Source: an uncultured virus (IMG/VR IMGVR_UViG_3300028552_000002)
Taxonomy: Duplodnaviria; Heunggongvirae; Uroviricota; Caudoviricetes
DNA length: 64,000 nt
Reading direction: 5' to 3' (one strand)
Virus record (IMG/VR): IMGVR_UViG_3300028552_000002
Below are positions 1 through 64,000 of the stretch, piece after piece (the stretch's first letter is position 1; every line of letters starts with the position of its first letter). A program made the position numbers and the translations under genes. The notes below the pieces were generated by a model that saw only the letters and a program-made list of their open reading frames with translations, was not told the origin of the DNA and did no database searches.

Positions 1-13
1 TTTATTTCTTTCT

Positions 14-42
14 ATTGTAAAGCGCCAATGAACAAAAGTCCA
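14..42 (-). promoter_or_regulatory. sigma70-like leftward promoter with GTTCATTGGC box in spacer
   Basis: Minus strand TGGACT-17 bp (tttgttcattggcgctt)-TACAAT. It points out of the window, plausibly toward early genes. Confidence 0.6.
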
Positions 43-146
43 TTTAAATCGTAAAATTTAATAAAATTTTATTTAGATTTAATCATTAGAAGATCTTAAC
101 TGTTTATTCATTGATTATTGCTCGTTTTTGTATGTCAATAGTTTTC

Positions 147-176
147 TTGATAGTGCCTCGATGGATGCTTTATAAT
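147..176 (+). promoter_or_regulatory. putative sigma70 promoter for the portal operon
   Basis: TTGATA-18 bp-TATAAT, ending 38 bp upstream of the portal ATG. Confidence 0.5.
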
Positions 177-214
177 GGACAATAAATGTTTATGGACAAC
201 AAAACGGCAAAATC

Positions 215-2551
215 ATGAAAAAAATCAATTGGTTAGGAAGAATTTTTTATCAGGAAGTCGAAAAAGAAAAAATTATAACGCCGAATGTTAAGAGTGTTGA
301 TCAAGATCGTAGGCCCGCTAACGAGGCAAGCTGGCGGGTTCCTTTCTCCTTAGAGTTTAAAGATATTGAACAATTTGTAGGGACAACTAACGCTGACGAA
401 ATTTTATCTGCCGCGCAAGACAGCCGGGAAATTGAAGGGCAAGCGATGGACGATTCTGACTATCAGAGCCCTATGCCGATAAATTCGAAATTCAATTCTG
501 AATATACAGTGCCAGAAGGGATTATGAGGTGGTACGCCTCTCAATCTTTTATTGGCTATCAAGCGTGTGCCATTATTGCGCAACATTGGCTAGTTAATAA
601 AGCGTGTTCAATGTCAGGTGACGACGCTGTCAGAAATGGCTGGGACATTAAAGCGGATGATGGTTCAGATCTTGATTCTAAAACATTATTCGCTTTGCGT
701 CATAAAGATATTCAGATGGAAGTAACCAAAAATCTTAAGGAATTTAATCGTTTTAAAAATATTTTCGGGATTCGAGTAACTATCTTTCAAGTAGACAGTG
801 ACGATCCTAAGTATTACGAAAAGCCTTTTAATATCGACGGCGTATCGAAAGGATCTTATAAAGGGATGTCTCAAGTCGACCCGTATTGGATGACGCCCAT
901 GTTAACAGCAGAGTCCACGGCGGATCCTTCTAAACAACATTTTTATGAACCAGATTATTGGATTATTAGCGGACAAAAATATCACAGATCCCATCTTGCT
1001 ATTGCGATTGGTGATGAAGTTGCGGATATATTAAAACCGACTTATATTTTCGGCGGAGTCTCTTTAGTTCAAGTTATTTATGAACGTTGTTATGCCGCTG
1101 AAAGAACGGCGAACGAAGCGCCTTTGCTTACCATGAATAAACGTATGACAATTTTTCATACAGATATGGAAGCTGTCATAGCAAACGAAGCTGACTTTCT
1201 AAAAAAATTAGCCAAATGGGTTTTTTATCGGGATAATAATTCTGTAAAAGTTGTTGGCGAAGGCGAAACGATGGAACAGATTGATACTAATCTTTCTGAT
1301 CTTGACGCTGTAATAATGAATCAATATCAACTTGTCGCGGCGATTGCGAAAGTTCCGGCTACTAAATTATTAGGAACTTCTCCAAAAGGATTTAATGCTA
1401 CCGGTGAATTCGAAATCGTTTCTTATCATGAAGAATTAGAATCTATTCAAAGCGGACCGTATCAATTAATGCTAGATCATCACTATATGCTAATGGCTAA
1501 ATCGATGGGTCTGGATTATGGTTTAACTGTAGTTTGGCAACCTGTCGATTCCTTAACTGCCGTTCAACGCGCAACCCTTAATTTGCAAAAAGCGCAGACT
1601 GGGCAGATTTATGTTGAACTTGGAGTTATTTCTCCTGACGACGAATTTAAACGCCTGCAAAATGATAAATTCAGCGGATACAATCAGCTTGAAGATAATT
1701 CTACTAACGAATCCAACCCGGTTGCTGGTATGACCCCTGAAAATATTGCCGCGCTACAGAAAGCCGGGGCCGAACAGGAAAAAGGGCAGGCCGCGATTTC
1801 AAAGGCCACTAATCCTCAAGAACCTCAACCGGATCAGACGCCAACAGTAGAAAAATCGGCGGCAATCGCCCCCAAAGATTCTCAGAATTCAAATATTAAT
1901 GGACAACGGAAGTCTAGTTTAAATCCTGAACTAATCAAACAGTTAGGCGATTATCTGCGTCAAATTGATGCCGCAATGGTCCCAGAAGGCCAGGATATAA
2001 ATCCCGACATAATTGGTCAAGGCCGCACCGTAAGGCCGTCAGTGACAGGGATAAAGCCCGCAGTGTCAGGCATTAACTCCGTCATAGAGGAGACCCCACG
2101 AGACAAATTGCATCGAATGAAAATCAACGGCATGATCTGTTATATCGAAAATCCTCGCGATTCGATTAGAAAAGGCGAAGACGCGGACGGGACTGAATGG
2201 GCAACAAAGATGCCGCATCATTACGGTTTTATAGATGGAACAAAAGGCGCAGATGGTGACGAACTTGACTGTTTTGTTGGGAGAAACTTACAATCTAAAA
2301 GAGTTTTTGTAGTAGATCAGTACGATGCAGAGGGAAATTTCGACGAACATAAATGTATGCTGGGATTTAATAATGCCAAAGAAGCTCAAGACGCATATGC
2401 TCAATCGTTCGGTAGAAATTGGAAAGGATTTGGCGGATTAAAAACTTTATCTGTTCCTAACTTTAAAAAATTCGCGTCAGGGAATTGTAATACTCCGTTA
2501 TGTGAAAAAAATATTGAAGAAGAAACAAATAATTCACCGATTTTAGGATAA
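215..2551 (+). CDS. portal protein (DUF1073-type) with C-terminal inorganic pyrophosphatase-like domain
   Basis: First head gene. Portal-like motifs IPATKLLGTSPKGFNATGE-type and YHRSHL. After a low-complexity linker, HYGFIDGTKGADGDELDCFVG...FDEHKCMLGF. Confidence 0.85.
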   Translation: MKKINWLGRIFYQEVEKEKIITPNVKSVDQDRRPANEASWRVPFSLEFKDIEQFVGTTNADEILSAAQDSREIEGQAMDDSDYQSPMPINSKFNSEYTVPEGIMRWYASQSFIGYQACAIIAQHWLVNKACSMSGDDAVRNGWDIKADDGSDLDSKTLFALRHKDIQMEVTKNLKEFNRFKNIFGIRVTIFQVDSDDPKYYEKPFNIDGVSKGSYKGMSQVDPYWMTPMLTAESTADPSKQHFYEPDYWIISGQKYHRSHLAIAIGDEVADILKPTYIFGGVSLVQVIYERCYAAERTANEAPLLTMNKRMTIFHTDMEAVIANEADFLKKLAKWVFYRDNNSVKVVGEGETMEQIDTNLSDLDAVIMNQYQLVAAIAKVPATKLLGTSPKGFNATGEFEIVSYHEELESIQSGPYQLMLDHHYMLMAKSMGLDYGLTVVWQPVDSLTAVQRATLNLQKAQTGQIYVELGVISPDDEFKRLQNDKFSGYNQLEDNSTNESNPVAGMTPENIAALQKAGAEQEKGQAAISKATNPQEPQPDQTPTVEKSAAIAPKDSQNSNINGQRKSSLNPELIKQLGDYLRQIDAAMVPEGQDINPDIIGQGRTVRPSVTGIKPAVSGINSVIEETPRDKLHRMKINGMICYIENPRDSIRKGEDADGTEWATKMPHHYGFIDGTKGADGDELDCFVGRNLQSKRVFVVDQYDAEGNFDEHKCMLGFNNAKEAQDAYAQSFGRNWKGFGGLKTLSVPNFKKFASGNCNTPLCEKNIEEETNNSPILG

Positions 2552-2557
2552 TCAATC

Positions 2558-3388
2558 ATGGCTTCTAAAATAAAAAGTAGAAAAGAGCCTGATCCCGTTG
2601 GAGAAGGAAAACCGATAATTCCATCTAGAGCAATTATTTCCTGGTATGACTATCAGATAGAAATGATTACTGAAGCTATGATTTCTGATTATAAACATGA
2701 ATTACATCATATTTTTTCAGATCCAAGAATCCGAAAATTTTATGGGATGGACGTTTCTGTAAGTTCTTTATTTGATCGTTTACTTAAAGAATTAAATAAT
2801 AAATGGAGTAAAGTTTTTAATGGATTCGCCGCGCAAACTTCTAAAGAATTTATTTCGAAAGTAGATTCTTCAGCAACGACAGCAACATTATACAGTTTAA
2901 AAACTGCCGGTTTGAAATTGCCAAAAGCAGAATATAATTCATCTGTAATGAATACTCTTGGCGCGGCAACTGATTTTAATCACACATTAATTACTAATAT
3001 TTCCGAAGATATTCACGAAAAAATTTATAACTCTGTAATGTTATCTTTAACGTCTCCAAATCCAGAAGAACAGGGAATGACTGGAATAGAAAACACTTTA
3101 AAATCTGTAGGAGGATTTTATAAAAAAAGAATTCAATTAATAACTCGCGATCAAACTAGTAAATTGTACAGTTCTTTAAGTGATGAAAGAATGAAAGAAA
3201 ATGGCGTTGATGAATTTCGTTGGCTTCATTCTCATGCTGGTAAAGTTCCTCGCCCTTCTCATGTTGCAAAAAATAATCAAATTTTTAAATTAGACGATCC
3301 TAGATTGTGGCAAGGGCCGAAAGCAGATCAAGGTCCGCCAGGATGGGCGATTAACTGCCGCTGCCGCAGAATTCCTGTTATTAGATAG
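2558..3388 (+). CDS. MuF / SPP1 gp7-like minor head protein
   Basis: LITRDQTSK, FRWLHS...PRPSH and PGWAINCRC motifs; directly follows the portal. Confidence 0.85.
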   Translation: MASKIKSRKEPDPVGEGKPIIPSRAIISWYDYQIEMITEAMISDYKHELHHIFSDPRIRKFYGMDVSVSSLFDRLLKELNNKWSKVFNGFAAQTSKEFISKVDSSATTATLYSLKTAGLKLPKAEYNSSVMNTLGAATDFNHTLITNISEDIHEKIYNSVMLSLTSPNPEEQGMTGIENTLKSVGGFYKKRIQLITRDQTSKLYSSLSDERMKENGVDEFRWLHSHAGKVPRPSHVAKNNQIFKLDDPRLWQGPKADQGPPGWAINCRCRRIPVIR

Positions 3389-3400
3389 GAGAAAACATAA

Positions 3401-3598
3401 ATGCCATTAATTCAAGGTAAATCAGAAAAGACTTTAGGAAAAAATATAGGCAAGGAAATTGGAGCGGGCAAAGATCCTAAACAAGCCGCCGCGATTGCGT
3501 ACTCAGTACAACGTAAGGCTAAGGACGCAAAGGACTTACCGGTCATTTTAGCCGCGCTACGTGACGTCCTTACAAAAATTCGGGAGTGTTGCCGATAA
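3401..3598 (+). CDS. small basic head-associated protein
   Basis: RBS AGGAG. MPLxxGKS...NI...KQAAAIAY pattern common in phage head modules. Confidence 0.65.
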
Positions 3599-3618
3599 TT
3601 ATCACGAGGCAAAATCAC

Positions 3619-3675
3619 TACGTGGGAACGATAGGTAACTGATTTATATAGGGAAATCGACTTCGTTCCCACGTA
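3619..3675. repeat. 13-bp perfect inverted repeat with 31-bp spacer
   Basis: TACGTGGGAACGA (3619-3631) and TCGTTCCCACGTA (3663-3675). The spacer holds an IHF-like sequence with one mismatch to consensus. Confidence 0.9.
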
Positions 3676-3759
3676 ATCGGCAGAAAATCAATATTTAATC
3701 TTTTTATAGAGATTTCGATAGTGAACAACCTATTATTTTTTTATATTCTAATATTATCC

Positions 3760-3837
3760 GTTATACATGGTAAAGTAAGTACATATAGAAAATCATAGTA
3801 TTATAAAACAGTAACTTACAGAACTTTAGTTTTATCA
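3760..3837 (+). repeat. 78-bp non-coding element, copy A
   Basis: 67/78 ungapped identity with 49898-49975 by hand alignment. Confidence 0.9.
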
Positions 3838-3973
3838 CATCACGTAAAATTTGCCTTAATCTTCGCGGTAATCCCGACTAAACTCGCGGCTATATTATTA
3901 ATACTTAAGATATATTGATGAATCAATGTTGCCGGGATATAATCATAGCAATTATATTCATGGAGCACTGACA

Positions 3974-5488
3974 ATGCCACAATCGGCTAGAGAGACGGAC
4001 GCTAACGGGTTCCTTATCGTTCGGGGGTGTCCTATCTCAACTTTTGGAGTCTTTGAGTATAGCGCCGGGCAGATAGGTTTAGAGGGAGATCCCAACAGAA
4101 TCGTTAAAGTATTTCGTCCTGAATACGCTGTAAACGACCCCCTCGCTATAGAATCATTTCGAGACATTCCCCTAGTAGACGACCATACAATGCTGTCAGG
4201 TTTTGAAGACGACAGTATCAATATGGACCCGGATGAAAAGGGAGTTTCTGGAATTTTGACGAATAACGTTTATTATGAAAAACCCTGGATGCGGGGAGAT
4301 ATAAAAGTTTTTTCTCGCGGAATGAAAGACAAAGTCTTAGCACAAATTAAAGACGATCTTTCATTGGGATTTGGATGTAAATATAAGTTGGAACCGGGCG
4401 TCTGGAATGATCAGGAATACGAAGTAGTTCAAGATCATATTCGGGGTAATCATCTTGCTCTTGTAAAAGAAGGACGTATACCGGGCGCTAGAGTTTTGGA
4501 TGGCCTATGTTTCGACCATTTAAACTTTGATAAAATTTCACATAAGGGCATTGAAATGAAAAAACCAGTTCCGTATAACAAAGCTATTTTTCTGAAAAAG
4601 AAAACGTCGGAGTTAGCTAGGATGGCAAAAGACGCTAAAGATTCAGGCTTGAAAGATGGAGAGCAAGCTCTTGATGCTGAAAATCCGGCGGCGCAAATTT
4701 TAGCCATTTTGCCGCAGCTTACTCAAGCACTGACAGCATTTTTCGGTCAAGAAGAAACTGAGCCCGCACACGAAGATCTTGATCCTGGCACAGATCCCGG
4801 TACTGACCCGTCTCTTTCTGAAGAAGACAACTCCACCGATCTTCCGGCCAGTCCAGCACAACCAGAGGAAAGCGCTACAGGCGAAGAACCTCTAGCAAAT
4901 CCGCCGGAAATGACGGAAGAAGGCGGCGAACAAAGCGGTAATCCAGATTTGGCTTCTCTCATTTCGCAAGTAGAAGCGATCCTAGCGCAAATTAAAGGCG
5001 GCGGCGCTACGGATGAAGAATGTCCTATGCCAATGCCAGCGAAAGCCGGGAAAGACGAAGAAAATTTATCGGAAGAAAATACCGATGCGATTGAAGGATT
5101 GCAGGAAAAAAGTGATAAAGGGGCGATGATGAAAACTGAAGATCATAAGGTCACGATGGATGAGGCTTTTAGCCGTTTTCGTCAAGATGAATCGAAAAAA
5201 ATTAAAATTTATAATCGCGTTTCTAGGGCTGTCGGCGCTTTCGATCACTCCGCGATGGACTCAAAACAAGTCGCAGTATACGGTATTAAAAAATTGAATA
5301 TCCAGTGTCCGAAAGGACAAGAATCGATTGCCCTCGATGCATATTTTAACGCAATGGAAGCTGCGGCGAAACAGCAGAAAGCGATGCAGTCCAAACAGCA
5401 GCAAGAAAGAGCGACGATGGATAGCTCTGTCTGGGATACGCAGTCAGGCATTCCAGAACTTAATTCTTATTTAAATGGGGGTAAATAA
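3974..5488 (+). CDS. prohead protease/scaffold protein (DUF2213-type)
   Basis: GVFEY, PLVDDH, LSLGFGC and GNHLALVKEGR motifs followed by an acidic scaffold-like C-terminus. GGAG RBS favours the ATG at 3974. Confidence 0.85.
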   Translation: MPQSARETDANGFLIVRGCPISTFGVFEYSAGQIGLEGDPNRIVKVFRPEYAVNDPLAIESFRDIPLVDDHTMLSGFEDDSINMDPDEKGVSGILTNNVYYEKPWMRGDIKVFSRGMKDKVLAQIKDDLSLGFGCKYKLEPGVWNDQEYEVVQDHIRGNHLALVKEGRIPGARVLDGLCFDHLNFDKISHKGIEMKKPVPYNKAIFLKKKTSELARMAKDAKDSGLKDGEQALDAENPAAQILAILPQLTQALTAFFGQEETEPAHEDLDPGTDPGTDPSLSEEDNSTDLPASPAQPEESATGEEPLANPPEMTEEGGEQSGNPDLASLISQVEAILAQIKGGGATDEECPMPMPAKAGKDEENLSEENTDAIEGLQEKSDKGAMMKTEDHKVTMDEAFSRFRQDESKKIKIYNRVSRAVGAFDHSAMDSKQVAVYGIKKLNIQCPKGQESIALDAYFNAMEAAAKQQKAMQSKQQQERATMDSSVWDTQSGIPELNSYLNGGK

Positions 5489-5489
5489 T

Positions 5490-6134
5490 ATGCCATTTCA
5501 AGGCGTAGTTAATCGATCTTATACTACCAGCTTTCCTGGCAGTATTCAGCAGGGCGGTCCGCATCGCGCACGCGTCGCAAGAATTTTGTCAGTAAATGAT
5601 CCGGCAGGTGTGAACACAAACCGAATTTCACGTGCCTTTGGCTGGAGCGCAGATTATGGCAACATTGGTCAGGGTTCGTCTCTTACCGTTGCCGCCGATG
5701 GGTTCCAAGTCGTTCTCGGCGGGTCACGCTTTTTCGGGATCCTTTTCAATCCGAAACATAACGCGCTATCCGGCACGACTCCAAATGGTTTAACCGGGGG
5801 ATCCTTGGGCGCGACTTTAGATTTGCCGGAAGGCACTGAAGCGGAATTTACGGATATGTGTACCGGTCTTACTGCAGAGCTGTACAATTTTACAACCGGC
5901 GCAGTAACGCCAAGTTTCGGCGATCCTATTGCATATGTTCCTAACACGATTTCGACCGGCAACAATCCCCTCGCCGTTCCTTATGGCGCTTTAGTGTCGT
6001 ATGTTGCTGGCGCGGCAGTTCCTACTGGCTTAATTGCTATTCCGAACGCCTTTGTTGTAAATTCCGTGGCGATTAGTGCTTCAGCGGTCGGCGCTTTGGT
6101 ATCCGCTTACACTATTATCCAACTGACGCAGTAA
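5490..6134 (+). CDS. capsid decoration / minor head protein
   Basis: Lies between scaffold and major capsid; FFGILFNPK motif; Gly/Ala/Thr rich. Confidence 0.7.
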
Positions 6135-6147
6135 GGAGATTATAAAA

Positions 6148-7305
6148 ATGAGAGCTGAAATAAGCGTAACTCGCTCAACTATCAAGCCACGAAATATCGT
6201 TCGCGGTAATTTTTTGGACTTGAAATCTGTTACTGACGCAGCAGTTAAAGATTTATCACGGATTGGCGTCAATTTCGATTATGGTTTTGTGCGCGATCAA
6301 GTTAATACTTTAAGCGCAATGGGGGCTTTTACCGGTAACGGTATGGACTCGAATTTTACTCCATCTATTACGACTCCCTCTATCCCGACACCAATTCAGT
6401 TTTTGCAAATGTGGTTGCCTGGATTTGTGAAAATTATTACCGCAGCACGTTCTATCGATGAAATTGTTGGTATCAAAACCATCGGTTCATGGGAAGACGA
6501 AGAAATTGTCCAGACCATTGTTGAACCGGCGGGTACTGCCGTGGAATATGGTGATTTTACTAATATTCCATTCACAGATTGGAATCCTAACTTTGAGCGC
6601 CGGACAATCGTGCGTGGCGAGCTGGGTCTTATGGTCGGTACTTTGGAAGAAGGGCGTGCTGCTAAAATGCGTTTGAATTCCGCCGATATTAAGAGGAATC
6701 AATGCGCTATTTCTTTAGAAGTTATGCGTAACGCCATCGGATTTTTTGGTTGGAATTCTGCGAATCAACGTACTTTTGGTTTCTTAAACGATCCTAGTCA
6801 ACTGCCGTTTATTACTACGTCAATTGTCGGCGGCGGCGGGTGGGCTACCGCAACGTTCCAGGAAATTACTGGCGATATTCGTATTATGGTTCGTCAGCTT
6901 CGTATTCAAAGCCAAAACAATATCGATGCAAATAAAGTTGAAACAACTTTAGTTCTGCCGATGACGGTCGTAGATTACCTTTCCGTTACGACCGATTTCG
7001 GTATTTCGGTAAGCGATTGGATCACTCAAACTTACCCGAAAATGCGGATCGTTTCTGCCGTTGAATTGTCTGGCGCTCACCCGTCTGATAATGATAATAT
7101 TGCAGTGTTGTTTGCTGAATCTGTCGATTCATCTATTGACGGTTCTACGGATGGCGGCGAAACGTTTATTCAGATGGTCCAGACTAAATACACAACTCTC
7201 GGCGTAGAAAAGAAGGCAAAATCTTATATTGAAGATTATGCTAACGGTACTGCCGGGGTTATGTGTAAACGTCCCTATGCATCTGTTCGTATGTACGGAA
7301 TTTAA
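6148..7305 (+). CDS. major capsid protein (DUF2184-type, HK97 fold)
   Basis: 385 aa, strong RBS AAGGAG, motifs GTAVEYGD and FGFLNDP, followed by a terminator. Confidence 0.9.
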
Positions 7306-7311
7306 CTAAAC

Positions 7312-7337
7312 AGGGGAGTAGTGCTCCCCTTAATTTT
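7312..7337 (+). terminator. intrinsic terminator after major capsid gene
   Basis: AGGGGAG-tagtg-CTCCCCT hairpin followed by TAATTTT. Confidence 0.7.
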
Positions 7338-7394
7338 AAGAATCTTTACGCGCTGTCGGGGCCGTAAGATCATAATAAATAGGACGACATTATC

Positions 7395-7886
7395 ATGACT
7401 AAACATATTATTTCTACAATGACTTCAGCAGTTGGTTATACTTTTTATGAAAAAGTTGCCGGTTACGAATCTCCAGAAAATAAAAGAATGCCATCTTTGC
7501 CGCAAATTCCTAGAATTTCAAAAACAATTCTGATCAACGGCGGAGCAGGTATTCCGTCAGAAACTAGCGGTATGGGTGAAATGGTAAAAGATAAAAACGG
7601 AATTCCGTTATGGACGGCGCACGGCGTCGTAACGTCAATTTCAGATCAAGATTATGAATTGCTGCGAACTAATGTAGTATACAAAAAGCATGAAGAAAAA
7701 GGATATGTTCGTTGCGTCGAAAACGATATTCGCGGCAATAATAAAGCCATTCTTAAAGAAGTAAAACAGATGGCAGAACACGATCAGTTCGCACAACTTA
7801 ATAATGAAACCTTTAAATCCAATATGAAAATGAAAATCGAAAGCGCAGATAAGAATAGCACTTTCGACAATATTCCAAGAAATTAA
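7395..7886 (+). CDS. conserved virion-module hypothetical protein
   Basis: RBS AGGA; lies after the major capsid; ILINGGAG motif. Confidence 0.6.
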   Translation: MTKHIISTMTSAVGYTFYEKVAGYESPENKRMPSLPQIPRISKTILINGGAGIPSETSGMGEMVKDKNGIPLWTAHGVVTSISDQDYELLRTNVVYKKHEEKGYVRCVENDIRGNNKAILKEVKQMAEHDQFAQLNNETFKSNMKMKIESADKNSTFDNIPRN

Positions 7887-7898
7887 AAATAGGCGGAT

Positions 7899-8351
7899 AT
7901 GATGGCTTACAACGATCCCGCGTTTCGGCTGCAATTTCCAGAATGGGCTGATCCGACATTGTATCCGGCTATTACGATTAGCAGCCAATACGATGTCGCA
8001 ACGGTTTTTATTGATGACGATAATTTTCCATGTAGAACTTTGAGTGGAAAAAAATTAGATTTGGTATTAAATTATTTGACAGCGCATCTATTGTATTTAA
8101 CAAAAACTGCATCTGAAGCAGCAAGCCCGATTAATAATGGCGGCGGAATGGTAATAGGGGCTACTATTGGAGAAATTAGTGCTCAGAAATTAGCGCCCCC
8201 AGCGGCAAATGGCTGGCAATATTGGCTGGCAAGTTCCCCTTACGGACAGGCTTTGTGGGCTCTTTTACACCTTCTATCTGTCGGCGGAACTTCGTTCGGC
8301 GGTCTTCCTGAAAGCGAAGGTTTTCGACGGATTGGGGGAGTTTTCTTATGA
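7899..8351 (+). CDS. head-tail adaptor (DUF4054-type)
   Basis: FRLQFPEW, LTAHLL and WLASSPYGQALWAL motifs. Confidence 0.8.
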   Translation: MMAYNDPAFRLQFPEWADPTLYPAITISSQYDVATVFIDDDNFPCRTLSGKKLDLVLNYLTAHLLYLTKTASEAASPINNGGGMVIGATIGEISAQKLAPPAANGWQYWLASSPYGQALWALLHLLSVGGTSFGGLPESEGFRRIGGVFL

Positions 8352-8725
8352 TCCCCGGAATCAATCTTTTGAACGTTGCGTCTACTGTTATCTCTTTAAT
8401 AAACGTAGATTATTACCCATGGGTAAGCAGAACGAAAGACGCGGTAGGAAACTGGGTAGCAACTTACGGAGATTCTTTCCCATTAAGATCTTCTGTTCAG
8501 CCAGTCCCAAGAAATAAATATGCTTTTTTGGGACTGGATTTTCAAAAAAAATACGTCAAAATATTTATTCCTTATAATTCTATAGATTTAAGTCGGGATG
8601 TTTCTGGAGATCAGTTCATCTATAAAGGAGAAACTTTCGTTTTTGAATCTAACACGGAATGGTTTTCTATGGATGGATGGAATAGTGCATACGCTGTGAA
8701 AGTTGGCGGAACTTTTAATGGTTGA
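8348..8725 (+). CDS. head closure / head-tail joining protein
   Basis: ATGA overlap with previous gene; SVQPVP and GDQFIYKG motifs; synteny. Confidence 0.65.
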   Translation: MIPGINLLNVASTVISLINVDYYPWVSRTKDAVGNWVATYGDSFPLRSSVQPVPRNKYAFLGLDFQKKYVKIFIPYNSIDLSRDVSGDQFIYKGETFVFESNTEWFSMDGWNSAYAVKVGGTFNG

Positions 8726-9269
8726 TTATGATTTGATTGTATTAATTATAGCAAGAATAAACGCCGCGCAAGCTGCTTTAGGCTATTCTTATGAAGTAAC
8801 AAAAGCCGTACAGCCTACTCAACAGGGCGCATCTACGCAATCCACTATTTATTATCAAAAATTATGGGATATTCCTTATGGGTTTCCTATGACGTCGTAT
8901 TCTTTTAATTCAGAAAATCAAATTGAGAACGAAATTACTACGCAATTGGTAGAGAGTACTTTTCAAATAGCGACTTTTGTAAATGAAATTCCAGGAGATC
9001 CAACTATTCCTACGGCTTCAGATGTTTTGAATTCGTTGCAGAGATATTTATCTTCTCAAACTAATTTGCGCGTAATGCAATCCAGCGGCGTTAATATGTT
9101 ACGCATAAGAAACGTTACAAATCAATATTTCGATAACGATAGATCTCAATATCAGCCAATGCCGACATTAGAATGGACTTTAACGCACCAAAATTCGATA
9201 ACAAGTCCAGTTCCATTCACTTCTACGGTTAACGCTACTATTTATAACGTAGATCAAGGCGAATCATAA
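8718..9269 (+). CDS. tail completion/terminator-like neck protein
   Basis: Synteny and QPTQQG motif. ATG at 8718 overlaps the upstream gene end. Confidence 0.6.
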   Translation: MVDYDLIVLIIARINAAQAALGYSYEVTKAVQPTQQGASTQSTIYYQKLWDIPYGFPMTSYSFNSENQIENEITTQLVESTFQIATFVNEIPGDPTIPTASDVLNSLQRYLSSQTNLRVMQSSGVNMLRIRNVTNQYFDNDRSQYQPMPTLEWTLTHQNSITSPVPFTSTVNATIYNVDQGES

Positions 9270-10090
9270 TGGAATTAAAAACTTATTTTGCACAAGATCA
9301 ATTCGGAAATATAATTCCTAACGCTACTGTCACAATTTATTTGACAGGGACATCAACGTTAGCGACTGGACTCGAAGACGTTTCCGGCGCTCCCCTTACG
9401 AATCCGTTTACGGCGGATGGAAATGCAAAAATAGCAGTTCAAGCCCCAAATGGAATTTATGATATAGTAACAGAATCGTCAACTTATACCGCGCCAAGAA
9501 TGACCGTCCAATTTCTCGACGGACAGACGGTAATTGATGATGCCGCAGAAATTGCCGCAGCGGTTATTACCACAAACAATAATGTCGTTTTAACGAACAA
9601 TTACGCTACCGCTGCCGGAACTTCCGCAACAAATGCAGCGACATCTGCGACTGGCGCGGCAGGGTCGGAATCTTCATCTTCCACTATTTTAACTGAATGC
9701 CAAGATATTCTTACAGCTATTCAATCTGCATCAATTACGGATAAAGTTTTTTATCTTAATCCACCGTCAGATCCAGACGGAACAATAGCAGGTCTTGCTG
9801 GGACTTCTGTCGGCGAAGGGTTTTTTGTAGTTCAAGGCGCGAACGTAAGTCCGGCTTTTAAATTTTATCAACACATGTCAGACGGCACTGCAATGTTATA
9901 TGCAACGCTTCCGGGACAGTCTGCGATTAATAATAACGTCAATGCGGCAGCAACTTTCGCTAGTATTCCGGGGGGAGCTGTAGGATTTTGGTTAGTGGCG
10001 AACGATGAAACGAAAAATATCGGTCCTACTTTTTATTATATAAACGCTTCCGGTACTCGATACTGGTTTGCAATGGTACGGGACAATTAA
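9269..10090 (+). CDS. truncated tailspike/fibre anchor (adaptor) protein
   Basis: N-terminal QDQFGN...LTNPFTAD...APNGIYDI anchor domain, Ala/Thr/Ser coil and DPDGTIAGLAGT domain; no enzymatic C-terminus. Confidence 0.6.
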   Translation: MELKTYFAQDQFGNIIPNATVTIYLTGTSTLATGLEDVSGAPLTNPFTADGNAKIAVQAPNGIYDIVTESSTYTAPRMTVQFLDGQTVIDDAAEIAAAVITTNNNVVLTNNYATAAGTSATNAATSATGAAGSESSSSTILTECQDILTAIQSASITDKVFYLNPPSDPDGTIAGLAGTSVGEGFFVVQGANVSPAFKFYQHMSDGTAMLYATLPGQSAINNNVNAAATFASIPGGAVGFWLVANDETKNIGPTFYYINASGTRYWFAMVRDN

Positions 10091-10092
10091 TC

Positions 10093-10425
10093 ATGGCCTT
10101 CCCAGTAACGACTACTCAATCTTCTACAACTAAACACGATGCTAGCGGAACAATAACGGCGGGAGGAACATCCCAAGTAGCGTTGGCTGCGAATGTAAAT
10201 TTAGTTGGATATGAAATTCAAAACTTGTCTATGACGACGACTTTGTGGATAAACGATACCGGATCAACCGCAGCGTCTTTCACCCCTAGTTCTATCGGAT
10301 TGGCCCCCGGTTCTGGCTCTGGCACGACTCAGGCCCCTGGCGGTTACGTTTCTTCCGCAACAGTTGCGGCGATTGCGCTTTTTAGCACGCAAACCGGTCA
10401 TCCGTTCACTTTAAAATGGTGGTAA
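10093..10425 (+). CDS. small beta-rich virion protein
   Basis: Thr/Ser/Gly rich, IQNLS motif, inside the fibre cassette. Confidence 0.55.
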   Translation: MAFPVTTTQSSTTKHDASGTITAGGTSQVALAANVNLVGYEIQNLSMTTTLWINDTGSTAASFTPSSIGLAPGSGSGTTQAPGGYVSSATVAAIALFSTQTGHPFTLKWW

Positions 10426-10429
10426 TTTT

Positions 10430-11752
10430 ATGATAGTAGAAAATTGGGGATACGAACAACCATCATCTTCCGCTGGTGGGTCTGGACTAATTACCGTTCC
10501 CGACGCCGGGGCAGTAAACGCTTTAGCTGTGACAAGTACAGATCTCGCAAGTTTAGAAGCTGGGAATGTTTTTACAGTAACAAATATTGTTGCAAGCAAT
10601 AACAGTTCGGCATCGATTTCTATTAATAGCGCTACTCCAATTAATATTGTAGGATCTGGTGGTTCTTTATTGCAGGGAGGGGAATTGACGATCGGGTGTG
10701 ATGCTGAATTTATTAAAACATCAACCGGACTTATTTGTCTGTTAGGAACAACTAACGGTACTGTTCAAGTAAAATCTGGAACGCAATCTAATCATGCGAT
10801 AAATTTAGGACAATTAACGGCATCACAAAACAACGATTTAAAAACTGCTAATAATTTGTCAGAAATTTTTAATAATGGATCTTCCGCACAAACAAGCGCA
10901 AGAACTAATATCGGTGCGCAACAGAGCGGAATTTCTTTAATTACTTCTAATTTGCTTTCTGAAATCGCAGCATTGGGAAGCACCGCACAATCTACCGCGC
11001 AAAGTAATTTAGGAATTACGGGTGGTGGCGTCGGCGGCGGAACCTCTGGTAGATTGTTAGGAATAGCACTTATTTCTACTTCGCAAACTTTTACTTTAGC
11101 GTCAGGAACTAATACTATCATTGCAGAAGTGATCGGCGGCGGCGGCGGATGCCTCGGGCTTGCGGCGACCGATTCTACTCACTTTGGCTATAATCTTCCC
11201 GGATTGCCTGGCGCATGGGCTTTAGTTGAAATTCCTGTATCTCAGCTTTCTACTGGTTCATCTGGAACCGTTATAATAGGTATTGGAGCTGGAGGCGCAT
11301 CGACTAATAGTCTAACGGTTAGCAATTCTGGATCTGCAACCACTATCGATACTTCAGTCGTTATTGCCGCAGGAGGGGCTGGCGCGGTTACAAGTCCTAG
11401 TGGAAGCGGAAACTATACAAACACAGCCGTAAATATTACTTACCCGTCTGGAACTTTAAGTGCTGTCTCTGTAGTATCTCCTTCTGTAATTTTAAAAACA
11501 AAAACTTCCGCCGATTATCTTTCGAAATTACCGATAACAATGGGGACCTTTTCGGCAACAAGTTTATTAGTTGCGAACTCTACGGGTGGAAATGTTGGCG
11601 TTAGTTGTTATTCAATATCTTTTTTTGACTCTAATAATACTTTCCCTAGATATGGGGTCGGAGGCAACGGTTCGTTCTTACCCATAAGCCAACCGGCTAG
11701 GGGTGGTAACGCAGGAATTCAAGGCGCGGTACGTTTATGGATGTATTCTTAA
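10430..11752 (+). CDS. accessory fibre protein 1 (2 NNLSEI repeats, glycine-rich C-terminal domain)
   Basis: Paralog of 11768-13420; EVIGGGGG and AAGGAGA motifs; ends QGAVRLWMYS. Confidence 0.75.
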   Translation: MIVENWGYEQPSSSAGGSGLITVPDAGAVNALAVTSTDLASLEAGNVFTVTNIVASNNSSASISINSATPINIVGSGGSLLQGGELTIGCDAEFIKTSTGLICLLGTTNGTVQVKSGTQSNHAINLGQLTASQNNDLKTANNLSEIFNNGSSAQTSARTNIGAQQSGISLITSNLLSEIAALGSTAQSTAQSNLGITGGGVGGGTSGRLLGIALISTSQTFTLASGTNTIIAEVIGGGGGCLGLAATDSTHFGYNLPGLPGAWALVEIPVSQLSTGSSGTVIIGIGAGGASTNSLTVSNSGSATTIDTSVVIAAGGAGAVTSPSGSGNYTNTAVNITYPSGTLSAVSVVSPSVILKTKTSADYLSKLPITMGTFSATSLLVANSTGGNVGVSCYSISFFDSNNTFPRYGVGGNGSFLPISQPARGGNAGIQGAVRLWMYS

Positions 11753-11767
11753 AAAGAGATTTCTATT

Positions 11768-13420
11768 ATGGGAACAAATAACTGGGGTTACGGTGAAGAA
11801 AGTTCTGGAGGTGGTGGAATGCTTACATATCCCGATACGGGCGCGGCAAACGCTATCGCAATTAATACCGCAGCAGTTGTTTTAGTTATAGGAGAAATCT
11901 TTACTGTAACTAATATCGTAGCAAATAATACCGGTGCAACGACTATCTCTATTAATAGTGCCACTCCTATCGAAATCGTAGGAATGGGAACGTCAAATCT
12001 TCAGGGAGGCGAAATTGTCACCGGATGCGATCTCGCATTATTAATAAATTCGGTTGGAACGGTAACGCTAATATCTACTAGCAACGGATCTTTGCCTGTC
12101 AAAACAGCGACACAATCTAATCAGGCTGTAACGCTCGAGCAATTAAATACAGATCAACTGTTAGATTTAAAAACTGCAAATAATCTTTCAGAAATTGCTA
12201 CGGCAGGTTCCGCTGCTCAATTAGCGGCAAGAAATAATCTCGCTATTCCTGTTCCAGCTACATTTTTACAAACGTCTAACGATCTTTCTGAAATTGCCGC
12301 GCAAGGGTCTACCGCACAGTCTAATGCTCGAACGAATTTGGGCGTCAATACTTCAAACTTTTTGCAAACGGCTAATAACTTGTCTGAAATTGCAACAGCA
12401 GGACCGACAGCGCAGACCGCAGCAAGAACAAATATCGGAGCTCAGCAATCCGGAACTTCTTTGCAGACAGCAAATAATCTTTCCGAAATTGCTACGGCTG
12501 GATCTACGGCACAATCGGCTGCGAGAACTAACTTAGGCGTAGACACTACGCAATTTTTACTCAAGACTAATAATCTTTCAGAAATCGCGACAGCGGGAAC
12601 TTCCGCTCAGTCCGCAGCTAGAACTAATATCGGTGCGCAACAGAACGGAATTTCTTTAATTACTTCTAATTTGCTTTCAGAAATCTCAGCGTTGGGATCT
12701 ACCGCCCAAGCTACTGCCCAAAGTAATTTAGGGATTAGTGGTGGTGGCAGTAGTATAGGACGATTTCTAGGGACGCTGTTATTAACCTCTTCTGGAACTT
12801 ATACTCTAGCGACTGGATGCCGACTCATCATTGCAGAAATGACCTCTGGTGGTAGCGGCAGCGGCGGAATACCTGGAACCAGTTCTACTCAATGGGGAAT
12901 CTCGGCACCTGGATTTCCAGGCTCTTGGATGATAATTCAATTTTTAGTATCACAATTATCAACCTCTGGAACAAATCAAATTTCAGTAACAATAGGTTCG
13001 GCAGGAGTAGGAACAACAACGACAGGAGGGACTTCTGGCGCTACGTTAATAGACGCTGGATCTGTTGCCGCTTGCCCAGGAGTAACAGGGGGACCTGTAG
13101 GATCAGCTATTACTACGACGGCAAGTCTTGTTTTACCTAGGGCTTATCCTTCTGTAGCGTTATCGATAATTTCTCCGGCCGTTCTAATTGCTAGTAAAAC
13201 TCAAGATCATATTCTTTCCATAAGCCCTTTGTATGGCTCTATTGCTGGAAATCCATTGCCTTATTCCAGTACTTCAGCATCCAATAGCGTTGGAATAAGT
13301 TATTTTTCGGAAGGTGTTTACGGACAAGCTGCACCTGGAGGTTTTAACGCGTCAAGTTCAGCCTTGAGATCTGGTGCCAGCGGATCTCAAGGCGCGGTAC
13401 GTTTATGGATGTATTCTTAA
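11768..13420 (+). CDS. accessory fibre protein 2 (6 NNLSEI repeats, glycine-rich C-terminal domain)
   Basis: Paralog of 10430-11752 with the same C-terminal QGAVRLWMYS. Confidence 0.75.
   Translation: MGTNNWGYGEESSGGGGMLTYPDTGAANAIAINTAAVVLVIGEIFTVTNIVANNTGATTISINSATPIEIVGMGTSNLQGGEIVTGCDLALLINSVGTVTLISTSNGSLPVKTATQSNQAVTLEQLNTDQLLDLKTANNLSEIATAGSAAQLAARNNLAIPVPATFLQTSNDLSEIAAQGSTAQSNARTNLGVNTSNFLQTANNLSEIATAGPTAQTAARTNIGAQQSGTSLQTANNLSEIATAGSTAQSAARTNLGVDTTQFLLKTNNLSEIATAGTSAQSAARTNIGAQQNGISLITSNLLSEISALGSTAQATAQSNLGISGGGSSIGRFLGTLLLTSSGTYTLATGCRLIIAEMTSGGSGSGGIPGTSSTQWGISAPGFPGSWMIIQFLVSQLSTSGTNQISVTIGSAGVGTTTTGGTSGATLIDAGSVAACPGVTGGPVGSAITTTASLVLPRAYPSVALSIISPAVLIASKTQDHILSISPLYGSIAGNPLPYSSTSASNSVGISYFSEGVYGQAAPGGFNASSSALRSGASGSQGAVRLWMYS
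12167..12730 (+). repeat. six intragenic tandem repeats, alternating 99/96-bp period
   Basis: N-x-L-S-E-I units start at 12179, 12278, 12374, 12473, 12569 and 12668. Confidence 0.9.
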
Positions 13421-13440
13421 TTAATAAATGAGGAATTAAA

Positions 13441-13635
13441 ATGTCAAATTATGCTTACGTTGAAAATGGTGTAGTTACTAACGTTATTGTTTGGGATGGA
13501 GTAACGCCTTACAATCCAGGTCCGACAGTTACTTTAGTTTTACTTCCAGACGATTCACAGGTATCTATTGGTTATTTATATGACGCGGATACAAATACCT
13601 TTAGCGCTCCTCCCGAAACAGATCCACAGCAATAA
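13441..13635 (+). CDS. small fibre assembly chaperone-like protein
   Basis: YAYVENGVVTNVIVWDG...IGYLYD...FSAP pattern; follows the fibre genes; RBS GAGG. Confidence 0.65.
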   Translation: MSNYAYVENGVVTNVIVWDGVTPYNPGPTVTLVLLPDDSQVSIGYLYDADTNTFSAPPETDPQQ

Positions 13636-14237
13636 TGAAAAAACCTAAAAAGTCTTTAGTTCGTCAGCATATTGAAGCTCTGAAGGCATTAAAAGGTTAT
13701 ACGATAGAGGCCGGGTGGTTTGAATCTGCCCGGTATCCTACTGTAGACGGAAATCCAGGCCCGCAAGTTGCATATATTGCTAGAATAAATAATTTCGGTG
13801 CGACAATTCAAATCCCTGAACATACTCAAACTATAATAAATGAATTTAAATTAGACAAGAAAGGTAATGTAATATATAAATTCGTTAAGTTCGGCACTGG
13901 GAAATATGCTCAGAAAAGCGTTGTCGTTATTCCCTCGCATACTGTTGTCATCCCGGCGCGTCCATTTATGCCTTACGCTTATCAATTGTTTGTGAAAGGA
14001 AAAGAACGATTCTTAAAGCGCTTAGCGGATAGAATGTTTCATGAAAATATACCAGCAAATCAAGCCCTTAAAGAGATTGCGGATTATCTAGAGTACTGTA
14101 TAGTAAGGAGTATTCAAAATGGCGACTGGGAACCTAACGCCCCGAGCACTATACGGCGTAAGGGTTTCGATAAGCCATTGATAGATAAGGGTACTATGTG
14201 GCAAACGGTGACCAGCCAAATTGTTAAAAAGGAATAA
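13635..14237 (+). CDS. virion morphogenesis / neck protein
   Basis: IPARPFM and PNAPSTIRRKGFDKPLIDKG motifs. Confidence 0.75.
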   Translation: MKKPKKSLVRQHIEALKALKGYTIEAGWFESARYPTVDGNPGPQVAYIARINNFGATIQIPEHTQTIINEFKLDKKGNVIYKFVKFGTGKYAQKSVVVIPSHTVVIPARPFMPYAYQLFVKGKERFLKRLADRMFHENIPANQALKEIADYLEYCIVRSIQNGDWEPNAPSTIRRKGFDKPLIDKGTMWQTVTSQIVKKE

Positions 14238-14242
14238 ACATT

Positions 14243-15763
14243 GTGATTAATCAAACAAGATATGTAAATATTATTTCAGGCGTTGGCGCTGGTACTGGAG
14301 TCGCTCAGCGCTCTATTACTTTGCGTCTATTGACTCAAAATTCATTAGTTCCGCCTAACGTTATTTTTCAATTTAGTAATCCTGACGACGTAGGATCTAT
14401 TTTTGGTTTGACGTCTGAAGAATATTTAAGATCTCTACAATATCTGCCTTTCGTTAGTAAAAATATTACTTCGCCGAAAAGCATTAGTTTTGCACGCTGG
14501 GTAAATGTCGCCATCCCGGCGATGGTGGTTGGCGATTCCGTAACAAAATCTTTGGCTCAATTTATTCCAATCACGGCCGGAACGTTGTCGATATTAAGCA
14601 ATGGCGTCGTCGTTCCGATTACTACAATTTCATTCGCTACCGCCGCGGATTTGACAGCCGTCGCTACCATTTTGCAAACGGCAATAAGAACTTCGACGGA
14701 TACTCAACTGGTAACGGCTACTGTAACTTATAATACAAATACCAATCAGTTCATTTTATCCGGCGCGACTTCTGGGACCGGCGTATTAAGCGTTGTCCCT
14801 ACCGGTTTATCTACTGACGTCAGTACTTTGGTAGGTTGGACGACTGGCGGCACCGTATTAGTCGCAGGTCAAGCTTCTGATACGCCATTGGCCGCAATAA
14901 CGAAAAGTGTTGCAATCAATAATAACTTCGCGACAATATCTATTTGTACTCCGGCTACTCCGTTAGCTAATACTGACATTGCATCGATTTCTCTTTGGAT
15001 CGCATCGCAAAATAATAATTACGTTTATTCTTTTGCTACTTTGGCTTCTAATCTTCAAACTATTTTCCCTTTAATTAAGGCTAATAGCGGAACAGCAATT
15101 CACGTTCTTAGTGCTACGCAGCCAAATGATTATATAGAGCAAGATCCTGCTTGTATTGCCGCTGCGACAGATTACACGGCTGCGAATTCTACTCAGAATT
15201 TTATGTTTAATCAATTTCCTTCGCAAAATATTACCGCGAATGACGACGCTACAGCGAATTTGTACGATGCGAATCGCGCGAATTATATCGGACAGACTCA
15301 AGTTGATGGCGGTGATTTATCATTCTATCAACGTGGAGTTTTGTGCGGAGGCACCAACGACGCGACGGATATGAATACTTATTACAATGAAATTTGGATG
15401 AAATCGTCCATTTCTGCGAATATTTTTTCGTTGTTGTTGAATTCTGCCATCGTTCCTGCCACTCCAAACGGTTCCGCCGCGATTCTATTGTCCATTCAAG
15501 AAATAGTATCTAACGCAAAAACTAACGGTGTTATTTCTGTCGGGAATTCTTTATCTTCCGTTCAGCAACAATCCATAAATAATTTAGCCGGAGATACGAA
15601 TGCTTGGCGACAAGTTCAGACTATTGGATATTGGTTAAACGTGACATTCTCGTCGCAAACTAATGTAAATAGTGGTCTTGTGGAATGGTTTGCAAATTAT
15701 ATTCTTATATATGCGAAGAATAACGCAATCAGATCTGTCACTGGTAGCGATGTTTTGATTTAA
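14243..15763 (+). CDS. contractile tail sheath protein (DUF3383-type)
   Basis: 506 aa, GTG start, RANYIGQTQ and FYQRGVLCGG motifs; precedes the tube gene. Confidence 0.85.
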   Translation: MINQTRYVNIISGVGAGTGVAQRSITLRLLTQNSLVPPNVIFQFSNPDDVGSIFGLTSEEYLRSLQYLPFVSKNITSPKSISFARWVNVAIPAMVVGDSVTKSLAQFIPITAGTLSILSNGVVVPITTISFATAADLTAVATILQTAIRTSTDTQLVTATVTYNTNTNQFILSGATSGTGVLSVVPTGLSTDVSTLVGWTTGGTVLVAGQASDTPLAAITKSVAINNNFATISICTPATPLANTDIASISLWIASQNNNYVYSFATLASNLQTIFPLIKANSGTAIHVLSATQPNDYIEQDPACIAAATDYTAANSTQNFMFNQFPSQNITANDDATANLYDANRANYIGQTQVDGGDLSFYQRGVLCGGTNDATDMNTYYNEIWMKSSISANIFSLLLNSAIVPATPNGSAAILLSIQEIVSNAKTNGVISVGNSLSSVQQQSINNLAGDTNAWRQVQTIGYWLNVTFSSQTNVNSGLVEWFANYILIYAKNNAIRSVTGSDVLI

Positions 15764-15777
15764 TAGGGGAATAAAAA

Positions 15778-16236
15778 ATGACTCAAAATATATCAGGATT
15801 TGGTGAATCATCATTTATCAAAGCGTCGAATACCTTTCCACAAGGTTTTCCTTTTAACGAATACGCAGATGATGCTGATCCTATGGACTCTCCAGATTAT
15901 CAAGTAGCGGAAACTGCGTTCGGGTTAAACGGTCATATGGTTTATTGGGTGCGTGCTCAAGGGATTGAAGTTGTTTATAACATACTTCCTTCAGTTCCGG
16001 GAGATATTAATCTATCCATTTTGGCAGAAGCAAATCGTGCCGGGTACGCTAAAACGTCCGCTGGGGATATTATTCAGTTAACGCATACTTATCCTAGCGG
16101 ATTAGTTGTTACATTAACGGATGGCGTTATAGTAACCGGGAACTTAGTTCCAAGTACTGCAACAAGTGGACGATTGAAAACGCATTTATATCGTTTTCGT
16201 TTTGAAAACATGATCAAATCGAATATTACGGCATAA
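15778..16236 (+). CDS. tail tube protein
   Basis: NISGFG...FPQGF...YADDADP; follows the sheath. Confidence 0.8.
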   Translation: MTQNISGFGESSFIKASNTFPQGFPFNEYADDADPMDSPDYQVAETAFGLNGHMVYWVRAQGIEVVYNILPSVPGDINLSILAEANRAGYAKTSAGDIIQLTHTYPSGLVVTLTDGVIVTGNLVPSTATSGRLKTHLYRFRFENMIKSNITA

Positions 16237-16238
16237 TC

Positions 16239-16586
16239 ATGCAACAGATTTCGTTATCTAATATTGCTAATCAAGGCCGTTCGTTTAATATCGATGGCGC
16301 TTATTGGCAGATTCATATCTATACAAGCATATCCTATGTCTGCGTGGATATTGTTAGAAACGGAATAAACATCATCAATGGGGCTCGCGGGTTTGCTGGG
16401 GTTCCATTGATTCCGTTCTCTTATTTGCAATATCCTTATGGAAATTTTATCTTTGATTCTGATGCAGATTGGAATAATTTTAATACGACTTGTAATCTCT
16501 ATTATTTAACTGCATCCGAATTTGAAACTTATCAGGATACAGTTAAGGAGACACTAATTTATGGCAATAGTAACGCTGCAAGTTAA
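16239..16586 (+). CDS. baseplate component
   Basis: PLIPFSYL...GNFIF...LYYLT pattern; synteny. Confidence 0.55.
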   Translation: MQQISLSNIANQGRSFNIDGAYWQIHIYTSISYVCVDIVRNGINIINGARGFAGVPLIPFSYLQYPYGNFIFDSDADWNNFNTTCNLYYLTASEFETYQDTVKETLIYGNSNAAS

Positions 16587-16911
16587 TAGTGACAACGATC
16601 TGTTTTTACCTGATGGTCGAAATTTTGGTATACTATCAGGCGAAGAAGCTCTAGCGCAAAATTTGCCGTTAGCTGGGAAAATGATACCAGGAGAAGATCT
16701 ATACGATACCACAAACGGCGTCGATTATTTTAATGACGTTTTTTCTCAGCAAGAAAATTATGACATGGCTAGATCTTCCATTTCCAATGCTATTTTAAAA
16801 AAACCTGACGTTCTTAGTATCAGATCGTTAGTTTTAAATATTAATGAAAACGTTTTTTCGTATACCGCTGAAGTATCTACTATTTACGGAAACTTAACTA
16901 TAGGTAATTAA
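16561..16911 (+). CDS. baseplate wedge / sheath initiator-like protein
   Basis: GEDLYDTTNGVDY and YTAEVSTIYG motifs. Confidence 0.65.
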   Translation: MAIVTLQVNSDNDLFLPDGRNFGILSGEEALAQNLPLAGKMIPGEDLYDTTNGVDYFNDVFSQQENYDMARSSISNAILKKPDVLSIRSLVLNINENVFSYTAEVSTIYGNLTIGN

Positions 16912-16913
16912 TT

Positions 16914-17144
16914 ATGGCCGATAAAATTCAATTTGCTAATGGTGTAATGATTTTCGCGAAAGATTTCAGTAAAAGAGAAATCTTATCAAAAGAACCAAAT
17001 GTAGTAGAAGAAAAAAATACGGAAAAAGAGCCTGCCGCGACAAAAGAATCGGAATCTGTAAAAGTCGTTAATGTTGCGGCGAAAGAAGTAGATATTGAGC
17101 CGGAAACGGTTGCCGTTGCTTCTAAAACTCCGGCGGCAAAATAA
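16914..17144 (+). CDS. hypothetical protein
   Basis: Fills the gap in the tail operon; charged, low complexity. Confidence 0.5.
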   Translation: MADKIQFANGVMIFAKDFSKREILSKEPNVVEEKNTEKEPAATKESESVKVVNVAAKEVDIEPETVAVASKTPAAK

Positions 17145-17153
17145 GGAATTTTT

Positions 17154-17651
17154 ATGCAGAACATAAGCGGGTTTGGCACCACAATTGATCTTTTGGCAAT
17201 ACAAACTTTTCCTTTAGGGTTTTCTATACGTCATTTTGCCGATGACGTAGATCCGCTTACTGCCGAATTAGTAGAACCTTCAGGATTCGAAATGCTCTAC
17301 GACGGAACATTGTTTCCTTTCTCTAAGGCCGCCCCGATAAAAGTCGGGGTATCCGTATTGGCGGATAGTGATGATGACATTAATTTAAAAATATTAATGC
17401 AGACTAGAAGTATTAAATCTAATTTACTTCCAATAGACGATTTTATTAGTTGGTCTATTAACTATCCAGATAATAGCAAAATTTTATTAAGTAATGGAAC
17501 GATATTAACCGGACAATTATTAACGTCAATTTCTTCAAGTGGAAGGAAGAAAAGTAATACGTATAATTTTGTTTTCGGGGTTTTTGCTGGAGCGCAATCC
17601 GCAACTGAAGTTGTCGCTACTATCGCTACAAATGTTTTGAGTTTAATATAA
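17154..17651 (+). CDS. second tail tube-like protein (paralog)
   Basis: Shares QNISGFG, FPxGF, ADDxDP and DINL with 15778-16236. Confidence 0.75.
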   Translation: MQNISGFGTTIDLLAIQTFPLGFSIRHFADDVDPLTAELVEPSGFEMLYDGTLFPFSKAAPIKVGVSVLADSDDDINLKILMQTRSIKSNLLPIDDFISWSINYPDNSKILLSNGTILTGQLLTSISSSGRKKSNTYNFVFGVFAGAQSATEVVATIATNVLSLI

Positions 17652-18178
17652 TGCCTAATACTTTAGCGCAATACGTAACATACGGGACCAGTTTCTCGAT
17701 AACAAATTTCGTTAGCGGATCTGTATCTTTGGATGGAATTCATATCCAACGTGTAACCATTCATTTATCCTCTATGATTTTTGATAATAAGAAAGAAAAC
17801 GGAACAAGCATTATAGACGCTAGAGTCTTATTGCCAACTACGATTGAAGTTCAAGTAATATGTAGCACTTTAGATGCTGTAGAAAAAATAAATAATATAT
17901 TATTGGATATTAATTCTATCTATTCCATATCATCGAAAGGTCTTATATTTCAAAATATGCAGTTGAACAATGATACTATTTTGCAGTCTCCCGACGTTTT
18001 ATCGGCGGCACCTCTTAAGTTAAATTTTCAGCAAAGAATTTTACAAAACAATAATAATCCTACTTGCGTACAAACTGGTGATTCTACATTAGTAGACAAT
18101 GGCATAAATTTATTAAAAACAACTGCCTCAAATGTAGAAACTTTCACTACTAATTTATTTAATTCTGCATTTTCATAA
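17651..18178 (+). CDS. baseplate/tube initiator-like protein
   Basis: Synteny; weakly similar to the next gene (QSP...Q.GD). Confidence 0.55.
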   Translation: MPNTLAQYVTYGTSFSITNFVSGSVSLDGIHIQRVTIHLSSMIFDNKKENGTSIIDARVLLPTTIEVQVICSTLDAVEKINNILLDINSIYSISSKGLIFQNMQLNNDTILQSPDVLSAAPLKLNFQQRILQNNNNPTCVQTGDSTLVDNGINLLKTTASNVETFTTNLFNSAFS

Positions 18179-18188
18179 GGCTATTATT

Positions 18189-18755
18189 ATGCCTAACACA
18201 ATTCTTTCACTTCTAAGCAGTAGCGGAAAAATTTCGATTATTGACGAACGAAATAAAAATCCGATAATGCAAAACTTAAAAATAAAATCTGTAGAAATAA
18301 ATAATTATGCCGACGTGAGTAATTTGCCGCTTGGTGATACTCAATTAACTAGTGTTGTAATTTATCAATCGACTCAGCGTAGTGATTTAGGTGCTGGCAA
18401 AATAATTTCTCCTACTAAAGTCATAGTAACATCATTTTCTTCTGACGTATCTGTCACTTCTAGCGTGTTTTCTGTCTTAGCGGACCTAGAGTCGTCTATA
18501 CAAATAATAACAAGATCTGTTATAATACCACACCTTGTCATTTCTGAAATCATAGTTATTCAATCCCCAGAAATGACCGACTCAGTACAAATAAATATCA
18601 CGCTACAACAGACGGATTCGCCATTCGGGAACCAATTTTCCCCGGCACAATCTGGAGACGATACGTTAGCAGGGGTAGCTTTTCAAACTTTAAAATCATT
18701 ACAAAGTACAGTCGATGATTTTGTATCTCAAATATCAAACACATTAGGATTTTAA
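18189..18755 (+). CDS. baseplate/tube initiator-like protein
   Basis: Synteny; weak paralogy to 17651-18178. Confidence 0.5.
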   Translation: MPNTILSLLSSSGKISIIDERNKNPIMQNLKIKSVEINNYADVSNLPLGDTQLTSVVIYQSTQRSDLGAGKIISPTKVIVTSFSSDVSVTSSVFSVLADLESSIQIITRSVIIPHLVISEIIVIQSPEMTDSVQINITLQQTDSPFGNQFSPAQSGDDTLAGVAFQTLKSLQSTVDDFVSQISNTLGF

Positions 18756-18756
18756 A

Positions 18757-19182
18757 ATGGATAACAGCATAGAAATTATCGTTAATAATGAAAAGAAGAC
18801 TATCAATCTTTATAAATTCGCGGCAATGGATGGATGGGACTTACAACGAAGATTTGTAGAATTCATTGAAAGCAAGGATAAATTTGAACGTCGGCAATTT
18901 ACGTCTGATGTTCTTGCTTATGCAAAAGTTCAATTAAAATCAACCGAATTACCATTAACAACAGATGCGTTAATTGATAACCATCTTCAGACATGGGAAA
19001 ATTTGAAAATTGTTTTTGAGTCTGTCCTCGGATATAACGGAATAGATCCTAAGAAACATGCAGAATTAGATATAAGAAAATATTGGAGCCTTGCTGGGGA
19101 AGAAATGGCAACTTCTTTCCTCGCCGAAATACAAACTCTTATGGGACCTATTTTAGAATATAGCAAAAATGCTAAGGATTGA
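18757..19182 (+). CDS. tail assembly chaperone
   Basis: Immediately upstream of the tape measure gene. Confidence 0.55.
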   Translation: MDNSIEIIVNNEKKTINLYKFAAMDGWDLQRRFVEFIESKDKFERRQFTSDVLAYAKVQLKSTELPLTTDALIDNHLQTWENLKIVFESVLGYNGIDPKKHAELDIRKYWSLAGEEMATSFLAEIQTLMGPILEYSKNAKD

Positions 19183-21386
19183 TCATGTCCGATGACTCCA
19201 CGACAGATAAGTTTGTTTTACAATATTCTACCGATGCAGCTCAAGCGTTGAAAGATTTAGACTCTCTTACTTCTAAAATGGATAAGTTAAACGAAAAGGC
19301 AGAGAAAAGCGAATCCAAACTTAAAGTGGTTGGAAAATCAGTCGGAGAAAATCTAAGTAAAGTAACTCCTGAAATCGCTGGAATTATAGGAGTTGTTGGA
19401 GAATTATCAGGGGCCTTATCTGTCGTAACTACTGTGATAGCCGCGATAGTCATAGGATTCGTTTCTATGAATAAATTAATGAAGGAATACAATCAACAAA
19501 GAGATTTAGCTTTCAAATCAGGAATGAATGTCGGAGATATAGAGAATTTTCAGCGGCAATTAAATTCTTCTTCCGGCGGTCGTATCGGTTCTGAACAATC
19601 AAGATCTATTATTGACAGGACGCAAAGTCTTGCTTTTGGCGCTTACACAAATACTAATCCTTTGTCTAGAGAATCTCTTATGCTTAGGGAAGCGGGAACA
19701 AGTCCTTTCCAAGCGAACGGGAACATTAAAAGCACGAACCAAATTTTAGACGATATGACAAAAAAATTCAAATCGGTTTCCGACACCATGGCTCAAGCTA
19801 TTGGGCAGACTATTGGATTTACCCATGATGAAGTTGAAGCAATAAGAAATAGAAACGAAAGTATTAAAAACACCGTAAACATGACTACGGAGGAAAGAAT
19901 AAGAAGAGAAGAAGCTATTACCTCCATGGATAAACTTAAAAATGTTACTGGAGATATAGGGGAACGCTTTAGACAAATAGGTAACGATATTGGAGCAGAA
20001 TTAGTTCCAGCGTTGGCAGAATTTTTAACCTGGATAGATAAATTAATAATAAAAATTCAGGGATTGGTTAGAAGTGTATTGGATAAAATGGATTTCGCTT
20101 CTAGAGTTAGAGATCAAATAGGTTTAGATTACGCGAAAGATGGGGTCAAGCCACACGGAACACCTTCTATAGCAGACTATGCAAGGGCTGCATCCGAAGT
20201 TTCTGCATCGGATAAAAATAGAGCAGATGAATTACAACGCCAACAAAATCAAAATACGCAAGATAGCCGAGAAGCTACCGCCCTTTTTACTAGAGACATA
20301 AATTTATTTTCTAGTGCCGTATCGACTTTTGCCGGTGTTATCGATGAAAGAGCTGCTTTAGCAGCGTGGGCAGGTGGCGCAGGTCAGGCTTCAGGATTAA
20401 CAGCAATTCCAAATACGTCTACTGGAGGATCTTCGAAACCGTTGGCGGCGGATATGATGGTAGCAATTAGACAGGCTGTTAAAGGAACTAATGTTCCTCC
20501 GGAATTGCTGGCTGGCGTCGTATCGACTGAATCGGGCGGCAATGTTAATGCTGTAAGCCATGATAAATATGGGACTCCAATAGCTTACGGTGCGGCTCAG
20601 ATCAATAAATCTAACTTTGGTAAATATCATATAACAAATCCTTTTGATTTGAAGCAAAATTTAAACGCTGCCGCGCAGATTTTGAATGAAAATCTGGCGA
20701 AATCTGGCGGCGATGTTGAACAAGCCTTAAGATATTATAATGGCGGATACGATCAAAGAAACTGGGGACCGCAAAATGCCGCCTACCCTGGTAAGGTTCT
20801 GGGATATACTAATTCTATAAATCCTAATTCTCAAGGATTTCATTCTGTCGGTTATCAAGGTTCTCCCCGAAATATTGGATCTGATCAATTAGTAGGGACT
20901 GGATCTGGTGGTCGAATAAAAGGACTCGTTCCACAAGATTTAGGATTAATGAATGCACAATCGGCAATTGCTAGTAATTTAGGAATTCATATTGCTCAAA
21001 TACAGCAAGGGGGGCGCATAAGTAAGGGAGATATAGACTTCTCAAGAGAACAATTAGAATATGGAGTCATGGCGCAGATTCAGAGAGACCAATTAATGAT
21101 GAACGCTTCTGGAGCCTTACCGAAACAACGCGCTCAAGCTGCCATAGACTTAAGGACTCAGTCTTTTAATTTACAATCTTTAAAAAATTACGGTCCACAA
21201 GTAGAAGCTTCTGGGCGTATGGGCGGAAGAGAAATTACGGTAAACGAGAAAGGCGTCTGGATACAAGTAGATGGTGCGAGAGACCCTTTAATAACAGGAA
21301 ACGCTGTTAAAAACGCATTAACCGGAGCCTTAAGCCCTGACATAGATCAGATGACCAATAGTGTTGTTAGTGGTATTAAATATTAA
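19179..21386 (+). CDS. tape measure protein with lytic transglycosylase (SLT) domain
   Basis: Helical N-terminus with hydrophobic segment; SLT motifs STESGG, AYGAAQI, NPFDLKQN and ALRYYNGG. Confidence 0.85.
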   Translation: MIMSDDSTTDKFVLQYSTDAAQALKDLDSLTSKMDKLNEKAEKSESKLKVVGKSVGENLSKVTPEIAGIIGVVGELSGALSVVTTVIAAIVIGFVSMNKLMKEYNQQRDLAFKSGMNVGDIENFQRQLNSSSGGRIGSEQSRSIIDRTQSLAFGAYTNTNPLSRESLMLREAGTSPFQANGNIKSTNQILDDMTKKFKSVSDTMAQAIGQTIGFTHDEVEAIRNRNESIKNTVNMTTEERIRREEAITSMDKLKNVTGDIGERFRQIGNDIGAELVPALAEFLTWIDKLIIKIQGLVRSVLDKMDFASRVRDQIGLDYAKDGVKPHGTPSIADYARAASEVSASDKNRADELQRQQNQNTQDSREATALFTRDINLFSSAVSTFAGVIDERAALAAWAGGAGQASGLTAIPNTSTGGSSKPLAADMMVAIRQAVKGTNVPPELLAGVVSTESGGNVNAVSHDKYGTPIAYGAAQINKSNFGKYHITNPFDLKQNLNAAAQILNENLAKSGGDVEQALRYYNGGYDQRNWGPQNAAYPGKVLGYTNSINPNSQGFHSVGYQGSPRNIGSDQLVGTGSGGRIKGLVPQDLGLMNAQSAIASNLGIHIAQIQQGGRISKGDIDFSREQLEYGVMAQIQRDQLMMNASGALPKQRAQAAIDLRTQSFNLQSLKNYGPQVEASGRMGGREITVNEKGVWIQVDGARDPLITGNAVKNALTGALSPDIDQMTNSVVSGIKY

Positions 21387-21400
21387 TTAGGACTTTATAT

Positions 21401-22273
21401 ATGGTCATGAAAACTAGATTGTTAAGAGTGACATTAAATATAAACGGGGAAGACGTTGTCTTAGATGAAAATTTAATGCTGCAAGTAAGAATAAAAAAAG
21501 CAGCTTTATCTTTAAGGAATAAAGCTACAATAAATGTAGGCGGTCTAACTCAACAAAGAAGAGAACAACTTTTAACAAATTTTACTGCCTATAATCAAAG
21601 GCTGAGAAGTCAGGGATTGTTAAATGATAATTATATTCCTGTAACTATACAAGCTGGATATTCAGTCGGCGGAGTAGTCACTCTTACTCAGATTTATAAA
21701 GGGCAAGTCGTTTCTTGTGATTTAGCATCGCCGCCGCCAAACGTTGTCGTACAAATAACTTGTTATACTCAACAACAAGATACTTTAAGTTTTATTACGA
21801 CTCCAGCTCCGACCGCCATAACTTACGGAGCCTATGCGGAGTGGGTAGCTAAACAGATGGGGCTTAGTTTATATCTTGACACGGATTATGCAAACACGAT
21901 AGTGTATAATCCAGGGAGAACATGCTCTCACGTAGCCGCACTATTATTTGATCTTCAGCGGTATGATAGAAATAACATATCTGCTTATATAGACGATGAT
22001 CAATTGATAGTAAAAGATAAGAATAAAATAGTAAATACTTCAAATATTTCTACGATTACAGATTTTTTAGAAATGCCAATATGGAATGAATGGGGAGTTG
22101 GATTTTTAATTTTATTTAATAATTCGATTAAATTAGCTGGAGGATTATTTTTGACGTCTATTCTTAACCCTTCTATAAATAATACTCCATTCGTAATCGT
22201 ACAGCTTGAATATAATTTAGAAAGTAGGGGAAAGCAATTTTCCATTAATGTAGGCGTATGTCCATCGGCGTAA
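21401..22273 (+). CDS. baseplate hub protein
   Basis: VTIQAGY...IYKGQV motif; follows the tape measure gene. Confidence 0.7.
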   Translation: MVMKTRLLRVTLNINGEDVVLDENLMLQVRIKKAALSLRNKATINVGGLTQQRREQLLTNFTAYNQRLRSQGLLNDNYIPVTIQAGYSVGGVVTLTQIYKGQVVSCDLASPPPNVVVQITCYTQQQDTLSFITTPAPTAITYGAYAEWVAKQMGLSLYLDTDYANTIVYNPGRTCSHVAALLFDLQRYDRNNISAYIDDDQLIVKDKNKIVNTSNISTITDFLEMPIWNEWGVGFLILFNNSIKLAGGLFLTSILNPSINNTPFVIVQLEYNLESRGKQFSINVGVCPSA

Positions 22274-22779
22274 TGCATATGAAAAAAATTAAATATTTTG
22301 ATATTTTTGGTGTAGAATATAAAACTGTGCAATTCAGCGCGGCGGAATCCTTTCCAATGATAGAAAGAATAGCTAAACTTAATCCATTAGATATTTTACC
22401 TTATACTAGTGTGAAATGTAAAGATGAATATATTATTTTAAATAATGAAAAATCAATTAATAAATATGTAGTGGATAAAATAAATCATGTGCCGAATTTT
22501 TTGGTATTAAGAGCTTTATTGTCAATAGTTACTGATTTTAATTTTAGTTTCCTTGCAAATTTTAAACCTGTCAAAATTCCTTCTAAATTTGCAAAAGAAT
22601 CAAAATCTGTATTTTCCAAATATATTGACATCCCGTTATCTCAATTAATACAAAATCAATTCGCAAGTCTGAAAGAACTAGAAGAATATTATTCATTAGA
22701 AGATGCTTTTATCCTATTTGATGTTATGATATCTAAAGGAATAAATGAGGCGTATTCTATTGATAACGCTGGTAAATAG
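22273..22779 (+). CDS. tail assembly chaperone-like protein
   Basis: ASLKELEEYYSLEDAF motif; start uncertain (22273 or 22279). Confidence 0.55.
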   Translation: MHMKKIKYFDIFGVEYKTVQFSAAESFPMIERIAKLNPLDILPYTSVKCKDEYIILNNEKSINKYVVDKINHVPNFLVLRALLSIVTDFNFSFLANFKPVKIPSKFAKESKSVFSKYIDIPLSQLIQNQFASLKELEEYYSLEDAFILFDVMISKGINEAYSIDNAGK

Positions 22780-22787
22780 GATTCTAT

Positions 22788-23531
22788 ATGGCTATTCAAT
22801 TAACAAATGCAAACGTAACAGATAAAAATTCTTTGTTATCTGCCGTTAGTTTCATGTTTAATCAGAGCACGGTCGAAGATGATAACTTAATTCCGTGCCG
22901 CGTAATAGGAGTTAAGCGCGCGGCTGGAACTGTTGATCTTCAGCCAATGATTATGTTAGTTAAAATGGATAATTCAACTTTAAGCCGCCAATATTTAAAT
23001 GATATAAACATTTTATCATTAGGTGCCGGTGGATTTGTTGTTAATTTTCCCGTAAAAGAAGGAGATATTGGCTGGTTATTCGCTGGAGATAGAGACATTT
23101 CTTTGTTCAAACAATCATTGACTGATAGCGCTCCCAATTCAGGTAGGATGCATCAATTTGCAGATGGAATTTTTATTCCAGATGCGGTTAGAAAATTTTC
23201 TATTGCTGAAGAAGATAATGATGCGATGGTAATTCAGAATACTTCTGGAACTGTAAAATTATCTATTCAAGATGATAATATTATTATCGCCGCGCCGACT
23301 AAAGTTTTAGTCAGAACAGCTTTAGCCGAATTCTCACAAAACATATTAGTTAACGGAAATTTAACGGTGGCTGGGCTTACATCCGTTAATGGCGGATTTA
23401 CGGCTGAAGTCGGATCGGCTGATATATGTGCATTACCTGCAACGACGACAATAAATGGGATCAACGTTGCAGGTCACGGTCACGAACAAGATGGGACTTC
23501 TGGGCGAACTGCTGGTGGGATGGAGGCGTAA
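22788..23531 (+). CDS. baseplate central spike (gpV/gp138-like)
   Basis: FPVKEGDIG, DRDIS and RMHQFADGIFIP motifs; C-terminal HGH metal-binding motif. Confidence 0.85.
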   Translation: MAIQLTNANVTDKNSLLSAVSFMFNQSTVEDDNLIPCRVIGVKRAAGTVDLQPMIMLVKMDNSTLSRQYLNDINILSLGAGGFVVNFPVKEGDIGWLFAGDRDISLFKQSLTDSAPNSGRMHQFADGIFIPDAVRKFSIAEEDNDAMVIQNTSGTVKLSIQDDNIIIAAPTKVLVRTALAEFSQNILVNGNLTVAGLTSVNGGFTAEVGSADICALPATTTINGINVAGHGHEQDGTSGRTAGGMEA

Positions 23532-23533
23532 AA

Positions 23534-24799
23534 ATGTCAGCGACATATAGTTTAAATATTGATACCGGAACAGTAACCGCGAATACGGCGGATCTTTTGA
23601 CGGACGTAGAAACCGAATGGCAAGCTGTATTCGGAACTTCTTTAGATACTGACGCGAGCACTCCGCAAGGAACATTGATTCAAAACGAAACATCGGCAAG
23701 AACTAGCGTCATGAAAAATAATTCTGATATGGCGAATTTATTAAATCCCGATCAGTCTTATGCATTATTTCTTAGCTCTATTTGTTCTTTTAATGGCATA
23801 GTTCCTCCTATTGATAAACCAACAGTAGGCGTTAACGTGGACGCTGTTAATAGCGGAACAACTCCTATCGTGATACCTTCTGGAAATAGGGTGCAAACTT
23901 CAAACGGTGATTATTTTCAGATTGTTAATGATGTTTCTGTTGACGCAGGAGCTACGGGAGAAATAACTATTTCGTCTTCTGCCGAAGGGCCAATACCGTT
24001 ACCGGTAGGATCTTTGACAATTGTTGATGGCGTAATTGGCTGGGGGTCGGCGGCGGTAACTTCTTCTACTTCTATCACACTGGGAACGCTTTCTTTGTCT
24101 GATTCTCAACTGAGAACAGTAAGAAAAAGAATGCTCTTTAAGCAGGGATTAAGCTCTACCGGCGCGATACAGGCAAACGTTCAGGCTGTTGATAACGTGA
24201 CCAGCATCCAGGCTGTCGAAAATAATACCGGCGCGGCAGGGTTAGTCAATGGGATTACTTTTACATTGCCAAGCGCCATGTACGTGTGCGTCTCGGGCGC
24301 TGGTGCGATTGCAGATATAGCCTCAGCATTATATGCCGCGCACGGTGCGGGGTGTCCTTGGGATTATGGCGCGGCAGGGGAGGGTATTCCGGTCAACCCG
24401 CCGAACGGGGTTCAAGTTGTAGATCCCTATAATCAAAAACCCTATTATGTAAAATATTGCACTCCGATATTATTTGATTGTTACGTACATGTAACGGCTG
24501 ATCAGGGAAATAGTAAAGCGTCAGAAATTGCAATTCAAAATACGGTGGTTTTATGGTCGACTGGCGGCGTTTCCGGGCAGCAAGGATTAGCCGACGGTGT
24601 CGATGTATCTAGCTATTTGATTTCTGGTGCGATTGCCACTACTTTCCCTGGAATTATAATTTCTGAATGCTCCGTCTGTGTTTTAGCTGCCGGGTCTCCG
24701 CCGCCAAGTTATCCCACTGGATACGTTCCTTACTTTTCAATGCTACCTTATCAGGAGGCGAAAATAAAAGTCGGGAACGTACAGGTGGCATTGTCATGA
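23534..24799 (+). CDS. baseplate J-like wedge protein
   Basis: STPQGTLI, NPD and SDSQLR motifs; GGAGG RBS before ATG 23534. Confidence 0.8.
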   Translation: MSATYSLNIDTGTVTANTADLLTDVETEWQAVFGTSLDTDASTPQGTLIQNETSARTSVMKNNSDMANLLNPDQSYALFLSSICSFNGIVPPIDKPTVGVNVDAVNSGTTPIVIPSGNRVQTSNGDYFQIVNDVSVDAGATGEITISSSAEGPIPLPVGSLTIVDGVIGWGSAAVTSSTSITLGTLSLSDSQLRTVRKRMLFKQGLSSTGAIQANVQAVDNVTSIQAVENNTGAAGLVNGITFTLPSAMYVCVSGAGAIADIASALYAAHGAGCPWDYGAAGEGIPVNPPNGVQVVDPYNQKPYYVKYCTPILFDCYVHVTADQGNSKASEIAIQNTVVLWSTGGVSGQQGLADGVDVSSYLISGAIATTFPGIIISECSVCVLAAGSPPPSYPTGYVPYFSMLPYQEAKIKVGNVQVALS

Positions 24800-25533
24800 T
24801 AACACCATACAATACAGATCAGACTCAAGTTCTAAAATGGATGCATAACAATGCTCCAAATATTACAAAACTTATAAAATCAAAAGCAAATTGGTATGCT
24901 ATAAATCAAACTCAATTTTGGAGTGATTTTTATACTAATATTTTTAATCTAAAAACAGCAAATATTTTCGGAATATCTATATGGTGCATTATTTTAGGAG
25001 TTCCGTCAAAACTTTTCGGTTTATATCCAATAACTAACGCTTGGGCTTATGGTATTAATCGAGAAAATTTTGCTACGACTGGTATTACGGTCTTTGCATT
25101 AAACGAATGGAATGATGTTGTAAATAGTAATCCTGTGATACCTACGCCTCCCGCGTATAATATTGGCGGTAATTTTTATGGCGGCGGAAATACCACTATA
25201 ATAGATCTGAGTGAAGTTGTAAAAGTCTTGCAATTAAGATACGCAACTCTAGTTTCTAACGGAACTACGCAATACATAAATAGAATGCTAAATTATATTT
25301 TTAATAACGGCGAACCTTGGGATTATGATTCTGGAAATTATTTTTATTTAGCTGATAATACTATTGTTCCTTCTGCTACAGTAGACCCTATTACTCAAGA
25401 TTATTATATGGAATATAGGGTAGGTCCTGGACTTAAATTATCAGATCAGTTTATCACATTATTAAATTCTACCCAATATGGGATCATCCCGACTTTTGCC
25501 GGTACGCGTTATTTAGTCGTCAAGGAGTCATAA
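24796..25533 (+). CDS. baseplate wedge protein (DUF2612-type)
   Basis: IFNLKTANIFGISIWCIILG motif; ATGA overlap with the J-like gene. Confidence 0.75.
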   Translation: MITPYNTDQTQVLKWMHNNAPNITKLIKSKANWYAINQTQFWSDFYTNIFNLKTANIFGISIWCIILGVPSKLFGLYPITNAWAYGINRENFATTGITVFALNEWNDVVNSNPVIPTPPAYNIGGNFYGGGNTTIIDLSEVVKVLQLRYATLVSNGTTQYINRMLNYIFNNGEPWDYDSGNYFYLADNTIVPSATVDPITQDYYMEYRVGPGLKLSDQFITLLNSTQYGIIPTFAGTRYLVVKES

Positions 25534-25534
25534 A

Positions 25535-27133
25535 ATGCCAGATCTAATAGTAACAGCGTTTAGCGTTGATGGGGATAAAACAGTACCGCCCCAATTATCA
25601 CCTCAAAATTTTGTTAGTTTTGAACAAGGTTATACGACGGATTATGAAGAGCCTTTAAACGCCGGAAATCCAAACGCAAAGCCGGTCGAAAGACCCATTC
25701 AAAACTATCTTTTTTATGTTACAACAGATAATATTTCTTTTTTACAGCAACACGGATATTGCATCTGGTATAATACGATGCCTGGAGGTTATGGAGTAAA
25801 CGATAAGGTTGTCCGTCAAAATAATGACGGAAGTTGGCTCCCATTTCGATCTTTAGTATCCTCGAATATCACTGACCCTTTAGTAAATTCTGCTAGCTGG
25901 GAGTTTGATTATTCAGTTACCGCGATTAACGCCGCAATCCCAATGCCATCGGGCGGATCAATAGGGGCAAGCACTCCTTTAATTACGTCTTCGATAGATT
26001 TAAATTTCGTTTCTATTGGTACGTTTGAAATTGTAACTGATGCTGTTGCGCAATCTTGTTCTAACATACCCGCGCAAATAGGGTCTACCGCTCAGGCAGG
26101 ATTGCTGGAAACGATCACATGGACTTTTAATTCAGTAAATTATTCTGTTCAACGATATACGACAAGAACAGGAACAACTGCAAGTCGCGGCAGTATCAAC
26201 GGAACATGGTCTCCGTGGGTGCTATCAGCTTCATCTTATGGCCGATGCGACGGAGTCCTAAATTACAATGCAACCGCAACATTAACAGCAAGCGCAGGCG
26301 GAAACGTTGTGATCTGGAGTGGGGCCGCAAGTGGCTCTTTAACAATGCCCATAAAAAGTTCTCTGATTACTAATCAATTCATATGGTTTTATAACAAAGG
26401 GGCGACTTCAATAACAATCAGCACTCAAGGGTCAGACATTTTGAATGCCGAGGGAGTGAATTTAACGTCTTTAATTTTACAACCTGGAGATTCAATGCAG
26501 GTAGTTTCTCCTTCTGTCGCCAATACATATTATATTATTGGTGGGACTATTTTATTGTCCTACTCGACGACAAGAGGCACTCTTGCACCTTTAGGAGATA
26601 ATTCCCTTCGACTTGCGACAACTTCTTTTGTCCAAAGAGATAGTGTAAATACGGTTTATCCAGTGGGAATAGCCATATTTTTCGCTCAGAATAAAAATCC
26701 TAACTCTTTATTTCCAGGGACTTCATGGGTATATACTGGAGAAAATAAAACGATAAGAACTGGATTGCAAAACGGTAGCGACGTTAATACGTCAGGAGGA
26801 TCAGATACTCAATCTCTTAATAGCTCGAATCTTCCTCCACATAATCATACTGGCAGCGGAACAACTTCTGGGGAAAACGTGGCCCACGTTCATGGAGTGA
26901 GCGCCCATATAGGGATAGTAGGGACTTTGACCGACCTAGGTAATGTAGGTGCTGATAATACTAATTCTTACCCAACAGCCGTCATTGATCAAACGATTAA
27001 TGTCAGCACAGGCAGTGAATCGACTGGGCATGAACATACCTATTCTTTTACCACATCTTCAACCGGTAGTAGTTCGCCCTTCAGCGTGGTAAACTCATAT
27101 ATTAAACTTATGTGTTGGTATCGTTCTGCTTAA
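25535..27133 (+). CDS. main tail fibre protein
   Basis: Follows the wedge genes; LATTSFV and YPVGIAIF...NPNSLFPGTSW motifs; HNH/HVH/HEH metal-binding tip. Confidence 0.85.
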   Translation: MPDLIVTAFSVDGDKTVPPQLSPQNFVSFEQGYTTDYEEPLNAGNPNAKPVERPIQNYLFYVTTDNISFLQQHGYCIWYNTMPGGYGVNDKVVRQNNDGSWLPFRSLVSSNITDPLVNSASWEFDYSVTAINAAIPMPSGGSIGASTPLITSSIDLNFVSIGTFEIVTDAVAQSCSNIPAQIGSTAQAGLLETITWTFNSVNYSVQRYTTRTGTTASRGSINGTWSPWVLSASSYGRCDGVLNYNATATLTASAGGNVVIWSGAASGSLTMPIKSSLITNQFIWFYNKGATSITISTQGSDILNAEGVNLTSLILQPGDSMQVVSPSVANTYYIIGGTILLSYSTTRGTLAPLGDNSLRLATTSFVQRDSVNTVYPVGIAIFFAQNKNPNSLFPGTSWVYTGENKTIRTGLQNGSDVNTSGGSDTQSLNSSNLPPHNHTGSGTTSGENVAHVHGVSAHIGIVGTLTDLGNVGADNTNSYPTAVIDQTINVSTGSESTGHEHTYSFTTSSTGSSSPFSVVNSYIKLMCWYRSA

Positions 27134-27146
27134 TTAAGAGGCTAAT

Positions 27147-27797
27147 ATGATTATTTCTAAAGAAGTATTGATGAACGGCACCGGATGTGCTTCCGGGGTA
27201 GCCGATGTATGGCTACCCTTCATACAAGAGGCATGTGATAAATTCAATATCAACACAGCAAATCGCATTGCTGCTTTTTTAGCAAACGTAGGCGTTGAAT
27301 CTCAGCAATTGACGGTATTCTCCGAAAACCTTCATTACAGCGCAGTAGGTTTGGCTAAAACGTGGCCGTCTCGATATGCAGTAAAGAGCGCCGCAGAATT
27401 GAAAACGCCTAACGAGTTGGCCCTATCCCTTGTCGGGGACCCTGAAAAAATAGCGAATAACGTTTATGCTGATCGGTTGGGAAATGGAGACGAACAAAGC
27501 GGAGACGGCTGGACATATCGCGGTCAAGGTCCGATTCAAATAACGGGTAAAGCGAATATAACGCGCTGTCTCGCGGCTATAGGAAAAACGGGGAATCCTC
27601 CTACAGTCTTACAGGACCCTGAAGCTGGTTCTTTATCGGCTGCGTGGTTCTTTTCGTCTACGGGGTGTAACGCTCTAGCAGATGAAGCAAAAATTTCAGA
27701 AATCGTGAAGGTAATAAACGGACAGATCCCGTGCGTAGCAAATCAAGGAACGCTACGAATTAATAGATTTAGATCTGCCGCAGCCATGATGGAATAA
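27147..27797 (+). CDS. endolysin, glycoside hydrolase family 19
   Basis: IAAFLANVGVES, ENLHYS, ANNVYADRLGNG, YRGQGPIQITGK and SAAWFF motifs. Confidence 0.9.
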   Translation: MIISKEVLMNGTGCASGVADVWLPFIQEACDKFNINTANRIAAFLANVGVESQQLTVFSENLHYSAVGLAKTWPSRYAVKSAAELKTPNELALSLVGDPEKIANNVYADRLGNGDEQSGDGWTYRGQGPIQITGKANITRCLAAIGKTGNPPTVLQDPEAGSLSAAWFFSSTGCNALADEAKISEIVKVINGQIPCVANQGTLRINRFRSAAAMME

Positions 27798-27830
27798 AAG
27801 AAAGGCCGCAACTCGCGGCCTATTTTGTTT
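27796..27830. terminator. bidirectional intrinsic terminator
   Basis: AGGCCGC-aactc-GCGGCCT flanked by A and T tracts between convergent genes. Confidence 0.75.
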
Positions 27831-28053
27831 GTGAGAAATAAGTCACTACATCATGAAAAGATAAATTATTAATATTTCCTGTCATGAAAAAGTTTCCAAG
27901 CGCACTTAAGATCCCGATCACTATTGCTCTTAATAGTCTATCCTTTATTGAATTACCAACGAAGCTAAGAATAAAAGAAAACGACGCATCTAATATATCA
28001 GGCAAGAATAAATCAACAAATTTTTTCGAGACCTTTTTAAGTTTTTCATTCAC
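27820..28053 (-). CDS. small membrane protein, holin candidate
   Basis: One or two hydrophobic segments, basic N-terminus, RBS AGGGGG, adjacent to the endolysin. Confidence 0.45.
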   Translation of the reverse strand: MNEKLKKVSKKFVDLFLPDILDASFSFILSFVGNSIKDRLLRAIVIGILSALGNFFMTGNINNLSFHDVVTYFSQTK

Positions 28054-28074
28054 AACGCCCCCTAAACATACTTA

Positions 28075-28707
28075 TTACTTCCCGAAATTATAGAGATCTT
28101 TTGTAGGGTGACCGTTATCATCCCACATGGGGTTTAGAATTGAGAACGTCATAATTTTATTTGAAGTTTCATTATAGTAGATATCTAATCTTCTGGATGT
28201 AGGAACATAATAAATAAAATCCTCGACGTGTTGAGGTAATATAAGTTCTACTAAATTATCATGCCCATAATCCATGACTTTTTGTATTACATAAGTTCTT
28301 GTAACTACAGTACCATCTACTATTTTATATTTTATCTGTATATAACTGTAAGAATTGTTTGGCTCAAAATAAACATCCGTTGGGAGATACAAATAAACTC
28401 CCTCTGTTGCTCCCGTAGGATCTTTTATTTCGTTTTGACAAAAATAAGGCTTTCCATATTTCGGATAGTCCATTGTGCTTTGCAAGCATTCGTCTGTATT
28501 TATCGTATTACCGATCATTTTTTTATGCGAAGTAAGCCATTTCCCATGTAAATCTTTCATCTTGAAATCAACATTATCATTCCCATTACTTGTATCTATG
28601 GTGCCGGATAAAGCGCTCGGAAGTGTATCACCAAACGAATGCAAAGACGTCATAAAAACAATTGCTGCCAGGATCAAAGATTTAACATTGAAAGTGATAG
28701 CTGACAT
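28075..28707 (-). CDS. exported protein with signal peptide (moron)
   Basis: KSLILAAIVFMTSLHSFG-D signal-like N-terminus; GGAG RBS before the TTG/ATG-equivalent start region; start uncertain. Confidence 0.6.
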   Translation of the reverse strand: MSAITFNVKSLILAAIVFMTSLHSFGDTLPSALSGTIDTSNGNDNVDFKMKDLHGKWLTSHKKMIGNTINTDECLQSTMDYPKYGKPYFCQNEIKDPTGATEGVYLYLPTDVYFEPNNSYSYIQIKYKIVDGTVVTRTYVIQKVMDYGHDNLVELILPQHVEDFIYYVPTSRRLDIYYNETSNKIMTFSILNPMWDDNGHPTKDLYNFGK

Positions 28708-28833
28708 TTCGTAACTCCGATGATTATATAGGATTATGCCTATATAATCAATTGTCAAGATATTGTAAGTTTTGCTATAGTTATGTATTCTAATTATAGC
28801 AGTCTATTGTTTATTGGATTTTGAATTCTGTCC

Positions 28834-28877
28834 AGGCGCGGCCATCATCATACGCTAGATTTTATCTGGCCGCGCCT
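28834..28877. repeat. 11-bp perfect inverted repeat built on GCGCGGC
   Basis: AGGCGCGGCCA (28834-28844) and TGGCCGCGCCT (28867-28877). Confidence 0.85.
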
Positions 28878-28892
28878 AAAATCGGTTAAAAA

Positions 28893-29095
28893 TTAATCAA
28901 CAATTTCAAAAACGCCATGACCGGAATTCGAAAGATAGATAAAAATAAGATCATCTACATCGTCTCGAATAGCAACGTAATTATCGTTTACGCCGTCTGC
29001 TTCTGGGTCTTTATTGCCATCGATGCATTGATAAACTTTACCTACTGTCAAATAAGGTTCTTTGTCTCTTCCATTGCTAAACATTTAATTTTCAT
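28893..29095 (-). pseudogene. small SH3-like protein, apparently frameshifted near 5' end
   Basis: RBS-supported ATG at 29095 gives MKIKCL and then stops. YLTVGKVY...IRDD continues in the -1 frame. Similar to 51990-52208. Confidence 0.5.
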
Positions 29096-29097
29096 TT

Positions 29098-29415
29098 TCA
29101 AATCCTCTCTACAAAGGCCCATGCTGCATGATAAACGGTTGCTCCGGGCGTATGATTCATACAAATGGTATCGACTGGAGCAACTACGCGATAAAGAACC
29201 GGTTCGCCGCCTATAGATCTAGCAGCTCGACCGGCATAGATTTTTGCTAATCCAAGATCTTCAGTAAAGAAGACTCGTTCTAAATTTTTCTTACGTCCTT
29301 TTTCACTAATCGTTCCAGTATTGGATGGAGGGAGAAGCAAACTATCAATTCCGGCAATGGTACAAGAACCATGATAAAAAATTTTTCTTTCGTCGCGGCA
29401 ATTGATAGTTTGCAT
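29098..29415 (-). CDS. ADP-ribosyltransferase-fold protein (Arr-like)
   Basis: FYHGS...LLPP...VFFTEDLGLAKIYA...GGEPVLYRV pattern; RBS AGGAG. Confidence 0.55.
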   Translation of the reverse strand: MQTINCRDERKIFYHGSCTIAGIDSLLLPPSNTGTISEKGRKKNLERVFFTEDLGLAKIYAGRAARSIGGEPVLYRVVAPVDTICMNHTPGATVYHAAWAFVERI

Positions 29416-29450
29416 CTTATCTCCTAGGCCCGGAGGACCGGGCGACCAAG

Positions 29451-29600
29451 CTAAAGAACGAACACACCGCTAAAGGTGGCCAGCATGTCATCTTCATCAA
29501 CGCCATTGGTCATGCCGAGAAAGATGACTTCTTTTTCTTCTTCCGGTTGTGCCATATAGGCTTGAAATTCCTCTAGCGTCATTTCCTGCGCGTTTTTCAT
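29451..29600 (-). CDS. 49-aa acidic protein (not in ORF track)
   Basis: MKNAQEMTLEEFQAYMAQPEEEKEVIFLGMTNGVDEDDMLATFSGVFVL; RBS GAGG; own promoter upstream. Confidence 0.7.
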   Translation of the reverse strand: MKNAQEMTLEEFQAYMAQPEEEKEVIFLGMTNGVDEDDMLATFSGVFVL

Positions 29601-29631
29601 TTTAATTCCTCTATCTCATTTCGATGTAGAT

Positions 29632-29673
29632 ATAATAAAGCCAATGAACACCGCTGTAAAGTGTTCATTGGCT
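29632..29673 (-). promoter_or_regulatory. sigma70 promoter overlapped by 13-bp inverted operator-like repeat
   Basis: TTTACA-17-TATTAT. AGCCAATGAACAC (29639-29651) and GTGTTCATTGGCT (29661-29673) flank the -35. Confidence 0.75.
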
Positions 29674-29689
29674 AAAATAGAAAATATTT

Positions 29690-30631
29690 TTAGTAATCGG
29701 TTACATCGTCTGGATGTCGAAAAGCTTTGAAAATTCCGTGGCGTGGAACGTCCTTAGCGCCTTTAGGAAAATGCTTGTAAGTGACTAACTTGCCTTTATC
29801 TTCTTCAAAAGAATCCCAGCGGGCTTTCCGTTCAGGTGCTTTCATGCTGCCGCAGCTTACCTTAAATTCTTTTTCGTATTCAGATGACTTTACCCAATAC
29901 GACCCAATAATTCCGGAGCCGAAAAGACCATCTTGATCGGAAGATCTCTTTGTGTGACCGAGTTCGTCAATGTATGCGGAATTTCCGTTATGCATTAATT
30001 CTTCGCGTCCAATTATAACCGCTTCAGCGTCGACAAACCGTTTTACCTTCAATAACCATCCCTGTTTTACTGTGCTACGTCCAAATTTATACAGACCGTG
30101 AGGAGCGCGGATCATAATTCCTTCATATCCATTATCGACTTGTTCAGATTCATAAGCGTCAAGCTCTTCAAGATTATTGATTAAAGTTTGCTTTAGCACT
30201 TTAATGCGCGGCAATAATCCGTTGTTTAATAAAATCTGATTTACCACGAAAGCCCGTTCTTGAAATTCCTCAAATCTGTCAAGGAAAGGAATGTCGAAAT
30301 TGTCCCATGTGTCGAACATGTAAAAATAGAAATCTGGTTCTCCCTTTATAGACATGACTCCAGAAACAGAACGTGCATAAGTTTCCGCATCGTTTGGAGC
30401 GCCGACAATAAGTTCTCCGTCATCGCCTGTAAATTCTGAAATTGACAAATGTTTCCGGATGAACAGATTCGGGATAAGTTTATTTGTATTGCTCAATGGA
30501 AGATCATCAACTCCATGGCAACGAATGCCATCTAATTTTGGAGAGGCTATTACAGGAAATTGCAAAAGTTCGGGAATATAATGTTCCGCTTTCATTGGCT
30601 TGATGATTGCGTGATTATTTTTAATAGGCAT
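29690..30631 (-). CDS. ATP-dependent DNA ligase
   Basis: KLDGIR, DGELI, FYMFD, EGIMIR and LLKVKRF motifs. Confidence 0.95.
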   Translation of the reverse strand: MPIKNNHAIIKPMKAEHYIPELLQFPVIASPKLDGIRCHGVDDLPLSNTNKLIPNLFIRKHLSISEFTGDDGELIVGAPNDAETYARSVSGVMSIKGEPDFYFYMFDTWDNFDIPFLDRFEEFQERAFVVNQILLNNGLLPRIKVLKQTLINNLEELDAYESEQVDNGYEGIMIRAPHGLYKFGRSTVKQGWLLKVKRFVDAEAVIIGREELMHNGNSAYIDELGHTKRSSDQDGLFGSGIIGSYWVKSSEYEKEFKVSCGSMKAPERKARWDSFEEDKGKLVTYKHFPKGAKDVPRHGIFKAFRHPDDVTDY

Positions 30632-30842
30632 TATATCTATGTCCTAATGTTGAATAATAAAGTGCTGCCGTTTGTGCGCTTGGAATGGTACGGAAAAGGC
30701 GTATCGCTGGAACTTGTAAGATTCTGCCGCCCTGAAATTTTACGTAAATATCGGCGCGGCATACTTCCTCTTGCAAAATAATTTCTTTTATTTCTCCACT
30801 CAAATTTACATAATAGGCAGTATCGCCCTTTTTCATGTTCAT
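30621..30842 (-). CDS. hypothetical protein
   Basis: Overlaps both neighbours in the operon. Confidence 0.55.
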   Translation of the reverse strand: MNMKKGDTAYYVNLSGEIKEIILQEEVCRADIYVKFQGGRILQVPAIRLFRTIPSAQTAALYYSTLGHRYNAY

Positions 30843-31426
30843 AAAATTAATCCTAATTCCTTCATGATTTTAGGATAGCGAGCGTCATTAGATTTTATGA
30901 ATGCGCCATTATACATAACTCCTTTACGATCTTTGATTTCGTTATAAGCGTATTTTACGCAATCAATATAATCAAGTTCGTATTGTTGAGCTAACATCTG
31001 TAAATATCCTAGGGAAAGTCCTATGGATGTATAAATAATATCCATGTCATTTTTTAAAATCGCATCGCCTAAATTTCCGAAACATATTCCAATGGATAAC
31101 ATATGTCCATCATAGAGGGCCGGATTCCCTGGAAGTGAGTCTATATAAATAATATCATTAAAAGCAATATTATTTTGTTCAGCAATAATACGCAAAACGA
31201 CAGAACAATCGCCAATATCATCTTTGATTTTATTAGTGTAATGGCTAGCATCTAACGGCAAAGATGAATTTGTTATATCATCTGCCAATTCATAGATATG
31301 ATCGCACAACTCACCGAATTCTGAAATCAATTTAGCAAATTGAGCTAACGAATTAGAACCTTTAATAAGATTTCTTTCTTCTGCCCAAAACTTGATTTTA
31401 TCAAACGTGCTTTCGATGGTTGACAT
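30839..31426 (-). CDS. MazG-like nucleotide pyrophosphohydrolase (internally duplicated)
   Basis: KLISEFGEL, KDDIGD and AYNEIKDRKG motifs; second half degenerate. Confidence 0.8.
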   Translation of the reverse strand: MSTIESTFDKIKFWAEERNLIKGSNSLAQFAKLISEFGELCDHIYELADDITNSSLPLDASHYTNKIKDDIGDCSVVLRIIAEQNNIAFNDIIYIDSLPGNPALYDGHMLSIGICFGNLGDAILKNDMDIIYTSIGLSLGYLQMLAQQYELDYIDCVKYAYNEIKDRKGVMYNGAFIKSNDARYPKIMKELGLIL

Positions 31427-32019
31427 TATTTTTTATCCTCCAAGCTTACAGATCCAGGAGCGGTAGCAAAGGCCGTGATTGCATTCGTCTGATTCGACCC
31501 GTCCTTTGTCATACCGAAATAGAAACCATAAACCTGTTTCAATTCGTTGAATAAATATCCTAAGACGGTGCCGATTATTGCCGCAGATGTTGGATTAGTT
31601 AATTGCGAGGAAGCGAATCCGCCAAAAATTAATACAGTCAAACAAATAACTCCCACTGTTAATATGATGGCAATTGATGGCCGTATCCAATCTTTTGGTT
31701 GTTGCGCGGCAAGTTTGCGGGCACTATCCCGGTCGGACGCTTCAGCCTGATATTGCGCCGTAGCCGCCACTAATTGATTTTGCGCGGCAGTCACTTGTAA
31801 TTTTTGCAATTCGTTTTTTGAATTGATTTGAATTTCTTGCAATTTTTCAGCTAATGCCGGATCGGCAGCAATCGCCGCATTCAACGCGTCCGGCGTATTC
31901 GATATTCCCAGGCTTGAAGAGATCAAAGCCCCTACTGCCCCACCTGCCGGGCCTCCCAATAATGTTCCCAAAATAGGCGCGGCCTTACCAATGGCATTTT
32001 CTAAATCGCTCCAGTTCAT
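31426..32019 (-). CDS. holin-like membrane protein (GTA 3TM holin type)
   Basis: APILGTLLGGPAGG, DRDSAR, two C-terminal TM segments and FYFG. Confidence 0.7.
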   Translation of the reverse strand: MNWSDLENAIGKAAPILGTLLGGPAGGAVGALISSSLGISNTPDALNAAIAADPALAEKLQEIQINSKNELQKLQVTAAQNQLVAATAQYQAEASDRDSARKLAAQQPKDWIRPSIAIILTVGVICLTVLIFGGFASSQLTNPTSAAIIGTVLGYLFNELKQVYGFYFGMTKDGSNQTNAITAFATAPGSVSLEDKK

Positions 32020-32279
32020 GATTTTCCGCCTTCTATTAATAAGTAATTTTTCATTTCTTCCGGGCTTTGATACGATTCATATCCCTGCATCATTAGAACG
32101 TAATAGCCGCCTATTTGAGGATCGAACGAATCGACATAAGATTTGTCCACGAAAAAATCATGGTCACTGTCAAGACTCCGAATTACCGCGCCGCCTTTTA
32201 TTTCTGGAATAATTTCACTTATTTTCGCCGCCCATATATGCCAATTAGGGCGATATTTTGGCAATTCAATTTCTGTCAT
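32016..32279 (-). CDS. hypothetical protein, paralog of 32276-32545
   Basis: LPKY...AAKI...PQIGGYYVLMMQGYESYQ. Confidence 0.7.
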   Translation of the reverse strand: MTEIELPKYRPNWHIWAAKISEIIPEIKGGAVIRSLDSDHDFFVDKSYVDSFDPQIGGYYVLMMQGYESYQSPEEMKNYLLIEGGKS

Positions 32280-32545
32280 TTTAGGGAATATCCTTTTTCG
32301 AATGGTTCGGCAGGAGAAACCGAAAAATATCCGTCTTCGTAATATACGATATAAGACCCAACGACAGGATGATGCCTATCTATAAAGGTCTTTGGCAAAT
32401 GGTATGCTCCAGACGTATTTTTAAGAAAAATAGAAGCGTCTCCGCCTTCGTGAAAAATAATTTGTGTGATCTGATCAGACTTTACGACTTTATGGCATAT
32501 ATATTCTGGCATTTCGTCAAACATAATAAGATCCTTATGATACAA
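32276..32545 (-). CDS. conserved phage protein with YxVxYxDGYxSxSPxxxFxxxY motif
   Basis: MPEYICHKVVKS...PVVGSYIVYYEDGYFSVSPAEPFEKGY. Confidence 0.75.
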   Translation of the reverse strand: MYHKDLIMFDEMPEYICHKVVKSDQITQIIFHEGGDASIFLKNTSGAYHLPKTFIDRHHPVVGSYIVYYEDGYFSVSPAEPFEKGYSLK

Positions 32546-32623
32546 AAATTAATAGGTTAACTACAATTGCAATGACTATGATAACAAAGATATCAAAACT
32601 CCATTTCTTAAGTTTTCTTTTCA

Positions 32624-33685
32624 TTATTCACCCGATGCGTTTTTATTTATTCGATCTAATTTTTCCGAGATATATGTTATAACAACTTCATCAACGAATG
32701 TTGACCATGTTCTATGATTATCTTTTCTACATGTATCATGCCCGCATCCAAAAACAAATTCGTTTTCCGCCCCGGGAATAGGACCGCGAAAATAGGCACC
32801 ATAAGGATCTCCGTTTGTGTGCTCATATCCCCAAGGGCATTTTATTCTGTATTTTCCCGACATATTTTGAACCACGTCACCGCCAGATCCTTCCCCCATT
32901 TTTAAAGCTGACGTTATTTTGATCGCGAGCTTTAGCCAGATGGCGTCCATTTTGTATTCATTTTCATCAAATACTTGTTCTCGCTTTATCGGAATAATAA
33001 TTTCAAACTGAAACGCCTGAGCTATTTCTTCAGGAGTATAACGATTAGCATAATCAGATTCTACAATATGGACTTGATATTCTCCGTTTTCATATTTATA
33101 AGCCCCCGTTTCATTACGCTTGTTATTAACGCCGCAAGGCATTCGACCATAACGCGATGCGTCTTTTATAGTATGGTCTCCGCCAGCCTGCAAAACGTTA
33201 GCGACGAATCCAATTAGGAGCGCCCTAAAATAGAGAAGATTTTCTATCGGGTCTTTTAAGAAATACCATAATTGATAATTATTTGGAGACGTTTCCACGA
33301 TGACTGTCGGCGGCAATATAGACTTGAAATGATCTAGATCTAAGCCACCCTTAGACCCTGTTCCGTGTCCTATATCATCCACCATTAGGGCCAATCCATG
33401 TCCAAAAGATGCGTCGCCGCGCCAGAAACGCATTTCTCCGTTTTTTGGATTAACTGTTTTTATAGAAGAAGAAATACAAGCGTAGCAATTAGCGTTTACA
33501 TTAATTGGTTTTCCAAGTTTCCAAGGAACAGGCCACCATCCAGCATTTAATTTTTTTCCGGTAGCGTCAGTTTGTACTGTTGCCTCGCTAGCATAACCGG
33601 CCATGACACGTTCGGTGTCTGGGATCGTGCTTTGCAATTCCGTTAAAAATTTTTCTGCAATTTCTGTCGTTTCTCGTCTATTCAT
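32624..33685 (-). CDS. DNA primase (RepB/AEP-like) with C-terminal Zn finger
   Basis: MVDDIG, VETSPNNYQLWY, RYGRMP and CPWGYEH...CGHDTC motifs. Confidence 0.8.
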   Translation of the reverse strand: MNRRETTEIAEKFLTELQSTIPDTERVMAGYASEATVQTDATGKKLNAGWWPVPWKLGKPINVNANCYACISSSIKTVNPKNGEMRFWRGDASFGHGLALMVDDIGHGTGSKGGLDLDHFKSILPPTVIVETSPNNYQLWYFLKDPIENLLYFRALLIGFVANVLQAGGDHTIKDASRYGRMPCGVNNKRNETGAYKYENGEYQVHIVESDYANRYTPEEIAQAFQFEIIIPIKREQVFDENEYKMDAIWLKLAIKITSALKMGEGSGGDVVQNMSGKYRIKCPWGYEHTNGDPYGAYFRGPIPGAENEFVFGCGHDTCRKDNHRTWSTFVDEVVITYISEKLDRINKNASGE

Positions 33686-33824
33686 TCGTAAACCTTTAAT
33701 TGTCTTTAAATTCTTGATAACAGTTTCGCATTTTTGTTCATTAGAATCAAACGATTTCTATTGAAAATTTTCTTAATTTGATTCAAAATTGGCGCATTAC
33801 TTTTCATAACTAAATTGACCAAAA

Positions 33825-34268
33825 ATGACAATAAACAAAAATCTGTATGTCGGTACATTGATCATGAACGGCTTAGGAGACCGCCGCGACGTATCCCTTA
33901 AAAAAGGGGTTCTCTCGTGGCTGACGGCGAACGGGGGCCGTTACCGACACTCTGATGGGACTTTAGTCGGTAAAAGCGTTCTGCGACCTGTCTTACAGAC
34001 GTCTACTGTTTACTTAAATTTAAATCCTGACCTTTTATACAGGGCGATTACCCACACGGCGAGAGTGAGAGCGTTTAGAGAAAAATTGACCTTCTCAAAA
34101 CCTATCTATCTTATTGAAACTAAACGATTTTTTCTCGGCGAATACGGAGAAAAATTCAGCAAAAAGACGGGTTGGGCGATGGATAACAAAAATCAGATCC
34201 TTCTCGAAACGATTAATTTTTTTATTCCGGAATGGATGGCAATTGATGACGACGACGATAAAGCTTAA
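33825..34268 (+). CDS. hypothetical protein
   Basis: First gene of the rightward replication operon. Confidence 0.55.
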   Translation: MTINKNLYVGTLIMNGLGDRRDVSLKKGVLSWLTANGGRYRHSDGTLVGKSVLRPVLQTSTVYLNLNPDLLYRAITHTARVRAFREKLTFSKPIYLIETKRFFLGEYGEKFSKKTGWAMDNKNQILLETINFFIPEWMAIDDDDDKA

Positions 34269-35400
34269 CGCACAGCAGGAAAAGGCCGTAGCTCTTGCTG
34301 TGCAATGGTACAAAGATTATAAAAAAGGGATTACGACTAAGAAATATTTTTTTCTGTCTGGCGTTGCTGGAACAGGAAAAACTTTTATTGCAAAATACAT
34401 AGCGGAACTTTGTTGCGGATTAAAAAATTCTATTTTTATCGCGCCAACTGGGAAAGCTGCCAGCCGACTACGGCAAAAAGGATGCCGTAACGCCCAAACA
34501 ATGCATCGTTTTATCTATAACTTTAAAGGAGAAAATTCAGACGGCGATTTAATTTTTTCAGACAAAAACGAATTAGAATCTCAACCGGATCTAATCGTAT
34601 TAGATGAGGGGAGCATGGTAGGTTTATATGATGCCAACAATATTTTTTCTTATAAAATTCCCGTCCTTGTGCTGGGAGACGTGGATCAGGTTCCTCCTGT
34701 TCGAGATAAACCGTTCTTTACCAAAAATAATATGGACTGCAAACTTACTCAAATTGAAAGACAAAAAGAAAACTCAAATATTATTAGAGCTTCAATCGTC
34801 ATTAGAGAAGGCTTTTCTTTGCCAATTCGAGAATATGACGATGTAGCAATAAGAGCTGGTAGACCAACTTCCAAATTATTAAAAGAATATGCCGCTGAAG
34901 ATGCTCAGATAATCTGTTCTCGCAACGCAACGCGTCATTCATATAACAATCTTATTAGGGGCCTCCTAGGGCATGTTGGGGGAATGCCGTCTATTGGGGA
35001 AAAATTGGTCTGTATGTTCAATCAGCACAAATATGATTTTATGAACGGTGAACAATGTATATTAAAGTCTTTGGAGACGCTCCCTTATTCGGATACCAAC
35101 GATAACGACCTGCCAGCCATTATGATGGCTAACGTTTTTAGCCTTACCGATAATAAGATGATACGTGTTAAATTCAATCCTGACTCATTCAGCCCGGATA
35201 TAACGGTAAGAACAGAAGCGCTAAAGCATGCTGGCGGTTTTGATTTTGGATATGTAATGACAGTCCATAAATCACAGGGTTCGGAATGGCCGAAAGTTAT
35301 GATACTGGAAGAGGTCCTTTCTCAAGTCCCTTACCGTTTGATGATGTATACGGCAATTACTCGTGCGATGGAAAAATTAATCATTTATCTAAATCCATAA
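34246..35400 (+). CDS. RecD/Dda-like SF1B DNA helicase
   Basis: GVAGTGKT, APTGKAA, DEGSMV, GDVDQVPPV, TVHKSQGSEW and YTAITRA motifs. Confidence 0.92.
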   Translation: MTTTIKLNAQQEKAVALAVQWYKDYKKGITTKKYFFLSGVAGTGKTFIAKYIAELCCGLKNSIFIAPTGKAASRLRQKGCRNAQTMHRFIYNFKGENSDGDLIFSDKNELESQPDLIVLDEGSMVGLYDANNIFSYKIPVLVLGDVDQVPPVRDKPFFTKNNMDCKLTQIERQKENSNIIRASIVIREGFSLPIREYDDVAIRAGRPTSKLLKEYAAEDAQIICSRNATRHSYNNLIRGLLGHVGGMPSIGEKLVCMFNQHKYDFMNGEQCILKSLETLPYSDTNDNDLPAIMMANVFSLTDNKMIRVKFNPDSFSPDITVRTEALKHAGGFDFGYVMTVHKSQGSEWPKVMILEEVLSQVPYRLMMYTAITRAMEKLIIYLNP

Positions 35401-35407
35401 ATTATTG

Positions 35408-35436
35408 TTGGTAATGAACAATAGCGGTGATATACT
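35408..35436 (+). promoter_or_regulatory. sigma70-like promoter with AATGAAC box
   Basis: TTGGTA-17 bp (atgaacaatagcggtga)-TATACT. Confidence 0.6.
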
Positions 35437-35486
35437 ACAAATCTCGATAGAGAAACTCACAAACAAAATTTTAGAGGTTAAAAACC

Positions 35487-36485
35487 ATGGCACATACAAA
35501 AAAAGCAACAATTGAAGATTCCGCCCCGATTGACATTTCACTCGATAGCGTCGTATTGAAAGAAGACGATACCGCTCTCACCGATGACGGAGCACAGACT
35601 GAAGCTTTTCCCGATCCGCAGATTTCTGAAGCGGATGAACTTGCAAACGCTTTGGCTGTTGAAGATGCCGCCTTTCTCGCCGCGCTGAAAAAGCTGGACG
35701 ATCAGGAAAACGAGCTTAAGACCAATATTGATTTACTCGACGCTGCCGAATGGGAAAAATTCGACGCGAAAGAGGAACTGCTTGTCGCTCTGGCCGGTCA
35801 GGAAAAACAATTTCGTGTCGAACGTTTCAAAGAAAAACTGGCTGACAAACACGCAAGCAAATTTTCGTCAATTACTGAAAAACGTCTGCGTCTGATCGAT
35901 AACGCCGAAGCTTTTAAAGCAGAGCAAAAGCGCAAGTCTGACGAAAAAATCGAAAACGAAAAGCGCAAACTGGCAGCAAAGATCGCCAAAAAAGCAGAAC
36001 GCGCTGAAAAGACCGCTGAGAATAAAAAGCTTCGCGAATCCTCTCAGAGCGAAATCAAAAAGCAGAAAGAAAGTGAAAACCAAGAACGTAAAAATCGGCT
36101 TGACGAGCGTAAAGCAGAATTGGAAAAATTCCCAGGTCGTCGTCGCAAGGCTACCGATTTCGTTTATATCGGCGAAGGTTTTTCAACTCCGCAAAAATTT
36201 TCAGTTCGCGGCAAAGTTTATCAATTTTTGAAAGATAACTACACCGTCGGTTCGACAATCAATGTCGAATCCTTTGGCGAACAGGTTAAAGGAATGTTGT
36301 TCGGTGCCAACGTTCGCAGCTTCCTCGGCAAGTTGGAAGAATTCGGCCAGATCGATTTTGTAACTCCGGTTGATGTTCCGGTGGAAGCTGAATCCGACAA
36401 GGTCGCGCTGCATGACGATTTTGCAGATGAAGATGAAGATGAAGGCGATGACGATTTTGCAGACGAATCGGAAAACCAAGACTAA
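35487..36485 (+). CDS. acidic coiled-coil protein, possible C-terminal DNA-binding domain
   Basis: RBS GAGG; acidic termini, Lys/Glu coil and globular C-terminal region. Confidence 0.7.
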   Translation: MAHTKKATIEDSAPIDISLDSVVLKEDDTALTDDGAQTEAFPDPQISEADELANALAVEDAAFLAALKKLDDQENELKTNIDLLDAAEWEKFDAKEELLVALAGQEKQFRVERFKEKLADKHASKFSSITEKRLRLIDNAEAFKAEQKRKSDEKIENEKRKLAAKIAKKAERAEKTAENKKLRESSQSEIKKQKESENQERKNRLDERKAELEKFPGRRRKATDFVYIGEGFSTPQKFSVRGKVYQFLKDNYTVGSTINVESFGEQVKGMLFGANVRSFLGKLEEFGQIDFVTPVDVPVEAESDKVALHDDFADEDEDEGDDDFADESENQD

Positions 36486-36514
36486 TACTTAAGATATTCT
36501 AATGTTTTAAGTAT

Positions 36515-36543
36515 TTGTATATTAAGACAATGAACGATATAAT
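36515..36543 (+). promoter_or_regulatory. sigma70 promoter with CAATGAAC box
   Basis: TTGTAT-17 bp (attaagacaatgaacga)-TATAAT. Confidence 0.65.
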
Positions 36544-36591
36544 GCTAGAGGCCAATAACCTTTAGCATTTTTTATTTTAAGGACGAAAAGA

Positions 36592-36918
36592 ATGTCTCTT
36601 CAAGAAAAATCAAAATTAACAATCCCTGCAATCGAAATTTTAAAAGAGGGTATTTCCCTTTTGGAAGAACGTGCCGGAGCCTATAAATCAACAAACGATC
36701 AGATAGCAGATGTACTAAAAATTTTATTCCCGGATGGAGTATCGTTAGATTCGTCAGTTTCCCACCAAAAATATTTTAACCTAACCTACATCGTTACCAA
36801 ATTGGTCCGTTTTGCAAATTCTAGAATGACGCATAGAGATTCTATGATGGATCTAATGAACTATGCCGCGCTTGAAGTTACAGTTTTAGACAAGGAAAAG
36901 AATAATGAAAACTATTGA
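36592..36918 (+). CDS. all-alpha nucleotide-metabolism-associated protein
   Basis: ERAGAY...KLVRF...HRDSMMDLMNYA pattern. Confidence 0.6.
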   Translation: MSLQEKSKLTIPAIEILKEGISLLEERAGAYKSTNDQIADVLKILFPDGVSLDSSVSHQKYFNLTYIVTKLVRFANSRMTHRDSMMDLMNYAALEVTVLDKEKNNENY

Positions 36919-37066
36919 AATAGCAATACTAAATAGTAAGGGATCGAAAATCATTCACGAAACTATAGACGAAGTTAATTATATTAAAATAGAGTTGGAT
37001 GATGATTCATTATACGATATTAAAGAAAAAATGGATTCAGAAAACAAGGAAGAAAAACATGATTAA
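36905..37066 (+). CDS. 53-aa hypothetical protein (not in ORF track)
   Basis: MKTIEIAILNSKGSKIIHET...; overlaps both neighbours; AAGGA upstream. Confidence 0.5.
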   Translation: MKTIEIAILNSKGSKIIHETIDEVNYIKIELDDDSLYDIKEKMDSENKEEKHD

Positions 37067-37268
37067 TATATTAGATAGTTTTCCTGTTTTAGAAAATATT
37101 AATGTAGTCGAAATTATCATTCAAAGCGAAGATATTGTAGTTAATCAAGATAAATTAGCTGGAACAACTCGCCTTTTAATACGAACTCCAGGCGCGGCAA
37201 CCCTTCAAATAACTGGCGATGCAGAATTTTCTGGAGACATCGTTCATATCCATGAGGTTCATAAATGA
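37059..37268 (+). CDS. hypothetical protein
   Basis: AAGGA RBS before ATG 37059; ATGA overlap with the exonuclease gene. Confidence 0.55.
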   Translation: MINILDSFPVLENINVVEIIIQSEDIVVNQDKLAGTTRLLIRTPGAATLQITGDAEFSGDIVHIHEVHK

Positions 37269-37825
37269 GTAAATTGTTTGCAGTCTTCGATACTGAAACT
37301 ACTGGACTACCTCTTCACGAAAATGCAGACGTCAATTTACAACCAAAAATTATTGAATTTGGCGGCGTCCTTACAGACGGAATTGAAATTTTAGATCGAT
37401 GCAATTTTATTTGTAATCCAATTGTTAAGGGTAAAACTGTAGAGCTTAGTCCTGTCATTACTAAAATAACCGGCCTGACTAACGACGATCTCGATGGTGA
37501 GCCCATTTTCGAGTTTTATATCCCAACAATAAAAAAGTTTTTCTCAAAAGCAGACGTTGTCATCGCTCATAATCTCAGCTTCGATAAGGCCATGGTGCTT
37601 TATGAAATGAGAAGATTAGGAAAAGAGCTTGAAGACGTTTCCTTCCCTTCCATAGAAATTTGTACTGTTGAACAATGTGTAAAACAGTTTGGTTATCGCC
37701 GCAAGTTGATCGACCTCTATAATATGTATTGCGAAGAGGCTGTCCAGTCGCATAGGGCCGAGGATGACGTAATGATGCTACACGAAATTTGTAAAGCTAT
37801 GGGAATTTATAACTTATTTGATTGA
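37265..37825 (+). CDS. dnaQ: DEDDh 3'-5' exonuclease, Pol III epsilon-like
   Basis: DTETTG, AHNLSFD and HRAEDD motifs; adjacent to DnaE. Confidence 0.9.
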   Translation: MSKLFAVFDTETTGLPLHENADVNLQPKIIEFGGVLTDGIEILDRCNFICNPIVKGKTVELSPVITKITGLTNDDLDGEPIFEFYIPTIKKFFSKADVVIAHNLSFDKAMVLYEMRRLGKELEDVSFPSIEICTVEQCVKQFGYRRKLIDLYNMYCEEAVQSHRAEDDVMMLHEICKAMGIYNLFD

Positions 37826-37834
37826 GGATTAAAA

Positions 37835-40627
37835 ATGAACTTTCCGCAATTAAGGGTGAGAACTGGATATAGTTTTAAGAAAGCCTATGGAACTATAGAC
37901 AATGTGATAGAACGATTGAAAGAAATAGAATGCAATAACGCAGCAATGGTAGACTTTGAAACATGGGGACATGCGCGTTACGAACAAGCAATGGTCAAGG
38001 CCGGTTTAAATCCTATGTTCGGCATGGAAATCCCTATCAAACATACAATAGGCGATACTGATTATTTCCCACATGCTTGGTGTTTGGCTAGAGATACAAA
38101 ATATTTTTATAATTTCACATCGAAAGCGTTGTCTGGTGTAGAAAAATTTCCGATTGGAACAGAATTTAGAAAAATTTTTCGGTTTCCTGGCGCGGCAATT
38201 AATGCTTTGTCTCCTGACAATTATGATTATGTTGATATTAATCCGTCAAGTTTTCTATTAGCAAAAGACGGTTTACGTATTGCAGAACAATATAAAAAGC
38301 CCATCGTTCTCACGTCATATAATGACTATCCTTCTACGAAACATAAATCCGCTGCTTATGCGTGGGGAGTCGGCGGATCTGTTGCTAACAATACTATTTG
38401 CGGCGTCGATGAATTGTGGGAAAAGCTTAAAATTATTATGCCGGGACCTGTCTTTGATAAAGCGGTAGAGAATACTTGCGCATTAGCGGAGTCGTTAAAA
38501 GGAATAAAACTCTCCAAAGCTCCAATGATTAAAGCGCTTGGGAATCTTCAAGATTTAGTTGATGAAGGGATCAAGAATCGATTGAAGAAAGGACACCTTA
38601 AAAAATGGACAAAAGAATATGAACTTAGAATCGCTGAAGAAATATATCAAATTATGTCTAAAGATTTTGATAGTTATTTTATTGTCGTATCTGATTTGGT
38701 TAGATTTGCAAAAGAACATATGCTGGTGGGCCCTGCCAGAGGATCTAGCGCTGGTAGCCTTGTATGTTATGTCTTGGGTATTACCGAAATCGATCCGTTG
38801 GTACATAATTTACTTTTCCAGCGCTTTATTGATATTAGCCGTGACGATTTACCAGATATCGATATAGATTTTCCAGATGATAAAAGATATATGGTCTTTG
38901 ATTATCTGAAAGAAAAATATGGTTCTGAATGCGTGGCTAAGGTTGGCAGCGTTAACACTCTCAAAGCCTTGTCTGTTATCGCACAAGTCAGCCGTTACTT
39001 TAATCTTACCGATGATGAGAATAGAAACATTAGAAATTCTTTTGTCGATTACGCTGCTAATGATGACCGTGCCGCACACATGTTACGCGACACTTTTTTA
39101 ATGACAGATGAAGGCCGCACATATCAAAAAGAGCATCCCGTCGCTGCACATTGCATGGTCTCTCTTGAAAATCATCCTTCCCATTCAGGGGTACACGCTG
39201 CCGGTATTTTGGTATGTAACGATCCTGTAAGCGATTTTTGTACCGTTTCAGAATTAGGCATTGCTCAAATAGATAAAAAGGATATTGAATATCTTAATCT
39301 GCTAAAAATAGACGCTCTCGGACTCCGAACGTTAGGGATTATTGAAGACTCACATGCGATGACGGCTGACGAACTTTATTCCTTGCCATTAGACGATGAA
39401 AATGTTTTGAATATTCTAAACAACGACCGCGTATTAGGCATATTTCAGTTTGAAGGCGGCGCGGTACGTAACGCCACACGTTCTGTTTATGTAGATAAAT
39501 TTTCAAAAATAGATAACCTAACAGCTTTGGCGCGGCCCGGTCCCCTTTCTTCCGGCATGGCAAATAAATATATCTCTCGGGCGAAAGGTTCGACTAAAGT
39601 TGAATATGATTTTCCTGAACTTGAAAAACATTTGAAAGATACTTACGGCGTCTTACTTTATCAAGAACAAATTATGAACATCGTTCGGGATATCGGCGGA
39701 CTGGATTGGAAAGAAACTTCTGCCGTTCGTAAGGCCATCGCAAAAAGTAAAGGCGATGAAGCTATTAATAAAATGAAGGGACATTTCATTGAAGGCGCTC
39801 TTAAAAAGAATATTCCTCTGGAAAAACTTGAAAAGCTTTGGTCTGAGATTGTTCAATTTGGTGGTTATTGCTTTAATCAAGCTCATAGTTGTTCTTATGC
39901 TGTCGTCACTTATTGGACATGCTATCTAAAATATTATCACCAGTTAGAATTCTCGGCGGCATGTCTTAGAGCGTCAAAAAGTGAAGAACAAACTATCGCT
40001 ATTTTACGTGAACTTGTTCGGGAAGGCGTAGAATATACAGCCATAGATCCTGATTATAGCGAACTAAATTGGGTTGTCGCTGATGGTCGCTTAATTGGCG
40101 GCATCATGAACGCTAAGGGATACGGAAACGTTAAAGCGTTAAAATATATCGAAGCAAGAGCGGAAGGGAAGCTAACAGATAAAATGAAAAAAACTTTATC
40201 TGAAGCAGAAGTACCTTATGCAGATCTTAATGCCGCGCATACAATTTTTGGAGAATATTATAAAAATCCTTCCTTATTAGGATACGATAATATCGATTTC
40301 ATAGAAAATATAGCGGAAATTGAAAAAGGGGCGAACGGTTTTTTTATAGCCAAATTAGTTAAAAAGAAAATATCTGACGAAAACGACGAACAGCGTCTTA
40401 AACGTCGCGGCGGAGTCCGAAAAAACGGCAATACAAAATTCATGGATTTGGAATTCATCGACGATACGACAGATGCCCCGTTTAAGTTTAGAATTAAAGC
40501 CGCTGATTATCCTACTCTACAAGTAATCGCTGACGAAGCAACGAAAGGACAGTGGTTTTTGATTAGCGGATGGCGGATGCCTAATTTTGACATGATCTTT
40601 ATTAATAATATGGTTAAACTTAAGTGA
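37835..40627 (+). CDS. dnaE: DNA polymerase III alpha subunit (family C)
   Basis: GPARGSSAGSLVCY, LLFQRFI, PDIDIDF, GVHAAGI, LLKIDALGL, YQEQIM and FNQAHS motifs. Confidence 0.95.
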   Translation: MNFPQLRVRTGYSFKKAYGTIDNVIERLKEIECNNAAMVDFETWGHARYEQAMVKAGLNPMFGMEIPIKHTIGDTDYFPHAWCLARDTKYFYNFTSKALSGVEKFPIGTEFRKIFRFPGAAINALSPDNYDYVDINPSSFLLAKDGLRIAEQYKKPIVLTSYNDYPSTKHKSAAYAWGVGGSVANNTICGVDELWEKLKIIMPGPVFDKAVENTCALAESLKGIKLSKAPMIKALGNLQDLVDEGIKNRLKKGHLKKWTKEYELRIAEEIYQIMSKDFDSYFIVVSDLVRFAKEHMLVGPARGSSAGSLVCYVLGITEIDPLVHNLLFQRFIDISRDDLPDIDIDFPDDKRYMVFDYLKEKYGSECVAKVGSVNTLKALSVIAQVSRYFNLTDDENRNIRNSFVDYAANDDRAAHMLRDTFLMTDEGRTYQKEHPVAAHCMVSLENHPSHSGVHAAGILVCNDPVSDFCTVSELGIAQIDKKDIEYLNLLKIDALGLRTLGIIEDSHAMTADELYSLPLDDENVLNILNNDRVLGIFQFEGGAVRNATRSVYVDKFSKIDNLTALARPGPLSSGMANKYISRAKGSTKVEYDFPELEKHLKDTYGVLLYQEQIMNIVRDIGGLDWKETSAVRKAIAKSKGDEAINKMKGHFIEGALKKNIPLEKLEKLWSEIVQFGGYCFNQAHSCSYAVVTYWTCYLKYYHQLEFSAACLRASKSEEQTIAILRELVREGVEYTAIDPDYSELNWVVADGRLIGGIMNAKGYGNVKALKYIEARAEGKLTDKMKKTLSEAEVPYADLNAAHTIFGEYYKNPSLLGYDNIDFIENIAEIEKGANGFFIAKLVKKKISDENDEQRLKRRGGVRKNGNTKFMDLEFIDDTTDAPFKFRIKAADYPTLQVIADEATKGQWFLISGWRMPNFDMIFINNMVKLK

Positions 40628-40634
40628 GATTGTA

Positions 40635-41039
40635 ATGGAATTGAGAGAAAAGAACGCATGGAAAGCTTTTAATGGACATGCCGAAGGGAAACTACAACTC
40701 AATCGCGTTGAGAATACAATCGGTGATGGAATGCCAGACGTAATTGGGACTAATTGTCATGGCGTAGGATTTTGGCTTGAGCTTAAAGACCTTACAGATT
40801 GGCCTGCAAGGGAGACCAGTTGCCCGATGAAGGGAAAGTTTAGGCCAGGACAAATTCCTTTTTTGCTGACATGGAAATCATGGGGATTTAATTGTTATGC
40901 TTTGGTGCGGATCAAAAAGATTTTCTATTTAGTGAATCCATCTTCTGATATAGAAAGTATTCCGAAATCTCTTTTTAATTTGCACATAATAAAAACAGGG
41001 TATAAAGATATCATCGAATATCTTGGGGAATTAAAATGA
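40635..41039 (+). CDS. PD-(D/E)XK nuclease (VRR-NUC / resolvase-like)
   Basis: RVEN...GMPDV...FWLELK...RPGQ. Confidence 0.8.
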   Translation: MELREKNAWKAFNGHAEGKLQLNRVENTIGDGMPDVIGTNCHGVGFWLELKDLTDWPARETSCPMKGKFRPGQIPFLLTWKSWGFNCYALVRIKKIFYLVNPSSDIESIPKSLFNLHIIKTGYKDIIEYLGELK

Positions 41040-42523
41040 AATTTAAGCCGATGGATCATCAAGAAAAGGCGCTGGAAAAAAGTAAAGGGAAAAGAAATTT
41101 TGCTTTTATTATGGAACAAGGAACAGGAAAGACATACGTTGCTCTTGCCGATGCAGAACGACTTTTTAATGCTAGATTAATAAATGCCGTTCTTGTTGTC
41201 GCTCCGAACAACGTACATAGTAATTGGGTTCGTAGAGAAATTCCTAAACATATGGACCTCTTCACGATTTCACATTATTGGTCAACTAAGGTCGAGACGT
41301 TACGCGAGAAAAAATGTTTGGAAACTTTGTTTGCAGATCATTATCCTGCCGATAAACAACCTTTAAGGATCTTCGCTATTAATATTGATGCGATTAACGC
41401 CAAAAGAGGTTATGAGGCGGCAGAAAGATTCCTTAAAGCCTTCAAAGTTTTAATTGTGTGCGACGAATCGACCCGCATTAAAAATCCTAGAGCCAAACGC
41501 ACAAAAAAAGCAATAAAACTTTCTCGCCTAGCAACGGCGCGGCGAATTCTTAACGGTACTCCAATCACTAAAGCGCCGACTGATTTGTTTTCACAATTTC
41601 AATTTTTAGATGATGAGCTGTTAGGGACATCTTCTTATCGTGCTTTCGTGTCAGAATTTACGGTTTTACTGAAAGATGACGACCCAAAAATGGTAGCAAT
41701 TAAAAAGAAGATAACCAATTCTCCAGTCCTACCGCAGATTGCTCAGAGGGATGAATTCGATAGACCTATGTATAGAAATTTAGACAAGTTAAAAAAATTA
41801 CTTGAACCGCATATTTATAGAGTTACGAAAGAGGATTGTTTAGACTTGCCGCCAAAAATTTATCAGGTCGTAGAATTCGATCTTGCCGTTGAACAGCAAA
41901 AAATTTACGATAGAGTTTTAAAAGAAAATCTTTATTTATTTAAAGATGGTGACATTTTACGCGAAATAGGATTCGAAGGTATAGGCGTTCGCGCTAAGCT
42001 TAAGCAAATAACGTCAGGATTCATCAATATTTATGGCGAACCTGTTCTAATGCCTGTCGAAGATAATCCGCGCATGGCTCTGTTTAAAGATTATCTTGAA
42101 GATCTTGCTATAAACGAAACGCCATTTCTTGTTTGGGCCATGTTTAAAGAAGAAATTAGGCAGATCATGGCCGCGCTTGAAGAGTATGGCATTACTTGTG
42201 CTTCATATTATGGCGAGACAAGACAAATAGATAGAGAAAATGCCCAAGACGATTTTCAAGCGGGACGAATTCAGGCAGTCGTGTGTCATGCAGCGGCAGC
42301 GGGGATCGGAATAGAATTTACTCGGGCAGAAATGGCGATTTATTACAGTTGTTCGGATGATAATGGATTACGTTTGCAATCTGAAGATCGCAATCACCGC
42401 ATAGGGACCATAAAGTCTGTTCTATACATCGATTTGATCGCAAAAGATACTCTAGATCAAACAATTTATGATAATCGTGCCTACAAAAACGCTATAGCGA
42501 AAACTGTTTTAGATGATGACTGA
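41036..42523 (+). CDS. SNF2-family helicase
   Basis: MEQGTGKT, DEST, LNGTP and QSEDRNHRIG motifs. Confidence 0.92.
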   Translation: MKFKPMDHQEKALEKSKGKRNFAFIMEQGTGKTYVALADAERLFNARLINAVLVVAPNNVHSNWVRREIPKHMDLFTISHYWSTKVETLREKKCLETLFADHYPADKQPLRIFAINIDAINAKRGYEAAERFLKAFKVLIVCDESTRIKNPRAKRTKKAIKLSRLATARRILNGTPITKAPTDLFSQFQFLDDELLGTSSYRAFVSEFTVLLKDDDPKMVAIKKKITNSPVLPQIAQRDEFDRPMYRNLDKLKKLLEPHIYRVTKEDCLDLPPKIYQVVEFDLAVEQQKIYDRVLKENLYLFKDGDILREIGFEGIGVRAKLKQITSGFINIYGEPVLMPVEDNPRMALFKDYLEDLAINETPFLVWAMFKEEIRQIMAALEEYGITCASYYGETRQIDRENAQDDFQAGRIQAVVCHAAAAGIGIEFTRAEMAIYYSCSDDNGLRLQSEDRNHRIGTIKSVLYIDLIAKDTLDQTIYDNRAYKNAIAKTVLDDD

Positions 42524-42572
42524 ATGAACAACTTGTGATAATATAATCTCTCACAATTAGGAAGGACTGTTT

Positions 42573-43298
42573 ATGACCGGTAATGATAAAACGACGACTC
42601 AAGATCCTGGCGAGGAAGGTCTTGATTTTATGTCTGGAGACGTTGAAAAAGCTCCTCCGTCTGAGAATACTCTCGAAAGATTGTCTGCATTGGCCGAAAT
42701 TGCACAAAATTTGACCGACGAAATAAATCAAGATTCACAAGAAACGGATAAAAAATCAAAAGAATTGGCAAATATTGTTCGAGTTCTGATCCCAAACATC
42801 ATGGATTCTTTGGAAATGAAAGATTATACCATGATGAATGGTGTCAAAATTTCTGTAGAAAATAAAGTTCAAGCTTCTATAAGCAAGAAAAATCAGGACG
42901 CCGCTTTTGCGTGGCTTAAACGCTATCGCTTGGATGGCATCATTAAAACAGTTATTGTTTCTGAATTTGGAAAAGAAAAATACGACGACGCTAAAAAAGC
43001 ATTCGCTCTTTTGAAAGAGCAAGGCGTCGATGCTGAGCTGATCAGTTCTATTCACGCCGGTACATTGAAATCCTTTGTTAAGGAGCGTCTAGCTGCCGAA
43101 GAAGAATTAAAAGAAACAGTCCGCGTTCCTACTCGCGAGACTATTGTTACTACGCGTGAGGAAGAATGGAAAGATTTAGTTTTTGACGATACTAATAGTA
43201 TCGAAATGAATCTAGAAACCATCCCACCGATCCCGCAAGATATTTTCGGCGTATTTGTTTTTAAAGAAGCAAAAATCGTCGTTCCTAAATCTAAATAA
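42573..43298 (+). CDS. conserved replication-module protein
   Basis: AFAWL...GIIK and SIHAGTLKSFVKE motifs; RBS AAGGA. Confidence 0.7.
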   Translation: MTGNDKTTTQDPGEEGLDFMSGDVEKAPPSENTLERLSALAEIAQNLTDEINQDSQETDKKSKELANIVRVLIPNIMDSLEMKDYTMMNGVKISVENKVQASISKKNQDAAFAWLKRYRLDGIIKTVIVSEFGKEKYDDAKKAFALLKEQGVDAELISSIHAGTLKSFVKERLAAEEELKETVRVPTRETIVTTREEEWKDLVFDDTNSIEMNLETIPPIPQDIFGVFVFKEAKIVVPKSK

Positions 43299-43322
43299 TC
43301 CATCATTCAAAAGAGAAAAAAT

Positions 43323-44237
43323 ATGTCAAAAGAAATTGCCGTAGACAATAAAGAATCTTCTGAAGTTTCCGAAGTGAAAATCACTCTTCCGGCTGTAGCG
43401 GAAGAAATGTTGTTCAGTGAAGAAGATTCCGGTGCAGGATTTGAAGGAACGAGTGTCGAATCATTTGCAATTCCTTTCATTCAGATCCTTCAGAAAGGTA
43501 CTCCGATGGTAGACGAAGACAATCCGCATTACGTGGAAGGGGCAAAAGCCGGGCATCTTTTCAACAGTGTCACGCGTCAAATTTACAACGGCAAAGAAGG
43601 TATCGATATTATTCCGTGCGCCTTTCAACGCACCTTTATTCGTTGGGGCGGCAGGGATTCGGCCAATCCTGGATTCAAGGGCGTTTTGCAGGTAGAAGAA
43701 ATCGACCGCCTGAAACATGATCCGGCCCAGATTAAAGAAGTCGAGGGCCGCCTTTATGTCCCGAATGCTGACGGCACCGTTGATACAAAGAAAAACGATT
43801 ATTACGCCGACACACGTAGCCATTTTGTATTGATTATCGATCCGGAAAGTGGCGACTTTAGCCGCGCCTTGTTCCCGCTGACTTCGTCTCAGGTTAAAGC
43901 ATCGAAAACATTGCTAACGTTGCTCCATGAAAAAATCATCAAACGTACAGATGGCAAACGTATCAACCCGCCAACATTCGCCAATTTGGTTCACGTTAAT
44001 ACGAAACCGCTGACGGATAACAAGGGTAATTCATGGTCAGGCGTTGAATTTACTCCGACGCGTATTCTTGGCATTGAAGATCGTGACCTATATGAAGCGG
44101 CAAAACAATTCAATCGCGATGTAGTAAGCGATGCGGTCCCGGTTGATTATGCTAAAGCAGATTATAACAATGGTGGGGCCGATGATACTGAAGGGGGCGA
44201 AAGTTTCAGTAAGCCTAAAGAAGCGAAAACGTTTTAA
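43323..44237 (+). CDS. putative single-stranded DNA-binding/annealing protein
   Basis: AIPFIQILQ...P motif, acidic tail ending in Phe, replication context. Confidence 0.55.
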   Translation: MSKEIAVDNKESSEVSEVKITLPAVAEEMLFSEEDSGAGFEGTSVESFAIPFIQILQKGTPMVDEDNPHYVEGAKAGHLFNSVTRQIYNGKEGIDIIPCAFQRTFIRWGGRDSANPGFKGVLQVEEIDRLKHDPAQIKEVEGRLYVPNADGTVDTKKNDYYADTRSHFVLIIDPESGDFSRALFPLTSSQVKASKTLLTLLHEKIIKRTDGKRINPPTFANLVHVNTKPLTDNKGNSWSGVEFTPTRILGIEDRDLYEAAKQFNRDVVSDAVPVDYAKADYNNGGADDTEGGESFSKPKEAKTF

Positions 44238-44248
44238 TTAATTATAGT

Positions 44249-44275
44249 CGCGGCTGTCATGGCCGCGCTTTTATT
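44249..44275 (+). terminator. putative intrinsic terminator
   Basis: CGCGGC-tgtcatg-GCCGCG followed by CTTTTATT. Confidence 0.55.
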
Positions 44276-44392
44276 ACGGTGAATAAAGTGAAAAGAATCA
44301 AAGGTGTATAACGGTTTGACAATCGCAATATTCACAATGTTCTTAATCATAATATTATTTTTCATGTTCTCATTTAACTTAGGATTATAATT

Positions 44393-44779
44393 ATGTCTAG
44401 TGTATATGTCACTTGTTGCACTCCTAAATCCAAACCAGTTCTTACCGCCAATATGTTTACAGAATATTGGCGCTCTCCCGATGATGGTTGGCACGATGAA
44501 CCCGATATCGGTTATTCATTCGACGCCGGGCATCATGGTGTCATTACTGTATTAAACAGAATGACCGGTTTCGGCTATCGAGACGTTGAAACCGGTTTTC
44601 GAGATAGTTATGCAATGAACGCTAGAGGTAAAATGAATTATGGCAAAAACTTCTGGCTCGCCTCCGGCATGTTCGATATACGAGAAGGAATAAAACTTTA
44701 TCGGGATGAAATGCCTTGGGATGTTGCCGTAGCGTTGATAAAAGAAAACGCAAATAATTGCGTAGGAGAAGAAGAATGA
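44393..44779 (+). CDS. hypothetical protein
   Basis: RBS AGGA; 128 aa. Confidence 0.65.
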   Translation: MSSVYVTCCTPKSKPVLTANMFTEYWRSPDDGWHDEPDIGYSFDAGHHGVITVLNRMTGFGYRDVETGFRDSYAMNARGKMNYGKNFWLASGMFDIREGIKLYRDEMPWDVAVALIKENANNCVGEEE

Positions 44780-45153
44780 TAACGAGATTTATTAAAAATA
44801 TTTTATCCGACTTGCTAATGTTAGCTTTAATTTGGTATGGGATCATAATGCCACATCAATATTTAGATAATATAGCAACATATTTCTTTTGGCTCATGTC
44901 TATATTGGGGATATTTTTCACGATATTAAATAATGATAAAAAAGACAAAATTAAAATAGTTAGGAGAAAAACGTTTATAAAAAGAACGAGTTTGCAAATC
45001 AATTATCAATTTGTTATAACAGTTGTTGAGTTTTGCGCGTTCGCATCGGTTGGAAGATTTTGGCTTGCGACGATCTGGTTTATATCCAACATTTTAATGA
45101 TAGGGTTTCAGGGCGAATTAGAAGAAATGTACGACAGGGAGTTTCTAAGATGA
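44776..45153 (+). CDS. membrane protein (3-4 TM)
   Basis: ATGA overlap; several hydrophobic segments. Confidence 0.6.
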   Translation: MITRFIKNILSDLLMLALIWYGIIMPHQYLDNIATYFFWLMSILGIFFTILNNDKKDKIKIVRRKTFIKRTSLQINYQFVITVVEFCAFASVGRFWLATIWFISNILMIGFQGELEEMYDREFLR

Positions 45154-45317
45154 ACAAGATAATCGTTATCGTGTTATGTATTTCCTTCGTTTATAGCTTT
45201 TTTGGTTGTATTTATTTATCGATTAAACAGGAAAAAAGAGCGATTAGAGATCAGGCGTTTTTATGGTCACTGGTATACGCTTTATGTTCTTTCTATACTA
45301 TTATTCATTGGTGGTAA
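45150..45317 (+). CDS. small membrane protein (2 TM)
   Basis: ATGA overlap; two hydrophobic segments. Confidence 0.55.
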   Translation: MNKIIVIVLCISFVYSFFGCIYLSIKQEKRAIRDQAFLWSLVYALCSFYTIIHWW

Positions 45318-45323
45318 TTTAAT

Positions 45324-45878
45324 ATGGATTACGAAGAAAGCACTTCTACAACGCTTACTATTTATAAAGATTCATGGGGAACGCCGAAACCAGTTTATGA
45401 TTATTGGAATAAAAAATACAACTTCGTAGCGGATGTCGCGGCGTCAAAAGAAAACGCTCTTAATAAGAATTATTTTACTAAAGAACAAAATGCTTTAATT
45501 ATGCCGTGGCATATTTTCCGAACTAATCCTTATTATTATGTTTGGTGTAATCCTCCTTATTCTGATGTAACGCCATGGATAAGAAAGGCAACGCATGCGC
45601 AACGTTTAGGCGTTGGCACGGTAATGCTTTTACCTAATCAAACATCAACGGCATGGTTTAAGGAAGGACTCGCTTCGTGTGATGAATTTTTTATCGTTAC
45701 GAAAGGGCGACTTTCATTTATCGATGCATATACCGGCAAGCCTGACGGAACGCCGCGCCTAGGATCTGTATTTTTTATTTGGAATACGGAGGCGACGCAT
45801 AAATTAAAAGTAAAAACGATAGACAGAGATACCTTAATGAATGGCGATCAGATCATAAATTTACCTAAATCTTCTTGA
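45324..45878 (+). CDS. phage Dam-type DNA amino-methyltransferase (probably N6-adenine)
   Basis: WGTP, DVAAS, WCNPPYS, TSTAWF and GRLSF motifs. Confidence 0.9.
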   Translation: MDYEESTSTTLTIYKDSWGTPKPVYDYWNKKYNFVADVAASKENALNKNYFTKEQNALIMPWHIFRTNPYYYVWCNPPYSDVTPWIRKATHAQRLGVGTVMLLPNQTSTAWFKEGLASCDEFFIVTKGRLSFIDAYTGKPDGTPRLGSVFFIWNTEATHKLKVKTIDRDTLMNGDQIINLPKSS

Positions 45879-46008
45879 CATTGGAGAAAAAAGTCTTTAG
45901 ATAAAAGACGGTATATTTATCCTTGGAAAGGTGGAATAATAGAAAACAGGCATTTCGTTGAATATGCTCACTTTGTCCGACTTAGGGTTTTATAAAGGAC
46001 GTAACACC

Positions 46009-46473
46009 ATGAATTCTAAAGAATTATTTCTTAACATTTATCAAATTAAAGCAGATCCATCCCTTAAGTTTATTTTTCAGCTTCGCAATCTTAATCATTA
46101 TGACCGGGAAGTCTCTGTACATGTAGCGCGTAATTCAGGGAAACATATCAGTCATATAACAATGGAGTTCCCGGGGACAAAAGCCGTTTATCTTTGTGTT
46201 CTCACCTTTAATACTCCTAATGATCTGGGAATTGGCCTTTTTGATTTCGCCATGCTCCACGACAAAACAACCTTACCGCAAAAAGCCCTCGTTTTACTTT
46301 CTTGCTTAAATTATCTCGTTGATAATAAATTTTTAATTGCCGATTTTGATTATTTCAAAGAAAAAATTGCTATGGATTTGAAAGACTATGATCGGGCTAT
46401 TTTCGAACAGTACGAAAGAGTTTGCTCTGTCACCACAAAATTTCTTGATGAAATAAATAACCCTCTCGATTAA
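46009..46473 (+). CDS. hypothetical protein
   Basis: AAGGA RBS before ATG 46009. Confidence 0.6.
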   Translation: MNSKELFLNIYQIKADPSLKFIFQLRNLNHYDREVSVHVARNSGKHISHITMEFPGTKAVYLCVLTFNTPNDLGIGLFDFAMLHDKTTLPQKALVLLSCLNYLVDNKFLIADFDYFKEKIAMDLKDYDRAIFEQYERVCSVTTKFLDEINNPLD

Positions 46474-46495
46474 ATATTTCGGGAGATAATTTAAA

Positions 46496-48244
46496 ATGAC
46501 TAAGAAGGATAATGAAGATGGACCAATTAATATCGACAGCATTTATAACGGCATCGGGAGTATTCTTAGTGCAGACGATGATTCACGGAATGATTTCTCA
46601 CTCTCGGAGGAAAACGTTACATCCGAAAGTCAAATATCTATTGACGCAGAATCGGAGGCCCGCGCAAGAAAAAGTAGAGTATTAAAACAAAACGAGGAAA
46701 TGGAGCAAGAGCGAAAAAAAGTTTATAACGAAAAAAATATTGTTGCTAGAGCTAAACTTTTATCGTTGCTTGGGACTAACGCGATTAAGTATATTCACTA
46801 TATTAAGCCGCGCCAACAAAAAGATCGCCCTATTGAAATTTCAGTGCGACCTAATCCTGCAAGCGAATTGAATTTGATGGCCGCATTTGATGCGCTATAT
46901 GATTTCGGATCTGGCATTGTTCCGTTTCCACACATGGACACGTTTGGTCAAAGGCTTGTGGATGAATATGACGAACCTCTTTCCAATAAGAATATACGTA
47001 TCCGTGAATTAATGATGGCGCTGAATATTTGCGGCATGGATAATCCGCGTTCTATTAACGTTTTATCCGCACTAAAAACATGGGCTATTGACCATGAGTC
47101 GGATTTTTTGCAGGAGCATTTCGAAAAGACGATTCCCAAATGGGATGGTATTAGTCGATTAGAAAGCGAAATGATAAAACTTTTTAAGTGTTTTAATACC
47201 GATCTTAATCGTGAATTCGGTCGTTATTTTTGGCTTTCATTATATAATAGGATCATGAAACCAGGGTGTTTAGCTCCCCTTTCATTAGCATTGATTGGTG
47301 CGCAAAATTCCGGTAAATCTTATTTTTGCGTTCAAATCTGTAAGTATTTGATGGGTGGGGATAGATATAAGCCTGTACAGCTAGATTTAAGCGTGAATAA
47401 TTATAATAATTTTTTACGCGATATAACTGGCGCGTCGATTATAGCTAACGTCGGCGAAAAAATTGGTTTAAAACGAAGCGAAATGGACCGTGTGAAAGAA
47501 TTCGTAGCTAAAGGCGCAGACGATCTTAATTTTAAATGGGAAGGATCAATACAAAAACAACGCCAATGGATTATTGTTATGGACGGCAATAGTTACGAAG
47601 GGATACAGCGCGACGAAACCGGCAACCGCAGATTCTATCCGATGTTTGTAGGGCAGGAGTCTGATAAAGAAGGACAACCATCATGGCAACAGGATTACAA
47701 GGCTGATTTTAAGAATTTTGAGAATAGTTTGTGGCAAATTATGGCAGAGTGCCGCGCCTGGATGAAAGAAAATGATTTTTCCGGCTATATAAAAGTCGTT
47801 GATGCTGTAAGCGAACACGTTCTTAAGTTCTCAGCGAAAGAACAAAAAGAACTTCGCGGCACAATACGTGACAGCTTTATAGAAAATAATTTGCAAGAAA
47901 TTTTGTTAGGCTGTAAATGGAAAAATATTACGAAAGGTGGGAAAGTACAGGGCTGGTTTACTTCTACCTTTGAAATTTGCCAACAGTTTTTGAATAAAAA
48001 GAAAAAAGAACCTTATTATAAAGGATTAAAAATGTATATGGAGAAATTAGGGTTCGAACAAAAACAAATCGCTTATCGAGGATATTTTTTAGAGTCTGAT
48101 ATAGACGAAAGAGATTTCAAACTTTTTCTTTTAAGAAATGGCATTTCTACTGATAAGTTTGATATGGATGAATTGCTGCAATTTGAAGCAGAATGCGACG
48201 TTTTGATAGGGTCTGACCAAAGATTTACTAAGGGATCTTTTTAA
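46496..48244 (+). CDS. VirE/VapE-like replicative helicase
   Basis: PKWDG, Walker A GAQNSGKS and DETGNRRFYP motifs. Confidence 0.85.
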   Translation: MTKKDNEDGPINIDSIYNGIGSILSADDDSRNDFSLSEENVTSESQISIDAESEARARKSRVLKQNEEMEQERKKVYNEKNIVARAKLLSLLGTNAIKYIHYIKPRQQKDRPIEISVRPNPASELNLMAAFDALYDFGSGIVPFPHMDTFGQRLVDEYDEPLSNKNIRIRELMMALNICGMDNPRSINVLSALKTWAIDHESDFLQEHFEKTIPKWDGISRLESEMIKLFKCFNTDLNREFGRYFWLSLYNRIMKPGCLAPLSLALIGAQNSGKSYFCVQICKYLMGGDRYKPVQLDLSVNNYNNFLRDITGASIIANVGEKIGLKRSEMDRVKEFVAKGADDLNFKWEGSIQKQRQWIIVMDGNSYEGIQRDETGNRRFYPMFVGQESDKEGQPSWQQDYKADFKNFENSLWQIMAECRAWMKENDFSGYIKVVDAVSEHVLKFSAKEQKELRGTIRDSFIENNLQEILLGCKWKNITKGGKVQGWFTSTFEICQQFLNKKKKEPYYKGLKMYMEKLGFEQKQIAYRGYFLESDIDERDFKLFLLRNGISTDKFDMDELLQFEAECDVLIGSDQRFTKGSF

Positions 48245-48279
48245 GAGAGGTTTGGTATGTTGAGCTAAAGGAAATTGTA

Positions 48280-48699
48280 ATGAAATTTTTTAAAATTATT
48301 TGGAACAGATTTCTTAATCTATTGTTTGAGAATATTCAATCTAACACAAAGGTAAATACTATGAGCGATCTTAACGTTTTGAACGACAATGTTATCCCGA
48401 ATCAGGCGCCTATTCTTCCTTCACTGTCCGATGGCGCATCCCAAATTGGGTCAGGTGTTGCCGCTCCTGGATCTGCTACTGTTATTGGTGGCCCTGGCGC
48501 TAATGTATTGACAGCAAGTGTAGGCACTTCCCCGGCACAAGCCGCAGCCATCGTAGCAGCACAAGCGCCTGCACAGTCCGCAGTTCCTCGCACGCTTCAG
48601 AATAAAATATCATTGTACAAAAAATTCAAGGAAGTCTTAGGGACAGACTTTGACGACGTAGAAGACGATTTTATTAAAATACTTGATAAACTCGTCTAA
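48280..48699 (+). CDS. hypothetical Ala/Pro-rich protein
   Basis: Open frame; alternative start at 48361 with AAGG RBS. Confidence 0.55.
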   Translation: MKFFKIIWNRFLNLLFENIQSNTKVNTMSDLNVLNDNVIPNQAPILPSLSDGASQIGSGVAAPGSATVIGGPGANVLTASVGTSPAQAAAIVAAQAPAQSAVPRTLQNKISLYKKFKEVLGTDFDDVEDDFIKILDKLV

Positions 48700-48759
48700 T
48701 TGTTGCAAATAAAGGCTCATGGACGGGCCTCTATTTGCAGTTAATGAGAGGTTTATATT

Positions 48760-49494
48760 ATGGCTTACACTGATTATACGACCGCTGTTGCTGATTCTTA
48801 CGACGAATTAACCGACGTCATTTCTTTAAACATGGTTTCAGGTTGGCAACCTTACGGTTTCCCTATTATGATTTCTAGAAATAATTCACGTTCTTTTCAA
48901 TTAATGCAGGCCATGGTAAAAGGCGGACCGGTTGAAGCTACGATTACGGCTGACGATATTACCGACGCGGGCATTATGGGAAAAACGCTTATTCAGTCGA
49001 ATGTTGCTTCCGATGTACAATCCGCTCTACATTACGCCGCTTCCGGTGCTAACTCCGATATCACATCACTTTCAGCGATCACGACACCGTTTACTGTCGC
49101 ACAGGGAGGAACCGGCAGTAATATTGCCGCGACTTCTCGAACAAATTTAGGTGCGGCTGCATCCGGCATTAATTCAGACATTACGGCGCTCAATGGATTA
49201 ACAACTGCGTTGCCGATTACGGAAGGAGGAACGGGAAACGCTTTAGGTAAAGCCGCAGCCCTGACAACGCCAAGCATTGTTTCATTGACCGGTGGAGCAA
49301 CAGCGGTCGGCGTTTCTTTTGACGGATCAGCTAATCTTTCTCTAGCGACAGTGTTGGCTACTCCGACCACAGTCTTACGCGGCGGCGCTTTACAGATGAC
49401 ATTTACAACAGCGCTTTCTATTGCGCCCACTGCGATAGATTTTAATGCTCTTCTTACTAAATTAATTGGTGCCGGATTGATGGCCGCGTCTTGA
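48760..49494 (+). CDS. orphan head fibre-like virion protein
   Basis: N-terminal GWQPYG...QAMVK domain, two AASGxNSDIT repeats and C-terminal DFNALLTKLIGAGLMA. Confidence 0.7.
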   Translation: MAYTDYTTAVADSYDELTDVISLNMVSGWQPYGFPIMISRNNSRSFQLMQAMVKGGPVEATITADDITDAGIMGKTLIQSNVASDVQSALHYAASGANSDITSLSAITTPFTVAQGGTGSNIAATSRTNLGAAASGINSDITALNGLTTALPITEGGTGNALGKAAALTTPSIVSLTGGATAVGVSFDGSANLSLATVLATPTTVLRGGALQMTFTTALSIAPTAIDFNALLTKLIGAGLMAAS

Positions 49495-49697
49495 TTTTGT
49501 ACTTTATTTGAGCAATTTGGCTGTCCAGTTGGGCGGCCTTTTCAGCTTTAGAGGTCGGAGGATTGACGTAAAGTGTAAGTAAGTGTTGCGAAAGCAGATA
49601 GTTGAAAAATCGATTGACAAAGCATAAAAATTGTAATTTTTCAGAATTTTGGGAATTGCCGCGAAAATGTACAGAAATCGGTTAAGTTTTAATCGCA

Positions 49698-49975
49698 CGT
49701 TCCCACGTAATCGGGACGAATTCTCGTGATAAGTCTCATGCGATAAAACTAAGGTCCTATAGGCTACTGTTTTATATAGATATAATTTTCTAAATTGCCT
49801 TACTTTACCACGTACTCGGCAGAAAGTTAAAATTTTCATTGTTCCATAAGAACGAGAATGTACTCGAGCTTTCTAAACTATATATACATACTTATATGTT
49901 ATACATGGTAAAGTAAGGTGATATAGAAAATAGTAGATATAGAAAACAATGACTTACAGAACTTTAGTTTTATCA
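49698..49975. repeat. non-coding locus with 73-bp imperfect inverted repeat (element copies B and C)
   Basis: 49742-49814 is the reverse complement of 49902-49974 at 57/73. 49698-49714 is identical to 3664-3680. Confidence 0.9.
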
Positions 49976-50163
49976 TTCGGCAAAAAATCACGACTTTTTT
50001 TATCGGCAGACGACTTTTTGTAATGCACACCTCGCGGCAATAGTCAAATTTATTTCATCCATCCAAATCGGTCATAAAATGACCATAAAGGATTTAAATG
50101 TTTGCTTGCTGTCGCGGCCATAAACTTTTAGAATTTACATATGGTTTTAAATGGAATTTTTAT

Positions 50164-50706
50164 ATGGCATATAATTTTAAAGATGATTACGTATTGGAGG
50201 TGGAACAATTTGCCTTACGCAACTACGCAGACGAAAACCGGGCGTCATTCGATTTGTATATCGAAAACAGGCTGCGCGGCGCGGCCCCGATCACGTGCTT
50301 AATGGTTAGCTTTGGCCTGGATTACATATCTGACGGCCATGGAAATAATCGCACTATCATGCTTGAAAGTAATCCATATTACATCGAACAATTTGAATCA
50401 CGGCTGCAAGATCTAAAATTGATGAAATTATGGAATCCAGGTATGTCGGCGCATTCTCTCGTTTCTTTAGTCAAAAGCGATGAGACAAAAGATAACGTCA
50501 GATTGAGCGCGATAAAAGAGCTGAATGTTATTTTCGGCATTACTGTTGTCGATGAGAACGGAAGGACCCGAGCTGTACGTAAATTGGACGATTTTTACAG
50601 GGAAGAGGCAGATATGGCCCAGGATGACGAAGAGTTGGACGACGAAGAGACCGAGACAGACGAAAATCCTTCACCAGCGGAACAAGGTGACGATTCAGAG
50701 GTGTAG
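50164..50706 (+). CDS. putative terminase small subunit
   Basis: DNVRLSAIKELNVIFGI motif, acidic tail, same strand as and upstream of terL; start uncertain (50098 or 50164). Confidence 0.55.
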   Translation: MAYNFKDDYVLEVEQFALRNYADENRASFDLYIENRLRGAAPITCLMVSFGLDYISDGHGNNRTIMLESNPYYIEQFESRLQDLKLMKLWNPGMSAHSLVSLVKSDETKDNVRLSAIKELNVIFGITVVDENGRTRAVRKLDDFYREEADMAQDDEELDDEETETDENPSPAEQGDDSEV

Positions 50707-50733
50707 GCATATGATTGTATTGGCTAACCAGAT

Positions 50734-50769
50734 AAAAGCCCGTAGCGTTCGATTTACGGGCTTTCTTTT
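50734..50769. terminator. bidirectional intrinsic terminator
   Basis: AAAGCCCGTA...TACGGGCTTT followed by CTTTT, between convergent genes. Confidence 0.75.
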
Positions 50770-50851
50770 GTAATCGTAATGTTAAATAAGAGTAATAGAA
50801 ATGATTGGCGCGGCAAGTTCGGTAAAAACTCTTCCTTTTTTATTTCTAATT

Positions 50852-51193
50852 TCATTTAATAAGAACGTTAAAAGATTTTTTAATGCACTCACGCAAATAT
50901 AACTCTTGTATCCGAACTTCACGACATTTGTCGTAAAATGTTGGATAAGCCAAATCATTCAGCGCGGCTATATCAAATTTATTTAACGAAACGGCAGGCA
51001 TGACAAAATCATAAACTGATTTGCCAGATCTAACACCGCCCAAGTTGCTTTTATATTGCTCATATTCTTTAGCCTCAATCTCAAATTGTGGTAGTTCTTT
51101 CGGCAGCAAAAATCTTTCAGGAATGCCAAACAAAGTTGACAAATCTTTCATGACTTGTTCGTGAAGGCGTTTAAGTTCAGAGTCGTTTATCAT
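50852..51193 (-). CDS. hypothetical protein
   Basis: GAGG RBS; overlapping operon. Confidence 0.6.
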   Translation of the reverse strand: MINDSELKRLHEQVMKDLSTLFGIPERFLLPKELPQFEIEAKEYEQYKSNLGGVRSGKSVYDFVMPAVSLNKFDIAALNDLAYPTFYDKCREVRIQELYLRECIKKSFNVLIK

Positions 51194-51374
51194 TAATGAG
51201 ATCCTCTAGTCGCATAAGGCATTCAAGCTCTTGACGCAACATGATTCTATTGATTGCATCAAAAACTTGAATGCCTGTATTGAATCCATATTCGTCAAAC
51301 AATTCATCAAAAGATTTAAATTGCTTCTTACTTAATCCCGTTGACTCGCTTGTAATCGGAAACTTGTTTTGCAT
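51177..51374 (-). CDS. hypothetical protein
   Basis: AGGA RBS; overlapping operon. Confidence 0.55.
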   Translation of the reverse strand: MQNKFPITSESTGLSKKQFKSFDELFDEYGFNTGIQVFDAINRIMLRQELECLMRLEDLINDKRL

Positions 51375-51756
51375 AAACTTTTCCTAAATAAAGGTAGCCG
51401 GTTTTCGTCCATTTGAAATATTCGAGAGCTTGCCGGTGACCGTCTGAAAGGGTAATCGCGGGTTCAACCGCGTCCGCCGTCCAGCATAGAGGCATTACGA
51501 CGATACCCTGATTATCCATCACATAGGCGTCATACTCGCCTGGAGAGCATGGCCCCTGTACATTCGTCAACTCAAGCAGTTGATAGCGTGTGATGGCCTC
51601 TACGGCGATTACGTCGGGGTGCGTCAGCTTTTCCTGTATCGTTTGGTCCTGCGCCTGGAGAACGTCGCCGACCTGTCCAGGGTAAATCGGTGCCGAAACA
51701 GCAGAAAATCCTGTCATCAAAAACGAACATAAAATAACCAATTTGAGCTTGTTCAT
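51328..51756 (-). CDS. exported protein with signal peptide
   Basis: MNKLKLVILCSFLMTGFSAVSA-P; GGAG RBS; Cys pair in the mature part. Confidence 0.7.
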   Translation of the reverse strand: MNKLKLVILCSFLMTGFSAVSAPIYPGQVGDVLQAQDQTIQEKLTHPDVIAVEAITRYQLLELTNVQGPCSPGEYDAYVMDNQGIVVMPLCWTADAVEPAITLSDGHRQALEYFKWTKTGYLYLGKVYAKQVSDYKRVNGIK

Positions 51757-51786
51757 TGTCGTTTACTCCTCATCTGGATTGAAAAG

Positions 51787-51963
51787 CTAATCAGTGAAAG
51801 GCTGACCATAAACGGAAATAGCTTTATCTCGCGCTGAACGTTTTTCAGTCTCCATGTGACGCGCAATAACGTCAGATAAAAACTTACAAAACTGTTCATC
51901 ATTCATATCTTGAACATCTACCGGGCTGGTTGTTATCGAAACTATTTTGTCAGTGTTTATCAT
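51787..51963 (-). CDS. hypothetical protein
   Basis: Open frame in operon; start uncertain. Confidence 0.45.
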   Translation of the reverse strand: MINTDKIVSITTSPVDVQDMNDEQFCKFLSDVIARHMETEKRSARDKAISVYGQPFTD

Positions 51964-51989
51964 TTTATCATTCCTAGAGCGTAAACCTT

Positions 51990-52208
51990 TCATTCTACTT
52001 TCTTCCATTGAGAAAACGTTCCATCAAGAGAGCAATAACGAGCCTCGTTTACATCATCAAAAATGATAAATCCGTTATATAAAACTTTTCCGCCACAAGC
52101 AATGTCTTTGCCACCAGGGCCAACGACTACAGAATAAATTTTGTTCATCGTCAAATCTTCGACGAAATCAGACATTCCAATTAGTTTTACTTTATCGCCA
52201 GCTTTCAT
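51990..52208 (-). CDS. small SH3-like protein
   Basis: MKAGDKVK...DLTMNKIYSV...IFDD; similar to 28893-29095. Confidence 0.65.
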   Translation of the reverse strand: MKAGDKVKLIGMSDFVEDLTMNKIYSVVVGPGGKDIACGGKVLYNGFIIFDDVNEARYCSLDGTFSQWKKVE

Positions 52209-52411
52209 TTCTTCACCTTATCTAAACACGTATCAAGATTTGAAATCATACGCATCATCATTATATTCTGAAGAGTTTCTATGCAATCAGGATCTTCACC
52301 ATAAATAGCCATGCATTTTAAACATGTGCCACCGCAATTGTAAAATTCTGATTCGGTATCTTCAGTTAAAGGATGTTTGCATATATCGCAATGAAATTTT
52401 GAGTTTTTCAT
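52205..52411 (-). CDS. small Cys-rich (Zn-binding) protein
   Basis: CDIC...CGGTCLKC; ATGA overlaps. Confidence 0.65.
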   Translation of the reverse strand: MKNSKFHCDICKHPLTEDTESEFYNCGGTCLKCMAIYGEDPDCIETLQNIMMMRMISNLDTCLDKVKK

Positions 52412-52752
52412 TTCTTCACCTCGAATTTATACGTTTTCCCGTTATAAACAAAGTCCAAAGCGCCAACCTTTTTCAGTCTCGTTCTGAATCTCGAATGTTT
52501 ATACAACGGTAAGCCCAAAACGTTGAAAGCGTGGGCGACGGACTTGAATTCGTCCACGCTTTCGTAAGGAAACCATTGCACAAAAACATGATTGCGTGTT
52601 GTCCTGGCTTTAAAAATTCGTGGATTGTCCCACGTCTCTTTTATTTGAGAAGATCTCTCTTTATTTCTTTTCTTTTCGTCCGAAATAAAGTTCTGATCGA
52701 ATTCTTCTTTTAATTCTTGTTCAGTTTTCATAACCCTATCATCCAAAATCAA
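52408..52752 (-). CDS. hypothetical protein
   Basis: FKSVAHAF...H.RFR.RLK basic domain. Confidence 0.6.
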   Translation of the reverse strand: MILDDRVMKTEQELKEEFDQNFISDEKKRNKERSSQIKETWDNPRIFKARTTRNHVFVQWFPYESVDEFKSVAHAFNVLGLPLYKHSRFRTRLKKVGALDFVYNGKTYKFEVKK

Positions 52753-52866
52753 TCTACATAAACGTCAATGAACAGTATGCCCTTTCCAGCCAATGAACGC
52801 AAGAGCTTTCGATACTTAAGAAAAACTGATATATTAGGAACATAAAAATAATGAGGAATTGTTGTT

Positions 52867-55401
52867 ATGTTATCCGATTTTAGATTCAACGCCACGACTA
52901 AGGGATTTAAGCTCAACCCGGCGCTACGCAGTACGTGGAGCAAGCCCTCAGATGTGAAAGTGATTTACGGCGGACGGGCAAGTTCAAAATGCTTAGGACT
53001 AGGTACCCAAGTCATGATGTTCAATGGCACGTTAAAAGCTGTTGAAAATATTAGAGTAGGGGATCTGGTCATGGGACCGGACAGCTTGCCACGAAAAGTT
53101 CTGGATACGACGCGCGGCAAGTCGCAACTTTATTTAGTGCATCAATCAACTGCCATGGATTACATAGTCAACGATGAACATATATTGTCGTTGAAGCGCA
53201 CCAAATCATCTTACAAAAGCAAACCTCTTGCAAATGTGGAAGGATATTCAATCCGGTATCCTGAATATGGAGACGTCGCAAATATATCAATCAAAGAATA
53301 TATGGCAAGATCTAATAAGTTTAAGACTAATTTTTTAGGGTACAAGGCTGGACTTATTTCTTTCGAAGAACAGGAAATTAAAATTGATCCTTATTATTTA
53401 GGATTGTGGTTAGGAGATGGGGATCGTGATAATGCAATCATCACAACAATGGACGAAGAAATAATTGACTACATGGAATCTTTTTCTATCAGTCAAAATA
53501 TGAAAATGTATTTCGTTGGAAATAATGGATCTAAAGCGTCTAAATATAGAATAGCTGAATATCAGAAGGGCGGAAAAAATAGAATATTAACTGCCTTAAA
53601 CGAATACGGAATTTTAACATATTTTACTAGGAAAGATAAAAAAGTAATCAGAAATAAAGTAGACAAAAGAATCCCTAAAGAATATATAAATAATTCAGAA
53701 GATATTAGATTAAAATTGTTGGCCGGATTGATAGATACTGATGGAACCTATTTAAAAAAACGTGCATCAATGGTTATTGTTTCTTCATGCGAAAACATGG
53801 CTAAAGACATAAAACTTTTAGTTGATACATTAGGGTTTAAATCTTCAATTTTAAAAAGAACGACTACAGCTCAAAATAATTTTGTTGGAACTGCATGGTC
53901 AATAACATTTTCTGGAAATCTTAACAGAATTCCAACCTTATTGCCTAGAAAAAAAGCTATAGAAAATAAAATTAATTGTAAAAATCATCTTACAACATAC
54001 ACAACCGTTTCAGATTATGGTTATGGAGAATATGCCGGTTTCTCTGTAAACGGAGATCATTTATTTTGTTTAGCAGACGGAACCGTTACGCACAATTCAC
54101 ATGATGCAGCCGGTCACGCCATCTATCTCGCCCAACGATTTACTTTACGATTTCTTTGCGCGCGGCAATTTCAAAATCGTATCAGCGAATCCGTTTATAC
54201 ATTGCTTTGCGAAAAAATAGCCGTCTCTGGATTTAAAAGTGAATTTATTATTACCAAAAATTCAATCAAACATAGATACACCGGGTCGGAATTTATCTTT
54301 TATGGTATTGCACGCAATTTGTCAGAAATAAAATCTGCCGAAGGAATCGATGTTCTCTGGCTGGAAGAAGCAAACTATTTAACAGAAATACAGTGGACGA
54401 CAATTGAACCTACCATCCGCGCGAATCATTCTGAAATATGGATAATATTTAATCCTGGCAATATAACTGATTTTGCCTATCAACGCTTCGTCGTTAATCC
54501 ACCTAAAGGCGCTATCGTTAGAAAAATAAACTGGGATGAAAATCCATTTTTATCTCCAAAAATGGTACGCGTTATTAAAGCAGCGTATGCCGAAAATAAA
54601 GAACAGGCAGATCATATTTACGGCGGAGAACCAATGACCGGCGCGGACAAATCTGTTATCAATCTTAAGTTCATACTTGCGGCGAAAGATGCCCATCTTA
54701 AAATTCCTGAATGGCCTAAAGATAGTGTGCGTAGGAGTGGCTACGACGTTGCAGATGATGGAGAAGATCTTAATGCAATCGTCGATTTTATTGATAATAT
54801 TATCTGCCATGTCGAAGAATGGAAAGGACTTGAAGATCAGCTAAATAAATCTGCGCATCGCGTTTATAATCATGCAATGCAAAATAATACGACGGTGACA
54901 TACGATGCGACAGGGCTCGGCCGCAATATGGGATCTAATTTCAAAGATTTTAATGCCGTTAATAAAGAAAAAAATATTCCTTTCAAATTAATTTATGATG
55001 CCTTCAATGCGGGGGCTGGCGTCCATCATCCAGATAAAGTTTTTCTTAAGCTGCCACATTTAAATGTTACCAATAAAGAATATTTCGAGAACGTGAAAGC
55101 GCAAGGATGGGTAGAAGTAGGGGAACGGTTCAGAAAAACATATGAACGCGTTGAGTTAGGAATTATGCACCCAATAGAAGAATTGATTTCTATTGACACA
55201 TCTAAAGTAAAAGAACCTTATCTTACGAAAATGTGTTTTGAATTATCAACGCCATTAAAAGACACGAGCAATAATGGTAAATTTATGGTCGAAACTAAAA
55301 AGGATCTGAAAAAACGCGACATCAAATCACCTAACATTGCCGATGCCGCGATTATGGCCGTGATGAAACCGGTACGTAAAGCCATGGGATTCTTTGATTA
55401 A
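52867..55401 (+). CDS. terL: terminase large subunit (intein-containing)
   Basis: YGGRASSK|SH Walker A, LCARQFQN, WLEEA, IFNP, GYDVAD and KSPNIADA motifs. Confidence 0.95.
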   Translation: MLSDFRFNATTKGFKLNPALRSTWSKPSDVKVIYGGRASSKCLGLGTQVMMFNGTLKAVENIRVGDLVMGPDSLPRKVLDTTRGKSQLYLVHQSTAMDYIVNDEHILSLKRTKSSYKSKPLANVEGYSIRYPEYGDVANISIKEYMARSNKFKTNFLGYKAGLISFEEQEIKIDPYYLGLWLGDGDRDNAIITTMDEEIIDYMESFSISQNMKMYFVGNNGSKASKYRIAEYQKGGKNRILTALNEYGILTYFTRKDKKVIRNKVDKRIPKEYINNSEDIRLKLLAGLIDTDGTYLKKRASMVIVSSCENMAKDIKLLVDTLGFKSSILKRTTTAQNNFVGTAWSITFSGNLNRIPTLLPRKKAIENKINCKNHLTTYTTVSDYGYGEYAGFSVNGDHLFCLADGTVTHNSHDAAGHAIYLAQRFTLRFLCARQFQNRISESVYTLLCEKIAVSGFKSEFIITKNSIKHRYTGSEFIFYGIARNLSEIKSAEGIDVLWLEEANYLTEIQWTTIEPTIRANHSEIWIIFNPGNITDFAYQRFVVNPPKGAIVRKINWDENPFLSPKMVRVIKAAYAENKEQADHIYGGEPMTGADKSVINLKFILAAKDAHLKIPEWPKDSVRRSGYDVADDGEDLNAIVDFIDNIICHVEEWKGLEDQLNKSAHRVYNHAMQNNTTVTYDATGLGRNMGSNFKDFNAVNKEKNIPFKLIYDAFNAGAGVHHPDKVFLKLPHLNVTNKEYFENVKAQGWVEVGERFRKTYERVELGIMHPIEELISIDTSKVKEPYLTKMCFELSTPLKDTSNNGKFMVETKKDLKKRDIKSPNIADAAIMAVMKPVRKAMGFFD
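52990..54096 (+). mobile_element. 369-aa intein with LAGLIDADG homing endonuclease
   Basis: Starts CLGLGTQV, block B VNDEHIL, YLGLWLGDG and LAGLIDTDG helices, ends GTVTHN followed by Ser. Confidence 0.95.
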
Positions 55402-55880
55402 TCTTTCCTTGGAATATCAGCTATCAGGAAAGGGTCTATAATAATTGACGAACCATTATCGCTCAAAGCAAAAGACTGATCATCTTTTGCTTTGACTATA
55501 GATTCTATCGATGTTCCATTCAATATTTTCAACGCGGTATTCGCTTTTAAAATATGTTCCTTTGAATACTCAATTTCGTTAATTTTTCGATTATAAAAAT
55601 TCGATAAAGCTTTTTCTTTTGTGTCTTGAAATGAGGAAGTTTTTCCTTCTTTCAAAGTTTTAAAAGTGTTTCGTTTGATAGTTTCTTTTGAATATCCAAG
55701 GAAATTAGAACTGTCGTTTTTGTTTAAGTTCCAAAAATATTCATCTACCGAATAATAATATGCAAGAGTTTCTTTTATTACAACGCGTTTTCTTAAAACG
55801 ACGACTATCTGCTTCCTTTCGTCGGTATACGTTTCAATGGTATACTTTTCATCATAATCATATCGATATAAATATTTCAT
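55398..55880 (-). CDS. hypothetical protein
   Basis: AGGA RBS; convergent with terL. Confidence 0.65.
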   Translation of the reverse strand: MKYLYRYDYDEKYTIETYTDERKQIVVVLRKRVVIKETLAYYYSVDEYFWNLNKNDSSNFLGYSKETIKRNTFKTLKEGKTSSFQDTKEKALSNFYNRKINEIEYSKEHILKANTALKILNGTSIESIVKAKDDQSFALSDNGSSIIIDPFLIADIPRKD

Positions 55881-55897
55881 AATAAAATCCTAAAATT

Positions 55898-55921
55898 AAG
55901 CCCTGAAGAACCAGGGCTTTT
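55898..55921 (-). terminator. hairpin, possible terminator or processing site
   Basis: AAGCCCTG-aagaac-CAGGGCTT. Confidence 0.5.
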
Positions 55922-55926
55922 ACAAA

Positions 55927-56952
55927 TTAAATTTCACCTTTAAAAGAAACTCCGCCGCCATGCACAGTGACTTCAGTAAGGATAATTTCTCCAGCTCCTT
56001 CTATTGCCTTTTTAACGTGTTCAGGCAAACATTTTTTCAACGTTGTGATGAATTTTTCGTAAGCATCTTTTGTTGGCGTAACAGAACATCGACAATTCGG
56101 TCCGGATGGATGGAACTCTGTCAAGAAACCGGTATAATCCTTATCTTTAGCATGATCCCATTTTGCCATAAAAGGATTCTGATTCCAAAAATCCTCTTTG
56201 TTTTTATTCCAAACTATATTGCTTAAATTTTTATTAGTTTGTGTAAGCTCCTTGACCTTATTGATTAAATCTTTATTTTCTCGTTTAAGCCCTTTGACTT
56301 CATCACGTAAGTTATCAATTCTTTTCTTCAAATTATAAGCCGCCTCGCCATCGTTAGGATGATAAACAGTTCCATCCTTGGTTTGAAAATCTTTAAGAGG
56401 ATTCAATTTCTTAATTAATTCTTCATTTTCATTGCGTAATTCTATAGTCCTCTTAGAGAAAATATAGTGCGATTCTCCGTCACAAGGTTTATATACATAT
56501 CCATCGGGATCAGTATAATCTTTTAGATTAGGAAAAACTTTTTGATCCCAATCGTTGCGTTTTGCCAATTCTGCCTTTAGATTTTCATTATCTTTTCTGT
56601 AAGCTTCCACTAATTTAAATTGGTCTTCATTTCTATTCTTTAAAGTGTCATTCGAGAATTGTAAATAGTTACTTTTATGTTTTAAACGATTAACCTCTGT
56701 ATCGGAAAGGGATCTTAAATAAATATTTTCTTCTCTATATTTTGAAATAGAGTCTCTAGCCGCTGATAATTTACGTTCTAATAAGCCGATGCGTTGTTGA
56801 CAATCGCCAACAAAAGACTTTTCATCAGCGACTGACAAAATGAATTTCGCCATGGCCGTACGATCTTGCATCGTGAAAAATGGTGAAGTTCCGTTGATAG
56901 CTTTGATTAGTTCATCTTTGCTGATCTGTTCGAACAATTCTTCTGTAGTCAT
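55927..56952 (-). CDS. coiled-coil protein with internal duplication
   Basis: Two D.....DG.VY.P.DGE..Y...KR units; AGGAG RBS. Confidence 0.7.
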   Translation of the reverse strand: MTTEELFEQISKDELIKAINGTSPFFTMQDRTAMAKFILSVADEKSFVGDCQQRIGLLERKLSAARDSISKYREENIYLRSLSDTEVNRLKHKSNYLQFSNDTLKNRNEDQFKLVEAYRKDNENLKAELAKRNDWDQKVFPNLKDYTDPDGYVYKPCDGESHYIFSKRTIELRNENEELIKKLNPLKDFQTKDGTVYHPNDGEAAYNLKKRIDNLRDEVKGLKRENKDLINKVKELTQTNKNLSNIVWNKNKEDFWNQNPFMAKWDHAKDKDYTGFLTEFHPSGPNCRCSVTPTKDAYEKFITTLKKCLPEHVKKAIEGAGEIILTEVTVHGGGVSFKGEI

Positions 56953-56963
56953 AAAATTTACTC

Positions 56964-57335
56964 CTATTCAAAATATTTTAAACGATTTGGGCCAGTCCAA
57001 CATTCGCGGCAAAGTCTGCGAGATTGATTACCGTAAAATATTTTACCACAACTAATGAACTGGCATACATGTTTTTTCTGAACGGTATCTTGATCATAAT
57101 CTGACGGAGTTAGAGTTCTCATAAAACTTTCTAATCTATCAAAATCAAGAACGCTATGATGTTTATAGATAGACATGAAACGACCGTTAAGAACGCAATG
57201 GCGGAAACCTTCAGGATCATCAAGATAACTGAAAAGAGTACTCCTCCCTATGCCTAGCTCTATTGCAAGTCTAGTTTTAGTAATCTTAAACGTTGCTAAT
57301 ATTTCCGGTATGGTAGTGACGTGAAAATCTGTCAT
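56964..57335 (-). CDS. ninH: NinH-like HTH protein with C-terminal Zn finger
   Basis: TIPEIL...TRLAIELGIGRSTL.SYLDD....HCVLNGRFM matches lambda NinH as I recall it; extra CQFISC...CREC. Confidence 0.7.
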   Translation of the reverse strand: MTDFHVTTIPEILATFKITKTRLAIELGIGRSTLFSYLDDPEGFRHCVLNGRFMSIYKHHSVLDFDRLESFMRTLTPSDYDQDTVQKKHVCQFISCGKIFYGNQSRRLCRECWTGPNRLKYFE

Positions 57336-57610
57336 AAAAATCTTCCTATAGTTCTAGGCCAGCGCGTAATCTCCTGATCATGCCACACTAAAATTTGAGT
57401 TTTTCTTTTAATATAAAATTTTTTCATAAACGAATCATTTTTAAAATCTAGTCCTCCTCGGATCACAAGGCAGTCGTCAATCGTAGCGTTTTCTAACGGT
57501 GAAAGTACTATAGTAGGAGAAGAAATAGATTGACAAATCCTTATCATATCGTCATATAAATAATTTAATAAGGAAAGAGCCAATTCTTTTAAGTGTTGTT
57601 CTCTTTTCAC
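57332..57610 (-). CDS. hypothetical protein
   Basis: GAGG RBS, GTG start. Confidence 0.6.
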   Translation of the reverse strand: MKREQHLKELALSLLNYLYDDMIRICQSISSPTIVLSPLENATIDDCLVIRGGLDFKNDSFMKKFYIKRKTQILVWHDQEITRWPRTIGRFL

Positions 57611-57619
57611 AATATTTCC

Positions 57620-58144
57620 TCAAAATGGGATATCGTCTTCTTCATTGCGTATTCTATTCCAGAGTGAAGAAGAATAATCGAAAGATTGAATATTTCCGCC
57701 AGAATAGACATTCATTTCGCTAGCTATTTTGACGGCTTCAATTGCGTGATGCCCGGCTTTCATTATTGCTTCCGCAATCTGCCATCCGCTTCCAAGAGTG
57801 GCCCGTTCTTCTACTATACAATAACTGGCATTCGTTTTAGATTCTGGCTTGACTAACTGAAAACATTCTCCTCTATCAGTGACTAAAAGAGCCATAAAAT
57901 TTGAGGAGTCTGTCCACTTTGTATCGTAATCAATGCCAAGCTTTACTTTTAGCCTATGAATCAATTCAAATTCATCGCCAGCATTGCCAGAGGAAGCGAA
58001 AGCAATAATTGTATGACCGTGAAAGATCCAATCCTCGAAATTATTGACGTAAAGTTTCTTACTCTTAAGAGAATTGACGGTATCACCTACGCTGGATTGA
58101 CTATCAGCGGCTAAAATATTTCCATCCCATGCAATTGTTGTCAT
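57620..58144 (-). CDS. HslV/proteasome-beta-like Ntn peptidase
   Basis: MTTIAWDG.ILAADSQ N-terminal Thr, SSG, LGSG and VYSGG motifs. Confidence 0.8.
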   Translation of the reverse strand: MTTIAWDGNILAADSQSSVGDTVNSLKSKKLYVNNFEDWIFHGHTIIAFASSGNAGDEFELIHRLKVKLGIDYDTKWTDSSNFMALLVTDRGECFQLVKPESKTNASYCIVEERATLGSGWQIAEAIMKAGHHAIEAVKIASEMNVYSGGNIQSFDYSSSLWNRIRNEEDDIPF

Positions 58145-58146
58145 TT

Positions 58147-58380
58147 TTATTTTTCCATTTTACATTCTAAAAAGAGATTTTCTTTTTCTTCAACTTTCTG
58201 CTTTTTAATTTCTATGAGTAATTTTTCTAAAGAGATTTCTGTATATCCATCAAAATACGTCATTAATATAACATAATCCTTTCCAGAATTATATCCGATA
58301 GCTGCGGCTAACTTATTTCTTATGCTTAAACTTGCCATGGTTAATCTATTTCCGCGTCGTTTGGATGGATATTCCAACAT
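58147..58380 (-). CDS. hypothetical protein
   Basis: Open frame in operon. Confidence 0.45.
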   Translation of the reverse strand: MLEYPSKRRGNRLTMASLSIRNKLAAAIGYNSGKDYVILMTYFDGYTEISLEKLLIEIKKQKVEEKENLFLECKMEK

Positions 58381-58471
58381 TTATAACAGGCAGCGTTTAC
58401 ACCATCCTCAACGCTGAAAGCTAAAACTTATTGTTGATGGCGAGGTAATTGATCTTCAATTTTTATCCATT

Positions 58472-58792
58472 TCATTTTCGTAGATTCCAATCTTTCACTC
58501 TTTTTAGTAAATCTTCGTTATTTATAGTAATCGTGGATTGTCCCACGTCTCTTATGATGAAGTTGCACATTCTTTCCAAAGAGGCCCGGATAGCCTTAAT
58601 ATCGGTCGCCATATCCTCAGAATCAGCCGCCTGTTGTTCATTGGATTTTGAAATCTGGGACTCATCGTCGGCAAGCGTACCCGAGATTTCAATGTCATGC
58701 ATTATCGAATCGGCCAATTTTTCTACAATTTGGATATCATAGATTCTGGATGCGATAGCCTTAAAAATTTCAGTTCTCAATTTGTAGTCCAT
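58472..58792 (-). CDS. hypothetical protein
   Basis: GAGG RBS. Confidence 0.6.
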   Translation of the reverse strand: MDYKLRTEIFKAIASRIYDIQIVEKLADSIMHDIEISGTLADDESQISKSNEQQAADSEDMATDIKAIRASLERMCNFIIRDVGQSTITINNEDLLKRVKDWNLRK

Positions 58793-58892
58793 AAGAAAAC
58801 CTCTTTATACGGGAGTTTATAATAACAAATGGCGCGGCGACAAACTTTGATTTAGAACAATTAATCTTTAACAAGTAAATACCGTGTTCTGT

Positions 58893-59230
58893 TCATTTCG
58901 ACTCACTCATAGTTAAAAATCCATCTAAGAAACTTTCTGCCGTTTGTATTTCTATTCTAACAAGCTTTTCATCTTTCCTTTTACGTCTAGCGATTTCTCG
59001 TTTTGGAATTTTATACAGATAATAGAGGAGAACGATTTTATATAGATTACGATCCTTTGATCCAAGTGAAGACAATGCAAATTCTATTGGTGATGTGTCA
59101 TAATTTTTTAAATTTCTTTTGTTTTAGGAATGATATCGCGAAATCCATCGGTAACATTTAAATAATCAACTCTTGAGCGATCGTTTGGTGTCGAATCTGC
59201 CCAATTTTTAAGAACTTCTTTTATGGACAT
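58893..59230 (-). pseudogene. lambdoid antitermination protein Q homolog, split by a 1-nt frameshift
   Basis: Frame 1 MSIKEVLKNW...VDY...GFRDIIP stops at 59108. The -1 frame continues to YLYKIPKREIARRKRKDEKLVRIEIQTAESFLDG. Confidence 0.75.
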
Positions 59231-59523
59231 TATTTCGCATCCTCTTTTGACGGGGCGGCGAGAAGCGCCTCTGTTTCGCTTACCAAATGTCTAGGCAGCT
59301 TCTCGCCAGCCTCTAAACATGCTCGGCCATACGATAGCCAACGTTTTAGCATGTGCTCAAAATCCGGCACCCGGCTTGCTGCGGGCGGGGTAAACGTTGC
59401 AATAAGTTCCCGAAGCTTTTTAAATTCAGCCCTATTCATTTCGAGAGACATGTCATCGTAATCAGTGCAACGGTCTAGCAAGTCTTGGATAGTCCAGCCC
59501 TCAAAATTCGGATTATCACTCAT
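59230..59523 (-). CDS. hypothetical protein, Eaa-like
   Basis: TPPAASRVPD...LLAAP motifs; probable start MSDNP overlapping the upstream stop. Confidence 0.55.
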   Translation of the reverse strand: MSDNPNFEGWTIQDLLDRCTDYDDMSLEMNRAEFKKLRELIATFTPPAASRVPDFEHMLKRWLSYGRACLEAGEKLPRHLVSETEALLAAPSKEDAK

Positions 59524-60106
59524 GGTTCGCCCCCTTGTCGCCGTTGGCGCGGTCATCAGGCCAAGCGGCACACGGGCCATCATGACCAGCACCGCGAGTA
59601 CAGCACCAGCAAGGTGATGGTAATTTGCATTCTTCGCCTGGGAAAAATTGCGGTGAAGGAGTGGCTATACCAAATGGGTCTATCGGGTCTTCGTGTTTAT
59701 TTATGAAAAAGATTCCCTGTGTAAGTACAACGTTTAGGATTTCATCCATTAACCTGCAAAGCGGCTCTTGTTCTTCGTAACTTAAATTAAAGTCGTTAAG
59801 TTTTAGAATATCTAAAGCCACATGACAACACTCATGAGCTAGAAACTGAAGTATTTCAGTTTCTGTGAATGGTTCTCCTGTATGCGGATATTTCTCCCCA
59901 ACCAAAATTATAAAGGTCTGGAAATTATTATCTGAAGCAACATCACATAACCGAGAAACAAGTTCAACCTCATCTTCATGCAGTCGAGTAGAGAAAGCAA
60001 CACGAGGCTTATATGCAAAACCAAAGTAATAGTCTGTGCTGCTATTTGAAAAACCTATTATTAAATTATAAACATTTTCTTTGTAATATATTTTAGTTGT
60101 CTTCAT
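59516..60106 (-). CDS. HExxH metallopeptidase-like protein with C-terminal Cys/His motif
   Basis: LAHECCHVA...EQEPLC; C-terminal CKLP..CW.CTRGAGHDGPCAA. Confidence 0.65.
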   Translation of the reverse strand: MKTTKIYYKENVYNLIIGFSNSSTDYYFGFAYKPRVAFSTRLHEDEVELVSRLCDVASDNNFQTFIILVGEKYPHTGEPFTETEILQFLAHECCHVALDILKLNDFNLSYEEQEPLCRLMDEILNVVLTQGIFFINKHEDPIDPFGIATPSPQFFPGEECKLPSPCWCCTRGAGHDGPCAAWPDDRANGDKGANHE

Positions 60107-60192
60107 AAATACCTGATAATTATTGGGGATAAAAATATTATTTAATCATCTGAAGACTTGAACATCATTTCCTCAGACATCATTTATGCTCC

Positions 60193-60996
60193 TTATTTGG
60201 CGAGCATATCTTCGCGACATGCGTTATACCCCTTTACCCATTGAATATAGTTGCTTGCTTTGATGTGACGATTGGCAAATGCCTCAGTATCCGTCATTTC
60301 ATCCGGTATATAAGCTGGTTGAAAAATTGATTCAGCGATAGCGTTATCAGCAATATCAACCGCGCTGGATAATGCATCCCACAATTCCTGTGCTTGAATC
60401 TCTATTGGCCTTTCTCGTGGTAGATGCTTAGCTAAATCAATGATTTTATTGAGCGCCACCTTGGCATTATTATCTGGTTCTGGTGCAGCGCTAACCGGAG
60501 GCTGCTTGTCGAGCATGGCGGCGCGGTAACGGGTCAATACGTCAGCAATGTATTCTTTCGTGACTTCTGGAACGTCGCGCCCATGGGAGATTAGCGCAGA
60601 GAGCGCCACGCCCAGCGCTTGGATAATTTCGGCTATAGGCGCCGCTTCATCCGGCACGGCTGGCGCTAGCGGTGCGGCATAGACTTTCACGACTCTATCG
60701 CCTTCAATCAGTGTTTCATCGTGGATGGTGACGTGGGCACAGACGTTCGCGTCTTCCGACTCGTAAAGATATAGTGTTGTCACAGGCTCACCCGCCAGCG
60801 CATCGCGCCGATTGAGTTCGGCCTCGGCTATTTTGGCTCTTTCATGTAATACTGATTTAACGGTTATATCTGTATTGTGAATTGCAGTCAGCGCTTCGAT
60901 ATGTTCGAGTAATTGGATAATTACACCGCCACGAATGAAAGATTTTTCACAACGTTTAATACTTTCCAATTCTTCCTGCGTCAATAGTTTGCTCAT
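60193..60996 (-). CDS. Eaa/Ead-like mosaic protein
   Basis: AEAEL, GEPV, VYAAP.APAVPDE and KGYNACR..ML segments; locally GC-richer. Confidence 0.65.
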   Translation of the reverse strand: MSKLLTQEELESIKRCEKSFIRGGVIIQLLEHIEALTAIHNTDITVKSVLHERAKIAEAELNRRDALAGEPVTTLYLYESEDANVCAHVTIHDETLIEGDRVVKVYAAPLAPAVPDEAAPIAEIIQALGVALSALISHGRDVPEVTKEYIADVLTRYRAAMLDKQPPVSAAPEPDNNAKVALNKIIDLAKHLPRERPIEIQAQELWDALSSAVDIADNAIAESIFQPAYIPDEMTDTEAFANRHIKASNYIQWVKGYNACREDMLAK

Positions 60997-60999
60997 GAT

Positions 61000-61182
61000 T
61001 TACCTCAATAATACTAATTTTATATTACCAATTTCAGGATGGCTTCTTAAAACAGCGTTGCCATTACAAACCACGTCTATGAATCCTTCCCATTCATATT
61101 CTGGCTGGTCACCTAATTGATGCCCAACTTGAGCATTAGCCGGGAATTTTTTTAGCTCTTTTATTAATTGGCCGACTGTCAT
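61000..61182 (-). CDS. hypothetical protein (MTVxQLIxxL family)
   Basis: GGAGG RBS before MTVGQLIKELKKFP. Confidence 0.65.
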   Translation of the reverse strand: MTVGQLIKELKKFPANAQVGHQLGDQPEYEWEGFIDVVCNGNAVLRSHPEIGNIKLVLLR

Positions 61183-61288
61183 ACCCACCTCCATAAATTC
61201 CAAATCACAGTTATCGGTAACGCAATAGTGACAGCCGTAAACGGCAAATTATTCAGCCATCTGTCAAGGCGTCTATCGGGTTGCGGTT

Positions 61289-61600
61289 TCATTCTTCAAC
61301 TTTGAAACCGGCGGTTTTGATGGCTATTTCTAATGCCGAAATATATCTACTTTTATATAAATATCCATCTGGATTATAATCAAAGGCGTCTATATCTGGA
61401 ATCTTAACCGGCACCTGCAACCGCCGTTCAGCATCACGCAAACGGTCGATGAGTTGAATAATCATCATGCATGGATTGTCGTTAGTAATTTCATCGGTTA
61501 AAACGGCGAAATCCCACATATTTCCGTCATCGCTCGCGCCAACTTGCGCGGCTGATTCGTAGATTTCTTGAATATTTTCGTCGGTTAATTTATTCATCAA
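61289..61600 (-). CDS. Ead/Ea22-like protein
   Basis: NP..IIQLIDRLRDAE...VKIP...AIKTAGFKVE pattern. Confidence 0.6.
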   Translation of the reverse strand: MMNKLTDENIQEIYESAAQVGASDDGNMWDFAVLTDEITNDNPCMMIIQLIDRLRDAERRLQVPVKIPDIDAFDYNPDGYLYKSRYISALEIAIKTAGFKVEE

Positions 61601-61835
61601 AGTCTGTCCAGTCAGTGTCTAAATCAGGATCAAAAGAATCTATTTCTTCTTCCTCATCCCACTCTACGTATCCTTCAGATACACCGTCACAATTGAAATT
61701 TCCTTTATGACCACATTCAGGGCATGTGACAATATCACCATCCCAGAAATAGCCATCACGCGCTTCTAGCGTGTCAATTTCTACAGGATTACAGCCGCAG
61801 ACCGGACAATCGGTGAAATCAATTTCTTTTTTCAT
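61590..61835 (-). CDS. acidic Zn-ribbon protein
   Basis: CPVC...WDGDIVTCPECG and acidic tail; ATGA-overlap start at 61835. Confidence 0.65.
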   Translation of the reverse strand: MKKEIDFTDCPVCGCNPVEIDTLEARDGYFWDGDIVTCPECGHKGNFNCDGVSEGYVEWDEEEEIDSFDPDLDTDWTDFDE

Positions 61836-61999
61836 CTTAAAATTTTCCCAGTAGTGAGAATTTGGTGGTGGGCGGTTTTTATAGCAGTCATGGCTGCTAG
61901 CCATGAATAAGAAGGAGTGCAAACTTTGCTACAGTTGCGACCGACTTCTTTACCGTAATCGACCATTTGGAAATGTTGGGATTTAGTGAGAGTCTTCAT
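61832..61999 (-). CDS. 55-aa hypothetical protein (not in ORF track)
   Basis: MKTLTKSQHFQMVDYGKEVG...; AGGGG RBS; directly below a promoter. Confidence 0.6.
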   Translation of the reverse strand: MKTLTKSQHFQMVDYGKEVGRNCSKVCTPSYSWLAAMTAIKTAHHQILTTGKILR

Positions 62000-62028
62000 T
62001 AGTGGTTCCCCTTTATCTTATGAGAACC

Positions 62029-62057
62029 ACTATAACGCCAATGAACACTTTTTACAA
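62029..62057 (-). promoter_or_regulatory. sigma70 promoter with GTTCATTGGC box
   Basis: TTGTAA-17 bp (aaagtgttcattggcgt)-TATAGT. Confidence 0.7.
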
Positions 62058-62072
62058 GAGGGAGATAAAACT

Positions 62073-62375
62073 TTATAGAAGATCTTCCAAAGCTTTTACG
62101 CCTGCCTGAAGAATCAAAAGAACACGCTTTTCATTTTCTTGGGATAAACCGATTTCATCTAATAAACCGATAATGGGTCTTTCAGGATCTTCATTATCTT
62201 TTGATGGAGGCAAACGATCAAGTCGATTCACTAGAGACCAAACTCTAGAACAAATCTCTGACGAAAGCATAACATTGCTGTTTTGATTTTCTTTAATCCC
62301 TTCCAAAGGGGTCAAAGGTTTAGTGTCTTCTCGTGAATCGATATCGAGATCAGACCTGATTTTCTTCGCCGTCAT
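62073..62375 (-). CDS. hypothetical protein
   Basis: Open frame in operon. Confidence 0.6.
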   Translation of the reverse strand: MTAKKIRSDLDIDSREDTKPLTPLEGIKENQNSNVMLSSEICSRVWSLVNRLDRLPPSKDNEDPERPIIGLLDEIGLSQENEKRVLLILQAGVKALEDLL

Positions 62376-62565
62376 TTTCTTTATTTCCTTTTGTTAAATT
62401 AATTTCAATAGAACTTCCGTCGTTAAACTTTGCAGATATATTATTCAGTCCATGATGATCTAAAACGATGGATAAAATTTCCAAAAGAATAGTCATTCTT
62501 TCGCCTTCGTCTTCGATGATATCCAGCGCGTCGACGACGTGCATTAATTTATCATTTTTTGTCAT
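62350..62565 (-). CDS. hypothetical protein
   Basis: AGGA RBS before MTKNDK. Confidence 0.55.
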   Translation of the reverse strand: MTKNDKLMHVVDALDIIEDEGERMTILLEILSIVLDHHGLNNISAKFNDGSSIEINLTKGNKENDGEENQV

Positions 62566-63032
62566 AGTCGATTTTTCCTGATTCGAAAGCGTTGAGGATT
62601 TTCTTAGCGGCCCATACATAGTTCCCGTTAGAAATTATGTCTTCAATCTTCTTTAGCGCCCCGGCATGTTTATCAATATAAGGCTCAAGCGCATGTTCTT
62701 TCACTACCATAGAATATTCTTTATTGAAAAGAACAAAATTATCATTTTCAATATGAACAATTAACCATGCCCTTAGATTCGGCAAAACTAATACTTTATC
62801 CCCAACCTTAAACTTTGGCATCTTTGCTTTCTCCAGCATTTCACGGGTTACCACAGAAGTAGACCAGTCAGAACATAATTTATATTTACCCAATTTATTG
62901 GCATCACGCATACCCCAGATATGACCCTCTAAGGACGGATACCTATAATCACTCCAAAACCTCTCCATTCCAATCCTGCGCAATGAAAGCACCGTCCAAA
63001 CCTTCTTTAATGCACAATTCTAAAAGCGTCAT
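62552..63032 (-). pseudogene. hypothetical protein split by a 1-nt frameshift
   Basis: RBS-supported ATG 63032 gives MTLLEL...IAQDWNGEV and stops at 62949. Removing one base of the run at 62956-62959 fuses it to WSDYRYP...SDWSTSVVTREM. Confidence 0.55.
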
Positions 63033-63054
63033 TTTTATTCACCTTATTAATTAT

Positions 63055-63187
63055 CTTTGGTGATGTGGTGGCCGGTACTGAATTTCCGGCATATGTGTGC
63101 GTCGAACCGAGTCATTACGCATGGGAGTTGCACCCATCACACCTCTAGCAGATACGTATCAGCCTACGTATTCACCACATCCCAAAG
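63055..63187 (-). ncRNA. structured RNA element (multi-stem, kissing loops)
   Basis: Closing stem of about 15 bp enclosing four hairpins; loops GGCUGA and AAAUUCAGUA are complementary. Confidence 0.7.
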
Positions 63188-63320
63188 TTAATTTGCGTAT
63201 TCGCTCGCCAGCGTTACCTGTTACATACAATATCCCCAACGGTTCACATGTTTTAAGGTGACATGCTCACTCAAGAGTCTTATTAATGCGCCCGGAAGCA
63301 AGTGGACGCAGTGTATAAGG

Positions 63321-63479
63321 CTATTTGTTCTTTGCAGCCTTAGCGGCAAGAATATAAGCATTGCGATTGCGAATACGTTCGTCGGCATTTAGGTTGTAGT
63401 CGTCTTTATAATTTACCATCGCCTGCATGTGGCAAAAGCGCGCCATGCGTAAGTTACTTCTGACAGTGATGTTTTCCAT
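63321..63479 (-). CDS. 52-aa hypothetical protein (not in ORF track)
   Basis: MENITVRSNLRMARFCHMQA...; GGAG upstream. Confidence 0.5.
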   Translation of the reverse strand: MENITVRSNLRMARFCHMQAMVNYKDDYNLNADERIRNRNAYILAAKAAKNK

Positions 63480-63508
63480 CTTTCATTCTCCAGGCGCCGC
63501 CGCCGCCG

Positions 63509-63700
63509 TTAGTTATTACGTGACGCGAGATAGTTGCATCGCGCTATAGCAATGCTCAGTCCGTCTTCGTTCAGTGAATACGCACTATCCGATTCTGAAT
63601 GAATAATTCCCACTTTCATTACAAAATAAGCGTTTTGCTGTTTGTTCTTTAATACAAAATATTTTCCATTTTCATGTTTAATATCAGACTCACGCATCAT
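63509..63700 (-). CDS. hypothetical protein
   Basis: GAGG RBS; HSESDSAY...GLSIAIARCNYL. Confidence 0.65.
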   Translation of the reverse strand: MMRESDIKHENGKYFVLKNKQQNAYFVMKVGIIHSESDSAYSLNEDGLSIAIARCNYLASRNN

Positions 63701-63754
63701 TATTCCTCTCGTTAGCCATCCCTGGCGTTAAGCCCGGCGAACCGGGCGGTAAGA

Positions 63755-64000
63755 TTACCAATCTTCGCCCAAGGCGTCGATTTCGTCACGTTCGATTTGA
63801 TCGACTTCTTCCTGATCCAAGTCACCCTGGAATTTGAAATCATCATCCGCGTCAGGAAAAGTTTCGCTTGAGAAAACTTCTGCAACGTCACCGCGAACAT
63901 AAAACGGCATACCATTTTCGTCGAAACTTTTTACTCTAACATTTTTGTCGCCGTTATCCGAGGTTTCACCTGACGTACCGTTAGTTAACATTACAATTCG
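63755..64000 (-). CDS. acidic hypothetical protein, probably 5'-truncated by window edge
   Basis: Frame is open to the end of the window. Confidence 0.55.
   Translation of the reverse strand, partial: RIVMLTNGTSGETSDNGDKNVRVKSFDENGMPFYVRGDVAEVFSSETFPDADDDFKFQGDLDQEEVDQIERDEIDALGEDW

What the first reader, a model, noticed from the sequence alone, without database searches (positions are those of the whole stretch)
410..61552. Genome-wide enrichment of the heptamer GCGCGGC/GCCGCGC in an AT-rich phage
Seen: I counted by hand at least 45 exact copies on both strands, e.g. 410, 1748, 2828, 2961, 3551, 6010, 8763, 9654, 11841, 12296, 20670, 22337, 24231, 24335, 24369, 30206, 30754, 31704, 31782, 33416, 37192, 38190, 41537, 46807, 50274, 53112, 54160 and 61546. 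Intergenic copies occur at 28836, 28869, 44262, 50808 and 58832. At about 19% each for G and C, a zero-order estimate gives roughly 1 copy per 64 kb (both strands). Copies fall in different reading frames, and near-matches with a CGCGG core are also common. Inference: this behaves like a selected or mutationally driven DNA signal, comparable in kind to Chi, HIP1 or uptake sequences. It could be a primase start site, a recombination or packaging cue, or a protein/modification target. I know of no description of it for this phage group.
Basis: partly seen in the sequence, partly recalled or inferred. Interest (0 to 1): 0.8.

Follow-up and report, generated by a model that had tools for sequence, protein, structure and literature searches.

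The report
Lineage-specific enriched heptamer in phages
A seven-letter DNA word, GCGCGGC, is scattered through this phage about thirty times more often than its base composition predicts, and it is also enriched in related phages but not in unrelated phages of the same hosts or in sampled bacteria, so the phage lineage itself seems to keep it as a signal whose function is still unknown.

Summary
There are 46 exact copies (26 +, 20 -), against 1.4 expected at zero order and 4.8 from dinucleotide shuffles. The word ranks 1st of 8,192 heptamers. It is sharp: its 21 one-letter neighbours together sit at expectation. It is enriched in all six frame/orientation classes and in noncoding DNA, and it shows no significant strand or spacing pattern. 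About two thirds of copies sit in Ala-Ala codons.

The window is an AT-rich (39% GC) relative of PB1-like myoviruses. The same word, or its sister GCCGCGA, is the top heptamer in relatives at 38-58% GC on different hosts. It is depleted in unrelated phages of those hosts and unremarkable in 401 sampled Gammaproteobacteria. Copy number stays at about 50-100 per genome while the compositional expectation changes about 20-fold, and sites turn over.

Best reading (about 45%): a lineage-intrinsic recognition word kept by selection. The leading but untested candidate is a signal for the clade's conserved RepB'-type primase or D5-type primase-helicase. The main rival is a clade-specific mutational or repair drive.

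The parts
410..416 (-). motif copy; sense GCC-GCG-C (S-A-A-Q) in portal gene 215-2551
1748..1754 (-). motif copy; GCC-GCG-C (I-A-A-L) in portal gene
   Evidence: conserved in L002
2828..2834 (-). motif copy; GCC-GCG-C (F-A-A-Q) in 2558-3388
2961..2967 (+). motif copy; xGC-GCG-GCx (L-G-A-A-T) in 2558-3388
3551..3557 (-). motif copy; in small ORF 3412-3672 (-), S-A-A register
6010..6016 (+). motif copy; G-A-A register in 5475-6134
   Evidence: conserved in L002 and L003
8763..8769 (-). motif copy; N-A-A-Q in 8703-9269
   Evidence: conserved in L003 and L019
9654..9660 (+). motif copy; T-G-A-A-G in 9269-10090
11841..11847 (+). motif copy; T-G-A-A-N in 11768-13420
   Evidence: conserved in L003
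12296..12302 (-). motif copy; I-A-A-Q in 11768-13420
20670..20676 (-). motif copy; A-A-A-Q in 19179-21386
22337..22343 (+). motif copy; F-S-A-A-E in 22258-22779
22918..22924 (+). motif copy; coding in 22788-23531 (S-A-A register by my reading of the frame)
23289..23295 (-). motif copy; within 22788-23531 (+), GCC-GCG-C register by my reading of the frame
24231..24237 (+). motif copy; T-G-A-A-G in baseplate gene 23426-24799
24335..24341 (-). motif copy; Y-A-A-H in 23426-24799; inverted partner of 24369, 34 bp away
24369..24375 (+). motif copy; Y-G-A-A-G in 23426-24799
28831..28878 (.). perfect 10-bp inverted repeat AGGCGCGGCC ..28 nt.. GGCCGCGCCT holding motif copies 28836(+) and 28869(-), in the divergent intergenic region between the structural/lysis block and the minus-strand replication block
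   Evidence: sequence read directly
30206..30212 (+). motif copy; non-Ala register (L-L-P-R-I) in ligase gene 29690-30631 (-)
30754..30760 (+). motif copy; in the 207-nt gap between ligase and MazG-like genes, covered only by a doubtful 73-aa ORF
31704..31710 (+). motif copy; L-A-A-Q in 31426-32019 (-)
   Evidence: conserved in L100
31782..31788 (+). motif copy; T-A-A-Q in 31426-32019 (-)
   Evidence: conserved in L100
31977..31983 (+). motif copy; K-A-A-P in 31426-32019 (-)
33416..33422 (-). motif copy; non-Ala register (F-W-R-G-D) inside the RepB-type primase gene
   Evidence: conserved in L100
35679..35685 (-). motif copy; L-A-A-L in 35487-36485
36865..36871 (-). motif copy; Y-A-A-L in 36592-36918
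37192..37198 (+). motif copy; P-G-A-A-T in 36999-37268
38190..38196 (+). motif copy; P-G-A-A-I in DnaE-type polymerase gene
   Evidence: conserved in L100
39530..39536 (+). motif copy; L-A-R-P-G in polymerase gene
   Evidence: conserved in L100 and L101
40232..40238 (-). motif copy; N-A-A-H in polymerase gene
41537..41543 (+). motif copy; T-A-R-R-I in SNF2 helicase gene
   Evidence: conserved in L100
42170..42176 (-). motif copy; M-A-A-L in SNF2 helicase gene
43861..43867 (-). motif copy; F-S-R-A-L in 43323-44237
44249..44268 (+). terminator-like hairpin CGCGGC-TGTCATG-GCCGCG followed by CTTTTATTAC; both stem arms are the hexamer core; holds motif copy 44262(-)
   Evidence: copy conserved in L101
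45752..45758 (-). motif copy; G-T-P-R-L in Dam-family methyltransferase gene
   Evidence: conserved in L101
46807..46813 (-). motif copy; I-K-P-R-Q in D5/VapE-type primase-helicase gene
47751..47757 (-). motif copy; E-C-R-A-W in D5/VapE-type primase-helicase gene
50274..50285 (+). two overlapping motif copies (50274 and 50279), GCGCGGCGCGGC, in 50098-50706
50808..50814 (+). motif copy; noncoding, between convergent genes
50962..50968 (+). motif copy; I-A-A-L in 50852-51193 (-)
53112..53118 (+). motif copy; T-T-R-G-K in large terminase gene
54160..54166 (+). motif copy; C-A-R-Q-F in large terminase gene
58832..58838 (+). motif copy; noncoding, between minus-strand genes
61546..61552 (+). motif copy; S-A-A-Q in 61289-61600 (-)
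32624..33685 (-). candidate reader (inferred only): RepB'-family archaeo-eukaryotic-type primase
   Evidence: PF16793 E 1.6e-36; phrog_4861 E 1.1e-174; 59-66% identical in 5 of 5 complete clade genomes; no match in 5 of 5 outgroup fragments
46496..48244 (+). candidate reader (inferred only): D5/VapE-type primase-helicase
   Evidence: PF05272; phrog_4630; 37-47% identical in 5 of 5 clade genomes; no match in 5 of 5 outgroup fragments

Best explanation
KCGCGGC (GCGCGGC, with TCGCGGC as a weaker sister form; core GCCGCG followed by C or A) is a DNA-level word that belongs to this phage lineage and not to its hosts. A directional force keeps it at roughly one copy per kilobase, in either orientation and anywhere in the genome. 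New copies keep arising, mostly by choosing GCC-GCG-C or xGC-GCG-GCx for Ala-Ala, while old ones are lost.

I think the force is most likely selection for the number of sites recognised by a conserved phage-encoded DNA-handling protein. The leading candidate is a template or loading signal for the clade's RepB'-type primase and/or D5-type primase-helicase. The spacing would suit repeated priming of discontinuous synthesis on whichever strand is lagging: about 1 site per 2.5-3.2 kb on each strand.

Shown: the enrichment, its sharpness, its independence of coding frame and of strand, its restriction to the clade, its turnover and its near-constant copy number.

Inferred: that selection and not mutation bias maintains it, and that a protein reads it.

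Speculative: which protein reads it.
For: (1) Real and DNA-level. There are 46 copies against 4.84 +/- 2.18. In coding sequence, 43 against 6.5 +/- 2.4 under synonymous shuffles and 10.2 with context kept. All six frame/orientation classes are enriched 4-11-fold, and 4 copies lie in 4,017 nt of noncoding DNA.

(2) Word-specific. It ranks 1st of 8,192 heptamers, z about 15. The exact word is 6.7x its expectation, while its 21 neighbours sum to 99 against 82.9, and several A/T neighbours are depleted (GCGCAGC 1 vs 6.2, GCGCTGC 2 vs 5.9, GAGCGGC 1 vs 5.2). Of Ala-Ala pairs followed by a C-initial codon, 17 of 37 are GCC-GCG, against 8 of 130 otherwise.

(3) Clade-intrinsic. It is rank 1 in L100, L101, the XcP1-like L005, L006 and Luteibacter phage Pluto, and GCCGCGA is rank 1 in JG024. 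It ranks 7,740 and 7,546 in the unrelated same-host phages LUZ24 and Xp10 (counts 0 in 45 kb and 3 in 44 kb). In 401 Gammaproteobacteria the ratio to the reversed word is mostly 0.8-1.5. Sampled AT-rich genomes have 0-1 copies in 20-75 kb.

(4) Copy-number homeostasis. There are 50-99 copies in nine complete clade genomes at 48-59% GC, and 46 in 64 kb at 39% GC, although the zero-order expectation falls from about 10-28 (scaled) to 1.4.

(5) Turnover with maintained density. Only 1 of 74 aligned copies is conserved against distant clade members. Against close relatives there are 14 shared, 18 window-only and 19 relative-only copies, and all five lineages hold 0.72-0.96 per kb.

(6) Not a by-product of restriction avoidance: constrained shuffles give 5.4 +/- 1.4.

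(7) Candidate readers co-occur with the word. The RepB-type primase is in 5 of 5 and the D5-type protein in 5 of 5 complete clade genomes, and the primase, at 59-66% identity, is better conserved than the polymerase at 54-56%. Outgroup records that share the polymerase, exonuclease and SNF2 genes have 0-3 copies and neither primase gene.

(8) Intergenic copies form inverted pairs: a 10-bp perfect repeat at 28831-28878 and the stem of a terminator-like hairpin at 44249-44267.
Against: No protein has been shown to bind the word, and no tool here can test that.

Known primases read 3-5 nt, and the type RepB' enzyme reads structured ssi sites, so a 7-nt dispersed site would be unprecedented (my knowledge, not tested).

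The primase gene is also present in clade members with weak enrichment (L017: z 2.2, rank 278; G404 and G410: ratios 1.7 and 1.4). Presence of the gene therefore does not scale with enrichment.

The outgroup records are fragments (45-89% complete), so their missing genes may simply be missing sequence.

Excess conservation at synonymous sites is modest: 11 of 21 (52%) against 31% in controls, roughly p 0.03 by my arithmetic, and L100 and L101 are not independent.

There is no orientation switch along the genome (26 +, 20 -) and spacing is random (CV 1.1). That fits an orientation-free signal but gives no positive pointer to replication.

Other G/C-only words, such as (GGC)n with CCGCCGCC at 15 vs 1.6, are also enriched in the AT-rich subclade, so part of the effect is a broader clustering of G/C codons.

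Gene calls are ORF-based and not from a gene finder.
Confidence: 0.45

Rival explanations
1. A neutral, clade-specific mutational or repair drive. The lineage's own replication or recombination enzymes (error spectrum, heteroduplex repair, or a very-short-patch-like correction) would convert near-words into GCCGCGC faster than it decays, with no function for the word itself.
For: The pattern is strand-symmetric, frame-independent and present in noncoding DNA. One-letter neighbours such as GCGCAGC, GCGCTGC and GAGCGGC are depleted while the exact word is enriched. Sites turn over quickly, and excess conservation is only modest. The pattern is clade-specific, as an enzyme-borne bias would be. 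G/C at four-fold sites rises from 29% to 55% with flanking G/C.
Against: Outgroup phages with homologous DnaE-type polymerase and exonuclease (35-41% identity) have 0-3 copies. No Vsr-like or cytosine-methyltransferase gene was found. No known mutational process yields one 7-mer while leaving 17 of its 21 neighbours at or below twice their expectation. Copy number is nearly constant across a 20-point GC range, whereas a mutation-balance equilibrium should fall with GC.
Confidence: 0.25
2. A composite by-product: Ala-Ala and Gly-Ala-Ala coding, context-dependent codon choice and avoidance of restriction-type palindromes would funnel G/C-rich codon pairs into the few permitted words.
For: 30 of 43 coding copies are in two Ala-Ala registers. 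Many 6-bp palindromes are nearly absent, including the neighbours CCGCGG (1 site) and GCGCGC (3 sites), and CCGCGG is missing clade-wide. GGCGCGGC is the only non-palindromic member of G-S-CGCG-S-C, and it alone is common: 23 against 0 and 0. The 7-mer count is predicted by its 6-mers, 39.4 against 46.
Against: Shuffles that keep protein sequence and codon usage give 6.5, keeping next-codon context gives about 10, and also forcing 27 avoided words down to real levels gives 5.4 (max 9), against 43 observed. The non-Ala frames and noncoding DNA are enriched too. Within the same A-A-C context and at the same G/C content, GCC-GCG occurs 17 times against 2-3 for GCG-GCG and GCC-GCC. Unrelated phages with the same GC and hosts lack the word.
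Confidence: 0.1
3. A host-derived signal. The word would be the host's Chi-like, uptake-like or methylation/repair-favoured sequence, and the phage would mirror it or exploit it, for example for protection from RecBCD/AddAB.
For: Chi and uptake sequences are the classic dispersed over-represented words. Both orientations would suit a genome whose ends can lie anywhere. Inverted pairs in hairpins recall uptake sequences in terminators. The host of this phage is unknown, so it could not be examined.
Against: The same word is top-ranked in relatives infecting Xanthomonas, Luteibacter and (sister form) Pseudomonas, yet it is depleted in the unrelated phages Xp10 and LUZ24 of the same hosts. In 401 Gammaproteobacteria the motif-to-control ratio is mostly 0.8-1.5, at most about 3.6, and never at comparable density. 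AT-rich outliers checked have 0-1 copies in 20-75 kb. There is no strand bias.
Confidence: 0.07
4. A relic of a GC-rich ancestor. The AT-rich subclade would have recently drifted down in GC, and the word would be a slowly decaying leftover.
For: All known relatives outside the subclade are 48-59% GC and rich in the word. G/C-only words in general are about 4x over expectation in the window (359 against about 91).
Against: Positions are not shared with GC-rich relatives (1 of 74). Enrichment over the codon-shuffle null is higher in the AT-rich subclade (6.7-7.6x) than in GC-rich members (2-4.4x). All five AT-rich lineages keep the same density although only 14 of 32 aligned copies are shared. 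By my arithmetic, pure loss would need about 76 ancestral copies where each lineage now has about 32, which is denser than any extant member.
Confidence: 0.05

Closest known systems
Chi sites (RecBCD/AddAB crossover hotspot instigators, e.g. GCTGGTGG in E. coli)
   Same: A short (5-8 nt), asymmetric, G-rich word dispersed through coding DNA at about one per few kb. It is accommodated by codon-pair choice, and it is over-represented relative to composition.
   Different: Chi is defined by the host enzyme, is enriched in the host chromosome and is co-oriented with replication. Here the word follows the phage clade across hosts, is not enriched in sampled bacteria or in unrelated phages of the same hosts, and shows no strand bias.
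DNA uptake sequences (USS of Pasteurellaceae, DUS of Neisseriaceae)
   Same: Orientation-independent and about 1 per kb. Mostly found inside genes in favoured reading frames, with signs of bending the proteome (Ala-Ala observed/expected 1.44). Occasional inverted pairs form hairpins. Sites turn over while density is kept.
   Different: Uptake sequences are 9-12 nt cores with flanks, are properties of competent bacteria, and are not known to be carried preferentially by lytic phages. This is a 7-mer with almost no flank information, and it is specific to a phage lineage.
HIP1 (GCGATCGC) of cyanobacteria
   Same: Extreme, sharply word-specific enrichment at synonymous sites, with an unresolved cause (selection or methylase/repair drive).
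   Different: HIP1 is a palindrome linked to a cognate methyltransferase in a cellular lineage. This word is asymmetric, its palindromic relatives are avoided, and no cytosine methyltransferase is encoded.
Primase recognition sites of phages (T7 5'-GTC-3' with preferred pentamers; T4 GTT/GCT) and ssi sites of RSF1010 RepB'
   Same: Phage-encoded readers and sites needed repeatedly on both strands. The per-strand spacing here (2.5-3.2 kb) is of Okazaki-fragment order. A RepB'-family primase is one of the best-conserved clade proteins.
   Different: Known primase sites are 3-5 nt and, to my knowledge, are not reported as the top over-represented word of their genomes. RepB' reads about 40-nt hairpin sites at one origin. 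Nothing here tests priming.
Stoperators of Cluster A mycobacteriophages (13-bp repressor sites, 24-36 per genome)
   Same: A phage-lineage-intrinsic asymmetric word, present in tens of dispersed copies and read by a phage protein.
   Different: Stoperators lie in short intergenic gaps in one orientation relative to transcription. Here about 40 of 46 copies are inside genes, in both orientations.

Membership tests
Chi-like hotspot | Word is over-represented in the host chromosome | tested here: inconclusive
   The host is unknown. In 401 sampled Gammaproteobacteria the ratio to the reversed word is mostly 0.8-1.5 and at most about 3.6 in word-poor genomes. Three AT-rich outliers have 0-1 copies in 20-75 kb.
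Chi-like hotspot | Strand or orientation bias tied to the direction of replication or to DNA ends | tested here: not met
   26 + against 20 -. Sense-strand forms are 22 GCCGCGC against 21 GCGCGGC. No significant run structure, by my run count.
Chi-like hotspot | Specific to the host's RecBCD/AddAB, so shared by unrelated phages or DNA of the same host and not by relatives on other hosts | tested here: not met
   Rank 1 in relatives on Xanthomonas-type and Luteibacter hosts. Rank 7,546 and 7,740 in the unrelated phages Xp10 and LUZ24 on the same hosts.
DNA uptake sequence | Dispersed, orientation-independent, about 1 per kb, in genes and as inverted pairs in hairpins | tested here: met
   0.72 per kb, both strands. 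Inverted pair at 28831-28878 and hairpin at 44249-44267.
DNA uptake sequence | Belongs to a naturally competent bacterial lineage whose genome is saturated with it | tested here: not met
   Not seen in the bacteria searched. The word follows a lytic phage clade.
HIP1-type iterated palindrome | Palindromic word with a cognate methyltransferase | tested here: not met
   The word is asymmetric. GGCGCGCC and GCCGCGGC occur 0 times. The only methyltransferase is Dam-family N6-adenine.
By-product of coding plus restriction avoidance | Enrichment vanishes under synonymous shuffles that keep protein, codon usage, junction context and avoided words | tested here: not met
   6.5, 8.0, 10.2, 9.6 and 5.4 expected against 43 observed.
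Primase recognition/loading site | Primase initiates or binds preferentially at the word | not testable with these tools
   Needs primase assays or 5'-end mapping. The available public runs are assembled contigs only.
Primase recognition/loading site | Word and primase gene co-occur phylogenetically | tested here: inconclusive
   The RepB-type primase is in 5 of 5 complete clade genomes and in 0 of 5 motif-free outgroup records. However, the outgroup records are 45-89% complete, and enrichment strength varies among genomes that carry the primase.
Stoperator-like repressor sites | Intergenic position and a single orientation relative to transcription | tested here: not met
   About 40 of 46 copies are in coding sequence, in both orientations.

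The most novel reading that the evidence does not exclude
The genomes of a whole myovirus lineage (PB1-like phages and their AT-rich peat relatives) would be shaped by their own replication machinery's recognition word. A RepB'-family primase or D5-type primase-helicase would need KCGCGGC to start or load. Selection would therefore hold about 50-100 copies per genome, at Okazaki-fragment spacing on each strand, whatever the base composition. This would bend codon-pair choice and even Ala-Ala content. It would be the first virus-intrinsic analogue of Chi or uptake sequences, and the first primase with a 6-7-nt dispersed site.
Probability: 0.17. Interest if true: 0.85.

Novelty: new variant of a known kind. 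Interest (0 to 1): 0.72.

Why it matters
Dispersed over-represented words such as Chi, uptake sequences, KOPS and HIP1 have each led to a piece of DNA-handling machinery. All the well-known ones belong to cells. Here the word follows a phage lineage across hosts and across a 20-point range of GC content, at nearly constant copy number.

If a phage protein reads it, this opens a directly testable question in cultivable, well-studied phages (JG024/PB1, XcP1, Pluto): what does a lytic phage need about 1 site per kb for? It would also matter for synthetic recoding of therapeutic Pbunaviruses, where synonymous changes could silently remove the sites.

If instead it is a mutational drive, it would be an unusually sharp sequence-specific one.

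In both cases the word is a simple marker for recognising this lineage in metagenomes, and a caution for host prediction from k-mers.

Tried and rejected
(1) No whole genome is held for the window. The source contig L133 could not be searched as a record.

(2) Megablast of the polymerase gene against the phage collection found nothing. Protein search was needed.

(3) The genome-contig scan with the capsid protein gave only 43-54% prophage-like relatives, which gave no host.

(4) Longer or bipartite motif. The flanks carry little information. C at -12 (21 of 46) recurs in relatives (13 of 32; 90 of 255), but -12 is in codon phase with the word, so I treat it as mostly codon periodicity.

(5) Regular spacing or position in genes: gaps are exponential-like (CV 1.1) and relative position is uniform.

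(6) G/C patchiness: third-position G/C autocorrelation is about 0.01-0.04.

(7) GCWGC avoidance as the cause: GCAGC/GCTGC is at 85 against 85.7.

(8) A reader protein: Pfam and PHROGs scans of 87 and 48 ORFs gave no cytosine methyltransferase, Vsr-like or site-specific nuclease candidate.

(9) RSF1010 origin comparison: the accession was not in the plasmid collection. Protein search of plasmids with the primase gave one distant Legionella plasmid hit only.

(10) Public reads: 20 peat-metagenome runs hold the stretch, but all are kept as contigs with word share 1.00, so they show no ends and no rare variants.

(11) Earlier notes of this scan: none for this genome.

(12) Literature: the word appears in 6 unrelated papers only. 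The PB1-like papers read in passages (PMC3008698, PMC10914365) do not mention it. Ceyssens et al. 2009 is not in the searchable library.

Full report
**What the window is.** The 64-kb window is almost a whole phage genome. A 68,256-bp metagenome contig is 100% identical over the part fetched (L133). It encodes portal, protease, major capsid, tail sheath and baseplate genes. It also encodes its own replication module: DnaE-type polymerase, epsilon-like exonuclease, SNF2 and Dda-like helicases, ATP ligase, a RepB'-family primase and a D5/VapE-type primase-helicase. The polymerase is 54-56% identical to those of Luteibacter phage Pluto, Serratia phage MyoSmar, Pseudomonas phage JG024 (Pbunavirus) and Xanthomonas phages Carpasina and XcP1. 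Those relatives are 48-59% GC. The window is 39.2% GC. Closer, equally AT-rich relatives exist only as fragments: L002 and L003 (capsid about 80% identical) and L100 and L101 (polymerase 82-88%).

GCGCGGC/GCCGCGC occurs 46 times (26 +, 20 -). Expectations are 1.42 at zero order and 4.84 +/- 2.18 from dinucleotide-preserving shuffles, with 0 of 100 shuffles reaching 46. The maximal-order Markov expectation from its own 6-mers is 39.4. That only shows that the sub-words inherit the excess: 46 of the 62 GCGCGG and 46 of the 75 CGCGGC are inside the heptamer.

Two thirds of the coding copies encode Ala-Ala in two registers that are reverse complements of each other. These are GCC-GCG-C (16 or 17 copies, mostly A-A-Q/L/H/P) and xGC-GCG-GCx (12 or 13 copies, mostly G-A-A or S-A-A). 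That makes 28 of 40 with the stricter ORF set and 30 of 43 with the more inclusive one. Coding alone does not explain the count.
- Shuffling synonymous codons within each gene gives 6.5 +/- 2.4 (max 15 in 500 shuffles) against 43 observed.
- Pooled shuffles that keep the amino acid plus the next base, the next two bases, or the next amino acid give 8.0, 10.2 and 9.6.
- All six frame/orientation classes exceed their shuffle means: 17 vs 2.1, 13 vs 2.2, 4 vs 0.8, 4 vs 0.4, 3 vs 0.3 and 2 vs 0.5.
- Four copies lie in only 4,017 nt of noncoding DNA of 35.7% GC. By my arithmetic the zero-order expectation there is about 0.05.

Under the same null, the word is the first of all 8,192 strand-symmetrised heptamers (z 14.8-15.2). 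The next words are overlapping pieces of TTGCCGCGCC or belong to a second (GGC)n/(GCC)n family (CCGCCGCC 15 vs 1.6).

**The word is sharp.** The exact word occurs 46 times. Twenty of its 21 one-letter variants occur 0-10 times, and TCGCGGC occurs 25 times, although A and T are the commoner bases. Against codon shuffles the exact word is 6.7x. The 21 variants together are 99 against 82.9. Several A/T 'synonymous' neighbours are depleted: GCGCAGC 1 vs 6.2, GCGCTGC 2 vs 5.9, GAGCGGC 1 vs 5.2. Read from the other strand, the core GCCGCG is followed by C 46 times, A 25, T 3 and G 1.

Codon choice depends on a base four positions downstream. Of 37 Ala-Ala pairs followed by a C-initial codon, 17 are GCC-GCG, against 8 of 130 otherwise. 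Of 12 Gly-Ala-Ala, 9 begin GGC-GCG.

The flanks carry little information: G at -1 in 50% and A at +1 and +2 in about 50% in the window, and almost nothing in GC-rich relatives. Third-position G/C is not patchy (autocorrelation 0.01-0.04) but depends on neighbours (29% to 55%). Spacing is exponential-like (CV 1.1) and position within genes is uniform.

**Restriction avoidance is strong but is not the cause.** Many 6-bp palindromes are nearly absent. AGGCCT, CAGCTG, GCCGGC and GTGCAC occur 0 times. CCGCGG has 1 site where the Markov model expects about 17. Asymmetric words such as GAGATG (1 vs 26) are also avoided. GGCGCGGC is the only non-palindromic member of G-S-CGCG-S-C, and it alone is common: 23 against 0 and 0. 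I therefore forced synonymous shuffles to carry no more of 27 avoided words than the real genes do. They still gave only 5.4 +/- 1.4 copies, with a maximum of 9 in 25 runs.

**The word belongs to the phage lineage, not to hosts.** Under the codon-shuffle null it ranks 1st of 8,192 in L100, L101, the XcP1-like L005, L006 and Pluto. In JG024 the sister form GCCGCGA ranks 1st and GCCGCGC 16th. In the MyoSmar-sized L017 it ranks 278th.

Unrelated phages of the same hosts at the same GC are depleted. Xp10 (Xanthomonas, 52% GC) has 3 copies in 44 kb, rank 7,546. LUZ24 (P. aeruginosa, 52% GC) has 0 in 45 kb, rank 7,740. AT-rich phiKZ has 1 in 50 kb. More distant AT-rich relatives by capsid (L032-L070) have 0 copies, with one exception holding a single copy, and hardly any G/C-only heptamers.

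In 401 Gammaproteobacteria genomes drawn evenly from the class, the ratio of the word to its reversed control is mostly 0.8-1.5. The window's ratio is 46 to 13. The highest bacterial ratios (2.5-3.6) are in word-poor genomes. This tally includes four genomes flagged unpublished (G040, G297, G142, G309), none used individually. Three AT-rich outliers that I sampled hold 0-1 copies in 20-75 kb. The true host is unknown and may lie outside the sample.

**Copy number is held and positions are not.** Nine complete clade genomes (61.8-73.2 kb, 48-59% GC) carry 50, 52, 59, 60, 82, 83, 93, 98 and 99 copies (0.71-1.60 per kb), against 13-68 of the reversed control. The window carries 0.72 per kb, and the four AT-rich fragments carry 0.79-0.96 per kb. 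Meanwhile the zero-order expectation changes from about 10-28 per genome (scaled) to 1.4.

Against distant clade members, only 1 of 74 aligned copies is at the same place. Against the close relatives, 14 aligned copies are shared, 18 are window-only and 19 are relative-only. Where the amino acids are conserved, 11 of 21 motif windows are identical. The controls are 36 of 114 other G/C-only heptamers and 19 of 62 non-motif Ala-Ala windows, both 31%. The excess is modest, roughly p 0.03 by my arithmetic, and L100 and L101 are not independent. If copies were only being lost, the common ancestor would have needed about 76 copies where each lineage now has about 32, which is denser than any living member. 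Copies must therefore be gained at a rate far above the neutral one.

**What it most likely is.** The pattern has these features:
- a sharp word;
- either orientation;
- any frame, plus noncoding DNA;
- lineage-bound across hosts;
- depleted neighbours;
- turnover with constant number.

This is the signature of a dispersed recognition word kept by a directional force. I favour selection on the number of sites read by a conserved phage protein (about 0.45).

No reader is evident. The only methyltransferase is a Dam-family adenine enzyme, and the word has no A/T. No Vsr-like or site-specific nuclease was recognised.

The most suggestive candidates are the two primase-type proteins. The RepB'-family primase is present at 59-66% identity in 5 of 5 complete clade genomes tested, which is better conserved than the polymerase. 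The D5-type protein is present at 37-47% in 5 of 5. Outgroup phages that share the polymerase, exonuclease, SNF2 and Pam3-gp33/34-like genes hold 0-3 copies and show neither primase gene. Those records are only 45-89% complete, however, and enrichment varies among primase-bearing genomes.

One site per 2.5-3.2 kb on each strand is of Okazaki-fragment order. The two copies in a perfect 10-bp inverted repeat at 28831-28878 sit at the divergent junction next to the replication block and could mark an origin. All of this is inference. The primase reading by itself I put near 0.17.

**Rivals.**
- A clade-specific mutational or repair drive (0.25) fits the depleted neighbours and the fast turnover. 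It does not fit the motif-free outgroup that carries a homologous polymerase, the sharpness of the word, or the constancy of copy number.
- The coding-plus-avoidance by-product (0.10) failed every shuffle test.
- A host Chi-like or uptake-like signal (0.07) conflicts with the cross-host, same-clade distribution and with the lack of strand bias.
- A relic of GC-rich ancestry (0.05) conflicts with the lack of shared positions and with the higher enrichment factor in the AT-rich subclade.

**What is known.** Full-text searches found the string only in six unrelated papers. They found no report of an over-represented word in PB1-like phages. The JG024 paper (passages read) reports only sigma-70-like promoters, terminators and AT-rich intergenic boxes. 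The 14-1 transcriptome paper (passages read) reports a CTGGG promoter core. Ceyssens et al. 2009 could not be searched. Supplements were not consulted. Statements about Chi, uptake sequences, HIP1, stoperators and primase site lengths rest on my own knowledge.

**Limits.** Gene calls are longest-ORF based. Nulls are shuffles, not fitted evolutionary models. The host is unknown. The relatives are phylogenetically non-independent. Public runs holding the phage (20 peat-metagenome runs, probably one campaign and possibly its source) are kept as contigs and could show neither ends nor variants.

Noticed in passing
window 52867-55401 (+): The large terminase is 844 aa. It carries a Hint domain plus LAGLIDADG homing-endonuclease domains (residues about 42-350) ahead of the Terminase_3 domain, so it is probably an intein-containing TerL. 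JG024's TerL gene is only about 1.4 kb.
   Followed up: no
window 215-2551 (+): The portal protein (Phage_portal_3) carries a C-terminal InPase (inorganic pyrophosphatase-like, PF18823) domain, E 1.4e-45.
   Followed up: no
whole window: Restriction-type words are very strongly avoided. AGGCCT, CAGCTG, GCCGGC and GTGCAC are absent. CTGCAG, TGGCCA, CCGCGG, GGATCC, GGCGCC, GCGCGC and CGATCG are far below expectation. The asymmetric words GAGATG (1 vs 26), CATCAG (10 vs 37) and GAGCAG (4 vs 20) are also avoided. These are likely footprints of the unknown host's restriction systems. CCGCGG is nearly absent across the whole clade, but Xp10 has 9.
   Followed up: partly
whole window; also L100, L101: A second enriched word family, (GGC)n/(GCC)n: GGCGGCG 32, CCGCCGCC 15 vs 1.6 by codon shuffle, codon pairs GGC-GGC 25 vs 8.3 and GGC-GGA 30 vs 11.9. 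It is about 20x zero-order in the AT-rich subclade and only 2-5x in GC-rich relatives and in Xp10.
   Followed up: partly
position -12 relative to each motif copy: C in 21 of 46 copies and G in 1 of 46. It recurs in close relatives (13 of 32) and in the GC-rich clade (90 of 255 against a 27% background). It is in codon phase with the word, so it is probably mostly codon periodicity. A weak second contact one helical turn away is not excluded.
   Followed up: partly
window 52619-52634 and 58532-58547: The same 16-nt hairpin-forming sequence, followed by TCTCTT, occurs twice about 5.9 kb apart in the minus-strand early-gene regions. It may be a repeated regulatory element.
   Followed up: no
window 45324-45878 (+): A Dam-family N6-adenine methyltransferase (PF05869, E 2.3e-39). 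GATC is only mildly under-represented (0.90 of the Markov expectation).
   Followed up: no
window 15778-16236 / 17154-17651 and 17651-18178 / 18189-18755: Two pairs of paralogous tail/baseplate genes (two E217_Gp32-like and two Gp38_E217-like).
   Followed up: no
window proteome: Ala-Ala and Gly-Gly dipeptides are more over-represented (observed/expected 1.44 and 1.34) than in 11 comparison phage loci (0.98-1.33 and 0.85-1.14). The DNA words may be bending protein sequence.
   Followed up: partly
G409 (record of L018): This is the one clade genome with a marked strand imbalance of the word: 57 forward against 26 reverse. The other eight are near balance.
   Followed up: no
window 58893-59075 (-): A 60-aa ORF matches only the C-terminal half of Q-like antiterminators (PF06530, positions 57-114 of 118).
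   Followed up: no
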